Source: Azolla caroliniana (lineage: Eukaryota; Plantae; Polypodiophyta). Taken from it: DNA of 64,000 bases. Position 1 is the stretch's first letter. Each line of letters starts with the position of its first letter. Shown in pieces: positions 1 through 64,000 of the stretch. The stretch covers positions 17,856,001 through 17,920,000 of the forward strand of contig JBHGNT010000008.1 in assembly GCA_043228905.1 (NCBI GenBank). The letters run 5' to 3'. The position numbers and the translations under genes were made by a program. The notes beneath the pieces were generated by a model, which had not been told where the DNA came from, ran no database searches, and saw only the letters and a list, made by a program, of their open reading frames with translations.

Positions 1-1860
1 GATCTACATTGATGAGATCACTGATTTTATTGCTCGTAAGGGAGGCAAAGGAGTGGCTATTGGGGATACGCAAGTTAGTCTCTTACTCTACGCAGACGAC
101 ATTGTCTTGCTCTCGGAGTCGGAACACGACCTACAAAAGCATCTTAATGCCCTAGATGACTTTTGTACACAACGAGGACTGGTAGTGAATCTAGCGAAAA
201 CTAAAGTCCTTATCTTTCATACATCGTCCAGAGTTAGGAGTAAATGTCACCTCATCCTCTCTCATAAACTAGTTGAGGTGGTGGGATCTTATGTATACTT
301 GGGAGTCACTTTTAGTGCTCGCTCAGGTAAATTCTCGATGACCCAGGCAGCCAAAGATAGGCTAACGAGAGGATATGCATCCCTCTCACTCTTAGAGAGA
401 CAATGCCACCAAGCATACTTTCAAGAGCCACGGACTAAGGGATGGCTTTTCGACTCATTAGTGACCCCGTCCCTCATGTATGCATCAGTAGTATGGGCTC
501 CAGGTCTACCATCTTTCATGTGGACGCAATTGGAGAGACCTTTAGTGGTGATGTTATCACGTCAACTCCGAAGCAAATCGACAGTACCACATGACATTAT
601 TAGAGCGGAGTTTAGCCTACCCCCGATGTTAGTAGAAGCACTCTTTCAAGTGGTAGCTTTTATTCATCGGATACATAGTCAACCACAAGATAGGATATCC
701 CGTCGAGCCTTTGAGGCATCCCGATCCTTACATGTGTCTGGAGACACCAACTCTTGGTACAGCATTGTGGTGAGTTGGTTATTTGCAAATGGCATAGACA
801 TTAATAACCTACCTCCCCTTAAGTACAACCATGGGACTGATCAAACTTTAATCTCTCGTGAAGATCGTAATAAAGTGATACGCCAAGAAATATGGCAAAT
901 CTACACTCGATACAAATGGATCACCCCACGAGAGCCACTCCCATCTAAAATGGTGTACTATAAGGAACACTTCTTGCACTTCTCTAAGTTAGGGTTTATT
1001 ACACGACCAAGATACCTAGATACTTTCTTATCAAATGCACTAAGGGTGGCCATTGGACAACTTAGGATATCATCTCACCAACTTGAGATTGAGAATGGTC
1101 GAGCTAATAGAGTCCCTAGAGAGGAAAGGCTATGTAGGTTATGCCACATAGAGATAGAGGATGAGTATCACTTCACATGCAAGTGCCCAACTTATGCCGA
1201 GATACGGGCGGAATACCAAGACATACTAGGACCCTCTCCCACCCTCTCCAAACTATTAGATACCCCGAGTGTAAAGAGACTAGGTAGGTATATCTTAGAG
1301 CTAAAACAACATAGGGAGGATAAATTACAAAGTGTTAATCATAACCCTTTTACTACTCATCAACATGTACCTAGTGTAATTTTTCAGGAACATGGGGAGA
1401 CGATGAATGTGGATACACTTATGCCGCTCGGCCTCTCCCTTGAGGAAGCAGAAATACAAAGAGCAACCAAACGTCCTCGGATGTTGGGCTTCAACACAAG
1501 TCAACGTGGAGTAGAAAAGATTAAGAAGATAAGGGAACGTGAGCTACGTCGACTCGAAGCTATGGTTGGGGTACCTCTTACATGGGGACCACGGGCCACA
1601 TCCACATCATGGCAACCCTTTGACCCCCCGCTTCTCTTCAAGAGACTTGGATGGAAATGAAATTAGGCCTAGTATAGAATCATTCTCATTGTAGAACATG
1701 TTTTTTATATACAACATGTTTGTTGTTTTCTTAGAACTATTTAGCTTAAACTCTATTTTATCTTATTTTTATTTTTACTTTCGATGAATGGGTAAATATC
1801 CCATTTTTGTTGTACACCATTTGTCTCATGGGCCAATTTTGGCCTTAGAAGACGTTAATA

Positions 1861-1896
<36 letters not shown>
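1..1896 (+). mobile_element. Non-LTR retrotransposon (RTEX-like LINE), 3' part; runs off the left edge
   Basis: Open RT ORF with YADD; AT-rich 3' UTR; (CTTT)n tail at 1864-1896 joined to the (CT)n tract of an LTR. Confidence 0.85.
2..1660 (+). CDS. LINE ORF2 C-terminal part: reverse transcriptase plus C-terminal CCHC-type zinc motif
   Basis: LLYADDIVLL, LVVNLAKTKVLIF, YVYLGV; C-terminal LRISSHQLEIENGR...RLCRLC...EDEYHF..CPTY; frame is open back to the window edge. Confidence 0.9.
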   Translation: MYIDEITDFIARKGGKGVAIGDTQVSLLLYADDIVLLSESEHDLQKHLNALDDFCTQRGLVVNLAKTKVLIFHTSSRVRSKCHLILSHKLVEVVGSYVYLGVTFSARSGKFSMTQAAKDRLTRGYASLSLLERQCHQAYFQEPRTKGWLFDSLVTPSLMYASVVWAPGLPSFMWTQLERPLVVMLSRQLRSKSTVPHDIIRAEFSLPPMLVEALFQVVAFIHRIHSQPQDRISRRAFEASRSLHVSGDTNSWYSIVVSWLFANGIDINNLPPLKYNHGTDQTLISREDRNKVIRQEIWQIYTRYKWITPREPLPSKMVYYKEHFLHFSKLGFITRPRYLDTFLSNALRVAIGQLRISSHQLEIENGRANRVPREERLCRLCHIEIEDEYHFTCKCPTYAEIRAEYQDILGPSPTLSKLLDTPSVKRLGRYILELKQHREDKLQSVNHNPFTTHQHVPSVIFQEHGETMNVDTLMPLGLSLEEAEIQRATKRPRMLGFNTSQRGVEKIKKIRERELRRLEAMVGVPLTWGPRATSTSWQPFDPPLLFKRLGWK

Positions 1897-1897
<1 letters not shown>

Positions 1898-4800
1898 CTC
1901 TCTCGCATGGATGTGCGCACAAGACCACATCGCCTTTATACCTTAGGGATCTTATGGGGCATTTCTAGCACCATACCCTTTTCCCCTATTATTATTACAA
2001 ATACATTATGTACGTGTGCAACGTTGCACATCGCTCTTTGGCTCTCGTTGCTCGGGTTTCTGCTTGTGGACGAAAATCTTCACGACATCCGCCCCCACCT
2101 AACCGCACATCCACCGGTATGTGCCAAAACATAGGGGAGAAAACATGAGATTTTGGGCCACGACGACCGGCCGAGTCCTTAGCACCCTCGTGGGCCCGCC
2201 CGGTTTTGTCCTCCACTTCGAGCAAGACCACCCCGTCCACACGAACCACCGCCGCCTTCCGGTCCACCATCCTCGCCGAAGGGTCTCGAACCGTCGGCGC
2301 CATCCGATCCGCCACACTCGACGATGTTCGCCGAGTCGTTGCCTCCACCCGATCCGCCACGTCCACCGTGGGGCCTCGAACCACCGACTACATCCGACCC
2401 GTTGTATCCGATCCCCGTGCTTTCCTCCCCGTTCGGTTCTCCCGAACGTCGTCGCCGACCCGGTTGCTCTTCCTTTGTCCGCCTCGTATATCCTCCGGAT
2501 GCGCTCCTGGTCGCATGCCGAATTCCGCCCTTTGCGTTCCGCACACCTCGGCGTGCCGATTCTCTCCGCTCCGCGCTTGCCTTCCGTAGGCTTTCCCCGT
2601 TGTTCGCCGTGCTCTCTCGTGGTAGAGCGTACTGTCATCCCGACCTCCGTGTCGGTGTCCCTCGAGGCTCTCATTACCGCTTTGCCTCGACTTGCGCCCT
2701 CTTGGCCCACTTGGCCTTGCATGCCCTCCGGGAAGCCACGCTTCCTCTTCTCGGCGCGTAGCCCGTTGCTCTCCACGCACCTTCTTCGGTTCTCAAGACA
2801 CGACTCTCCGCTCATGCCGATCGCGCTCGGCCCATGTCGTCGGTCTTGGTGTTTCGCCGCGCCATCCTTCGTCCCGTGCTTGCCTCTCGAAGGCTTGACC
2901 CGACTGTCATCGTCGGTCAATCGTTGTCGCCCATCCGCCGTATGCATGCTTGTGTCTTGGCCCTCCACCGACCGTATTGCATGCATCTCATGTCGCACTT
3001 CCGCCATAGACCTGACCTCCGCGTCGGTCTCCAACTCCTCGCCAACACCCACCGCTTCTTCGTTCTCCTTTCTATCCGCGACTGCCGATGCCTCACGGGT
3101 AGGTGTGAAGGGTTCCTCCCACTCTCGGTCCACCACCGAGTTCTCGCCTCTCAAAGCTCAATCGGTCCATCGTTTCGGGTCACTCATTGACGCTCTCTCG
3201 GATGCATGCTCATTCTTGGGCCCTTCACCGACCGTAGTGCATGCTTCGTGTTACGCCCTTCATCCGCCATAGACCCGACCTCCGCGTCGGCCACTTCTTC
3301 CTTTGTCACCGTAGCCCGTTCCGACCCGAGCTCACCATCTTGGACCCACTCGTCCATCATCTCATACGGGATACCCGCTCCAATAACTTTGTCCGCTCCG
3401 GCCTCCGACTCCTCGGCGCCACCCTCCATCTCTCCGGTCTCACGTTGATCCGCAACCGCCGAAGTCTCTAGAATGGGTGTGGAAGGTCCCTCTCGCTCTC
3501 GGTCTTCTAGCCAGCCGTGATCATCGTGCCCACTAGGGCTCCTCAATACGCTCAGCGGCTCTCGTCGCGTGTTGTGACCCGTCCTCCCCAATCTCCAATC
3601 ATGCCGACTTAGTCATCGCCCGGATCGGTCTCGGCCAATCGAGTTCCGGTTTGGTCGGCTCCCTTCCGTAATCGTAACCGGCCGGTACATGTTTGTCCGC
3701 GCAAATCCGGCCTTGCCGGTTCTTCTTCGGTTTGGCCCCGGTTGACCAAACCCCGCTTCACTCTTCTTCCGCTCCGCCTCCCGGTCGGGTCGTATTACCG
3801 ACCGCTCATCTTTCGGTCAGGTCGGTTCCCGACTCGCTCCTCGATGCCGCTCCGGACCTCTCCTTCGGTCTTTTCGCACGTGCCCACTCCGGGCCTCTCA
3901 TCCTCACGGCCACCGCCCATCTCTCCGGTCTTATGTCCGCGCTCGGGCGCAACCGCCGAAGTCTCCGGCCCCGGTGTCGAGGGATCTCGCCTCCGTTCGC
4001 TACCAACCTCCTCTTCGTCATTTCGATTGCCTGCCTTGCCGCCGCCACCGTCCGTCTCTCTAGGTCTCACACCGGCTCTCGGGCCAGTTGCCGGAGTCTC
4101 TAAGACCGGTGTGCGGAAGGTCACGGCACCGCCGCTCGTCTCCTCTTCTTCCTCGATTTCGCAAGCCTCGAGTATGCTCGCGAAATCCTCGTAGAACGTT
4201 TCGGGCGACCGCGTCCCAAAACTTTCGCCCACTCTCGAAGTGGCGTCCTTTGCTCCCTAGATATCGGCCTCATCCATGGCCGTCCTCTGTCCACAAGTCG
4301 AAAGGGTCATTCGCTCCGCACCCTCTCCCACATCGTCGCCGTGGTCGCCCGCCTTGCCGCCGCCACCGTTCGTTACCCTAGGTCTCACGCGGGCACTCGG
4401 GCCGGCCGCCGGGGTCTCTTGAACCGGTGCGTGTAAGGTAGCAACGCCGCCGCTCGTTGATGCTATGCCCGTAGCCACCTCCATTCGGAGATCATCGTCC
4501 GTGGTTACCCCGCCTCCGTATATGCAAGCATCAATTATGCTTGCCGCCTCCTCTTCCACGGTCTCCTTACCGTTGTCTCGGTTGCCCGCCTTGCCGCCGC
4601 CACCACCCGTCGCTCTAGGTCTCACGCGGCAATCGGGCCGACCGCCGGTGCCTCTAGGGCCGGTGTGTGTAAGGTTGCGGCACCGCCGCTTGTCTCCTCC
4701 TCACTCGGTGTTCGGGCCGCCATGTCCCGAATCCATAGTTATCGGCCTCCATGGCCGTCCATTCGCCGCAAGACGAGAGGGTCGCTCTTTCCGCACCCTC

Positions 4801-5890
4801 TCCCATGTCACCATCGTGGTCGCCCGCCTTGCCTCCACCACCACCCGTCACTCTAGGTCTCACACCGGCTCTCGGACCGGTTGCCGGAGTCTCTAGGCCC
4901 GGTGTGCGTAAGGTCCCGGCACCACCACCCGTCTTCTCCCCACTCGATGTTTCGGGCCTCCATGCCCGAATTCCCTCATGTCTGCTCGAATCGGAGATCG
5001 CCGCCTCACCGTCCCCGACCTTGTCCTTGGTCAATCTTTCTCCGCATGTCGAGAGGGTGGCTCGCTGCGCACCCTCTCCCGTGGTACCGATGTACCATTC
5101 TCTTTCGGCCTCCTCATCCTCCGATCCGCTCGGGCCCGACTCCGCAATAAGCCCTTCTTCGGCTTCAACTTGTGCCTCTACGATCTCGGACGCTTCCCGC
5201 ACCAAGGCTTCGATGTCGAGGTCCTCCGAACCGATTTGTGTTGAGCTCTCTTCCGGAATGGAAGCTTTGCTCAAGAAGAAGAAGAATGAACAAGAGACTG
5301 GATCGAACAAGAGGAAGATGGAGACAAGATGAACAACAAGATGTATTAAAACGAAATGAACAATTACAGAATGGTGGCCGCATAGGCCGCACCAAACGAC
5401 TACTCGAAACCCTAACCGACGAAGATGAAGATAAAGATAAAGAATCCCTAACCCTAACCCTAACGCTTGACCTATGTGGTATACCTCGCACACTCAAAAT
5501 AGGCAACCCTCACAATGGTGCCTTCCCTCTCCTTTTATAGCACAAGGAGGGAAGACCGTTTACAAAAACGAGACTAAAATATCCCATTTCATTCAAAGGG
5601 GATATTTGCCTTGATTTGGGGAGGGTGAGATTGATGGCCCCTTAACTCCCACCTCCTCACAAACAACTAGGTACCTATGTACCGCATAGTACCTCTCTCT
5701 CTCTCTTGCGTGGATGTGCGCACAAGACCACATCACCTTTATACCTTAGGGATCTTATGGGGCATTTCTAGCACCATACCCTTTGCCCCTATTATTATTA
5801 CAAATACATTATGTACGTGTGCAATGTTGCACATCGCTCTTTGGTTCTCGTTGCTCGTGTTTCCGATCGTGGACGAAAATCTTCACGACA
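1897..5890 (-). mobile_element. Non-autonomous Gypsy-like LTR element A (no pol); 3' LTR cut by the LINE, 5' LTR end/PBS/gag start deleted
   Basis: Direct repeats 1897-2087 and 5695-5890, both ending in ATCTTCACGACA; purine-rich PPT-like GCGGTTAGGTGGGGCGGA at 2088-2105 (-); internal peptide DLDIEALVREA matches the gag tail ILNIEALMREA of the ORF at 47037-47843. Confidence 0.75.
4020..4945 (-). repeat. About four dispersed GC-rich repeat modules inside element A
   Basis: Recurrent ccttgccgccgccacc...ctaggtctcac...gggcc...accggtgtgc near 4030, 4350, 4588 and 4826; encodes ETPATGPRAGVRPR.T.GGGGKAG on the minus strand. Confidence 0.75.
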
Positions 5891-7024
5891 ACGGCATAGA
5901 ACGACATGAAGGTTTCCACCACTTGATTGAGGAAGTGCCCTCCTTGGTCACTTATTAGCTCGATCGGGCATCCATACCTGCACCAGATATATTCATACAA
6001 GAATTTTTCTGTCGACACCGAGGTGTTGTCGTGCAAGGCTTTGGTTTGCATCGCCGGTGGTTTAAATGGACCAACAAAATCCAGTCCCCATTTTTGAAAT
6101 GGTTCTAACGGCAATACTAGCTGGTGCGGCATCCTAGCTTGTTCGGTTGGTTGGCCCATTCACTGACATAGATCGCATTCTTTAGCATACCAGACCGCAT
6201 CTTTCAATGTTGTCGGCCACCATAGGCCACTCTGCCATATCTTTCTTGCCGTAGCATCTCCGGCGTCATGGCCTTCGGCAACTCCGCAGTATGCTTCTCG
6301 TAGTATTATATCCTTCTCGTCGCTGCGCACCGCCCGTCACCATATACCGTCTGCGCCTTTGTGGTATAGTGTGTCCCGTAATAAACAGAAGTGCCGGCTT
6401 TGTACTGCTAGGTGTTTCCTCTCGTCCCGGTTCATCTCCTCCGGAGGCAATCCGGTGCTCAGAAATTGTTGCATATTCGTTAGCCACTTATCTTCTTGTG
6501 CCACCGTTTCATCTGTTGCCATTTCCGTTGTCGTGAAGATTTTTGGCAATAGTGTGAAAATCCCATAAAACGTACGAAATCGAGTATGAATCACATAGTA
6601 CAATAATTGTGAAGATAACATTTTAAATAAATTTAATATCTAAGTACAAAATGATGGAGGTTTCAAATGCACTTTATTACACGAGAAACGGACAACTAAA
6701 TGTCAAGATATGAGGGTATCAAGTTTGTAAAAGGAAAAGAGAAAATTGTGAGATATCCCACATAGGCACGACAAATACAACTCTCATCATATATAAGGTG
6801 GAGCAAAAGATATTATCCTTGTGTTTATGTGTGGAGCATAGAGAGAGGTCAAGGTAACTTGAACTAAGAGTGGAGGTGGGCTAGCTACTCGTAAAGGGTT
6901 TTGGTCAACCAAAACCGGACCGGCGATGGAGCCGGTGATCCGGCGACGGCACCGGTAACCGACGGCATCCGGCGACTAGATAAATAAATATATATATATA
7001 TATACATATTTACATATATACAAG

Positions 7025-7096
7025 GAGGGCAAGTAAGGATTCAAACCTTGCACCTCCAAGTTAGGAGTCAATTGGCTTACCATTAAGCCATACTAT
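7025..7096 (-). other. tRNA-like A/B-box module in the LTR of element B (antisense)
   Basis: Reverse complement reads TGGCTTAATGG (A box)...GGTTTGAATCC (B box) at tRNA spacing. Confidence 0.7.
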
Positions 7097-7499
7097 TTAG
7101 TTGAAATTATATTTCTATCATTGTACTTTTATATGTAAATTCTCATACATGAGAGCTAAAATGAGTGACATGGTTATCATGCACCACATGTAATACATAA
7201 GCGCCAAATGGCAAACATGCAATTTATGCATGTCTTGTACCCTCACATGCATCATATGCATGAGAGCATCTATAAAAGAGGGAAGGGGGAGGAGAAAAGA
7301 CACAGTTTTTTTTATGAAAATTAAGAGGAAGAAATTCGTTATCAAATTGATCGTGTAATCTCAACTTCTCTCTTTCCCAATCTATCTTTAGTACTTTCTC
7401 GCCAAAGCTTGTATCGACTCTAAATCCTTCTAGTCCAGAACCCCGGCGGTTCCGCCTCACGATCTGCGCGTAGTGACGGATCTTCACGACATAATTAAG

Positions 7500-7517
7500 T
7501 GGTGAACCCGACGTGAA
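7500..7517 (+). promoter_or_regulatory. Primer-binding site complementary to the tRNA-Trp 3' end
   Basis: TGGTGAACCCGACGTGAA is the reverse complement of the plant tRNA-Trp end TTCACGTCGGGTTCACCA; 8 nt after the LTR. Confidence 0.85.
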
Positions 7518-7552
7518 AGAGGCAGTAGGAAGGATCAAGTCGAGATTAATAC

Positions 7553-9013
7553 TTGGAGATGGTGTCCTCAAGCAACCAAGCAGGAGAGCTCGAAAGGATG
7601 ATGCTAATCGTCGAGCAAATGATGAGATCTCGGGACAACGACGCGAGCGTGGAGAAGGCTGTCGATCGTGTCGTAGAGCTCGAGGGCCAATTCGATGGAA
7701 GGAACGTTATGAAGTTCCTTGATGCATATAAGAGGGAGATGAATCAAAGGGACGTGTCCGAGGCACGTCAAATCGCAAGCTTCAAGAGAGTTGTCGCCAA
7801 CAACATCCAAAGACGCGTCATCGAGCTTCAAGAAGGAAAGACAACATGGTCCGAGTTCGAGAAAACGATACTAGCGGAGTTCGTGACTGAAGACTCAACG
7901 AGGATGACTCGACATGCCCTGATGAAGTGGATAGAGAAGAAGAATAAGAAGATGAGCGTCTCGAGGGTGTACGACGAATTCGACCACATGTTTAGTCGTC
8001 TCCCCAATACGGACCAAGGCCGTGGACATAAAGGATAGACGGGAGTTGGGGACTCTTCTCGAAGATGATACCCAAGCAAATGGGCTCGTAGCGGACTGGA
8101 TCGCGGTGAAGCGGGCATGCAATAGGCTCGACAAGCGTCGCCAATGGGTTGATGACACCGACTTGACGGGACCGACTACCACGGAGAAAGCAAGACCGCC
8201 GAAAGTAGCTGAGCCGCCAAGACAAAGTAACGTGGAAGAAAAGAAGATTGTTGACGACATCATTGAAGAGCTAGCGAAGAAGTTCGAGAAGGTCACGCTA
8301 GCCAACATGAATCATCGGGGCCCTAAAGGAAAAGAACCCTTTAGATGTGTGTGGTGCGATAGCATGGACCACATCAGAAGGGATTGTGCGAGCCTTCGAG
8401 AGGCGATTCAACAAAATATCGTATACATAGAGGACAACATGATCTGCTCAAGCGAGACTAGAAGACCCCTACGGGGGAATTTCGGAAGAGGAGGAATGAA
8501 GAGATCTATGGAGGATGCCGATGCGACTCATGTGGATGCGATGACTATGCTGCGTCGGCCGGAATAAGAGTCGGGAAAGACAAGACTGAAGCTGCTAGAG
8601 CGGGAGCAAAGTTTTGGACTTCCATTCTCGAATATGAGAAGAAGAGAAAAATCACATCGAACGAGGTAGAGCTTGCGGACCGAAGCATGCAAAGCATAAC
8701 CGGGTGGTCGGATCCGGTGGACGACAACACCATACTCGCAGAGGTGATGTGCGACAACCACGAGGTGTTCGTCGAAGAAAAGAGAAAGAGAATAGAAGAG
8801 CAAGGCCCATCTAAAAGACATGAAACAAGGACTGCGAAAAAGAAGGACGATGCGGAGACGAGTCGACCTTTACAATTGGAGGAACGAGAATCAAGCCGAA
8901 AAGGGGAGCCGAGCATACGAGTTGAAGAAACAGTGCGGCCCGTGAAGGTTGGTGTCGAAGACCCCACTCGGAGGACAAGGACTATACCTACCTATAAGCT
9001 AAGGTCGGACATA
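7553..9013 (+). pseudogene. Frameshifted gag of element B
   Basis: FDGRNVMKFLDAY; zinc knuckle CVWCDSMDHIRRDC; homologous to the gags at 47037-47843 and 54908-56530. Confidence 0.8.
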
Positions 9014-11339
9014 GAATCCCGGCGGTTCCGCCTCACGATCCGCGCGTAGTGACGGATCTTCACGACACCGCGGTGACTCGAAATAGCTCAGAATCCGGAA
9101 ACTCGTCCGGGACTCCGTCACCATTCTTGCCGGAATCTAACTGGCTCAAATAGTCTACTACTGCATGCTGTATGCCGGGTCGGTGGAATATTTCGAACTC
9201 AAATTCCTGCAACAGTAACGTCCACCGTGCCAACTTACCGGTTAGTGACGCTTTGGAAACTAAATAGAGGAGTGGGACATTACCTTGTACGTCGAATCCC
9301 ATCGTGGTCGCCAAAAACTGTGTTAATCCTTAGGGCCGGACAACAGCCAAACACAGGGTGTCCACTTAAGACACTTCACCAAAGGGTGTTACGGTGAGAT
9401 AACTTACGACACAATGCTTAATTGGACCTTAATCGGTTACTTAGCAATACATCATTAACACGCGTAAGATATACAATAAGCATAGAACGGTGAGCAATAC
9501 TCAATGATTAAACAAAGGTTTATATTACTCTTCGTTAATGACTACATTGTAACTGGGCCTTTATATAGGTCACCGGTGCGAAGTACAAAACGGTGCCAAC
9601 CGGCACCTATTCGGGATCGGTCCGGATCCGGACCGGCATAGCGATTTTGGTCCGTCCGTCCACATCTTCTCATATATTAATATATATATTAAGACTAGTA
9701 ATTTCAACAGATTCCCAAATAACAATTCCCCTTTTCACACCCTGGTCTTTGCAGGCCGGGTAACACACTCAAGCGCAAGCAACTATGTTGGAATGTTGTA
9801 TCCTACGTTCTTACAAAATGGTAGATGCACATCAGATTGGTTAACATTGTAGCATGCAATGTCACAAATCAATGCATGTGTAACATTCCATTAATAATTC
9901 ATTACCTCTTGCCATGACTAACAATGCACTCTTCATTAAATCTAATAACTGGCTATATTGGTATCATATACATTGTATGGTTGGTTTTATCTAATGTGAC
10001 GAGATTGCTCACAAGGTAACTTGTACTATGTGGAGATAGAGTTATTAGGCACCATGTTTTACATAGAGAGTTACAAGGTGGCACACATTCTTGGCCTAGC
10101 TTTTGCATACCTAATTTTACAAAAGAAGTTCACCAACCGTTTTTCTAAAGAATGCCAACTAGCTCCAAGGGGTTCTCTCTCGCCTAATTTTCCAAAAGAA
10201 AGTCACCACCCGTTATTTTGGGTGCTTGTCTTCTTCATTGCTCATGCACATCCTTCGTCAAATCATTTTGAGTTATTATGTCCGTTGTTCATCTCACACG
10301 TTGGATGTCATTTGGCATATATAACAATTTGACCTTCTTCCAACTTGATGGACATTGTTGTTAACCTTATCTAAAGTATTATTACGACTCTCCCACCAAC
10401 CATGATTTGGAGACCTTAGCGAGGTTCTTGAGTCATGAAACGTGACACAATTACTTATCGTGGATCCTAGAGACGACTCTCCGACCAACTGTGATTCGAG
10501 ACCTTATCAAGGTTTTTGGGTCATGAAGGAGAATGCAATCATGAATTGTGGATCCACCGGGACATGGTGGTACGTGACCAAATTCGGAGACGCCGACGGG
10601 GGCCCCATGAAGAGTTCTATTTTCATTTCTTTTTAAAGAGTGCTATTTAGATGTATTGGTTCTCCTTTCTTTGTTTTCTGAATGTGAATTTGCTACCAAT
10701 GACAATTGGGAAAAATGTTGCACATGTGAGTCCTTGCATAAGCTTTGCTCTTGCGCAACTTACACCCCAAGGCATAGTTCAGTGTCACCTCTCATTTTGG
10801 AGCCAAGAGTTGGCTTACTTAGGACATTTGATGGCACTCAAGATCTTATATGGGTGTTCTTTAACTAAGTGCAACTGTTAGAATCTTAATTAATGTTTTG
10901 CAAAATTAAAGAGGAAAATAAGGAAGAAACAACACCAGTCCATCTAACCACTGCCTAGTAAAGGTGTCCACCACCTCACGAAGGTGAGAGACAGATCCCA
11001 ATCCCCCACCAATGTCCCATACCATTGTGTACAGACATGGATCGTACTTCGGGTTTGAAGAATAAGGAAGCACACGTGTATGAAGCTAGAGCTTTGCCAC
11101 ACTATGATAGTCTCTATCCTGAAAGCAACTAGCCTTCTTATATAGGCCCAAACCCTAGGCCCCTATGTGTGTTTCCCACTTTGGTTGCTTTTTTTATAAA
11201 AAGTGACCACGTGATGAAACACTCTTACCGTAGTATTGAGATAACTCAATCCTCACCCTTCATCATTACAAATTAGCCCACAACCTTAGTTACGGTTATG
11301 CTCGTAATATACCCCCTCCCTCTCTAAAAGATTGGACTC

Positions 11340-11830
11340 TTGCAATGAAATGCCAAGGAATGAATGAATGTGTGTATGTGTATGTGTATGATAAAGGATT
11401 GTATGAATTCATATATGTGTGTGTATGAATGACCAATACTCTCAATTCAATGAATGTATCAATATGAATCAATGTATGTATATGAATGCATGATATGTGT
11501 GTATAAATAAATGAATATATGTGCAAAGAATTTATGTGTATGATAAATGATTGTATGAGTGCCTGTATGTGCACGTATGAATGAATGATACTCTTGATTG
11601 TGTTTGTGTGTGTGTATGCATGTGTCCATATGTGTATGAATTTTAATTCCAAACTCTGTTAATTAGTGTGTGTATGTGTATGTGCTTCCTAATTTCTATG
11701 TGTTTTTATGCGTAATAAACCCTATACCTAACCATGAATGTGCATGTGTGACTATTTGTCAAAGGTGTATGCATGCATGCTTATTTTTGTGAATGTTAAT
11801 TTCTGTGTATTTCTTTGTGTGTAAAAACAA
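11340..11830. repeat. Degenerate (TG/ATGA)-rich low-complexity tract
   Basis: tgtgtatgaatg-like units throughout; gives the His/Ile/Tyr-rich spurious ORF 11296-11652. Confidence 0.75.
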
Positions 11831-14800
11831 AATCCCTAACCCCAAATATGCCTTTGAATGGCCGAGAAGAGATGCTCAATGTTGCTTTATTCCTCATGTT
11901 GCCTTGCTGCTCTTCTTCTAAGGCGAGAGGAAGGGTTCATATTTGAAAAGGGGGATTATGAATCCCTCCTTTTGTGACACATTTTCACAAAAAAGGGGGC
12001 ATCGCTAACACCCATCCATTCTGTTGTAGTGATATGTGTTGATATATGATTCCTAGAGGATTTTAGCTAAGATATTTATGTATATGTAGTCCTCATCGTG
12101 CAAAACTTGCGAATATTATGCATTGAGGAATCCACAGCCATGTTACGTGTAGTTTATAAATACAATTACGAAAATAGGTGAATGTGGATCACCTCCTTGA
12201 ACACCCAATTGGTTTTGAGGATGGTTCTTTTTTTTTTTTTTTTTTTTCTTCAAAGGTTTTCCTCAGTAGTATTAAGAAAAGACATGTAAATGCTACAACT
12301 TAAGCTTGTGTGCCCAAAAGCTTACAATTGTTCATGTACAATGATATACTATAATCCTAGGACCGAAGATAAGACTTTCTAAAAGGTATTGAAATTTGTT
12401 GTTGCACTCTGCAGTGATTCATTGGTATTCAAGAAAGGGTCCATGGGAGTTGATAGTTCCATTGAGTCCCTTGAGTTGACTCTGTAAACAGGGGTAACTT
12501 TTTCCATAAGTGAAGGAGCTTTTTCTTTCTCTTTTTCACAGTCTCTAGTGAACCTGGTATGTTTTCATATTGGCCGCAGACTACTGCAAACAAGTTCTCC
12601 CATATCTCAAGCAAGTCATCTAAGAGGCGCTGATCTGCCGCATCATAAAGTCGGTTGCAACAACATTTCCATAATGCCCATAACGTTATTGTAGTCATTG
12701 TTTTCCATATCTGGATAGGTCGGACCTGCTTTCGAGGTTGCTGACAGGGGATCACTAATATCAATCTTCTATTATTTACCATCATTGCCTCCTGAACATC
12801 GTTTGTCTCATACAACATCAAATTGGAATGTAGCCTCCCCACATCGTTGATCCCCATGAAAATAGGCAACTGACATTGGTCAAGTTAAAAATAACGAAAG
12901 ACCTTTATTCCATACTTGTTGAGCAAAGGGACAAGACCAAAGGGCATGTTGGGAAGTCTCTTGAGCTACATGGCAAAAGGCACATTGTCAAAGATTGGGT
13001 GTTACATTCCCTTTCAATAAGTGACCAACTAGTAAGGCCGTATGCACTAATAACCATCTGAAGAGAATAAATTTAGTTGGCCCCTTGAATGACCAAATCC
13101 ATCTCCAATAGGTTTTCAAATGCAAACTTGAGACCCCCCAATTGGTTCAATGTTTCTGAGTTGTTGGTATCCTTGCATTCCGAGAGAGTAGTAGTGCTCT
13201 TCCAAGTTTTACTGAGTATTGAAACAAGGGAACCTTTATGATCTATTCCCCCAAGGAATGTGACCAAAACCAACCCCCCGAATCCCATGTTAATCTTGCA
13301 ACCAAGTCTTTTGCATATAACATATCACACATCTGAGTAATTCAAAGTTAAGGATCGAGCATCCATTTCTTTCCAATTTTAGCAACCACTCTATCTGGTG
13401 CACTTCGTAAATGCTATAGATAATTGCACTCAAAGGTGTAAGGTTGTAATGTATGTATGTCCAGGACCTGAAAATAAGAAGTGCACCACCATTAGGTGAA
13501 ACACCCTTGACAGCCATCAATGTGTCATTTACGAAGCATCCAAACCAGATATGTTCCTTCTTGGGTTGAAAGATTGTGGAAAACAAAGAATATGTTGTTG
13601 ATATGCTAGTAGTCATTATCTTGGCACCATGAACAAATTGTGAATGTGTAAGTCGATCTTCTTGTGACATTTGCTGAAATTGAGTCCAAGTTCTTACAGA
13701 TGCTGCAAGCCCGTTATCCAATTTTCCCCAGGCAAGGTAGGTTCTCAAGCCCAACACTTTTCCTACATTATCCCGAAATAAAGAATTGGCAAGAAGAGGT
13801 TGATTAAGAAGTGCATCCCACATAGAAGGCTTGTCCTTAAGCAAGAATGACTTAATCACATCCCATGCCCTTATTGACTCCTAGCAAAAATCTATTGGAT
13901 GCAAGGTCCCACCTTGGTGTTTGTACATCATTCAAGAATAAACACTTAAAAGAGGGTGACAAAACACCACCCGTCTAAGGACGTAACTACATCAATTGAT
14001 TTAGAAATATCCTTTTCCAAGCTTTTGATCCTGACAACAAATTTTGGATCAAACTTTGCACTTTCATTATTCCAGATCTAGAAAATAGCAAAACAGATGC
14101 TATAAACGACATTGAAGCCAGCAATAGAGAGTTTGCTACTACAACCCAACCTGCAAAGGATAATTGTTGGGCATCCCAATGTAGTAATTTACATTTTATT
14201 TACAATAGTAATGGCGATAACATTGCTTCTGGCCGCAAATCTGTACCAAGCATACATCCCAAATAACGAACTAGTTCAGCATGATGAAGCCATCGGAAAG
14301 AAGAACCTGGATACCATGCAGGGTGAGTTTCTTCACCTACCCAAAGTTTGACTGAATTGTTCCAGTTAAGTGATGCACCGGTAGTATCAAAGAGAACCTG
14401 CAAAGCATCTTGTACCCGACGGAGATTACCAATCTCCCCATCAACATAAAGGGCCGTGTCTTCTACAAATTTCAGCATCGAATACAATACGTTGTGTAAA
14501 AGGTAATGTTATGCCTTTTATACCTACCGAGGACGATCTTAGGTAGGAGGATAGGGCTTCCCCAAACAAGATAAAAAGAAAAGGGGCGAGAGGGCATCCT
14601 TGCCGAACTGACCTAGAGATAGGAAATAGTGGCCCATATCCTCCAACAAACAAAATGGAACTAGAAGCATGCCTATATATGGCACAATCACCTTTTATAC
14701 ATGCATTAGGAAAACCTAATCTTGACAGCACTGCCTTAAGAAAGTCCCAATCCACTTTATCATAAGCCTTTTCAAAGTCAAGCAATAATATTGCAAGTTG

Positions 14801-16580
14801 TTTTTTATTTTGTTGAGCTAAAGCAACCATTTCCCAAAACAAAAAGATGTTAAAAAAAATGCTTTTATCTTGCAAAAAACCAGATTGTGTGTCATGAATA
14901 ATAGACGGCAACACCAATCTTTGTCTAAGAGCAATGGTTTTTGCCACAATCTTGTACACGTCATTAAGCAATGTTATTGGCCTCCACTTGGCGACGTCAT
15001 CACACTAGCACTCCGACTTAGGGATCATGTATATGATTCCTTCCATCCATTCCGTAGGCATATTACCGCTGGAAAATATTAAATTAACCTCTCTAGTAAG
15101 TAGAGGACCCAGAAATCCCAATAATGCAAATAGAAGCCAATTCCTATTCCATCTTTTCTCGGACAGACATCCTCTCCTAAGGATTTAGCTGTAGAAAAAA
15201 CCTCCTACGGTGTGGATGGTTGCAATAAATGACATTCCATTCCATCTATAACCTTCTGTTGAACAGTTGCAAGGACAACTTGTCTCTTGTAAAGATTATC
15301 TACCAAAAAAGATAACACAAACAACAATTGATGGTAATAATCCGAGACTATATCTCGCATCTCATAGTTATCTGATGTATAGGATCCATCAAGCCTCTTC
15401 AAAGAAGTAATAGAAAGAGGTTTATTTTTCCGTTTAAACTGATTAAAAAATTCTTTGTTGGCCCGATCCTACCTTTGTGACCAGTGAACAACATTGTGGT
15501 AGTAAAAGAACATTGAGCGTTCCTCTTTCTTTTCTTTTAAAACGCTTTTCACTCGCAGCAAGTCACAATGTAGCATAGATGAAGTTGGATACCTTTCCAA
15601 CAAGTGTTGTACTCTTGCAAGAACACGATGCAAGTTGGCAATTTTTGAATTGCAATGATAAACCAATGTTGCAAGTATTTTTGTGAAGAGAGTCTTTGTA
15701 TCGAGTATGGCATCAACCATATTGCTAGGCAGACACTCGTCCGAGAAGTTATAACTCGACCATATCTGAGTGATCGACATCCTGTGACTATCATTAGATA
15801 ACAATGGAGGAGGGATATTCAATTTCTTGGAATATCGCCTCTTGGTAAATGTAACATGTAAGTTCAAAGGATCATGGTTAGAGATAACTGATCCTGAAAT
15901 AATTCCTAGGTACCCACCCGCCTCCCAAAAGACAATACTATCATAAAATCTATCTAGTTGAGATAAATGTGTAACAGCAACACTCCCATCTCATCGAGAG
16001 AATTGAAGGGATCCTTCTATGCGTGAAAATGAGTGCGCCTTCCATAAATCAAGAAAAACAAAAATAATCCCAACACTTAGCCTCCCATCCTAAAATAGTA
16101 GTATCGATACCTCCCAATCTATCAGCAACATCCTCAATCATATTAAGGTCACCACCCACCAACTAGCAATCCGCTAAATCCGCATAATCAGAAAGAGATA
16201 ACGATAAATCTGCCCTTTTTGAGGCAGAATTAGGGGCATAGAGATTCATGAGGCCAACCTTCTGAGATCCTCTTTTTAAAATAAGGAATTGTGCCCATTT
16301 ATTCATAGTAGTAGTTGCTAACACGATGTGAGATTGCAATTGTTGTCTAATAGCAATGCATAATCCAGCGTAGCGGCCATTGGGGCCAAATGCAGGAACC
16401 TAGAAATGAGTCCATCGTCCTGGTAAAATGGAACCATATTTCCGTATCCTATCCATGCACAGATGATGCTCTTGTAGAAACAAAATATCAATTGTCACGG
16501 ACAAGTATAATAGAGCAAAGAGGAGACGACTAGAACACAAGAGAGAGGAAAAGAACAAGAGCTCAACTTATAGAATCCGT

Positions 16581-17715
16581 TGTCATGAAGATTTTCGCCA
16601 ATGGTGTGAAAATTGCGAGGAATGTCCAAAATCCAGTGTGGTTCTTCACACAAGACATGAAACAATGATAGTGGAGATACTATTTTAAATAAGTTTAATA
16701 TCTTGGCACAAAAAGATGGAGGTCTTGAAGAGCTTTTCAATGCACTTTGCTACATAACAAACGGTCAACTAAGTGTGAAGTTATGTGGGTATGAAGTTGC
16801 GAAAAAAAGAAAAGAAAAACAAACCTGTGAGATGTCCCACACAGATAGGACAAACAAGGATCCTACAATATATAAAGCAAAGCCAAAAGCTATTATTTTG
16901 TGCCTATGTGTAAAGCTAGAGAGTTCAAGGTGACTTGAACTAAGTTAATCAAATGAATGGGTGTGGCCTAGCTACTTGCAAAGGTTTTGGCCAACCAAAA
17001 CCGGACCGACGGACAACATCCGACAGGCGGCGACGGAGCTGGATTTGGATGCGGCGATCGGCCGGTGACGGAACCGGCTAGGGATGCGGACCAAACGGGT
17101 GCAAATCGAACGGATCGGTTGATCGCGGTGCATGGTGTCTTAAAGATATTTGGTGTAATTACAAGACCAAAAGCCTAATAGTATTTTGTGCTTTTAAAAA
17201 GGATGTATGCAAGACTTGAACGTTGCACCTCCAAGTTGAGAATCTATAGGCTTACCATTAAGCCAAATCATTTCTTTAGGGATATGTTTTTTATCACTAT
17301 ACTTTTACATGTAATTCTCATACATGAGAGCTTAGATGATGACATGGCAAGCATGCATTCCGTGCATGTCTTGGACCCTCACATGCACCATATGCATAGA
17401 GGCATCTATAAAAGAATGGGGGAAGGTATTAATCAGGAAGAGCTTGGTACTTTATATCAAAATTAATATTAAAAAGAAAATTCGTTTATCGAATTGATGT
17501 ATTAATCTTGTTCTTCAAATCTAAAGTCAAGAGTTCAATCTTAATCTCTCTCTCAATCTAAAGTTAAGCATTTTATCTTATCTCAATCTCTCTCTTTCAA
17601 TCTATCTTAAATCCTTTCTCGCCAAAGCTAGTGCAAACTTTGAGTCCTTCCGGTCTAGAACCCCGACAGTTCCGCCTCACGATCCACACTTAGTGACGGA
17701 TTTTTTTTCACGACA
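16581..17715 (+). mobile_element. Solo LTR of the element B family, nested in the left LTR of D
   Basis: TGTCATGAAGAT...CACGACA, similar to 6529-7491; 4-bp TSD CCGT/TCGT; the D LTR resumes after it (compare 23355). Confidence 0.88.
17205..17268 (-). other. tRNA-like module in the B-family solo LTR
   Basis: Reverse complement TGGCTTAATGG...GTTCAAGTC; homologous to 7025-7096. Confidence 0.6.
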
Positions 17716-17917
17716 TCGTAATTGGTGTTGTTCACCTTGATTAGAATCAAGCTGCACCTGAGTATTTATACAAGAAGGTAGGGCTATGTAAGCCAACTAG
17801 AAATACAATATGCATGTAATGGAGGATGCATGCAATAGAGAATGCATGAGAATGTGTGCAACCTAGAAACTTCCAATGTTCAATCTATAGTACATGAAGT
17901 TAGATTTAGTACAAGGA

Positions 17918-17992
17918 TGTATAGGTAGCTCAATTGGTAGGGTTACCCAATAGAGACCATGAGATCTTGGGTTCAATCCTTACCTTCCTCCG
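17918..17992 (+). other. tRNA-like module in the D LTR (second copy at 23661-23735), antisense to the element
   Basis: TAGCTCAATTGGTAG (A box/D-loop, from 17926) and GGGTTCAATCC (B box, ~17969-17979). Confidence 0.75.
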
Positions 17993-19436
17993 TGACATGC
18001 ATATGTCTATGACATTATCCTCCCTCTAAGGCTGCCTCCTAACACCAACGACTGGTTTATGAGGGTATCGTTGATGAAAAGCGCGAATTGCCTCCGACGT
18101 ATTTTGTTGATGAAAAGCGCGAATTGCCTCCGACGTATTTTGTAAATGTGTAACTGGGAACGTATTTTGTAAATGTGTAACTGGTTCCCATGTGGTCCGA
18201 AAGAGGGTAACCTTTCCATAAGACCAAGTATTGAAGTCTTTGGCGACGCAAGCGGCGATCGAGGTTCTGGTCAACCTCGTACTTCGCACCTGTCGATAAT
18301 TCCACGGGTGGCGACAGAGGAAGTTTTCATCCTGGAATGCGAGATGGATGGTAGGGTTCGAGGAGAGAGGCATGGAAAACATTGTGAAGCCGAAATCTGG
18401 GGGGAAGCGTTAACGCGAAGGCGACAGGGTTGACATGCTCGAGGATATGGAAGGGGCCTAGCTTTTTGTAGTCGAGCTTCGCGCAAGGATGGGTGGTTGC
18501 GATGTGGCAACGGTAGCAGCCAAACATGTCACCGACTGTGAAGGTCGGAACGACCAAGCGATGTCTGTCATCGTGAGATTTATATTGTTTGCCAGAGGCA
18601 CGGAGCTCGAGGGAGACATCTTGTAAGGTGTGGGCACGCCTCTCGGCTGACGGATTGACGGAAGTCTATGGAATGAAAATGCTAAAACGAGGGTGGAAAC
18701 CACAGTTTGCGAAGAATGGGGAAACCTTAGTTGAGGCATAGATACTATTATTTTTGGAAAATTCCGCCATGGCAAGGAAGCCCACCCAATCATCTTGTTG
18801 GTAGCTGACTGTACACGGGAGGTATTGTTCGAGGATTTGGTTGACTCTTTCGGTTTGGCCATCAGTTTGAGGGTGGTGCGCGGTTGACAAGTTCACAGAA
18901 GTCCTGAATGTCTGTAGAAGTCGGCACCAAAAGTGGGAGATAAATTGAGGACCTCGATAAGAAGTGACATCCTCAAGGAAGTCGTGTAATCGGGCGACAT
19001 TTTTCAGAGAAAGGTGAGTTGTCTCCTTCCCTGAAAGGGTTTTTGCACATGGGACAAAGTGAGCCATCTTCAAAAACCGATCGACAACCACTAGCACCGT
19101 GTCATGGTCACCAACCCAAGGAAGGTCGGTGATAAAGTCCATGGAGAGAGATGCCCAAGGTCGACTGGGAATCGGAAGTGGGTGTAGAAGGCCATATGGA
19201 CGATGGTGAGCCGCTTTGGAGCGAGCACAAACGTCACAAGTTTTGATAAATTCTTTCACCAATTTCCATGGTTGGGGACACCAAAACCCCCAAGACAGCA
19301 ACGCCAGCGTTTTCGTGACCCCAAAATGTCCGACAAGAGGATCATCATGGCAAGTTTGTAGTACTCGGATGCGACATGTGCCAGCTAGTTTGTAAAGGAG
19401 GTGATTACTATAGAGTAGCCCATCCTGATTTGTAAA

Positions 19437-20263
19437 TGTTGGGAGACAGGTCCCTCCGGATGGGAAGGGAGAAGAACCGGCCGAAACCATATGAGGAGGA
19501 CCCCGCTACAGAGAGCCGGATGGTGCAGACCCGGTATGAACCGGATGAGGAGTACCCGGCTACGGAGAGCCGGATGGTGCAGACCCGCTATGAACCGGAT
19601 GAGGAGTACCCGGCTACGGAGAGCCGGATGATACAGACCCGGCTACGGAGAGCCGGATGGTGCAGACCCGGTGAAGACCGAATGAGGAGTACCCGACTAA
19701 AGAGAGCCGGATGATACAGACCCGGTATGAACCGGATGAGGAGTACCCAGCTACGGAGAGCTGGATGGTGCAGACCCCGTGAGAACTGGATGAAGAGACA
19801 TATTCGTAAATATGTTTCTCAGAGTCCATCGAGGCTATATTTGTAAATAGCCAAAAAGTCATATTAGTATAAATATGACTTAGGGCAAACTTATAACTGT
19901 AGTTGTTGTTGTAGTTGTTAATTATTCTTGTTGGTGCAAGAAGTAGAAGAGCGAGCGCGTAACAGTGTACAGAGAGAGAGAGAGAGAAAGAGGTTGTTGC
20001 CTCTGTTGTAACCGCCGCCTGTGGCGAAGATCGTGAGCACGAGGTCGCTGCCTCCGTGAACTCACTGCTGTACATACTAACCTAGTGATAGTTTGCAGCC
20101 TTTGGGCTGCCGTGGTTTTTCCCTAGTTTGGGGTTTTCCACGTTAAACATCCTACGTACTCTTCTCTTCCATTGTGTCATTCTTTATTTCCCGTTTTCTG
20201 TGTATGATCCTAAGCTCGGTTGTGGCCGAGCGTTGCATATAGGGAGCATTTCAGTTCCCGTCA
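19437..20263 (+). mobile_element. Copia-family solo LTR inside the pol of D
   Basis: TG...CA ends; perfect TSD GTAAA; similar to the Copia LTRs at 49780-50371 and 50963-51526. Confidence 0.88.
19491..19795 (+). repeat. 57-bp tandem repeat (~5 units) in the U3 of the solo LTR
   Basis: gaggagtacccggctacggagagccggatggtgcagacccggtatgaaccggat repeated head to tail. Confidence 0.9.
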
Positions 20264-23257
20264 GTAAAGTGACTAAGATCCGAGCTTTGCATTTTCTGGG
20301 ATGGGTTGTTGAGGCGCGCCATGATGTCAATACCGAAAGGGTTTGACATGGTTGCTTGGGCGATCTCATTGAGTAAGGAATCATCATGCAACATATAGGT
20401 TGCAAACATGTGGAGTTGATCGGGCCATAGTAAACAATGCGATTGCTGAGAATATGCGTCGTCACCTGGGCGTAATGCAAAGTCAGGTCGCCGAGAGAGA
20501 GCATCCGCATTTCCGTGTTGAAAACCGAGTCGAAACAAGATTTCAAAGTCGTAGTCGGCGAGAAAAGATGACCATCGAGCCTAGCGCCGATTCAACGTAC
20601 GAGTGGTGGTGAAGTAGATGAGATTCTTGTGGTCAGTCAGCACCTGAATACGATGTTGGGCACCAGTCAAATAGGGTCGCCATTCGGTGAAGGCCGATAT
20701 GATAGTTGCACGCTCCTTGTTGTGGACCGGATAATTAATTTCCGGGGCTGTAAACTTCTGAGAGTAGAAGGCGACTGGGTGCAGGGTGCCATCGTCGTCG
20801 GGCTGAGAGAAGACCACACTATGACAAAGTTGGAGGTGTCAGTTTCAACCTGGAAAGGGCGAGTGGGGTCAGGGCGGAGAGAAAAGTTGTTTTGAGGGCA
20901 TTAAAAGCATTGTGTGTTGTGGGGGTCCAAAGAAATGGAGTATCTTTCCGGGTAAGCTGGATGAGAGGTTGGAATAGGGAAGAGAACCCGTCTATAAATC
21001 GTCTATAATAATTTGCAAAACCAAGAAATGATTATACCTCTTTCAGCCGAGTCGGGAGAGGCCAATCAGTGATTGCTGCTACCTTGTGTTCATCCATTTT
21101 GATCCCGGTCGGGGAGATCATGTAACCCAAGAATTCGACAAAGGTCCTATTGAATTCACATTTCTCACTTTTGGCGAAGAGCCCGGCCGGAGCATTGGTA
21201 AGGCCGAATGGCATCACTTTGTACTCGAAATGTCCATAGCGCGTTCAAAATGCCATTTTCCACTCGTCTCTAGGCTTGATGCGCACCAAATTGTAGGCGC
21301 TCCGAAGTTCGATTTTGGAGAAGATATGTCCAGGTCGGAGTCAATCGAGGAGCGTTGGAATTAAGGGCAGGGGGTAACAATTACACACCGTAACTTTGTT
21401 GAGACCCCGATAATCTACACATAAGCGTAAGGAGTCGTCCATCTTTTTGACAAATAAGATTGGTGCCCTGGCCGGTGATTTGAAGGGTTGAATGAAGCCC
21501 TTCGTCAGATTCTCAGCCAAATATGTGTGGAGAGCATCAAGTTCAGGTTCAGATAACCCATAGATAGGCCCGAATGGGCAATGCTTGCCAGGTCGGAGTT
21601 CAATTGGGCAATCGTAGGGGCGATGAGCCGATAATTGATCGGCATTCTGCTTTTCGAAGAGGTCGGAAAAGTCGCTATATCATATGGGTAAATTGTTCAT
21701 AGGAACGGTGACGTCCCCCAACACAATGGCCAGTGTAGCGACCACACCGGACTCGACCGCAACGGAATCAAGAGAGTGTCGTGACCTAACAAGAATTGGC
21801 CTTACTGGAAAAGTGATGGAGCGGTTACACGAATCCACTGTCAAATTGTGTGTCTCCAACCAAGATAGCCCTAACACAATTGGATGTCTGGGGGTTGCGA
21901 TGAGGTAGAACGTGAGTTCTTCCTTGTGTGCCCTGACTTGAACTACCAATGGGATAGTCGCTTTGGTAACTGCCCCCGAAGAGAGAACCCGATCGTCGAT
22001 TGCTTCAACGGATATGGGTTGTGATGTGCGGACGGTGGGTATATTATGTGCACGGACAAATGATTTATCGATAAAGCAAATAGATGCTCCAGAATTGAGC
22101 AAGGCATGAGAATTTATTGAAGTCGAACCAAAACAAAGACTTACTTGCAAAGAAAACCCTCTTAATGGCGGAACGGACTTGAGAACTGTCCAACGACATG
22201 ACTCCTACTGCAACCGGACTTGGTCGTTTTCCTATTGTTGAGGAACCTCCGCAAGACGTGCACGATGGAATTGGTGTCCCGGGCCCTGCACCAGGCAGTG
22301 ATGGATGACATGGCCGGGGTTGCCACAATAGAGACAGAGTCCACTGTCCCGACGATGTTGGCATTGGGCTTTAGTTAGTGGTTGGAACTGAGCGCGGTCG
22401 ATCTCCATCGGGGTGTGGAAATCAACCTCCGTCGTGGTATGGGTATAGCTGGGTGATGGTAAGGTTGGCGTGGGAGACAAGTAGGGTCTAGCGATTGATG
22501 TGTTTTGGGAAGAAGCCTGAGACCTATGAGTCCCCGGTTCTTCTTGACGAAGTTCGAAGAGACGATTGTCACACTAGACAGCTTGGGAGATTACTTGAGA
22601 CAATGATGTGGGCTCCGAGAAGTTTAAGAGAATGGTCTTGACGTCATTTTGGAGGCCGCGACGGAAATGGTCGCATAGGGCTTGGTCATCCCAACTGACA
22701 TTGCATGCAATCTGACGGAACTTTGAGGTGTAGAACGAGGCTAGACGTGAGCCTTGTTGGAAAGAATAAAGCTTTTTGAGTGCCGTTCATCGCTGATCTG
22801 TCTCGCGAAATGTCGCTTCGAGCTGCTCAATGAACACGGTGAAGTTTTCTAAGAGAGGGGATGACGTCCCGATCAAGGGTGCAAACCACGCTTGCGCCGG
22901 CCCGGAGAGAACCATGCCGACAAGCCCAGCCCGAGAAAAGTCGCTAGCATACCGTTGGGGTTGTAATCGGATGATAAGCTGAATTTGGTTGATGAAGCCA
23001 CGAAGATACGCCCTCGTGCCGTTGAATTTGTCCGGTAGGCTGATGGTTGGTTCGAGGACATATGGATGGGAAGAGGACGTGGCCGGGCTTGGTGCCGACG
23101 GTGGTTGTGACTCGGCGGGTGGTGGATTTCTTGAAGTGCTGGATTACAACTCTCGTAATGATTCCTGAAGGATTTCATTCTCTAGCTAAAGTTGTTACAA
23201 GGCTGTTATGATTTGGTTTAGGTTGTCGACGGAGCCGGACATGGTAGCAAGAAGAGG

Positions 23258-23268
23258 AAGGTGAACAA
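23258..23268 (-). promoter_or_regulatory. Self-priming PBS of D (Tf1/Tcn1 type)
   Basis: On the element strand, TTGTTCACCTT lies 2 nt after the 5' LTR and is complementary to AAGGTGAACAA about 30 nt downstream of TATAAATA in the LTR (17728-17738, 23369-23379). Confidence 0.8.
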
Positions 23269-23326
23269 ACTATCACAGACAAGTACAATAGAGCTAAGAG
23301 GAGACAAGACTAGAACACAAGAGAGA

Positions 23327-23510
23327 GGAAAAGAACAAGAACTTGACTTATAGAATCTGTAACTGGTGTTGTTCACCTTGATTAGAATCAAGGTGCACTT
23401 GAGTATTTATACAAGAAGGAAAAGAACAAGAACTTGACTTATAGAATCTGTAACTGGTGTTGTTTACCTTGATTAGAATCAAGGTGCACCTGAGTATTTA
23501 TACAAGAAGG
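23327..23510. repeat. ~92-bp tandem duplication in the D 5' LTR, covering TATA and the transcription start
   Basis: ggaaaagaacaagaacttgac...gagtatttatacaagaa present twice; single in the other LTR. Confidence 0.85.
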
Positions 23511-24511
23511 TAGGGCTATGTAAGCCAGCTAGAAATAGAGTATGCATGCGGATGCATGCAATGGAGAATGCATGAGGATGCATGCAATAGAGAATGCATG
23601 CAAGCTAGAAACTTCCAATGTTCAATCTATACTACATGAACTTGTTGGATTTGATACAAGGATGTATAGGTAGCTCAATTGATAGGGTTGCCCAATAGAG
23701 ACCATGAGGTCTTGGGTACAATCCCTACCTTCCTTCATGGCATATGTTTATGACATCAATAATACCATATAGTAGAAGTACCTAAATTTGAAAGGCTTGT
23801 CCACCTAGGCCTTGTACATTCCGGGAAAGAAAATGTACGGTGTTCATATTATATAGGATTTAGTGATGTCCTTTTCTTAAGAAGAGCCTCCGGATGGCCT
23901 TTCTAAGCTCTCTCTTGTCTTTTTAAAACCAAATAATTCCCTGCATACTTATGCACCCTATGTTCCTTAACCTACTTTTGGGTGGTTTGAATTGTCAAAG
24001 GATATTGTGAAGCTATAAATTGAAATCCAGCATAAGCGAGTTTATCTACACCCTTAACCATTTCAAAACCCATATTGTTTGGTTGACCAAAAACAGGTTT
24101 TCCTGAAAGATTATCGATAGGAATTGAATTACTAGAGACTTTAAACTGCTTGTTTGCTTCAATTCTCATGACAATTTGAGGCATTTCCACATCAATTGTA
24201 TGTTGAGTGGAAGCATCCTTTTCTTTTGATTTTTCAGAAAAAGCCACATTAACAGATGTAGACAACAGTTGATTCTCCACAATTTTCAAGGGTGGTTGGC
24301 CTACTACCAATCTCGGGAAGGACATGTCTGTCTTTTGTAAGGAAGAATCCAAGTTGAGCCTCTGTTGAGGAAGGTGGGATGATGAGTGGTCCAAAACATT
24401 CACCTCGTATGAACAGTCCTATTCTACATAGAGAGCAGATTGTTACTAAACACATGGTGAGGTTTGTTATGAGATACTTGTGAAGGTGTCTTCCTACACC
24501 CTATCATGATA

Positions 24512-24574
24512 TGGCAAAACTCGAACCCATGACCTTATGCTACATGGGTCGAGCTCTTGACCATTAGACCATAC
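24512..24574 (-). other. tRNA-like module at the U3 tip of E-family LTRs (also 28505-28567, 32396-32458, 58796-58859)
   Basis: TGGT(C/G)TAATGG...GGGTTCGAGT(C/T)TTGCCA, always antisense to the element. Confidence 0.72.
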
Positions 24575-27500
24575 ATTGTAATACATAAAATATTATTTTC
24601 ATTTATGTTGTATTATAGAAAATTGATGTATATTCCAGATTTCTCTGGAACATTCTAGAAACTTCAGAAGTATTCCTTAGAACACTATAAAAGGAGGCAC
24701 AAGGCATTATTTCGAACCAAATAGGTTCAACGCCAGTCTTAAGCCTCCTAGCTGCTATTGTACATTCTCTTCACATAATATATATCCTTTCTTATCATCA
24801 CTCTCTCTCTCGATCTCTCTCTCCCTCCCTCTCACTCACTCGTCCTTCTCTCGAGAGTTCTTCACCTCTCTTAGTACTAATACTTCTTTAGTAATAATTC
24901 CTTCTCTATCTTAGTACTGTACCTGACAGTTTGAACCGATTTTGGTCGATCTTCCTTCTGTATCTTCCGTTCCTCCTCTTCCTTTTATCTTCTTATTAAT
25001 CCTCTTATCCTCCCTAGTAAAATGGAAACTGTTAGCGCTCAGGAATACCAATCTGTTTTCTCGGAGCTCCAGTGCTTAAAAGAGAAATTTGTAGCACTAG
25101 AACAAGAAAATCATCATTTGTTGGGGGATCTTCAACAAATAGCACTGGAAAAACAACAACATGGGGAGCTGATGTTACGTGTACAACAACTCAAAACGAC
25201 TATCATATCATTACAACAACAAGGATCAAGCAATCAAGGGATTCACAAAGAACCCAAGATCAGTCTTCTTGCAAAATTTGATGTGACCCGATCATAGTTT
25301 AGAGGGTTTTTGAATCAGGTATGTTTAGTGATACAAATGTATCCTTCTCGATATCCCACTGATGCATCACGAGTGGAACTAGTAGGCACTCTCCTTAGTG
25401 GCTTAGCGTTAGCATGGTTTGCTCCATTGTTGGAAAAGGAATCTCCATTACTAAACAGTTTTGAAGAATTTATAAGTGAGTTTAAGGCCTGGTTTGGAGA
25501 TACTGACAGCATAAGGACTTCAATCAACAAAATCCGGTGATTATGCCAAGGTGATCGTCCAGCCTCTGCATACGCTGCAGATTTTTACCTCCTCGCTGCC
25601 GATATCCCTTGGGATGATCATGCATTGATGGAGCAATTCCGTTATGGTTTACGCAACGATGTTAAGGATTTACTCTTGACCTTCCCCGAAGAGCCAAAGT
25701 CATTAACAAAAGCAATTAGTCGTGCGGTGAGATACGACAACTGTCACTTTGAACAACGTTCGGAACAACAATTCCAGATTCCGAGGGCAGGATCAGAGCC
25801 TACCTACGCCTCAGTGGTAGCGAAACCTTTTTCGAGGGAGTCATATAATGTGCCTCCAGTAAGTACTCCTCCAATACATGTCTTAGCACTTCTAGATTCC
25901 GGAGCTAATTCTTGCTTCATGGATAGGAAATTTGCCCAAGCTCATCAGATATCTCTCAGAAAACTCCCGTGTCTTGCCTCTGTAGTAGTCATTGATGGTT
26001 GTCCCATTGCTTCCTGAAATATCATAGAAGAGTCAGAGCCCATTAATATTGTCCTAGATAATCTAGCATGTGTAGTATCATTTAATATAATTAGCATCCC
26101 AGAACACCCCATTGTCTTAGGATTACCATGGTTCGAATTACATAACCCAGACATAGATAGGCGGACAAGAGAAATCCGGCATCGAAAAGCCCGAGGGTCT
26201 ACTCATGAGATTGCAACGATTTCACTACATCAGTTGTGTGAGGAAGGACACAAGGAAGAAATGTTTCTCTTCGCAATATCAGTAAAACCCTCCAGCACCA
26301 CTAAAGAGGAATCCACCGTTCAACTTCCAGAGAAGTATCGTCATTATGTCGATCTATTTGATAAAGTACAAGCCAATACGCTTCCTCACCATCGACCATA
26401 TGATTGCCCCATCGATTTACAACCGGGGAAAGAGCCACCATGGGGACCGATCTACAATCTGTCACCAACTGAACTGGAAGTCCTTCGAGCCTATATAGAG
26501 GAGAATTTGGAGAATGGTTTCATACGACATTCGAAATCTCCAGCCGGCACACCCATTTTCTTCATCAAGAAAAAGGATGGCCCACTTCGTCTCATTGTAG
26601 ATTACCGTGGCTTGAATAAGGTTACAATCCGAAATAGGTATGCACTCCCCCTTATCTCAAGTCTTTTAGAACGAATCAATGGTGCCAGGTTCTTCACGAA
26701 GATCGACTTACGAGGAGCCTATAACCTCGTATGGATCTGACCAAGAGATGAATGGAAGACCGCGTTGCGCATCAGATATGGGCACTTCGAGTATACGGTC
26801 ATGCCGTTCGGCCTCACTAATGCGCCAACAGTCTTCCAGCACATGGCAAATGATATTTTCCGAGATCTCTGGGATGTGTGTCTAATCATCTATTTGGATG
26901 ACCTACTGGTTTACTCAAAGACCCAAGAAGAGCATGATTCTAATGTACTATTAGTACTAAAACGACTTCGAGAACATGGTCTGTATGCAAAGCTGGAAAA
27001 ATGTAGTTTCGGGTGCAACCAAGTGGAATTTCTCGGCTACATCATTTCGTCAGAAGGCATCTCCATGGACCCAGCTAAGGTCAAAACGGTGGTAGAATGG
27101 CAGACTCCACGTTCGGTGTGGGATGTGCAATGCTTTCTAGGCTTTGCCAATTTTTACCGGAAGTTTATAAAGAATTACTCAAAGCTCGTTTTGCCTCTTA
27201 CACAACTTACTAGGAAGGGACAATCGTTCATTTGGTCTGAAGAAGCGGACATGGCTTTTGAGAATCTTAAACATGCATTTACATCGGCTCTGATTCTAGC
27301 TCACGTTGATCCAGAAAAACCATTCATCATTGAAGCGGACACATCAGATTTTGCATTGGGGAGCATTGTATCACAACGGGGTAATGATGAAAAGCTACAT
27401 CCTGTGGCTTTTCACCCACGCAAGTTTGACGCCGCCGAAATCAACTACGAAATTCATGATAAAGAGCTACTGGCTATCGTGGACTCTTTTATGCAATGGA

Positions 27501-28160
27501 AGCATTTTCTAGAGGGATCTTCTCATCAAGTCATTGTCTTCAGTGACCACAAAAACCTCGCCTATTTTCAAGACGCTCGTGTGTTAAATCGACGTCAAGC
27601 TCGGTGGGCCCATTTTCTCACGTGTTTCGACTTCAAGATTACATATCGACCTGGGAAGTATCAAGGAAACGAAGATGCATTATCACGACATTCGTACCTA
27701 GCACCGCGTCCCGGCGAGCCAGCTTTTGATAACCAAAAGCAAGTAATCTTGGGACCGACACGAGTGCAAGCAACACAGGTCTTTGGCATGCGCATGGATT
27801 CCCACGTTATCAATATCATACGCGCGGACCTGAAGACAGATGCTTTCGCCCAAGCTATACTAGCACAAATTGATCCGTCTCGAGCGTCATGTTCACAGTC
27901 GCAACCACCAGGTACAGACTATCGGCAATTTAAATATCATGATGGGTTACTCTTCTTTAAAGAACTTTTGTATGTTCCTAATGGTTCTTGCTGCCTTCGA
28001 GTAGTACAAAACAATCATGACACATATACAGCTGGGCATTTTGGTAGTATTAAAACATTAGATTTAGTACAACGATCATTCTGGTGGCCCCGTATGCAAC
28101 AATTTGTCGAAGATTTTGTTCGAACTTGTGATACATGCTGCAGAGCGAAAATGCCAAGGT

Positions 28161-31100
28161 TGTCAGGAACAATACTAAGACAGAGATGGAATTAGTACTA
28201 AAAGAGGTGAAGAACTCTCGAGAGAAGGAAAGAGTGAGTGAGAGGGAGAGAGATCGAGAGAGAGAGAGAGAGTATGTGATGATAAGAAAAGATATATATT
28301 ATGTGAAGAGAATGTACAGTAATAGCTAGGAGGCTTAAGACTGGTGTTGAACCAATTTGGTTCGAAATAATGCCTTGTGCCTCCTTTTATAGTGTTCTCC
28401 GGAATACTCCTGAAGTTTCTAGAATGTTCCAGAGAAATCTGGAATATACATCAATTTTCTATAATAAAACATAAATAAAAAAATAATATTCTGTGTATTA
28501 CAATGTATGGTGTAATGGTCAAAAGCTCGACCCATGTAGCATAAGGTCATGGGTTCGAGTCTTGCCATATCATGACACTATCCCCCCTTTAAAACGACGA
28601 GTGTCACGAGTTGTTTTGGATTGAGGACCTGGTTTGTCTGGATATTGACGATAGAAGTCTTCAAGAAGAGCACGAGCATTAGTCACATTCTCTATCGGTT
28701 CCCAAGTTCGCTAGCTGGGACTATATCCTAGCCAATCGACTAGATAGTAGAGCTTGTTGCGAACAATCTTGGAATCAAGGACGACGGCAACCTCGTACTC
28801 ACGTCCATCTTCAAGCTCGATCGGGGGTGGAGGCTATGTAATGTGTTCTGGGATGGTGTTCTCTTGATAGGGTTCGAGGAGAGAACTATGAAACACTAGA
28901 TGTATCCGAAGTTGCGGAGGTAGATCGAGACAAAAAGCGACATCATTAATCTTTCCAATAATACGGAAAGGACCTAATCGCCGATAATCCAACTTCTCGC
29001 ATGTCTTGATGTGTCGTCGTAGTAGCCATACCCGATCTCCAATGCTAAAACTGGATGGAAGTCGATGATGATCCACGTAAACCTTATGTGTCTATTGAGC
29101 TTGTTGGAGATGAGTAGATAAATCGGCTTGTATCTTGCGTAACCGCACTAAACAATCCTCTGTGCAAGGATTGGTGGACAACTGTGGAGTTTCGAATACA
29201 CACCACCGGGGGTGAGAACCCATATAAGCATAAAATGGCGTAACTTTAGTCGATGCGTGGACAGAGTTATTGTAGGCAAATTTGGCGAAGTGGAGAATAT
29301 CTACTCAATCATCCTGATGATAGCTTAGAAAGCACCAAAGATACTACTCCAGTGTTTGATTTGTTCGTTCTGTTTGGACATCCGTTTGTGGGTGGTAGTT
29401 GGAGGAGAGGTTACACGTGACCTTGAGCATTTTAAAAGTGTGCTTCCGGAATTTCGATACGAACTGGGGTCCATAGTCGCTGATGATACTATCGGGAAGG
29501 CCATGATGCCGATATACTTCACGCATGACAATTTCAGTGGTTTCTTCACTGGATATTTCCTTAGTACATGGCAAGAAATGAGCCATCTTCGTATATCGAT
29601 CTACGACTGTTAGAATCGCATTGAACCCCTTAGAGACTGGAAGATCTGTGATGAAGTCTAGAGAAATGGATTGCCATGGCTTGCTTGGAATTGGTAATGA
29701 TTCTAATAAACCATATGGATGATGCCTTGGCATTTTCGCTCTGCAGCATGTATCACAAATCCGAACAAAATCCTCAACAAATTGTCACATACGGGGCCAC
29801 CAAAATGATCGTTGTACTAAATCTAATGTTTTAGTACTACCCAAATGCCTAGCTGTATATGTGTCATGACAGTTTTAGACTACTTGAAGGTGGCAAGAAC
29901 CATTAGGAACATACAAGAGTTCATTAAAGAATAGTAATCCATCATGGTATTTGAATTGCCGATAGTCCGTACCTGGTGGTTGCGACTGTGAACAAGATGC
30001 TCGAGAGGGATCAATTTGTGCTAGAATGGCTTGGGCAAAAGCATCGGTCTTCAAGTCCTCACATATAGTATCGATAACATGGGAATCCATTGGCATGCCA
30101 AAGACCTATGTTGCGGGCAGTCATGTCGGTCCCAAGATCTCTTGCTTTTAGTTATCAAAAGTTGGCTCGCCGGGACGCGGTGCTAGGTACAAATGCCGTG
30201 ATAATGCATCTACCTTCCCTTGGAGCTTCCCCGGATGATATGTAATTTTGAAGTCGATACGTGTGAGGAAGTGGGCCCACCGAGCTTGACGTCGATTTAA
30301 CACACGAGCGTCCTGAAAGTAGGCAAGGTTTTTGTGGTCACCGAATACGATGACTTGATGAGAGGATCCCTCTAGAAAATGTCTCCATTGCGTAAAAGAG
30401 TCCACTATTGCCAATAGCTCCTTATCATGAATTTCGTAGTTGATTTCCGCGGCGTCAAACTTGCGTGAGTGAAAAGCCACATGATGTAGCTTCTCATCAT
30501 TACCCCGTTGTGACAGAATGCTCCCCAATGCGAAATCTGATGCGTCTGCTTCGATAATGAATGGTTTTTCCAAATCGACATGAGCTAGAATTGGAGCCGA
30601 TGTAAATGCCTTTTAAGACTCTCGAAAGCTATGTCTGCTTCTTTAGACCAAATGAACGATTGTCCCTTCCTGGTAAGTTGTGTGAGAGGAAGAACGAGCT
30701 TTGAGAAATCTTGTATGAACTTTTGGTAAAAATTGGCAAAGCCTAAAAAGCATTGCACATCTCGCACCGAACGCGGAGTCTGCCACTCTACCACAGTTTT
30801 GACCTTAGTTGGGTCCATGGAGATGCCTTCCGAGGAAATGACATAGCCCAGAAATTCCACCTGGTTGCACCCAAAACTACATTTTTCCAGCTTTGCTTAA
30901 AGACCATGTTCTCGAGGTCGTTTTAGTATTAACAATACATGAGAATCATGCTCTTCTTGGGTCTTCGAATAAACCAGTAGATCATCCAAATAGATGATCA
31001 AACAAACATGCAAGAGATCTCAGAATATATCATTTGCCATGTGTTGGAAGACTGTTGGCGCATTAGTGAGGCCGAACGGCATGATTGTATACTCGAAGTG

Positions 31101-32468
31101 TCAATATCTAGTGTGAAACGCGGTCTTCCATTCATCTCCTGGTCGGATCTGTACGAGGTTATAGGCTCCCGTAAGTCGATCTTCGTGAAGAACCTGGCAC
31201 CATTGATCCGTTCTAAAAGACTTGAGATAAGGGGAACTGCATACCTATTTCTGATTGTCACCTTATTCAAGCCACGGTAATCTACAACGAGACGAAGTGA
31301 TCCATCCTTTTTCTTAACGAAGAAAATGGGTGCGCCGGCTGGAGAGTTCGAATGCCGAATGAAACCATTTTCCAAATTCTCCTCTATATAGGCTCGCAGG
31401 ACTTCTAGCTTGGTTGGTGACAAATTGTAGATCGGTCCCCATGGTGGCTCTTTCCCCGGTTGTAAATCGATGGGGCAATCATACAGTCGATGGTGAGGAA
31501 GCGTATTGGCTTGTACTTTATCGAACACATCGGCATAATGATGATACTTCTTTGGAAGTTGAACGGTGGACTCCTCTTTAATGGTGTTTGAGGGCTTTAT
31601 TGATATTGCGAAGAGAAACATTTCTTCCTTGCGTCGTTCTTCCCGCAACTGATGTAGCGAAATGGTTGCAATCTCATGAGTAGACCCTCAGGCTTTTCGA
31701 TACCGGATTTCTCTTGTTCTCCAATCTATGTCTGGATTATGTAATTCGAACCATGGTAATCCTAAAATAATGGGGTGTTCTGGGATGCTAATTATATTAA
31801 ATGATACTACACATGCTAGATTATCTAGGACAATATTAACAGGCTCTGACTCTTCTATGATATTTCCGGAAGCAATGGGACGACCATCAATGACTACTAC
31901 AGAGGCTAGACACGGGAGTTTTCTGAGTGATATTTGATGAGCTTGGGCAAAGTTCCTAACCATGAAGCAAGAATTAGCTCCGGAATCTAGAAGTGCTAAG
32001 ACATGTATTGGAGGGGTACTTTTAGTACTAAAACGATTTCGAGAACATGGTCTTTATGCAAAGCTGGAAAAATGTAGTTTTGGGTGCAACTAGGTGGAAT
32101 GTCATCACTCTCTCTCTCTCTCTCAATCTCTCTCCCTCTCACTCACTCTTTCCTTCTCTCGAGAGTTCTTCACCTTTCTTAGTACTAATACTTGTTTTAG
32201 TACTTATTCCTTCTCTGTCTTAGTACTATTCCTGACTGTTTGAACCGATTTGGTTCGAAACGATGCTTTGTGCCTCCTTTTATAGTGTTCTCAGGAATAC
32301 TCCTGAAGTTTCTAGAATGTTCTAGAGAAATTTGGAATATACATCAATTTTCTATAATAAAATATAAATGAAAATAATATTCTACGTATTACAATGTATG
32401 GTGTAATGGTCAAGAGCTTCACCCATGTAGCATAAGGTCATGGGTTCGAGTCTTGCCATATCATGACA
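28161..32468 (-). mobile_element. Tcn1-like Gypsy element E2, inserted in the opposite orientation into sibling E1
   Basis: 3' LTR 28161-28577 plus PPT; chromodomain YYLVDWLGY at ~28700-28800; INT, RH, RT, PR; rearranged 5' LTR; TSD AAGGT/AAGGC. Confidence 0.9.
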
Positions 32469-33417
32469 AAGGCATCATCCATATGGTTTATTAGAACCAT
32501 TACCATTACCAATTCCAAGCAAGTTGTGGCAATCCATTGTTGTAGACTTCATCACAGATCTTCCAGTCTCTAAGGGGTTCAATGCGATTCTAACAGTGGT
32601 AGATTGATATATCATGACACACCCCACCTTAGTCCAACCATTAGATCTATCCTCAGACGGCATTATAGTTGTGATAGGGACCTGCTGATCGGTATCTTTA
32701 GTCATTTTTGGACACTTTTTACCCAAATGTCCAAATCCAAAACAACAAAAACATTGATATGGTAAGCTCCTATACACAATTTTCTACGAAAAAGATTCCT
32801 GCCTTGGATCAAGTAAATTGGGCAACAATATATTTGAGGGCAGAGTTGCGGATTTAGAAATCAAAAGTTTTGCAGATGCAGCTCCCATTGACTTTTCTTC
32901 GATCTAATGGGGGTGGGGCTTATCATAAGCTTCCAAGACCGTACAGATGGAGCTCCCATTGACTTTTCTTCGATCTGATGGGGGGGCTTATCATAAGCTT
33001 CCAAGACCGTACCAATATTACCAGTAAGTAGATGCACGAAAGGCATCCATTCTTTATGCAAATTGGGAAACATCATTGTACATGTATGATATAATCTAAA
33101 CCATCAAGTACTTGATTTGCGGAGAAGTTGTGTATCCATTTATGGAAAAAGACCCATCCTCCCTTGACTGCCAAAACTTTCTTCTCTAGCAAGATCAACA
33201 CTATTCGTTCCGGCTTGAACTCCACCTCATACTAATTTTGTCCAAGCATTTGTACATATGTGATGTTATCAATCTCTTGTTTCAATTCCGCTTGCAACAA
33301 TAAACGAAGGTTAGCGGGTTGAGGATGAATGCCCCAAACATGTGCAATGGCAATCCTCTTCTCTATACGTAGTATCTCTCTTACGACCTGTGTTCGATCC
33401 TGTTCTGTTGGGGCTTG

Positions 33418-33506
33418 TCCACTCAAGTGGAGCCCACAACATTGACTCAGTTGAACGCCGAATAGGCTTAAGGCAAGTTATAATTAGTTGTATTTACATT
33501 TATATA

Positions 33507-33542
<36 letters not shown>

Positions 33543-33750
33543 TGCCTTTTTCTTTTTTGTATGTTTTTTTTGGGTGTGTGTCTTTTTATGTGTGAACATA
33601 GATATAAACGTTGGACTAGAAGAAGACAAAAGATGAAAAACAGAAAAATAAGAAAAAGGAGAGATAGTGTGACCTGTTTTCAGAGAGAAAAACAGAGAGC
33701 GAAAAAACAGATTTTCTGAGAGAAAACAGAGAGTAAAAAACAGAGCGCGT
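33418..33750 (+). mobile_element. Old LTR remnant related to the LTR at 60446
   Basis: TCCACTCAAGTGGAGCCCACAAC is shared with 60457, followed by similar TA/TG and GA tracts. Confidence 0.55.
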
Positions 33751-34759
33751 TACAGAGATGGGGCTGGGCGGTGATAGATTGAGTAATGTTTGACTGAGCG
33801 ACAGCAGGTATGCCTGCTGCAGGCTGAGCATTATTAGGCGCTATGGCGTTCTTCATGTATGCTATTCCGGATGGTTCTTTTCTTCTTAGGCCCATCAGAT
33901 ATAGATGATCCAAACATAGCCCATGGCCCTTCTACATTAAATTGATGAGTCTTTTGAATAAGGCTCCATACACCATTCAAAATCTCTGAGTGGGGCACCT
34001 ATTTTTTTCCTTTATTCACGAAAAAGAAGATGGATTAACATTGTGAATACGTGTATATTACCACAACCTAACCAAGAAACATTTAGTAATCTTTCTTTCT
34101 TAACATTGCTCCAAGAATTTTTTAATCGATTATAAACTAAAGTCAACATTCAAGGAGCTAACAGCCTAGTCCCAATCAAGCCTACTCACAAATGGAAAAC
34201 AAATTTCGAATTTCTATGGTACGACCATTTTCAGTACATTGTGATCTTGTTCTGCCACACAAATAGACGGACCGGTCAGGTTGAACAGAAATTAATGGGA
34301 AAATACATGATCCATTCATTTATTGTGGTGTTTTTAGTCATACCCGTAGTGTCTGTCGCGTGCACATACTCATACTTGTAGTAGTGTTTTTCCCAGCTGT
34401 AAATCTTCATTCTATTTGTGACAGAAATGTTGTTTGTGTAGATGAAGTGTGCTCCTCTTTGGAATGTGAGTATTTGTAAGTAGATTAATATACGCGGTTG
34501 CGCTGTGGATGGTGTTTACATTTTGATTTTTCATACATAATATATTGGAGCCTTGTGTCAGTTGGCTTTATTCTTCGTTTATCCATAATCTGTGTCATAT
34601 ACCTCGACCTGCAATTACAACTAGAGCATATGTAGGTTTGCAGATATTCGTGTCTCGATTACGGCCAAGACGTCGTCATTATAAGTAGTAATAGCCTTGA
34701 GTGGTGGCAAAATGTCTACATGCAATATTGCATCACAAACCCTACTTATGAGAGGTGTA

Positions 34760-37700
34760 GGAGGAAAATAATAAGCAAAAATAAAATAAAATATATTAAT
34801 ATATAGTTCTTATGAAATCGGTTTTCTTCGTGAGAAGGAAACCGTAAGTCTATTGGTGGTGGTCTTATAAAGCCACCACCAACGTTGTATTCATTCTAAG
34901 GGCATTATAATAATAAAACGCTTTCTCTGTTTCCCTCATCTCTCTCTCTCTCTCTCTCTCTATTTCTTTCTATCTCTCTTTCTCTTCTTTCCCAACATGG
35001 TATCAGAGCGAAACGACCTAATAGCCTTATAGCCTATGCTTTTCTAAAATTACAAAACATGTGCCCTTACCATAATTTAACTTTCATGCCCATACAAAAA
35101 TAATTATATTCATAGTGTCCAAGATCGTCAAATAACGAACGACAATTTTGTGTTTGTCGTGCACTGATCCGGACAGCCCTCTACAATAATGGCGCAATCT
35201 ATGTCGTCGTCACAACTCAACATGCGAAAATTCACGATCGAGAAATTATCGGACACAAATTATCGAATTTGGAAGGCAAGATTAGAATTACTTTTTAAAT
35301 ATAATAAAGTATGGGACATAATTTCAGGATTGTCAACAAAACCTGAAAAAGGCGAAGAACTTGAAGAATATGAAGAAAAAGACTTGTGTGCAAGAATGGA
35401 AATTCTAATGCACGTAAGATATGGCACCGGAGAAACATTGGAAAAATGGAGACAGCTCATGAAATGTGGAAGCACTTACAAACTATCTACGAGCCGAAAA
35501 ACGATGCCCAACAAGCGCATACACTTCAAGCGCTTGTTAATTACAAAATGAATGACAAACAACTGGTTGGTGAATTTCTATTAATATGGCAAAAGAAATT
35601 AGATGATGTGTTAACTTTGGGATTAGAAATCCATGATAAATTACAAAAGATTCTCCTTCTTGGTGCTCTTCCTCACTCGTGGTCCACTTTTAGAACCACC
35701 CAAAACTCTATAAATTGTCCAACGCTAATTGATCTTCTTGCAAACATTAGACAGGAGGAAACAATGCGTTCACAAAGGTCTTCAAATTCAACTCCAAGTG
35801 TGGCAATGGTAGCATACAAGAACAAAAGGTTCACCCAAAGAGGAGAAAGCACGAAGCCGTGGATAAAGAAAGATCAAAACACAAAACAAAGAGGAATGTG
35901 GTTCAACAATACCTATTGTAAAATATGCAATTGTACAAATCATGCAACCAAAGATTGTCGCACAAAGTCAAATATCAAGAGTTATCAACCATGGAAGCGT
36001 GTAGAAGCCCATCTTGTTGAAGAAGAGATGGATGATGAAAAAGTCATAGGAGATGGATATCAAAATGGCGACAAGTATGATGACGTCCTTCAAGCATTCA
36101 TTGCTGAATCACTTTCCGCGATGATTCCAAACCCAAGTAATGTAAATGACATATGGTATCTCGACACTGGTGCTACTAACCACTTAACTAATAGAAAAGA
36201 TTGGTTATGTAACTATAAGGATGTTGAACCTCCTATCATTGTAAGATTTGGAAATAATGGCACTAAACAAGCTATTGGCAAGGGTGATATTACGTTTGAA
36301 GTCACAGGAGGAAGACATTTCACAATCAATGAAGTTCTCTATGTCCCGGGCATCACCAAACACTTGGTATCGGTTAGTCAAGCAATGACAAATGGTACTA
36401 TCATTGAATTTCATCCTAACCATGCTATTATTAAACATAAAGCCTCAAATGGAGAACTTATTAGAACATGTTGTAAACGAGAAGGAGGCTTATATCCCAT
36501 AAAATGTATTCCTACATCTCTTATTTTAGAAGCACATCATACTACCCCAATACAATCCTCCATATCTTTAACCAGTCTTCATTCTCCTTCTTCTCTTTGG
36601 CACTTTCGTCTACGTCCTATGCATTTCAATGCTCTAAAAACACTACAATGTAATAATCTAGTCCATGGTTTGCCAAAAGAACCTTTCAAGCCCATCTCTT
36701 TGTGTGAAAGTTGTATCCTTTGGAAAATGCCCCAACAACCATTCCCAAAGCATAGATCTCGAGGCACTACCCCTCTTGCATTAGTACATAGTGATCTATG
36801 TGGACCTTTTCCAACCCCTTCTCTTAGTGGAGCCAAATATTTCATCAACTTTATAGATGACTTTAGTCGATTTACAATCTTGCATTTTCTCAAGTACAAA
36901 AGTCAAGCTTATCAAGCAAGCTCGAGTCGAAGTGCAAACATCATCAAAGATTAAAAGTCTTCAAACCGATGGTGGTGGTGAGTATGTCTCATGAATTTCA
37001 AAGTTTATATCAAAATGAAGGCATACATCATAGAATATCAACCCCACACACACCACAACAAAATGGTGTATCCGAAAGGAAGAATAGATCACTTCTCAAT
37101 ATGGCTTGAAGTATGTTACAATTTGCTCACTTATCACCTCAATTTTGGGACGAAGCGGTTGGCACCGCTTGCTATATTCAAAATCGAGGATTTCATAGAT
37201 CCTTGGGGCTCCAAGCCCCTTAGGAACTATGGCATGGCCACAAACCTAACTTGAGTAACCTTCGTATTTTTGGTTGTGATGCTTATGCTTTTGGGCCAAA
37301 TGTTCAAAGAAATAAGCTAGATCCAAGGGCTACACAATCAATTTTCATTGGATATGGAGAAGCTTCGGGATACAAGGCATACAAGCTCTTCGATCCACAA
37401 AAACAAAGAATATTCTTTAGTCGTAGTGTGATATTCCAAGAAAGTGGGCCTTCTACAAAGGTTTCTTCTTCACTCCCTTCTAATATACCTCCCTTATTAC
37501 CTACCCCTAACTACTTACAACCATCTTCCTCAACCATCTCTAATATTAATAGCTCTCATATTGAAGGAGCCAACATTGGCTCATTCTCTACTTCCACAAT
37601 TTGTGTTGCTCTTCCATCTATTCACAAGGCAAAGATCAATCCTACTCAACCAACTAATTCTTCTTCTTGACATCTTCCCTCATTCCAATCTCTAGATGAT

Positions 37701-39630
37701 TCTCTTCCTCATACTCCTTTAAATACACATTGTTTAACTCCCTCTAATAATACAAATAATGTTATCTTCTCCACTCCCTCTCCTAATCCTTCATTCCAAG
37801 TGTCATCACCAACTTCTCCACCAAACTCTCCACCTCCAAAGTATAGATCTCTAATTAGTATTTATGAACAACTTGATCAAATGGAAGCACATTTCGTGGA
37901 CTTGGACCATGAAGCTTATATTCAAGAAGAAGATATTCCAATCCTTAGTGATGACACAAATCTATCGGCCAAAGATGCACTTTCCGGATCAGATTCTATC
38001 AAATGGAGAAAGGCTATGGAAGAAGAAATGAAGGCTTTACTTAAAAATGGTACGTAGACCTTCGTTGAGCCTCCAAAAGATCGACAAATAATTGGTTCTA
38101 AATGGGTCTTACGCATAAAGCGAGATAGTAATGGCAATCCAATTCGCTTCAAGGCTCGTGTAGTTGCTCGAGGATTTTCGCGAGTACCAGGTATTGATTT
38201 TCAAGATACATTTAGTCCAACGCTAAAAATATGTGGTTTTTGAATGCTCGTTGCTCTTGCCGCACAACATGATCTAGAATTGCATCATTTGGATGTACAA
38301 ACGACTTTTCTTCATGGAGATTTAGATGAAGAACTTTATCTACAACAACCACAATTTTTTGAAGATCCAAGTCATTCGACACATGTTTGTTGACTTCGTA
38401 AATCTATTTACGGCCTTAAGCAATCTCCACGCATATGGTATCACAAACTACACTCTTTTCTTATAAAAGTTGGATATCATCGTCTAAACAATGAGCCAAA
38501 TATCTATGTTAGAAAAGCCAAATCCAATTTTGTTATCATAGGTGTCTATGTTGATGATTTGCCTTTGATCTCTAACTCTTAACTCTTATCTAGCTATTGC
38601 AAAGAAGGAACTTGCATATGTCTTTCCTATTACCGATTTAGGCCTTATGACCCATTTTCTAGGCATCAAAATAACTCAAAATAGAACAAATCATACTGTC
38701 TCATTATCACAATCAAATTATATTAATTCCATCCTCCAAAGATTTGATATGCTCCATAGTAAGCCTATTAATACTCCTCTTACCTCTCCATGTAAACTAT
38801 CAAATGATGATTCTCCCAAAAATGAACGAGAAATTTCCGAAATGAAGGATGTACCCTATAAGCAAATCCTTGGGTGTATAAGATATCTAGTAAGTTGCAC
38901 ACGTCCCGATATTTGCTTTGCCGCCGGTTTTCTTTCTCGTTTCATGGCTAATCCAGGACCAAAGCATTGGATCGCGCTCAAAAGATTACTACGATACTTG
39001 AAGCATACTCAACATTATGCGTTGACTTACTCCGCCACTCAATCCAAGTCAACCACACTTGTACCGTAGCATTATCATCCACCGAAGCTGAATATGTTGC
39101 CACGGTATGCTCGAAGAATTTAAACTATTTACTATTCCAACAGTGACTTTGTTTTGCGATAATCAATCTTGTATCAAGTTAGCCAACAATCCGAAGATGA
39201 GCAACAATATTCGTCATGTGGATTTGAAGCATCACTTTCTTCGTGATCTCATTGAAAAGAAGAAGATAGAGTTAAAGTTTGCTCTCACTCATCAAATGTG
39301 GGCCGATTTTCTAACAAAGCCTCTTCAACATTCTAAGCACATTATTTGTTGCAAGCAAGTTGGATTAATTGATGTAATTGAAGATAAAGATGAAAACCTA
39401 CACTTCTAAAAAAATTTGCTTAGGGGGGAGTGAGGAAAATAACAAGCAAAAATAAAATAAAATATATAAATATGTAGTTCTTATGAAATGGGTTTCCTTC
39501 GTGAGAAGGAGCCACCACGAACGTTGTATTCATTCTAAGGGCATTATAATAATAAAACGCTTTCTTTGTTTCCCTCATCTCTCTCTCTCTCTCTATTTCT
39601 TTCTATCTCTCTTTCTCTTCTTTCCCAGCA
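34760..39630 (+). mobile_element. Full-length short-LTR Copia element (Ale-like), decayed
   Basis: LTRs 34760-34997 and 39431-39630; TSD GTGTA; iMet PBS TGGTATCAGAGC at 34998-35009; PPT AGGGGGGAG; gag-PR(WYLDTGATNH)-INT(VHSDLCGP)-RT(YVDD)-RH. Confidence 0.95.
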
Positions 39631-39920
39631 GTGTAGTGGTAGTAGTACAAGTGCTTCGCCTTCCGACACAACATTTAGGGTTTTTGCAAACACTTGTTAC
39701 CATATGTACTTTGTTTGTTCCCAACACAGACACAGAGAGAGAACATACATAATGAATGATTTGACCATTTATAACGGAAGATTACGAAGTGATTAATGTG
39801 AGCACAATATATATATATTATTAAATCGAATTCATTCCAGCGGACAGATACATAGCTACATAGGTCGATGGTATAAAGATGATGAGGGTTATTTGCTATA
39901 CTATACTAGAGTACAGGTAT

Positions 39921-40658
39921 TCAAGCTGCGGTAGCCTTCTTCACGCTGGCGGTGAGGGCATCCACTTCGGACTGGCCGATGCCGAACGTATTCTGAAGCA
40001 CGGTGCCGGGCAGTGGTGGGTTGGCAGCAAAGAGGGCCACAGCAAGCTGAGACACCCCTGGATTCTGGCTGTTCAGGGCCGCGATGGCCAGCGCGCGATT
40101 CTTCTTGTCGGGGTTGATCTGAAAGTGGACGAGGCCGCGGGGGAAGACGAAGAGATCGCCTGCATACAACGTGGCCTGGAAGAGGGTGTTGTTGGGGGCG
40201 GTGGAGACAAAACCCACGGTGAGCGTGCCCTGCACCAGATAGAGCACCTCAGTAGCACGCGGGTGAACATGGGGTGGGTTTAGACCACCGTTGGGCGGGA
40301 AGTCGATGCGAGCGATGGACAGGCCCAGAGTGTTGAGACCGGCGAAGTTGGCTACAGACGCAAGGGTAACATTGGCCGCCTTACTGCCATTAGTATAAGA
40401 GGAATCATAAGTGGATGGTGAGGCTGCTCGCAGCAGTGTGGATGTGAAGTCCTGGGCTGTGACTTTGTCGGCTGGCTTGCAGGTGCGGCCATTGATGGTG
40501 ATGGGTGCAGCTGTATTGGCATCGGCCACGCAGAAATCTTGGAGCGGGTCCTCGTCCGCTGCGCCGACAAGCTGTCCAGGAGCTGTGATACATAAAGCGA
40601 CAACAAGGCTGAGGAGGATTAGCAATATAGTAGAAGAGGAGGCCAGGGAAGAAGCCAT
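39921..40658 (-). CDS. Germin-like protein (cupin_1), secreted, intronless
   Basis: Signal peptide; DPLQDFCVAD; GLNPPHVHPRATEV; GDLFVFPRGLVHFQ; upstream TATA at ~40803-40813. Confidence 0.95.
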   Translation of the reverse strand: MASSLASSSTILLILLSLVVALCITAPGQLVGAADEDPLQDFCVADANTAAPITINGRTCKPADKVTAQDFTSTLLRAASPSTYDSSYTNGSKAANVTLASVANFAGLNTLGLSIARIDFPPNGGLNPPHVHPRATEVLYLVQGTLTVGFVSTAPNNTLFQATLYAGDLFVFPRGLVHFQINPDKKNRALAIAALNSQNPGVSQLAVALFAANPPLPGTVLQNTFGIGQSEVDALTASVKKATAA

Positions 40659-41689
40659 GTCTAAGAAAAGGAATAATAGGAGGAGTGTGGTAACTGTTAT
40701 TATATGCTATATGCTCTAGGCTGTGCGATATTCGATTGCAGAGTTTGTGTGATTAGAGAGAGAGTAGGTATATTGTTTTGGATAGAGCTCCTGCATTTGC
40801 ATTTATTATATATAGACAGAGACAGACACTGCCGTGTATGTAGTCCGTAGACCAACGGCCACGCGCTGTTGATTTTTGGCTAAAGGATGGGGATGTACCA
40901 AACGTCGCGAGATGATGAAGAAAAAGTAAAAGCAATCGCGAAGGAAAAAGTAAAAGGAAGAAGTCGACATCTTCTCTCTTTTTTCTTCATGACGTCATTT
41001 TCTGACTCTTGCCTTGCTTCCAGATTAATACCGTAGAGTTTCTAGTATGTATGTATCCGAGAGAGGGGAGGGGGTGACCACTTGACCACCATAAACACGT
41101 TGATACTACCCAAAACTCTACACGTCATTGGTTTTGAAATCTTATTATCCCGCCAAACAAGTTCTATTGCATCAACGATCACACCCCACATGTAAGACAA
41201 GAGAAACTCTCATCAATTATTTTCTTCCATGTGTAGTTGCAATTATCGATGTGTGCGTTACAATGCTTTGGAGCACAAAGTATATTCTCATATGGCGTCC
41301 TATACATGCACAAATTGTCATATGTGTATTGTGTGTTGCAAGCTTATGATGATAGCTTGTTAAACGACACATGCCTGATTGATTAACACTCAATTAATAA
41401 CCATTCACCTCTACCCATGTGCTCGTTGTCAATGATGATTATAATCCTTTTGAGAAGAATGGAGTTGCTTGAAGATACATATATGGAATGTCTCAAGTCG
41501 TTTCGCCCCAACCCCTATGGAACTGTTCGTCTCTCTATATTTAGCTTTAGAGATTCTTGCAACTCGTTTACATAAATCAACTCGTCTCTTTTGCGTTTAC
41601 ATTGAAATTTGTAAAATATTTGTTTGGAAAAGTTTCATAGATGCTTCCTCATTGATACCACTATGGCCATGTGGTTGAATTAATGCTAC

Positions 41690-42010
41690 TGGTTTGTCCT
41701 TTTCCTTGGGAGTTCATCTTGGTTCAGCTTTGAGCTCTTTATCTTTTGTGTGAATGCTAACCAAGTTCATCCAAGATGATGGTAATGTTCCCATCAAGAT
41801 CTCACACTAGGAGATTTCATCTATGTTCTTGCTTGTTGTGGTAGTTGCATCTAGTTGTTTGTACCATTTGTTGATAAATGCATCAAGTTGTTCTTTGTCA
41901 TGAATTTCCAAGTTCATAAGAGTTCTTTAGGAGAATATGTTTGTTATTCCATTAGAGGGTTAGTGGAATTTTTGTGGATTCTCACACATTGCTTGAACGG
42001 TCTCCAAAGC
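41690..42010 (-). pseudogene. Highly decayed Copia gag fragment
   Basis: Manual translation TLMNLEIHDKEQLDAFINKWYKQLD...ILMGTLPSSW resembles the gag in ORF 35386 (LVNYKMNDKQLVGEF...LLGALPHSW). Confidence 0.6.
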
Positions 42011-42829
42011 TCAAACATGATCAACATCGATGTATAGTCGTGGGTGTGGGGGTAAGTCATGTACTTTGTATAGTGGTAGGTGTGTGTGAGAAGAGGGAAA
42101 AATTACATTTATTTGAACGGGAAAAGCAAAGTTAACGATGAGAAGATGAGGAGACCGAGATAGTAGGTATCATTATTTGCAAGTGTGAACTAGTTTTCGA
42201 AGTTGAAGGAGATGAAGAGGAAAAAGTCATGAACAAGTTTTGTTCTTGTGAAGAGAAAGAAGAGGGAGAATGTGATGAACAATAACTTTTCATATCAATG
42301 TGGGATTTTGAAGGCTATAGTTTGTTAAAGAGTTGTATGCGATGGTTGACGATATGATTGTGTGGCAAGAGTTCCAGTTCACATCGTTTGATTGTTCTTC
42401 AAAGACATCGGTTGTAGAGCATTGTGACTACTCAAAGCTATGCAACCTTCTATATGAGGGCTCAACTTTCATCATTTCTAGGATTCATCCAAAGAACTTT
42501 GTTGTTTCTTTGTGTTAGGTTTCAGAAATTGAGTATTAGATGTAGTACACGAACTTTAGGTTTGATCTAATATTGTGATGGTTTGTTTTTTTGAAAGTTT
42601 TAGTTGTTGCATTAGTTTTTCGTGTGTCCTGGAGGGAGTCGTAAGTTATAGTCAAGTCGTGGTTACATATTACATGTTGTCACCGTTCATTTGTTCTGAA
42701 GTTGGGTACATTTTTCCGATTGCATTTTCTTGTTATATGTGGTTTATTAAGTTTATTGAGATTTACATTTTGATTTGAAATTTGTGTAGTGAAGAAGTTA
42801 GTCTAGGAATTCTACAAAGAGCTGAAGGC

Positions 42830-45005
42830 GCTTGGTATGCCTTCATCGTTGTCACCCATTTTCTTTGAGTGAGGTGGTTTTTGCAATTATACGTATTGTA
42901 TGCAGATACCCATTATCCTAAAATCAATTAATATTCGTAAAACATAGATACCCATTCTCTAAACACAATGAAGAATTCCTCAAGAGCCTTGTATGATGAT
43001 GTTGTTGGGCATGATTACTCTACTTCTTCCCACGCAGGCAGGGTCAACTTTTTCATCATCAGCTCTTGTATTTTCATGTAAACCCTATGGCTAAAAAACT
43101 AAAGAAAGTAAGGTTAGAATAAAGAGTAAACCAACAAAGCAATCCAATGAACAACAATCATCAGATGGATTACTCACTTTTGAAACTCTGTCATGATTTT
43201 GAACTCCTTGGCGGCCACTCTTGAAAATACAAATATTAATAATCTATCATCCTATATCCCTTGCAATGACCGCCAAGGAAGCATCTTCATGTCCCCGGCT
43301 AATTCTTCAATCACTAAGCCACTTTTCCATGACTTAGACTTTATCTCCACTTGTGGGTCCAACTTAGCCTTCTTTGATCTTTGACACTTTATTTCTTTTC
43401 GCTCCCACATACTAAAAATTCAATCTTGGAGGTTCCACACCTCCCTTATTCTGAAAGCAAGTTGAAACCAAGAGTCATACTTTCTCAAGCCTTCAGACTT
43501 TGTGCTTTCATGAACTGTTATCCCCACTTCAAGCAGACACTATCGTCGTAATCCAGGATGCAGCCTAGGACCAAATTTTTGCAAGGCATCAAGGTACTCG
43601 TGATGAAAGAACCTGATGCGCTCTATACATGACATCTCCTGTCTATAGCCATTATCGTTATTGTGGTCCCAGGCTAGCAACTTGGCTTCTTCATGTGTAA
43701 GGCCTGTGTACACTTTACATTCTGCATATTTGAAGAACGGAGTAAGAGGATACTCCTTGACAAGTTGATGTCGTGCTTCGGTTGAGTGGGATCTTCCAAT
43801 CACGTAGTATGCGTAATCATCAACTGAACTATACTTGAGGTCAGCTATAGTTGGGCACTGATCGGAGTCGACCATTACTAAGAATGGCACTATAGTAGCA
43901 TGTCGATTTATCTTCATTTTGCTTTTTCAAGTTCTGCAACTGAATGTGGCTCTCTTATCTCTAGAGCCCATCTTCTTGTTTCTGGATCAATTAGTGGCCT
44001 TTGAATAGAACAAATCAGTAAGTGAAATAGTTGTCCCTTACGGACAACCTTAGTCTTTACAATATTCTCTGTGATCCGATTTTACTCTGAAGTGAGGATC
44101 CCTGAGGAAATCTAGCCACCTGGAGGAATTACTTCGAGCTGTGTATCTTCCTCCTCATCTTCAACAAAGTCAAGTTCTGCAACTAAATGTGGCTCTCTAG
44201 AGCCCGTCTTCTTGTTTCTGGATCAATTAGTGGCCTTTGAATAGAACAAATCGGTAAGTGAAATAGTTGTCCCTTACGGACAACCTTAGTCTTTACAATA
44301 TTCTCTGTGATCCGATTTTACTCTGAAGTGAAGATCCCCGAGGAAATCTAGCCACTTGGAGGAATTACTTCGAGTCGTGTGTCTTCCTCCTCATCTTCAA
44401 GAAAGTCGAGTACTTTGGGTTCGTCCTCCTTAGGATGCTGTAGTTTCTTGTACTTTTTACGTTCTGCTTTTCCGTTTTGGTCGACTTCGGTGGGGTGCAT
44501 GATTGTGCAACCATGAGTTCTCCTTTGATATACAGATGCAAAGCAACAATCAAATTGTTTTTTGTTTCTACATCTTTCTTTAAGGCTTTGGGGTGGCAGG
44601 AGTTCGTTATTAAATTGCCTTCATCAATCAGGACTCTACACATCCGCACCGAGCTATCAACATCGAAAAGTAGGTTTGATGAGTCATTGTCCTCATATTC
44701 AACGTTCTTTATGTGGCCATAGTTGAAGGTCTTTCCCACTTGAAGTTTCCTTCACCTTCGGATTTTGCAAGTATGAGGAGCAAATTCCCTCCCCTGGAAT
44801 AGATCAACGTCCATTCCACATGGGGGTAGCTCTTGAGGCGAGGCTCCCCAATCTTAGAGGTCCCATCACCTCCCGACTCAATCAAAGTTTTCCGAGATTC
44901 TAGCTTATCCATGTGCTCTGCAGGTTTTTTCGTTGGGGAGGGAATCTTCAATTTGAAAGATGGTACCTTATAACACGATTCACTGAAAACAACAAGTAAA
45001 ACCAC
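42830..45005 (-). pseudogene. Spliced pseudogene with a ParB/Srx-like domain (probable DNA-transposon accessory gene)
   Basis: IREPH..VQNLKK.MKIN..PFLV...YYVIGRSHSTEA...VYTGLTHEEAKLLAWDHN; reading frame continues through stops to a GTGAG donor at ~43177; ~240-bp internal tandem duplication at 43927-44410. Confidence 0.55.
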
Positions 45006-45029
45006 AATGATATAAAACTATTTGTAAAA

Positions 45030-45080
45030 ATAGGGTTTAGGGTTTAGGGTGGGGGGAGAAGAGGCATTTCCTTTATATAA
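45030..45080 (-). promoter_or_regulatory. TATA box plus telo-box upstream of the ParB-like gene
   Basis: TATATAAAGG (-) at ~45070-45079, followed by (ACCCTAA)x3 at 45031-45050. Confidence 0.5.
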
Positions 45081-45439
45081 TTTTTTTAAGTATTATTTTT
45101 TTAAAATTTTAAATTATTTTTGTTTAAATTTTAAATTTGAATTATTATAGAAGAAAATTTTGAGCTATTTTCAACTTAGTTGAGCTTAGTTAGCCTTAGT
45201 CGAGATGTCCTCAACCTCGAGTAAAGGTTCTCTATTCTCCATTGAGCCTTTTAAATTATCAAATAACTCGTTATTCTCTATCGACGAATATAACCATATA
45301 AATAATAAATGATGGCATGTAGAGTCCAACGATGATGTTGGCAAAGTTCGAATTCACTTTTTTCGATCGAGCCTTTTAACTTAGGTAGTTACAAATCATG
45401 AGGAACCTAGTTTATGTAATGTTGACGAGGATTGTGTCA

Positions 45440-46310
45440 ATAAGCCTCTGAATTTTCAAAGAGTTTCTCAACAAGTGAGTGTTTTTTGTGCTCGGATCGC
45501 CAAATTGCATTTGATATATGCAAGCCATGTTGTGGGAATCTTTGTCTTTCAAATTTTGGCAAGGCAAACTTGAGGGGGTTGTGGCAGAAGTATTTGTCAC
45601 TTAATGGCGACGAACAAGATACTTTCTTGATTTCACATATGCAATTTGTTAAGGACCACGCAGTAGTTTCAAGTTCTCTGCATGTGGAATATTACCTTTC
45701 ACTTAATATTAAGAGTTGTCGAGTAGCTTTTAAGATTTCTTATAGCATTGGTAACATGACGCTCCAGAGAATTCAACATCGATTAGATAAGGGCTTGTGG
45801 GTACCTTTCAAGAATACAAAATCTGCATGTAAGGGTCTGATTTGGCGGCATGTCGTGAGATGGATGGAGATATATTTCTCGAAGCAATGTGATGTTATGC
45901 CCAACACTAGAAGATGACATTTGTCAGATAACTTCACTCGTCGTGAGGTGTGCCAAGTGTATAAGGATGAAATATTATTAGAAAGTGTACCTTACATACA
46001 ATATCAACATTTTAATCAATTATGGAGATTGAAGTTTAACAATTTGATCATACCCCGAAAGGTTCGGATGGGTGTTTGCTCTATATGTGCAAGCTTAAAA
46101 AGCATGGAAAAGAGTGGGACAACAGATGAAGAAATAAACACTTCTATGAATTTATTCAAAGAACATCGAGAAAGTCAATCGTTGGAAAGATCTAAAGCTA
46201 TGCACCATCATCAAAAAGTAGTTCAATCATCGGAGAGGTATATGTGGATGATTATAGATGGGATGGATCAAAAGAAAACTTGTTAGCCACACTTTCGAAG
46301 GTTGCCCAAG
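45440..46310 (+). pseudogene. DNA transposase-like fragment (DGMDQ motif; Sola-like / DUF7869-type), 3' truncated
   Basis: FNQLW...IPRKVRMGVCSIC...EHRE..ER...IIDGMDQKKTC*PHF. Confidence 0.65.
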
Positions 46311-48565
46311 GCTATGGAGATGAAAACTTGTTTTACCTTTGTTTTTGGCCTCCTTGTTGGCCATCATTACTTCGTATGCGCTAGCTCCGACTCTCATCTC
46401 TTCGCCGCCACCTTCCATATCTCCGGTCTTATGTTGGCTCTCAGGCACAACTGTCGAAGTCTCAGAAACAATTGTGGGGAGAACCTTGGCACCATCGATC
46501 ACCATCTTCTAATTCATAGCCATCTTTCCGTCAACGTTGTTATTCACATTGGCTTCAATCTTTGCTTCCCCACCACTTTCCGTCTCTTGGGTCTCATGTT
46601 GCCTCTCAGACACAACTGCCCAAGTCTCTAGATCAAGTGTTGGGAAAGTCTCGACACGACCATCCGCCATCGACTCGTCCATAGCCATCTTTGTCTTGAT
46701 GTCGTTTCTCGTGGCTACCTCCTCAATTACGTCGACCTCACACTCTTTATCTCCCTCGATCACGCAAGCTTTGCTCACGCTTGCCCCTTCATCACTTGAT
46801 ATTTCGGACACAATGTGTGTTCCGAAATGCTTGTCCACTCTTAGAGTGGCATTTCCCGCTCTCGAGTCTTCGGCCTTATCCTTGACCCTTGTTTCTCTGC
46901 AATATGAGAAGGTGACTTGTTTTGCACCTTTTCTCTTGGTATTGTCATAAAAAACTTGAGCCTTTGTATCGGCCACTTCATTAACCCATATTTGTTGGGA
47001 GGTTTCTTTTTCCTCGATCATTGTTCTCCTCGGTTTTCACTCCATTTTTAGCTCCTCTTCAGCATCACCTTGCACCTTTAAGTTCTTGAATGCTTCTCTC
47101 ATTAAGGCTTCTATGTTAAGTATCGAATCTTCCCTCTCTGAGTTTTCTTCCTTCGGTGGTGGTGTATTGCATCCCGTTCTCCTTTGAACATCCTTCATGG
47201 GTCCTGTTGTTGTCGATGAGAATCTCGTCTTCCTCTCGTCGTGTTGTCGGCATACCCTTTCCACTTTGGCCCAATCCTTGATGAGACCATTTGTACCATT
47301 GTTATCCTTGAGTTGGATTCCAATGGCCTTCCTTTCATTCCGATTGATTGACTTTACAAATAGTAGAACTTTATTCACCCCTACCAATCTTCGATCCCGC
47401 TCTGAGAGTTGAGCAAAGCGACACTCAAACTCAACGAACGCATCCATGGCACTCCAGTGGGTCCTCATCAATGACACCCATTGGTCAAACTTGTACAAAC
47501 TTTGTCCCTTCGGTCTCTTGTAGCCATATGCCTCCAATAGAGCCTCCTTGAAAGTCACCCACGAATCATGAACTTCTTGAAGCTCTTTTACCTCTTTGTA
47601 ATTCAGTTCAGCCACCACCCAAAAAAAGTACTCCAGCCTCATAGCTTCTTTTACACCTCTCGAATCCATGTCCACGTTGTAGGTGTCTAGAAAATTTTGG
47701 ACTATGCCCCCGTCGAAATAGCCGACTCGCTCGACCACGTTTTCGACGGCTTGTTGGGCCGCATCTCGTCTTTTACCTTCTCTTGAAAATTCCATCGTCA
47801 TCTTCAACATTGCCTTCATGAGATATTCCTCATCCATCTTCATCCTCCACTACTGCTCTTCACATCGGGTTCACCAAAAGATGTCGTGAGGATGCGCGTG
47901 CATGCATGCTTCGCTTGAGTGGGACCACCAGGATCTCGGATCGGAGAGGACGTTCGCGAACTTGTCAAAAAGATTTGACGACGTGGATAGGAGTCGAGGA
48001 AACCAATGTCACATTTTCAAAAGATCGAAAGATTGACAATTATAAGAAGTATAATAATATTGATCGACAGTAAAAGAAGAAGAAAAATAAGAAGGTTATT
48101 TATAAGAAGAATTTTATATTGATGGTGATATCAGATATTGAGCCCCCCCCTTTACACAAGCCGTACTAGGGGTTTTATAGGTTTGTCCATGCACAAAACC
48201 CTGGACTTGGAGCTATGGTTTCTGTGCACACAATTTTGCTTTGTGACATGCAGAAAACCATGGGCTTAAAACAATGGTTTTGTGTACACGGTTTTGTACG
48301 TTTGTTTCCTATGGAATACTGAATATGAGAAAGAAATATAGAAAATATAAAGCACTTAGTAGTAGCTTTAGTGGTAAGGTAATTGCCTCTTATCTTAGAG
48401 GTGCAAGGTTCAAATCCTACTTGCAGCCCTCTACATGCACTCAATGCCATTGTGACCTAGGTTTATTTATTACTGATTTATTTTCATTTTTACAAGTATT
48501 CGTGAAATGTGTGTGGATCCTCAATTTTTGACTTTTTCTCGCACTAGACATGCCACATCACAACA
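46310..48565 (-). mobile_element. Trp-primed Gypsy element G: 5' LTR 47882-48565, PBS 47859-47876, gag 47037-47843; truncated
   Basis: TGTTGTGA...TCACGACA termini; PBS TGGTGAACCCGATGTGAA; gag similar to B; flank CCGT. Confidence 0.82.
48355..48425 (+). other. tRNA-like module in the G LTR (antisense)
   Basis: TAGCTTTAGTGGTAAG...GGTTCAAATCC. Confidence 0.72.
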
Positions 48566-49525
48566 CCGTTATCCTCCGTGTAGATCTTCGTCAGCACAAA
48601 CTCTTGATCTTCTACTCTCTCCCGAATCCAGTGGTACCTCTGCTGCATTTGTTTCGTCCGGAATGGTAGGCCGCGTTCTTTGCAAGGTGGATGACACTTG
48701 GACTGTCGTAGTAGAGCTGGTATTCCGCTTGTTGGATCCCTACCTCTCCGATGAAGTCCTTCATCCAGATTATCTCCTTGCCGCCTTCCACAACTACCAT
48801 GTACTCCGCCTCCGTGGTTGACAACGCAACTATCTTGTGCAGCCTTGACTGCCACGAAACAACTCCCCCTGCATAAGTCATGACATATCCGGAAGTAGAC
48901 CGGCTGGTATCCGCATTAGCCGACATATCCGAATCTGTGAATCCGTCAACTTGGGCATTACCGGAGCCGAACCGGAGGCACATATGCAAGGTGCCTTTCA
49001 GATACTGGAGTATCCACTTGACTGCGTTCTAGTGCTCTCTTCCGGGATTGCTCATGAACCGGCTTACTACTCCGACGACATATCCGATAACCGGTCGGGT
49101 ACATACTATCGTGTACATCAAGCTTCCGACGGCAGAGACATATGGTATCTTCATCATATCTGTCTTCTCTGCCTTTGTACTCGGGCTTGGTTTTCCGGAT
49201 AGCTTGCAGTTTTGCGGAAGTGTCAATCCGATTGGTTTTGCCTTCGACACGTTGAACCGTTGAAGCACCTTTGTCACGTACTTCTCTTGTGACAACCACA
49301 ACAACTTCTTGAACCAGTCCCAGATGATGTGCATTCCCAATATCTTTCTTGCCAGACCCAAGTCTTTCATTGAGAATGTCCGGCTCCAAGGCTTCTTCAG
49401 CATCCGAATCTTGCCTTGGTCTCCTCCGACGATCAACATATTATCCACATATAGGAGAAGTATCAGGAAATCTTCTCAATCAAATTTCTTCACAAACACA
49501 TAGTGATCGGCCTTCGTCTTGTGGT
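48566..49525 (-). mobile_element. Copia RT/RNase H fragment
   Basis: YVDNML, MKDLGLARKILG, SAVGSLMY, VALSTTEAEY. Confidence 0.9.
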
Positions 49526-50962
49526 AATGGTTTATATTTTTCCTTTTTGACCTTCTATGGTATAAAATATGATCGGTGGTAATATAGTGTATGTTGTGTC
49601 TCGTTACTAAATGTGTGTATTCTGTGGCCTTGGATTCAAACTTGAGTTTATGGATGCTATCATTACACCATGCTTGCACACATATAATTTGTTATGCGCT
49701 AATTACCATTTTAAGAAAGAAAATATGTGTTTGAACTATGAAAGTATAGTTGGAGCCGAATGATACTTAGCTTGGGGTTTGAAAGTACACTCCTATGGTA
49801 TGGGATAGGAATGGTGCGGAAGACTGCTCGGCCACAACCGAGTCTTGAATCACTTCGATAAGAGTACAACATAGGAATGGGAATAGACGTACACTGAAAG
49901 AGAGTACACAGGATGTTTACGTGGAAAACCCTAATAGGGAAAAACCACGAGAGCCCACAGACTCCGAACTATCACTATGAAGAGAAGGGGTACAATCAGA
50001 GACTCGTAGGCAATGACCTCGAGCTCGGTTTCTTCGCCAGGCGGCAGTTACAACAGAGTATCGTTCTATATCTCTCTCTCCCTCTCTGCCACTCTCTTCT
50101 ATACAACAGTTACAACAACAATAACAACCACACAATCCAAAGTGATTGCCCTAAGTCATATTTATACTTATATGAACTTAGGGCTATTTACAAATATAGC
50201 CTCAATAGGCTTACTCAAAAAAAACATATTTACAGATATGTCTTATCTTCCAGTTCTCACCAGGTCTCCTTTGATTTCTGGATCTCTTCTTGTTCTCACT
50301 GGGTCTCCTCCGGTTTCCGGATCTCTTCCGGTTCCTACCGGATCCCATCTAGAGAGACCGATTTCCCAACAATCTCCCCCTTCACTCCGGCATGGGATGT
50401 CTTGTCAGCCCGATCCACTTTCGACACGCGTCCAGCTTGCCGGTCGTCAACACCTCGGTCAGCATATCCGACCTGTTCTCCTCTGTGTGGATCTTCATCA
50501 GCATAAACTCTCGATCTTCTAGTCTCTCTCGATCCAGTGGTACCTCCGTTGGATATGTTTTGTTTGGGAATGGTAGATTGCATTCTTTGCAAGGTGGATA
50601 GCACTTTGACTGTCGCAGTAGAGCCGATATTCCTCCTATTGGATCCCTAGCTCTCCGATGAAATCCTTCATCCAGATTATCTCCTTGTCAGCTTCTACCG
50701 CTGCCATGTACTCCGCCTTTGTGGTTGACAACGCAACCGTCTTGTGCAGCCTCGACTGCCATGATACAACTCCCCCTGCATAAGTAATGACATATCCGGA
50801 TGTAGACCGGCTACTATTTGCATCAGCCGACATGAAGCCCTCAAGTTGGGGATTACCGGAGCCGAACCGAAGACACATACTCGAGGTGCCTTTTGAATAC
50901 CGGAGTATCCACTTGACCGTGTTCCAGTGCTCTCTTCTAGGATTGCTCATGAATCGGTTCAC

Positions 50963-51231
50963 TGAAAGGAAATATGCAGAATATTGCTTGGCCACAACCG
51001 AGTCTTTGAATCAACCACAGAAAAAGTTGGAGTAAGAAGAAATGTACGTATACACACAGAGCTAGAGCAAGAGAATGTACATAGAGTGTTTACGTGGAAA
51101 ACCCTAAACGGGAAAAACCACGGGAGTCCACCAACTCCAACTCTCACTATGCAAGGAGAATACAACAGGGGAACATAGAGGCAATGACCTTGTGCTCACA
51201 ATCTTTACCTCGCGGGGGTTACAAAAGAGGC

Positions 51232-51289
<58 letters not shown>

Positions 51290-51526
51290 TCCTCTGTCAC
51301 GCTCTGTACCATAATTATACCAATAACACTATATAAAATAATGACAACAACCCTTTTTAAACATAGTTTGCCCTAGGTCATATTTATACTAATATGACTT
51401 TCGGGCTATTTACAAATATAGCCCCAGGGGGCTCTCTGGAACATATTTACATATATGTCCCTTCATCCGGTAAGAGTTTCTCACCGGGCCTTCATCATCC
51501 CATCCGGAGGGACCGAAATCCTAACA
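50963..51526 (-). mobile_element. Copia solo LTR inside the RT/RH of H
   Basis: TG...CA; TSD TTCAC/CTCAC; splits VGVVS|RFMSNP; contains a (CT)n tract at 51235-51282. Confidence 0.85.
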
Positions 51527-52454
51527 CTCACCACTCCGACATCCGGCCGGGTACATACCATCGCATACATCAAGCTCCCGACGGCAGAGGCATATGGTAT
51601 CTTCATCATATCCCTCTTCTCTGCCTTTGTCCTCGGGCTTTGTTTTCCGGAGAGCTTGTAATTTTCCGGAAGTGTCGATCCGACTGGTTTCGCCTCCGAC
51701 ATGTTGAACTGTTGAAACACCTTTGTCACATACTTCTCTTTTGACGGCCACAACAGCTTCTTTGACCGGTCCCGGATTATGTGCATTCCCAATATCTGTC
51801 TTGCCAGCCCCAAGTCTTTCATTCAGAAGGTCCGGTTCAAAGCCTTCTTCAGCATCCGAATCTTGCCTTGGTCTCGCCCGATGATCAGAATATCATCCAT
51901 ATACAGGAGGAGTATCTCCATCAAATTTCTTCACAAACACGTAGTGATCGGCCTGCATCTTGTGGTACCCTTGTTCTGTCATGAAGGAGTCGAACTTCCG
52001 GTACCATTGAAGGGGAGCTTGCTTCAATCCATACATGCTCTTCGTCAGCTGACACACCAGGTGCTCCTTCCCTTCTCAAATCCTTCTAGTTGATGCATGT
52101 AGATCTGTTCTTCGAGGTCGCCATGTAGGAATGTCGTCTTGACGTCCAGTTGCTCTACCTCGAGGTCCATGCTTGCCGCTATGCTCAATACCGTCCGGAT
52201 GGATGTCATTTTTACTATTGGGGCAAAGATCTCATCAATGTCCACTCCTTTCTTTTGCTAGAATCCCTTCACCACGATCCGGGCTTTGTATCTTGGTGGA
52301 TTTCCGGCATCTCCCAGTTTCAGTTTGTACACCCACTTGTTCCGGAGTGCTCTCTTTCGTTTCAGCAACTCCGTCAGTTCATACGTGTGGTTCTCATGCA
52401 AGGAGTCCATCTCGTCTTGCATGGCACTCAACCACTCTTCCTCCCTTGATCCCT

Positions 52455-52735
52455 CCCTACCTTTAGAAAGCCTTAGTACGAAAGTCACACACATCCTTCA
52501 CTCTACAACAACTAGCAGTTTCCCATATACAAAACATTAAAATAAAGGTAGATCAGGATCTATGCCACAAAATAAATGGTATGATGAGGATTGTAAGGAT
52601 TTACATAGACAACTTATAGCATCACAACTCAATGGTAGTATTACCTCAATACAATCTCGCAAAGAAATGCGTAAGATGACATGTCGTAAGAGATGAGTGT
52701 GGCAGGCATCCATATATTGGGAACTCTACCATATG
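52455..52735 (+). mobile_element. Short LINE ORF2 fragment (inter-domain region)
   Basis: PQNKWYDEDCKDLHRQL resembles the W(F/Y)DxxC linker motif of APE-RT LINEs. Confidence 0.55.
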
Positions 52736-53595
52736 GTCGTTCAGTTCCAGTGCTAACTGACGAGTTCTCAAATGATGATGGCCAGACTTCTTTCCGCATA
52801 CTAGGACTTACATTGCGTTCATTCCAATGAGTTGATCATACACCAGAAATTCCTGGAAGAGAGAGAAAAGAAGCCCTATCCATGTATAAATGACCCAATT
52901 TTCTGCTATCTGTATATACATCAATGGCCAATATTACCACTGAAAAACTCCCCATGAGATCAAAGTACACTTTGAATTTTTGTGTTCCATAGAATGCAAG
53001 CATCCAAAACATGCATTCAGAATACACTTTAAACTAAGTGCCTAAAAACAACATACCTTGAAATGCAGGCAAAAAACTTGCATTCAACCCCAGAGGATCA
53101 GGCTGGGGCTTTCTACGGCGTTCATTGTGGCCAGCAAGTCGCCGTCTACAACTTCGCTTACCTTCATCAAACTCAGTTAACCCATGAAACCTGTCAACTA
53201 TTCAAATTTGAGGTGAATTTTAGAACTATCAAGCATACCATATATGTATACATCCTCTTGATATAACTCAAGATCTTGCTGATTATGTACCTCTTATCAA
53301 AATGTACGGTGTGTTTGCACAAAATACACTATAGCATGAGAATATCACAATTTATAATCTACGCAGACAGCACACACTATAACATAAGAAAACAACGTGC
53401 AAAATGCAATAGGCTTGCCCCAAGGGAAATATATGCAAATGGAGAAATAGATAACACCATACTGTATATGTAAGAGTAACAAATATCTTGGAGTATTGTT
53501 GTGATCATAAAAATCAACTGAAACATCCAAACCCACCATTGCACAGTTGAAAGAAAAACAAATATTGGCAGGCATCCATATATTTGTTTTCTTTT
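52735..53595 (-). pseudogene. SPL: Captured SPL (SBP-box transcription factor) gene fragment: part of an intron, SBP exon 53057-53190, an intron, part of the next exon
   Basis: AG|G TTT CAT...CAA G|GT translates to (R)[30 protein letters not shown], the conserved SBP-domain C-terminus/NLS. Confidence 0.9.
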
Positions 53596-53960
53596 CTTCT
53601 TCTTCGGTCGATTTGGTTTCTTGTCCGTATCCGGCTGGTTCGTCGAGTGTCAGTCGGTTACCAGCTAACATCCGGTTTTCAACCGGGTTAGTCCTTGTGT
53701 CCTCAAGCCGGTCTTCATTGGATGATCCGGAGTTCATCACCTTCGTCTCCGACTCCTAGTCGGCAATGGTCTTGTCTTCCATGAAGACTATGTCTCGGCT
53801 CCGGAACACCTTCTTGTCGACCAGATCACACACCCGGTAACCGAACTCATCATCGTCGTATCCAAGGAATATGCATGGCCTGGACTTCGGATCTAGCTTT
53901 GCTCTCTTATCCTTTGCAACATGCACGTAGGCGAGACAACCGAACACCTTTAGATGCCGG

Positions 53961-56535
53961 TGTTGGCCGGCAAGACCAAATGGCCAATTAGAGTCCAGAA
54001 TTTGAAAGGGGTATTAATTAAGGATAGGGAGTTGTTATAGATAAATATTATGTTATTTTGAGAAGCGGTGTTGTGAAGGATTTGCTTCACAATATAAACA
54101 TAAATTTAAATATTGTATTTAGTAATATTTCAAACACTTAAACCCACAACCTTATAAACCAAGCAAAATGTATATACCACTAAGCTAGGCTATTTGTTTT
54201 TAGAAATGTTCTCAAGAATGTGCTTCACTATATAAGAATAAACCTAAATATTGTATTAAGCAAAATTGAGGGACTTAAACCCTCAACCTTGTATACCAAG
54301 CACAAAGCATACACCACTAAGCTAGGTTACTTATTTTAAAGTTTTATGTTCATCATTATAGTTATCCCATATATATTTTCATACATGGGAGCTAGATGAG
54401 CATGATGGCTATCATGCCATGCATGTTATGCACCCACACATTATCATTTGCATGAGAACAACTATATAAAGAGGATCAAGGGAAAACAGGGGAATCAATC
54501 AATAAAGAGAAAGTTAGAAATGAAATAAACAAGTTAGCTTGTTGGTGAAGAGGCTCGGGTTTCCAAGTTTGAGTCAAGGGTTCAAATAAAGAGTCGGTAG
54601 AGAAAGGGTTCATCTTGTTATAAGGCATTGTAATGTTGGTAAAAACTTGTTCTCTTCATGTTCATATCTTATAGTCTTTCTTCTTAAATCATACATTCTC
54701 TCTATCTTTTATCTATGCTCATCTCTCCCACACACATTACTTTAAACTCTTATTCTTCTTATCCTTAATCTTCCTAACATTTGTGCTCAAAGGCTTATAA
54801 AATTTTCGTCAACTCCTTTTAACCTTAGTCCCTGCGACTTCGCCACACAAACCACAACTACCCCGACACATTTGGTGAACCTGACATGAAGGCGGCATGA
54901 AGGAAAAATGGAGGAGCAAATGAGGCTTATGTGTAAGATAATGGAACGAATGATGCGAGAGCAAGGGATGATGGCAAGCATCGACAAAGCCGTCGACAAT
55001 ATTCTGGCACGAGCAGGAATCTTCGAAGGTATAAATTTAACAAGATTTCTGAAGATTTACAGTGAAGAAATGCTTAAACGTGGTGTCGACGAAGCTGCCA
55101 AAATTAATAGCTTTAGTCGAGTCTCTATGATTGGGCTACAACAAAGAATCGAGGAGCTATAGATGGAGCATCAAACGTGGGCGACTTTCGAAAGAGCATT
55201 ACTCAATGAATAAAAGCTCAATGATATGTCAAGGATGACAAGGCAAGTTTTCATGGATTGGGTAGAGTCTGACAAACATTTATGTGTTTTTGAAGTGTTA
55301 AAAGAGTTTTCAGAAAGATTTGAGCAATTAAATGTTAGGGATAGAAACATAATAATGCCAGATAAAATAATATTGTTTCTACAAGCTACTAATATTAAAG
55401 ACAGGAAAGACTTAGGAATGCTTCTAGAAGATCAAAATAGTCCAAATCGACTTACTGAAGACTGGGAGGAGGTGAAAAGGGCTTGCGTCCATTTTTGTAA
55501 AAGAAAGTTACGGTTTATGGAGCTGCCAGAGAGGAAGGGAGACGAAATGGGAAACGTCTCGGGAGAGAAGAAAATACAAGATTCACTCTTGCATGAGTTG
55601 GTGAAAGGCATGAAAGACTTGTCCATCAAAGTGACGAAGCTAGAATCAGGACAAAGCTCAACTTCGTCAAGGTAATGAGGTGGAATGGTTCGAAGGTGTA
55701 TGTGGTGTGACAGTATCGACCATCAAAAGAAAGATTGTCAAGAACATAGGGATGCTCTTAATCATGATAAAATCTATTATCCAGATGGTAAGATTCACTC
55801 GACAGAGACTCAACAACCACTTCAACTCAACTTCGGGCGAGGTGGAATGAAAAAGCTAATGGAAGATGTCGAGAGAGAAACAACGCAAGCGATACAATCC
55901 GTCATAACGTTAGGGTTGCGTGTAAAAGACTCATATGGTGGATCTGGCTTTTGGCAAGATGTGATGGATTATGCAAGAAAAGGGAAGGTTCAAGTGGATG
56001 AATTAAAAAGAGCAGGAGATGAAATATTGAATTTCACTAGATGGAATGATCCAGTGGACACACTCTCAGCATTCGCCCAAGTGAATGCACAAGAGGTACT
56101 AGTGGAAGAGAAGCGAAAGAGAGCTGAGGAGGCTGATCCGGCAAAGAAACATGAGACACGAGAACAAAAGAGAAGGGATATGGAAAAGGTTGCTCCTAAG
56201 ATAAAGGAAGCTGATAGAGTAAAAGGGAAGACAGTTCCATCTTTAAAGCTTGCTTCAGACATAGAAACAACGATGGATATAAAAAATGTACTAGAAAGAA
56301 GAATATTAAATAGTAAGGTAGAATTTACTTTCAGAGAAGTGTTGGGTATAGCAAAGAAAGAATTTCATGAAGTTATCATAGATATTATTAGAAGAAAGAG
56401 ACAAGTGACAGAGGAAGTTACGGGAGGGTGTGCAACAACACTTTGAGATTTGTATGGTAGTACCATTAACACTGAAAGTGTAAAAATCAGAAATGATGTT
56501 GGGGTTCATGAAGAGGATAGGAGTCACTATACAAG
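53961..56535 (+). mobile_element. Trp-primed Gypsy element F: 5' LTR 53961-54868, PBS 54873-54890, gag 54908-56530; truncated
   Basis: TGTTGG...CCGACA; TGGTGAACCTGACATGAA; CMWCDSIDHQKKDC knuckle; left flank CCGG. Confidence 0.82.
54082..54340 (-). other. Tandem pair (~139-bp unit) of tRNA-like modules in the F LTR
   Basis: Copy 54266-54330 reverse complement: TAGCTTAGTGG, arm TTGTG-CTTGGTA-TACAA, T-arm GAGGG-TTTAAGT-CCCTC. Confidence 0.75.
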
Positions 56536-58869
56536 TCCTCGTAAGTCGATCTTTGTGAAGAACCTGGCACCATTGATCCGTTCTAAAAGACTTGAGATAA
56601 GGGGAAGTGCGTACCTATTCCTAATGATGACCTTATTCAAGCCATAGTAATCTACGACGAGACGAAGTGATCCATCCTTTTTCTTGACGAAGAAAATGGG
56701 TGCGCCGGCTGGAGATTTTGAATGTCGAATGAAACCATTTGCCAAATTCTCCTCTATATAGGATCGAAGGACTTCTAGCTCAGTTGGTGCCAAATTGTAG
56801 ATCGGTCCCGTCAGTGGCTCTTTTCCCGGTTGTAAATCGATGGGGCAATCATATGGTCAATGGTGAGGAAACGTATTGGCTAGAACTTTATCAAACACAT
56901 CGGCATAATGATGATACTTCTCTGGAAGTTGAACGGTGGACTCCTCTTTAGTGGTGTTGGAGATTTTTATTGATACTGCGAAGAGAAACATTTCTTCCTT
57001 GTGTCCCTCCTCACGCAACTGATGTAGCGAAATGGTTACAATCTTATGAGTAGATCCTCGGGTTTGTCGATATCGAATTTCTCTTGTTCTCCAATTTGTG
57101 TCTAGGTTATGTAATTCAAGCCATGGTAATCCCGAAACAATGGAATGTTATGGGATACTAATTATATTAAAGGATACTACACACGCTAAATTATCTAGGA
57201 CAATATTAATGGGCTCTAACTCTTCTATGATATTTCCGGAAGCAAGGGGATGACCATCAATGACTACTACAAAGGCTGGACATGGGAGTTTCCTTAGGGA
57301 TATCTGATGAGCTTGGGCAAAATTCCAATCCATGAAGTAAGAATTAACTCCGGAATCTAGCACTGCTGAGACATGTACTGGAGAGGTACTTTTAGTACTA
57401 ACGATTACTTGGGCTAAGAACACATTGCTAACTTGCTTAGAAGGAATGGAACCACTAATGGGCTGCACAGATCTAGGGTTGTCCAACCAAACGGCTCCTA
57501 TTTTGGCTGGACTTAGTCGTTTAACTCTTCTTCTAACTAACTAAGGACATCAAATTTGTTCAATAGATTTGGGTTATTAGTACTATTAGGACTATGAGAT
57601 ATTCCTACTGAAATAGACTCAGGTTTAGTACAACTAGAACTAGCAACTATTGGGTTCACCTGTCTTCTTGGCCTATGGGGACATTTCACTGCAATATGCC
57701 CTGGTCCACCGCAATAAAGACATAGTCGATTTGTTCGGCGTCGCTACTTTTCTTCTTCCGATAATGGTCTGCGACGACGTGTAGTGTCAATTTCCATCCC
57801 AGTTGGAGTATTCAGTGGAGACACATTATATGACTCCCTTGGAAAAGGTTTTGCTACGACTGAGGCGTAGGTGCGCTGTGATCTTGTCCTTGGCATCTGG
57901 AACTGACGTTCTGAACGTCGTTCGAAAAGACAGTTGTCGCATCTCATCGCGCGACTGATTGCTTCTGTCAATGACTTTGGTTCTTCGGGGAAGGTCAAGA
58001 GTAATCGGTGGGATATTGGGAAGGATGCATTTGAATGACTAATCATACCTAATTAAGGAATCCTCTAAACTGTGATCGCGTTCCATCGAATTTCATGGGA
58101 AGGCTGATCTTGGGTTCTTTATGAACCCCTTGCGTACTAAATCCTTGTTGTTGCATTGCTACTATGGTTGCTTCGAGTTGTTGCACGTGTAACGCTAGTT
58201 CCCCGTGTTGTTGTTGCGTCTGTTGCTTCTCTAAGGAGATTTGTTGAAGCTCCCCCAACAATCATTGATTTTCTTGTTCCAATGCGAGAAACTTCTCTTT
58301 CAAGCATTGCAACTCTGAAAAAATGGATTTATATTCTTGAGCGCTAACAGTGGCCATAGTATGAGAGAAAAGAGGAATAAGATATTGTATGAAGGGAGGG
58401 AGAAGTAAGAAGATAAAGGAAGAGAAGGAAGGAGTCTGAAATCGGTTCAAACTGTCAGGAGCAGTACTAAGACAAAGAAGGAATTAGTACTAAAAAGTAC
58501 TAAGGGAGGTGTAGAACTCTCGAGAGAAGGAAAGAGTGAGTGACTGAGAGAGAGAGAGTGAGAGAGAATGATGATAAATATATATATATATATTATGTTA
58601 AGAGATTATACAATAGTAGCTAGGAGGCTTAAGACTGATGTTGAACCAATTTGGTTCGAAATAATGCCTCATGCCTCCTTTTATAGTGTTCTCAAGAGTA
58701 CTCTTGAAGTTTCTATAATGTTCCAAAGAAATCTGGAATATACATCAATTTTTTATAGTAAAACTTAAATGAAAATAATATCCTTCGTATTACAACATAT
58801 AGTCTAATGGTCAAGACCTCGACCCATGTAACATAAGGTCATGGGTTCGAGTCTTGCCATATCATGACA
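56535..58869 (-). mobile_element. Tcn1-like element E4: 5' LTR 58453-58869, gag, PR, RT start; 3' half lost
   Basis: Same LTR and ORFs as E1/E2; self-priming site at 58439-58450. Confidence 0.88.
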
Positions 58870-61530
58870 ATTGACAATGGACATGCTTAAGTCGAGTCTT
58901 CTACATGAATAAGCACGACAAAACGAGCATGACGCCTTGGTCATAGAAAACAACCCCAATAGAGGAACGACGAAACGAGCATGACGCTTTGGTCATAGAA
59001 AACAACCCCAATAGAGGAAGAAGCCATACTCGGGGTCCACAAGATCACAGAAATAATGTAGAGGGGGAGGTCAAAATCTAGAAGTAGGAAAGATTTCTCA
59101 TGTCGTTATTGAGGTGGTCCAAATCACTACGAAAGAGATTCTAGGAAGAAAAAGGGGGACCAAAAGAATGGAACCACTAACGACAAGAAAAATGACCCGA
59201 TAACAACCACAATATTATTATCGTCTGTGATGATCCTTGTGATAGTTTAGCATGTCAACGAACTGATTAGGTCATTGACTCGGGAGTCTCGTATCACATT
59301 ACCTTGTATCGGGAGATGTTTGAGTCATATACCGGTGGTGACTTTGGTAAAGTCAAAATGGCAAACCACGGTGTGACAATGGTTGTTGGCATAAAGGATG
59401 AAGCCTTGGTCTCAGACTTGTATTGAGGGACATTAGACATGTACCGGATATTTGGTTGAATATCATCTCTGCCGCTATGCTTGATGATGAGGGATATGAA
59501 AACCACTTTGGTGAAGGAAAATGGAAACTCACCAAAGACTCACATAGCAAGCTATCTAAAATAGAATTCCCTCTATCTAATGCAAGCTGAAATGTATACG
59601 CACAAATAATGGGGCTGAATATAGGCAACAATTTGGGAAATATGGTCGTGAGCATGGTATCAGGCTTGAGAGGAGTGTTCGGAAAACACCTCAGCACAAT
59701 GGGGTGGTTGATAGGATAACTAGGACAATTTGTGAGTGGATAATATGTATGCATTCACACTCAAAATTGCCTAAATCCTTTTGGAGTGAAACAATGAGGA
59801 CTATAGTTGACCTGATGAATCTGTCTCCACCAGTCCTTTTTTGGGATGATGATGTACCTGAGAGGGTGTGGAGAGATAAGGAGGTGCCATACAAACACTA
59901 GAGTGTTTGACTATAGGGCTTGTTTTCACATCCGAAAGATGAAAGTTCCAAGCTTAATAACAAATGTAAACCATGCATATTTTCTAGGATACGGCCATGA
60001 GGAATCCGGTCGTAGACTATACGACCCAGTAGAGAAGGTCATTAGACATAGGAATGTGGTATTTCCTAAGGAGCCGAATGAGATGCCAAATTTCACCCCT
60101 GCTTTTCGGTCACCAAATATTCAACTCCTGCTCTACAAACCCAAGGTCGCGGGGGAGATGTGGAGGAGTATGATGATATAGCTGATGATCCAGCCGATGA
60201 TGATGATGGGTAGGATCATGATCATCAAATTGTAGGTGACTAGATAGATGATGTTTCAGCATCTCCACCGGAGGTGGAAGAGGTGAGAAGGTCTATGAGA
60301 TAAAGATGATCTTCTACTAGGTACCATTCACATGATTCTGTGATGTTCATAAATGGGGAGAAACAAAAAGCTTTGAAGAAGCTTGAAGTTTGCAAATGAA
60401 AAGCAAACCTAGTTGCGCCCCCCACTTGAAATGGAGGGGGAGAATTGTTGGGTGTATCCACTCAAGTGGAGCCCACAACCGCCAGACGGCCGAGAGCCAA
60501 GAGCTGGCAAACGGCTAAAAGATGAGAACAGAGAGCTGAGAGTTGAGAGTCGGATGACATTTGAGTACCAGTTGAGCGCCGAATCGGCTGGGTGCCAATT
60601 CGGGCTGAGCACTGATTCGGTCGAATGCCGAATCGGTTGCATACCGATTTGGCTTAATGTCGAACCGACTTGGGGCTAAAAAGAGAAAAAGCTATAATTA
60701 GTTATAACTATATTTATATATACTTATTTACAAATATATACATATACATATATATATGGGATATATATATATCTATGTGTGTGTGTGTGTGTGTATGTGC
60801 GAGGTACCAAAAGAGACGTTGCACAAAAACAAGAGCAACACATATAAAAGGCGTGGACACACATACAGAGAACGAACTAAGAGATTGAGACACCGAGAGC
60901 AAGAGAAAAGCAAAGATAACTTTGAGTACAGAGACAACAGAGAGAGATACAATTGAGAGACAACGGTATACAAGAGAAAATAGAGAAGTGAGAGAACAAA
61001 GAGAGAAAAATAGGAAACAAAGAGACATAGTGTCCGAGTACGAGAGCAAGAGAGAGAGTGCTTTGCACAAGAGAAGACAAAGATCCATGAGGGGTTGTTC
61101 GTGATGTAAGGAACCCACGACTGTACAACACCTCTCATGTCCATCCGTATCAGGTTCTTTCGTTTGGTGTTTTTCGTAGTTTTCTACTTTTTGTTGTTTT
61201 ATCCACCCAATCGGGTAAAAGGTAGTGGCCAAGGTTGTTGCCTTGAGGCTAGTACATTTCGTCTAGTCAAAACCTAGAGAGAATGTACTCAGTTTTACTC
61301 ATTGTTGTTTTATCCACCCAATCGGGTAAAGGTTGTAGCTAAGGTTGTATTCGGTTGTACTCGAACATAGTGAAGTTGTTTGGAACCTATGGTTCCCGTG
61401 GTTTTTACCTATTTTGGTTTTTCCACGTTAAAAATTTTGTTGTACTCTGATTTTCTGTCTTGTGGTTTCATCTATTGTTAATTGTGTTCGTAATGCAAGC
61501 TTATCTTCATTTAGTCCCATATTCCTAACT
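58870..61530 (+). mobile_element. Old Copia remnant with 3' LTR (~60446-61530)
   Basis: PR VIDSGVSYHIT; INT PQHNGVVDR and LPKSFWSE; PPT GAGGGGGAGAAT at 60434-60445 followed by TGTTG. Confidence 0.75.
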
Positions 61531-62148
61531 ACTCAAAGCCCTTCCAGAATAAATTGATGAGACTTTTGAATAAGGCTCCATACACCATTCAAAATCTTTG
61601 AGAGGGGCACCTATTTTTTCCTTTATTCAAGAAAAAGAAGATGGATTAACATTGTGAATACATGTATATTACCACAACCTAACCAAGAAACAGTTAGTAA
61701 TCTTTCTTTCTTAACATTGATTGCTCCAAGAACTTCTCAAGCGATTATAGACTAAAGTCAACATTCAAGGAGCTGATAGCCTAGTCCCAATCAAGCCTGC
61801 TGTCAAGTGGAAAACAAATTTCCAATTTCTATGGTACGACCATTTTGAGTACATTGTGATCTTGTTCTGCCTCACAAATAGACGGACCGGTCAGGTTGAA
61901 CAGAATTTTGTGGGAAAATACATGATCCATTTATTGTAGTATTTTTACTCATACGCATAGTGTCTATCACGTGCACATATTGTGTAAGTTGGCTTTATTC
62001 TTTGTTTATCCATAATCTGTGTCACATACCTCGACATGCAATTACAACTAGAGCATCTGCAGGTTTGCAGATATTATTGTCTCGATTACGGCCATATTGC
62101 GATTGTAGTGTTTTTGGCATACACGTGTTACCATATGTACTTTGTTTG

Positions 62149-62180
<32 letters not shown>

Positions 62181-62368
62181 CATACATAATGAATGATTTG
62201 ACCATTTATAACGGAAGATTACGAAGTGATTATTGTGAGCACAATATATATATATTATTAAATCGAATTCATTCCAGCGGACAGATAGATAGCTACATAG
62301 GTCGTCGATGGTATAAGGATGATGAGGTTTATTTGATATATTGTACGTTCATACTAGACTACAGGTAT

Positions 62369-63100
62369 TCAAGCTACGGTAGCCTTCTTCACGCTGGCGG
62401 TGAGGGCATCCACTTCAGACTGGCCGATGCCGAACGTATTCTGAAGCACTGTGCCGGGCAGTGGAGGGTTAGCAGCAAAGAGGGCCACAGCAAGCTGAGA
62501 CACCCCTGGATTCTGGCTGTTCAGGGCCGCGATGGCCAGCGCGCGATTCTTCTTGTCCAGGTTGATCTGGAAGTGGGCGAGGCCGCGGGGGAAGACGAAG
62601 AGATCTCCGGGGTAGAGCGTGGCCTGGAAGAGGGTGTTGTTGGGGGCGGTGGAGACGAAACCGACGGTGAGCGTGCCCTGCACCAGATAGAGCACCTCCG
62701 TAGCACGCGGGTGGACATGGGGTGGGTTTAGACCACCGTTGGGCGGGAAGTCGATGCGAGCGATGGATAGGCCCAGAGTGTTGAGGCCGGCGAAGTTGGC
62801 TACAGACGCAAGGGTAACATTGGCCGCCTTACTGCCATTAGTATAATAGGAATCATAAGTGGATGGTGGTGATCGCAGCAGTGTGGATGTGAAGTCCTGG
62901 GCTGTGACTTTGTCGGCTGGCTTGCAGGTGCGGCCATTGATGGTGATGGGTGCAGCTGTATTGGCATCGGCCACACAAAAATCTTGGAGCGGGTCCTCGT
63001 CCGCTGCACCCACAAGCTGGGCAGGAGGAGCCATTACACATAGAGCGACAACAAGGCTGAGGATTAGCAATGTGGAAGAGGAGGCCAGGAAAGAAGCCAT
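62369..63100 (-). CDS. Germin-like protein (cupin_1), paralog 2
   Basis: Same germin boxes and Mn ligands (PHVHPRATE, HFQ); near-identical to 39921-40658. Confidence 0.95.
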   Translation of the reverse strand: MASFLASSSTLLILSLVVALCVMAPPAQLVGAADEDPLQDFCVADANTAAPITINGRTCKPADKVTAQDFTSTLLRSPPSTYDSYYTNGSKAANVTLASVANFAGLNTLGLSIARIDFPPNGGLNPPHVHPRATEVLYLVQGTLTVGFVSTAPNNTLFQATLYPGDLFVFPRGLAHFQINLDKKNRALAIAALNSQNPGVSQLAVALFAANPPLPGTVLQNTFGIGQSEVDALTASVKKATVA

Positions 63101-64000
63101 GTCTAAGAAAAGAAATAGGAGTAGTGTTTTAACTTTGATTATGTGCTCTAGGCTATGCGATATGCGATTGCAGAGATTTAGAGAGAGGTTGGAAGAGTTA
63201 GTGTGATTAAAGAGAGAGTAGGTATATGTGTTGGTTGGATAGAGCTCCTGTCCTATATATTATATATAGACAGACAAGACACTCACTCTGTGTGTGTGTG
63301 TCGTGCCGTCTACGCTGTAGACCAACGGCCACGCGCTGTTGATTTTTGGGTAAAGGATGAGGATGTACCAAACGTCGCGAGATGATGAAGAAAAAGTAAA
63401 AGGGATGGCGAAGGAAAAAGTAAAAGCAAAATTGGGGAGGAAAAGGAAACGAATTGAGCGAGTTCTTTATCATGGAAGAAGGAAGACGACATCTTCTCTC
63501 TTTTTTCTTCATGACGTCATAGTGTGACTCTTGACTTTGATTCTAGATTAATACCGTAGAGTTTCTAGTATGTATGTATCCGAGAGAGAGGGGAGGGGGT
63601 CGCCACTATAAACACGTTGATACTACCCAAAATTCTATACGCTGTTGGTTTTGAAATCTTATTATCCCACCAAACACGTTCTATTGCATCAACGATCACA
63701 CCCCACATGTAAGACGAGAAACTCTCACCAATTATTTTCTTCCATGTGTAGTTGCAATTATGGATGTGTCCTTTATAATGATTTGGAGCACAACGTATAT
63801 TCTCATATGGCATTGGACTATACATCGATAAATTGTCATATGTGTATTATGAGTTGCAAGCTTATGATGGTAGCTTGTTAAACGACACATGATTGATTGA
63901 TTCACACTCAATTAATAACCATTCACCTCTACCCATGTGCTCGTTGTCACAGATAATTATAATCCTTTTGCGAAGAATGGAGTTGCTTCAAGATACATAT

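Follow-up and report, generated by a model that had tools for sequence, protein, structure and literature searches.

The window, a stretch of 64,000 nucleotides of Azolla caroliniana (contig JBHGNT010000008.1, positions 17,856,001 to 17,920,000), contains LTRs of five types, B, D, E, F and G, which carry 11 short modules: B1, B2, G, F1, F2, D1, D2 and E1–E4. All 11 combine an A-box-like motif (consensus T-R-G-Y-N-N-A-N-N-G-G) with a B-box-like motif (consensus G-G-T-T/A-Y-R-A). The B, G and F elements encode gag (DUF4100-type), and downstream of it neither the window nor the related loci L002 and L003 showed any pol. Their features are as follows, the strand of a module being that of its tRNA sense.

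6529–7491, plus strand: B1 LTR (TGTCGTGAAGAT...ATCTTCACGACA)
7025–7096, minus strand: B1 module, mid-U3, with the TATA box 175 nt downstream
7272–7278: B1 TATA box
7500–7517: B1 primer-binding site (PBS), TGGTGAACCCGACGTGAA
16581–17716, plus strand: B2 LTR, its 5' part about 70% identical to B1, interrupted by the D insertion
17205–17268, minus strand: B2 module, with a T5 run directly after it in tRNA sense
about 17407: B2 TATA box
47861–47876, minus strand: G PBS
47882–48565, minus strand: G LTR, aligning at 66–76% with the LTRs of L001–L004
48172–48178: G TATA box
48355–48425, plus strand: G module
54069–54870, plus strand: F LTR, with a TATA box at about 54463
54130–54190, minus strand: F1 module, the upstream copy in a tandem duplication of about 136 nt
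54266–54330, minus strand: F2 module, the sole copy with a recognisable cloverleaf
54873–54890: F PBS, TGGTGAACCTGACATGAA

The E elements encode gag, PR, RT, RNase H and INT and carry an SH3_Tf2-1 domain, and D encodes PR, RT and INT. The LTR of E measures no more than about 425 nt, and its module occupies nucleotides 10–72 of a U3 of about 185–210 nt.

17717–18014, minus strand: D 3' LTR
17918–17992, plus strand: D1 module, about 25–95 nt into the LTR
18015–18027, minus strand: D polypurine tract (PPT), AGAGGGAGGATAA
23449–23755, minus strand: D 5' LTR, with a TATA box at LTR position 255
23661–23735, plus strand: D2 module, with B box GGTACAA
24503–24928, plus strand: E1 5' LTR, about 425 nt, its terminus common to E2, E3 and E4; the alignment with E2 stops exactly at 24928
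24512–24574, minus strand: E1 module
about 24686–24692: E1 TATA box
25023: E1 gag ATG
28161–28577, minus strand: E2, a complete 3' LTR of the same element as the 5' LTR E3
28505–28567, plus strand: E2 module
28578–28590, minus strand: E2 PPT, AAAGGGGGGATAG
32240–32469, minus strand: E3 5' LTR, its first ~230 nt kept, then about 900 nt lost by an internal deletion
32396–32458, plus strand: E3 module
58453–58869, minus strand: E4, the LTR of a minus-strand E element, present at very high copy number in four species
58796–58859, plus strand: E4 module

An earlier note on this DNA had counted five Gypsy families from two distinct lineages, self-priming chromoviruses and Trp-primed non-chromoviruses. 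Five LTR types do carry modules, but their independence was overstated. B, G and F form a single lineage, in which the module is positionally orthologous; the window holds no pol for any of them. D and E are putative chromoviruses by kinship, because their relatives carry Chromo domains (found in L005, L007, L011 and L013), and the tree joins E to L005 and L007; the D and E copies in the window are degenerate and showed no chromodomain. No tRNA-type PBS was seen after the LTR in D or E; the E elements are suggestive of self-priming, which was not seen in D. The PBS of B, F and G is presumably that for tRNA-Trp. The division into two lineages is supported in part: D and E are placed by kinship, self-priming extends at most to E, and B, F and G would be no more than putative Gypsy non-chromoviruses, as no pol is present.

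The tRNA-like spacing of A and B boxes described for the 11 sites was confirmed. The distance from T8 to G52 is 43–44 nt in B1, F1, F2, D2 and E1–E4, the copies in which both regular expressions match, and A14 lies 37–38 nt from G52 in all intact copies (in B2 and the related locus L002 this distance was taken from the alignment rather than by regular expression). Between the boxes, 0/53 alignment columns contain a gap, compared with 16/126 in the flanks (p = 0.0035). A strict paired-box pattern matched 8 times in the window, both strands counted together, whereas 100 dinucleotide shuffles gave 0.15 matches on average and 2 at most, so chance resemblance is excluded. A profile built from the 11 copies recovered exactly those 11 in the window, with 54.7 bits for the E1 module and 48.1 bits for D1, and nothing else significant, which also upholds the statement that the Copia, A and C LTRs carry no module. 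E matches GGTTCGANNCC well in its B box (GGTTCGAGTC), and D1 and G come close to the consensus (GGTTCAA). Across the modules it forms a CpG decay series (GGTTCGA, GGTTCAA, GGTTTGA, GGTTTAA). C56, normally invariant in the B box, is gone in B1, F1, F2 and L001, and D2 has lost T54 in its mutated B box.

These modules are not tRNAs. Neither ARAGORN nor the Rfam gathering threshold yielded a tRNA in any module, and slices of ~1 kb each around D1, D2 and E1 gave no tRNA match at E ≤ 10. The best scores with Rfam RF00005 were 22.1 bits for F2 and 14.8 bits for B2, against a gathering score of 29. F2 aligns to the Rfam tRNA over the D, anticodon and T arms, all three of which are kept, and is called tRNA-Pro (tgg) by ARAGORN at an 80% threshold. 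Across copies, however, cloverleaf pairing is seen in 55.4% of cells compared with 55.0% in shuffles, and RNAalifold returns only −0.83 kcal/mol. Functional tRNA genes, a tRNA-like RNA structure and chance resemblance are together the least credible of the explanations we considered. What persists is the sequence of the boxes and their indel-free spacing, and cloverleaf constraint is absent.

The modules are part of LTR families rather than copy-specific insertions. Both D LTRs carry one, as do the 5'/3' pair E3 and E2 and indeed all four E LTRs, and their occurrence in both LTRs of D and of the E3/E2 element indicates that the module was present before insertion. Foreign relatives, which were found by LTR or protein homology and not by their boxes, also have it (L001, L002, L004 and L012, with a decayed form in L005), and the modules of the F and E LTRs are both covered by contigs from four related species. 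Copy-specific SINE insertion, the outcome that would have spoken against the earlier note, is thus contradicted by the D pair, all the E copies and the foreign relatives. Modules are decayed or absent in L003, L005, L009, L011 and L013, which shows that the cassette is dispensable in at least some relatives. Among the chromoviruses, the close relatives L007, L011 and L013 lack the module, and this, together with the tree, favours at least two gains or exchanges in that group. The suggestion of repeated acquisition would therefore hold for the chromoviruses, but not among B, G and F with their shared orthologous module.

Checked against the coding strands, the tRNA sense of the modules of E1, B1 and F (plus-strand elements) and of E2, E3, E4, D and G (minus-strand elements) lies on the strand opposite to the element; for B2, the orientation follows from homology of its LTR with that of B1. 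A strong TATA box lies 111–176 nt downstream of every module in element sense. The claim that all modules are antisense and upstream of the LTR TATA box is thus correct as a description. Nonetheless, we estimate only about three or four independent events overall, a number too small to give the uniform antisense orientation statistical weight.

This last point is one of several that fit a neutral passenger, in which an old tRNA retrocopy or SINE entered U3 in a small number of founder LTRs and was simply carried along afterwards. Under this explanation, the antisense orientation would survive because a sense SINE tail or terminator in the U3-R of the genomic RNA would disturb 3'-end formation, and conservation would be only apparent, the module being a more complex sequence amid AT-rich, indel-prone flanks. 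Such flanks do inflate the contrasts in identity between the module and its surroundings: 0.75–0.79 compared with 0.53 in B/G, 0.80/0.74 in the boxes of B/G/F compared with 0.59 between the boxes and 0.47 in the flanks, and 0.75–0.78 compared with 0.69 in the E group. The boxes are better kept than the flanking U3 in B/G/F, and the contrast in E, which compares whole modules, is small, as a passenger would predict. The CpG decay of the B box, the mutated box of D2 and the loss or decay of the module in five relatives point the same way, as do SINE-tail-like T-rich tracts downstream (in tRNA sense) of the G-like modules. T-rich tracts also follow B2 and F2, the only copies with a T4+ terminator nearby, other copies being at background (median 132 nt), so that a conserved Pol III terminator is absent. 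Precedent exists as well, since many LTRs in Repbase have tRNA-like parts and SINE insertion into LTRs has been proposed (Kojima 2024, PMC10886601). Several observations are harder to reconcile with a passenger. B and F, whose modules are positional orthologues, share 0.82 identity in the boxes and only 0.31 in the inter-box sequence, below the flanks, yet the length of that sequence is exact. Similarity between the B1 LTR and the G-like LTRs is confined to three islands: the terminus of the LTR, the module, and the end of the LTR together with the PBS. Diverged E subfamilies keep A-box-conforming variants (with loose ends at 58818). In D and E, where the module lies 10–25 nt from the LTR edge, neither the body nor the tail of a SINE nor a target-site duplication can be recognised. 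No target-site duplication is visible at the modules with T-rich tracts (G-like, B2 and F2), and the window and ~60 kb of the relatives' loci contain no module outside an LTR. We regard a neutral passenger as a serious possibility, although short of probable.

Conservation could instead reflect exaptation as a Pol II cis-regulatory element, either as a binding site for ordinary transcription factors or by placing a nucleosome between the module and the TATA box, with no part for TFIIIC or Pol III. The constant distance to the TATA box, about one nucleosome, would suit this, as would the size of the module, about one third of the very short E U3, and the conservation of the whole module beyond its boxes in B/G. 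It leaves unexplained, however, that four otherwise unrelated module types have kept precisely the A box, the B box and the distance between them, and no Pol II factor motif was identified in the modules. We consider this explanation unlikely.

Antisense orientation and a U3 location are also what a bipartite primer-binding site would require, in which the U3 part of the genomic RNA is complementary to the primer tRNA in its D and T arms and so links the 5' end of that RNA to its 3' end. Yeast Ty3 does so with the T and D arms of tRNA-iMet (PMC5371799). D and E are related to the Ty3/Tf1 group, and the U3 sequences described here are likewise antisense to tRNA D- and T-arm sequence. Unlike in Ty3, however, the modules do not match their own primer tRNA: the T stem inferred from the PBS is of CACG type, whereas the modules have CAAGG/CCTTA (B1) and GAGGG/CCCTC (F2). 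The anticodon assigned to F2 by ARAGORN (TGG) is Pro-type, at odds with a PBS that is presumably the one for tRNA-Trp. In addition, the PBS of B, F and G spans a full 16–18 nt, in contrast to the short 5' segment in Ty3, and D and E have no tRNA-type PBS after the LTR, E looking self-priming. The T-stem mismatch, the full-length PBS and the missing tRNA PBS in D and E largely refute this explanation, which we consider highly improbable.

The closest known cases are the Helenus and Cassandra TRIMs. The LTRs of Helenus (TRIMp3) contain a sequence of tRNA origin that encodes no functional tRNA and is conserved chiefly in its A and B boxes; several origins through SINE insertion into an LTR were proposed, and "not a few" Repbase LTRs were noted to hold tRNA-like parts (Kojima 2024, PMC10886601). 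Helenus elements are non-coding TRIMs of 311–1263 bp, their module is taken to be their own Pol III promoter, and the only plant Helenus reported is from Selaginella (PMC10886601). The LTRs described here resemble them in holding tRNA-derived sequence in elements with a PBS and PPT, but the carriers encode gag or pol, and they are driven by Pol II from a TATA box; because the module is antisense, it cannot transcribe the element. The same distinction applies to the non-autonomous Cassandra and Ajax TRIMs, in which a 5S rRNA-derived type-1 Pol III promoter in the LTR serves as the element's own promoter. As in the heads of tRNA-derived SINEs (SINE2), a degenerate tRNA has kept its boxes and spacing, lost its cloverleaf and has T-rich tracts after some copies. 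Unlike SINE2 elements, the modules spread as part of an LTR, and neither a LINE-type body, a tail, a target-site duplication nor free-standing copies were found in the sequence examined. A further parallel would be with tDNA and extra-TFIIIC (ETC) sites and with SINE B2 barriers, in that we hypothesise a TFIIIC-bound B box beside a Pol II promoter; those barriers, from yeasts and mammals, are formed by loci of the host or by dispersed SINEs, whereas the present modules belong to LTRs. We know of no data on tDNA/ETC-type barriers in plants.

The modules have a tRNA or SINE-head ancestry, and each would be a remnant of such a sequence, that is, a type-2 Pol III promoter cassette, which an ancestral LTR took into its U3 and which has since been copied along with the LTR. 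Boxes retained at an exact distance after loss of the cloverleaf would be the signature of a TFIIIC recognition surface rather than of an RNA fold, and because boxes and spacing are kept without the fold, we propose that the module works as DNA, a cis-element within U3 that TFIIIC, and perhaps Pol III as well, would recognise. Since the module faces outward, any Pol III transcription would lead away from the Pol II promoter 110–180 nt downstream and not run through it. The eroded CpG of the B box with its lost C56, the want of a conserved terminator, the small contrast in E and the relatives whose module is decayed or missing count against such a role. Selective maintenance as a Pol III/TFIIIC element, with whatever barrier or enhancer effect this may have, is the reading toward which we lean tentatively, at somewhat less than an even chance.

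In summary, it is very probable that the LTR promoter region (U3) of several plant LTR retrotransposon families holds a heritable tRNA-derived cassette, and the presence of such a cassette in protein-coding elements is unusual. The organization of these LTRs is compatible with a TFIIIC/Pol III barrier, which the cassette may provide beside the Pol II promoter of the element.

The tRNA-derived module in the U3 of these LTRs, an A box followed by a B box, is a real, reproducible feature that spans lineages. All 11 sites in the window are tRNA-like by eye. A strict paired-box pattern (A box T-R-G-Y-N-N-A-N-N-G-G, a gap of 25-45 nt, then G-G-T-W-Y-R-A) gave 8 matches on both strands, compared with a mean of 0.15 and a maximum of 2 in 100 dinucleotide-preserving shuffles. 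In copies matched by both regular expressions, T8 of the A box and G52 of the B box are 43-44 nt apart; A14 to G52 is 37-38 nt in all intact copies of all module types. When a profile of the 11 copies was run against the 64 kb, it recovered the same 11 and no others significantly; the sole extra match, in sense orientation at 54526-54586, was insignificant (E 0.066). This search found no free-standing or sense modules and, in agreement with the earlier note, none in the LTRs of the Copia elements or of families A and C.

The orientation and position of the modules are uniform. With coding strands assigned from Pfam and tblastn, every copy is antisense to its own element, which bears out what had been claimed for all 11, and a strong TATA box lies 111-176 nt downstream of every copy in the element's sense. 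The distances, by family or copy, and the LTRs delimited on the minus strand are as follows.

Distance from module to TATA box
E: 111-114 nt
F2: 133 nt
B2: 139 nt
D: 148-159 nt
B1: 175 nt
G: 176 nt

LTRs of minus-strand elements
28161-28577, minus-strand element: E2, complete 3' LTR; the 5' LTR of that element is E3
17717-18014 and 23449-23755, minus-strand element: the two D LTRs

In all four E copies the LTR begins with TGTCATGATA, followed by the module, and the PPT AAAGGGGGGATAG precedes E2. The alignment with E2 breaks off at 24928, which marks the end of the E LTR, and the gag start lies at 25023; the LTR is thus about 425 nt long, with the module at positions 10-72 and the TATA box at 184. 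D has the PPT AGAGGGAGGATAA and the LTR start TGTCATAGAC, with the module about 25 nt inside the LTR. The B1, F and G LTRs are longer (about 680-960 nt), have termini of the TGTYGTGA...TCACGACA type and carry the module in mid-U3; these elements also have a full PBS (TGGTGAACC type) and share a DUF4100-type gag. The D LTRs have further peculiarities: the last ~40 nt, including the TATA box, recur about 35 nt past the 5' LTR (23405-23449), the LTR end forms a perfect 8-bp hairpin on the minus strand (CCTTGATT..AATCAAGG), and U3 holds tandem repeats of the CATTCTC-ATTGCATGCATCC type.

The module belongs to the LTR families and is not specific to single copies. It is found in both D LTRs and in the E3/E2 pair, and so is older than those insertions, and it recurs in foreign relatives. 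Relatives of the G gag occur on short ENA contigs only, and their LTRs align with that of G at 66-76%; in three of these loci (L001, L002 and L004) the module persists at the position homologous to G's, and one (L003) has lost its B-box half. The B1 LTR resembles the G-like LTRs only at its 5' terminus, in the module (78-84%) and at the LTR end and PBS. A D-like foreign locus, L012, has an LTR 78% identical to that of D and retains a D-type module (44 bits). On the same contig, a B/F-type module fragment (72-123, plus strand; 15.5 bits) adjoins the D-like element, so both carrier lineages co-occur in that source. Another D relative, L009, has the same PPT and TGTCATAGAC LTR start, and about 75 nt in (3765-3900) an antisense stretch that differs from the other modules and only just resembles a B box; it could represent a fifth type of module or an extensively decayed one. 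Contigs from four related species (coded A, B, C and E) extend over the F and E LTRs and their modules, and leaf and plant metagenomes also contain these repeats. Where contigs diverge upstream of 58818, variants that conform to the A box persist (for example, TAGCTTAATGG and TAGCATAACGG). In the four species the greatest word depth in the E LTR falls on its 5' ~270 nt; at 58598-58900, which comprises U3 with the module, the TATA box and the start of R, depth in each species is 4-8 times that of the remaining LTR. This segment may be common to more families or fragments, or else the CT-rich 3' part may diverge too rapidly to be covered by the contigs.

The modules are not tRNA genes. Neither ARAGORN nor Rfam at the gathering threshold found a tRNA in the window. 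On short slices under permissive Rfam settings, F2 scored 22.1 bits (E 0.04) with alignment across the D, anticodon and T arms; the score of B2 was 14.8 bits, and D1, D2 and E1 had no tRNA match at E<=10. ARAGORN called F2 a tRNA-Pro (tgg) only with an 80% threshold, and relaxed thresholds, too, leave tRNA genes ruled out. A conserved RNA structure is likewise rejected. In an alignment of eight B/G/F copies, canonical cloverleaf pairing was 55.4% versus 55.0% in shuffles, structures slid by 1-2 columns were 50-61% paired, and RNAalifold on the B/G/F module alignment found no conserved structure (-0.83 kcal/mol).

The boxes themselves tell a more mixed story. In six B/G sequences, four of them found by homology, identity is 0.75-0.79 in the module versus 0.53 in 60-nt flanks; with F added, the boxes stand at 0.80 and 0.74, the inter-box stretch at 0.59 and the flanks at 0.47. 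Spacing is gap-free, with 0 of 53 gap columns between the boxes versus 16 of 126 in the flanks (p=0.0035). Conservation above the flanking U3 holds for B, G and F; in E the contrast is slight (0.75-0.78 versus 0.69) and the B boxes of the set form a series, GGTTCGA (E), GGTTCAA (G, D1), GGTTTGA (B1) and GGTTTAA (F, L001), that is the product expected of CpG decay, with loss of C56, and speaks against strong constraint. The B box of D2 is GGTACAA. Across the variants (for example, at 7039-7049, 54141-54151 and 48402-48412), positions 56-57 read CG, CA, TG or TA; the decay series suggests cytosine methylation of the cassettes, at least in certain lineages.

A module acting as a TFIIIC/Pol III unit, with the boxes and their spacing conserved but not the fold, would fit this pattern. 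Such a reading would also account for the antisense orientation, since an outward-facing Pol III unit would avoid running through the Pol II promoter. The role remains putative: a Pol III terminator is not generally conserved among the modules, being close only in B2 and F2, and the TATA-like and CAA motifs present upstream are uninformative in an AT-rich U3. Nearly as likely is that the module is a neutral passenger and that its orientation reflects a filter; the decay of the B boxes and the slight contrast in E bear on this alternative on one side, and the gap-free spacing and conserved B/G/F boxes on the other.

A role in priming was also considered. In Ty3, the U3 part of a bipartite PBS is complementary to the D and T arms of the tRNA (PMC5371799), and an antisense A/B-box module in U3 is likewise a formal complement of these arms. 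We rejected a Ty3-like bipartite PBS on three grounds: the B/F/G PBS is a full 16-18 nt, the T stem of the primer that it implies (CACG type) differs from those of the modules, and D and E have no tRNA-type PBS after the LTR. The F2 anticodon is TGG. The first 21 nt past the E LTR (24929-24949) are complementary to 24711-24731, a stretch that closely follows the TATA box. This suggests self-priming of the Tf1 type, with a marginal duplex energy (-24.9 versus a shuffle minimum of -24.8); the same energy test was negative for D.

How often the module arose is harder to judge. Collinearity of B1, B2 and F from the module through the TATA box makes their modules positional orthologues and places B, G and F in one lineage. 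Comparisons across module types give identities of 0.50-0.82 for the boxes and only 0.22-0.47 for the inter-box stretches (0.82 and 0.31 for B1 versus F2), and cross-type profile searches reached other types only at E 0.25-4, matches that argue neither for nor against a shared ancestry of the four types. In a pol tree, for which broken D and E3 pieces were concatenated with X at the gaps, E1 and E3 cluster with P0032, P0029 and L005 (96/98), the module-less L007 is sister to this group (92/90) and D falls well away from both. The module of L005 is decayed, and none was found in L007, L008, L011 or L013, though the PPT|TGT... junction is the same. Because a single ancestral module would have to be lost several times, two or more gains or U3 exchanges within the chromoviruses are more parsimonious. 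The repeated acquisition suggested earlier is thus favoured within the chromoviruses, but B, G and F share one orthologous module. With perhaps 3-4 independent events in total, the invariably antisense orientation is not significant from this window alone.

The division of the carriers into two lineages also stands only in part. D and E appear by kinship to be chromoviruses, with Chromo domains in the relatives L005, L007, L011 and L013 and SH3_Tf2-1 in E, but no pol was found for B/F/G, and their label as non-chromovirus Gypsy elements is provisional. The nearest named relatives of the F DUF4100 gag (55685-56446, plus strand) and the E pol (26765-28195, plus strand) are mostly fungal (Basidiomycota, Mucoromycota, Ascomycota), otherwise animal, and not plant; annotated plant genomes give poor coverage of these lineages. 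Clear host genes in the window number just two, both germin-like.

39921-40658, minus strand: intact germin-like gene, Cupin_1
62369-63100, minus strand: intact germin-like gene, Cupin_1

In the PDB they match barley oxalate oxidase best (E 4e-45, germin box included), and they lie in a segmental duplication (39676-41482 versus 62106-64000, about 86% identical). These genes, together with the occurrence of the repeats in leaf and plant metagenomes, identify the host as a plant despite the fungal affinities of gag and pol. No SBP/SPL fragment was found among the ORFs. A GC-rich block at 2000-6000 (56-61% GC), flanked by ~200-nt direct repeats (1891-2092 and 5694-5895), has 185-nt tandem-like repeats at 3955-4932. 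Its long ORFs, present on both strands, match no Pfam family.

To our knowledge, promoter modules of small-RNA genes in LTRs are known only from the tiny non-autonomous elements Cassandra, Helenus and Ajax. In those, the module drives the element itself, whereas the present carriers are protein-coding, very abundant and have it antisense within their Pol II promoter region. Helenus elements are TRIMs whose LTR holds tRNA-derived sequence with conserved boxes and no encoded tRNA, thought to have originated by SINE insertion into the LTR, and tRNA-like parts in many Repbase LTRs are mentioned in passing (Kojima 2024, PMC10886601). The present elements lack two features that define Helenus/TRIMp3: they are protein-coding, and their module, being antisense, cannot be the element's promoter. 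Within our incomplete coverage of the literature, we did not find such cassettes described in autonomous elements, which is no proof of novelty.

Finally, the TFIIIC/Pol III reading can be carried one step further. B boxes serve as chromatin boundaries in yeasts and mammals, and a captured cassette could act as a built-in boundary or nucleosome-organising element, shielding the LTR Pol II promoter from the surrounding heterochromatin. That unrelated autonomous LTR lineages repeatedly captured a TFIIIC/Pol III cassette in U3, facing outward, and that selection has since retained it as, in effect, a transposon-borne insulator, we regard as unlikely. If the modules are mere passengers, these LTRs would still mislead annotation pipelines into calling false tRNA pseudogenes and SINEs. 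If TFIIIC does bind them, potential TFIIIC sites from these families would be dispersed across the genome in the tens of thousands, and plant B-box chromatin boundaries, together with their exploitation by transposons, would become testable.
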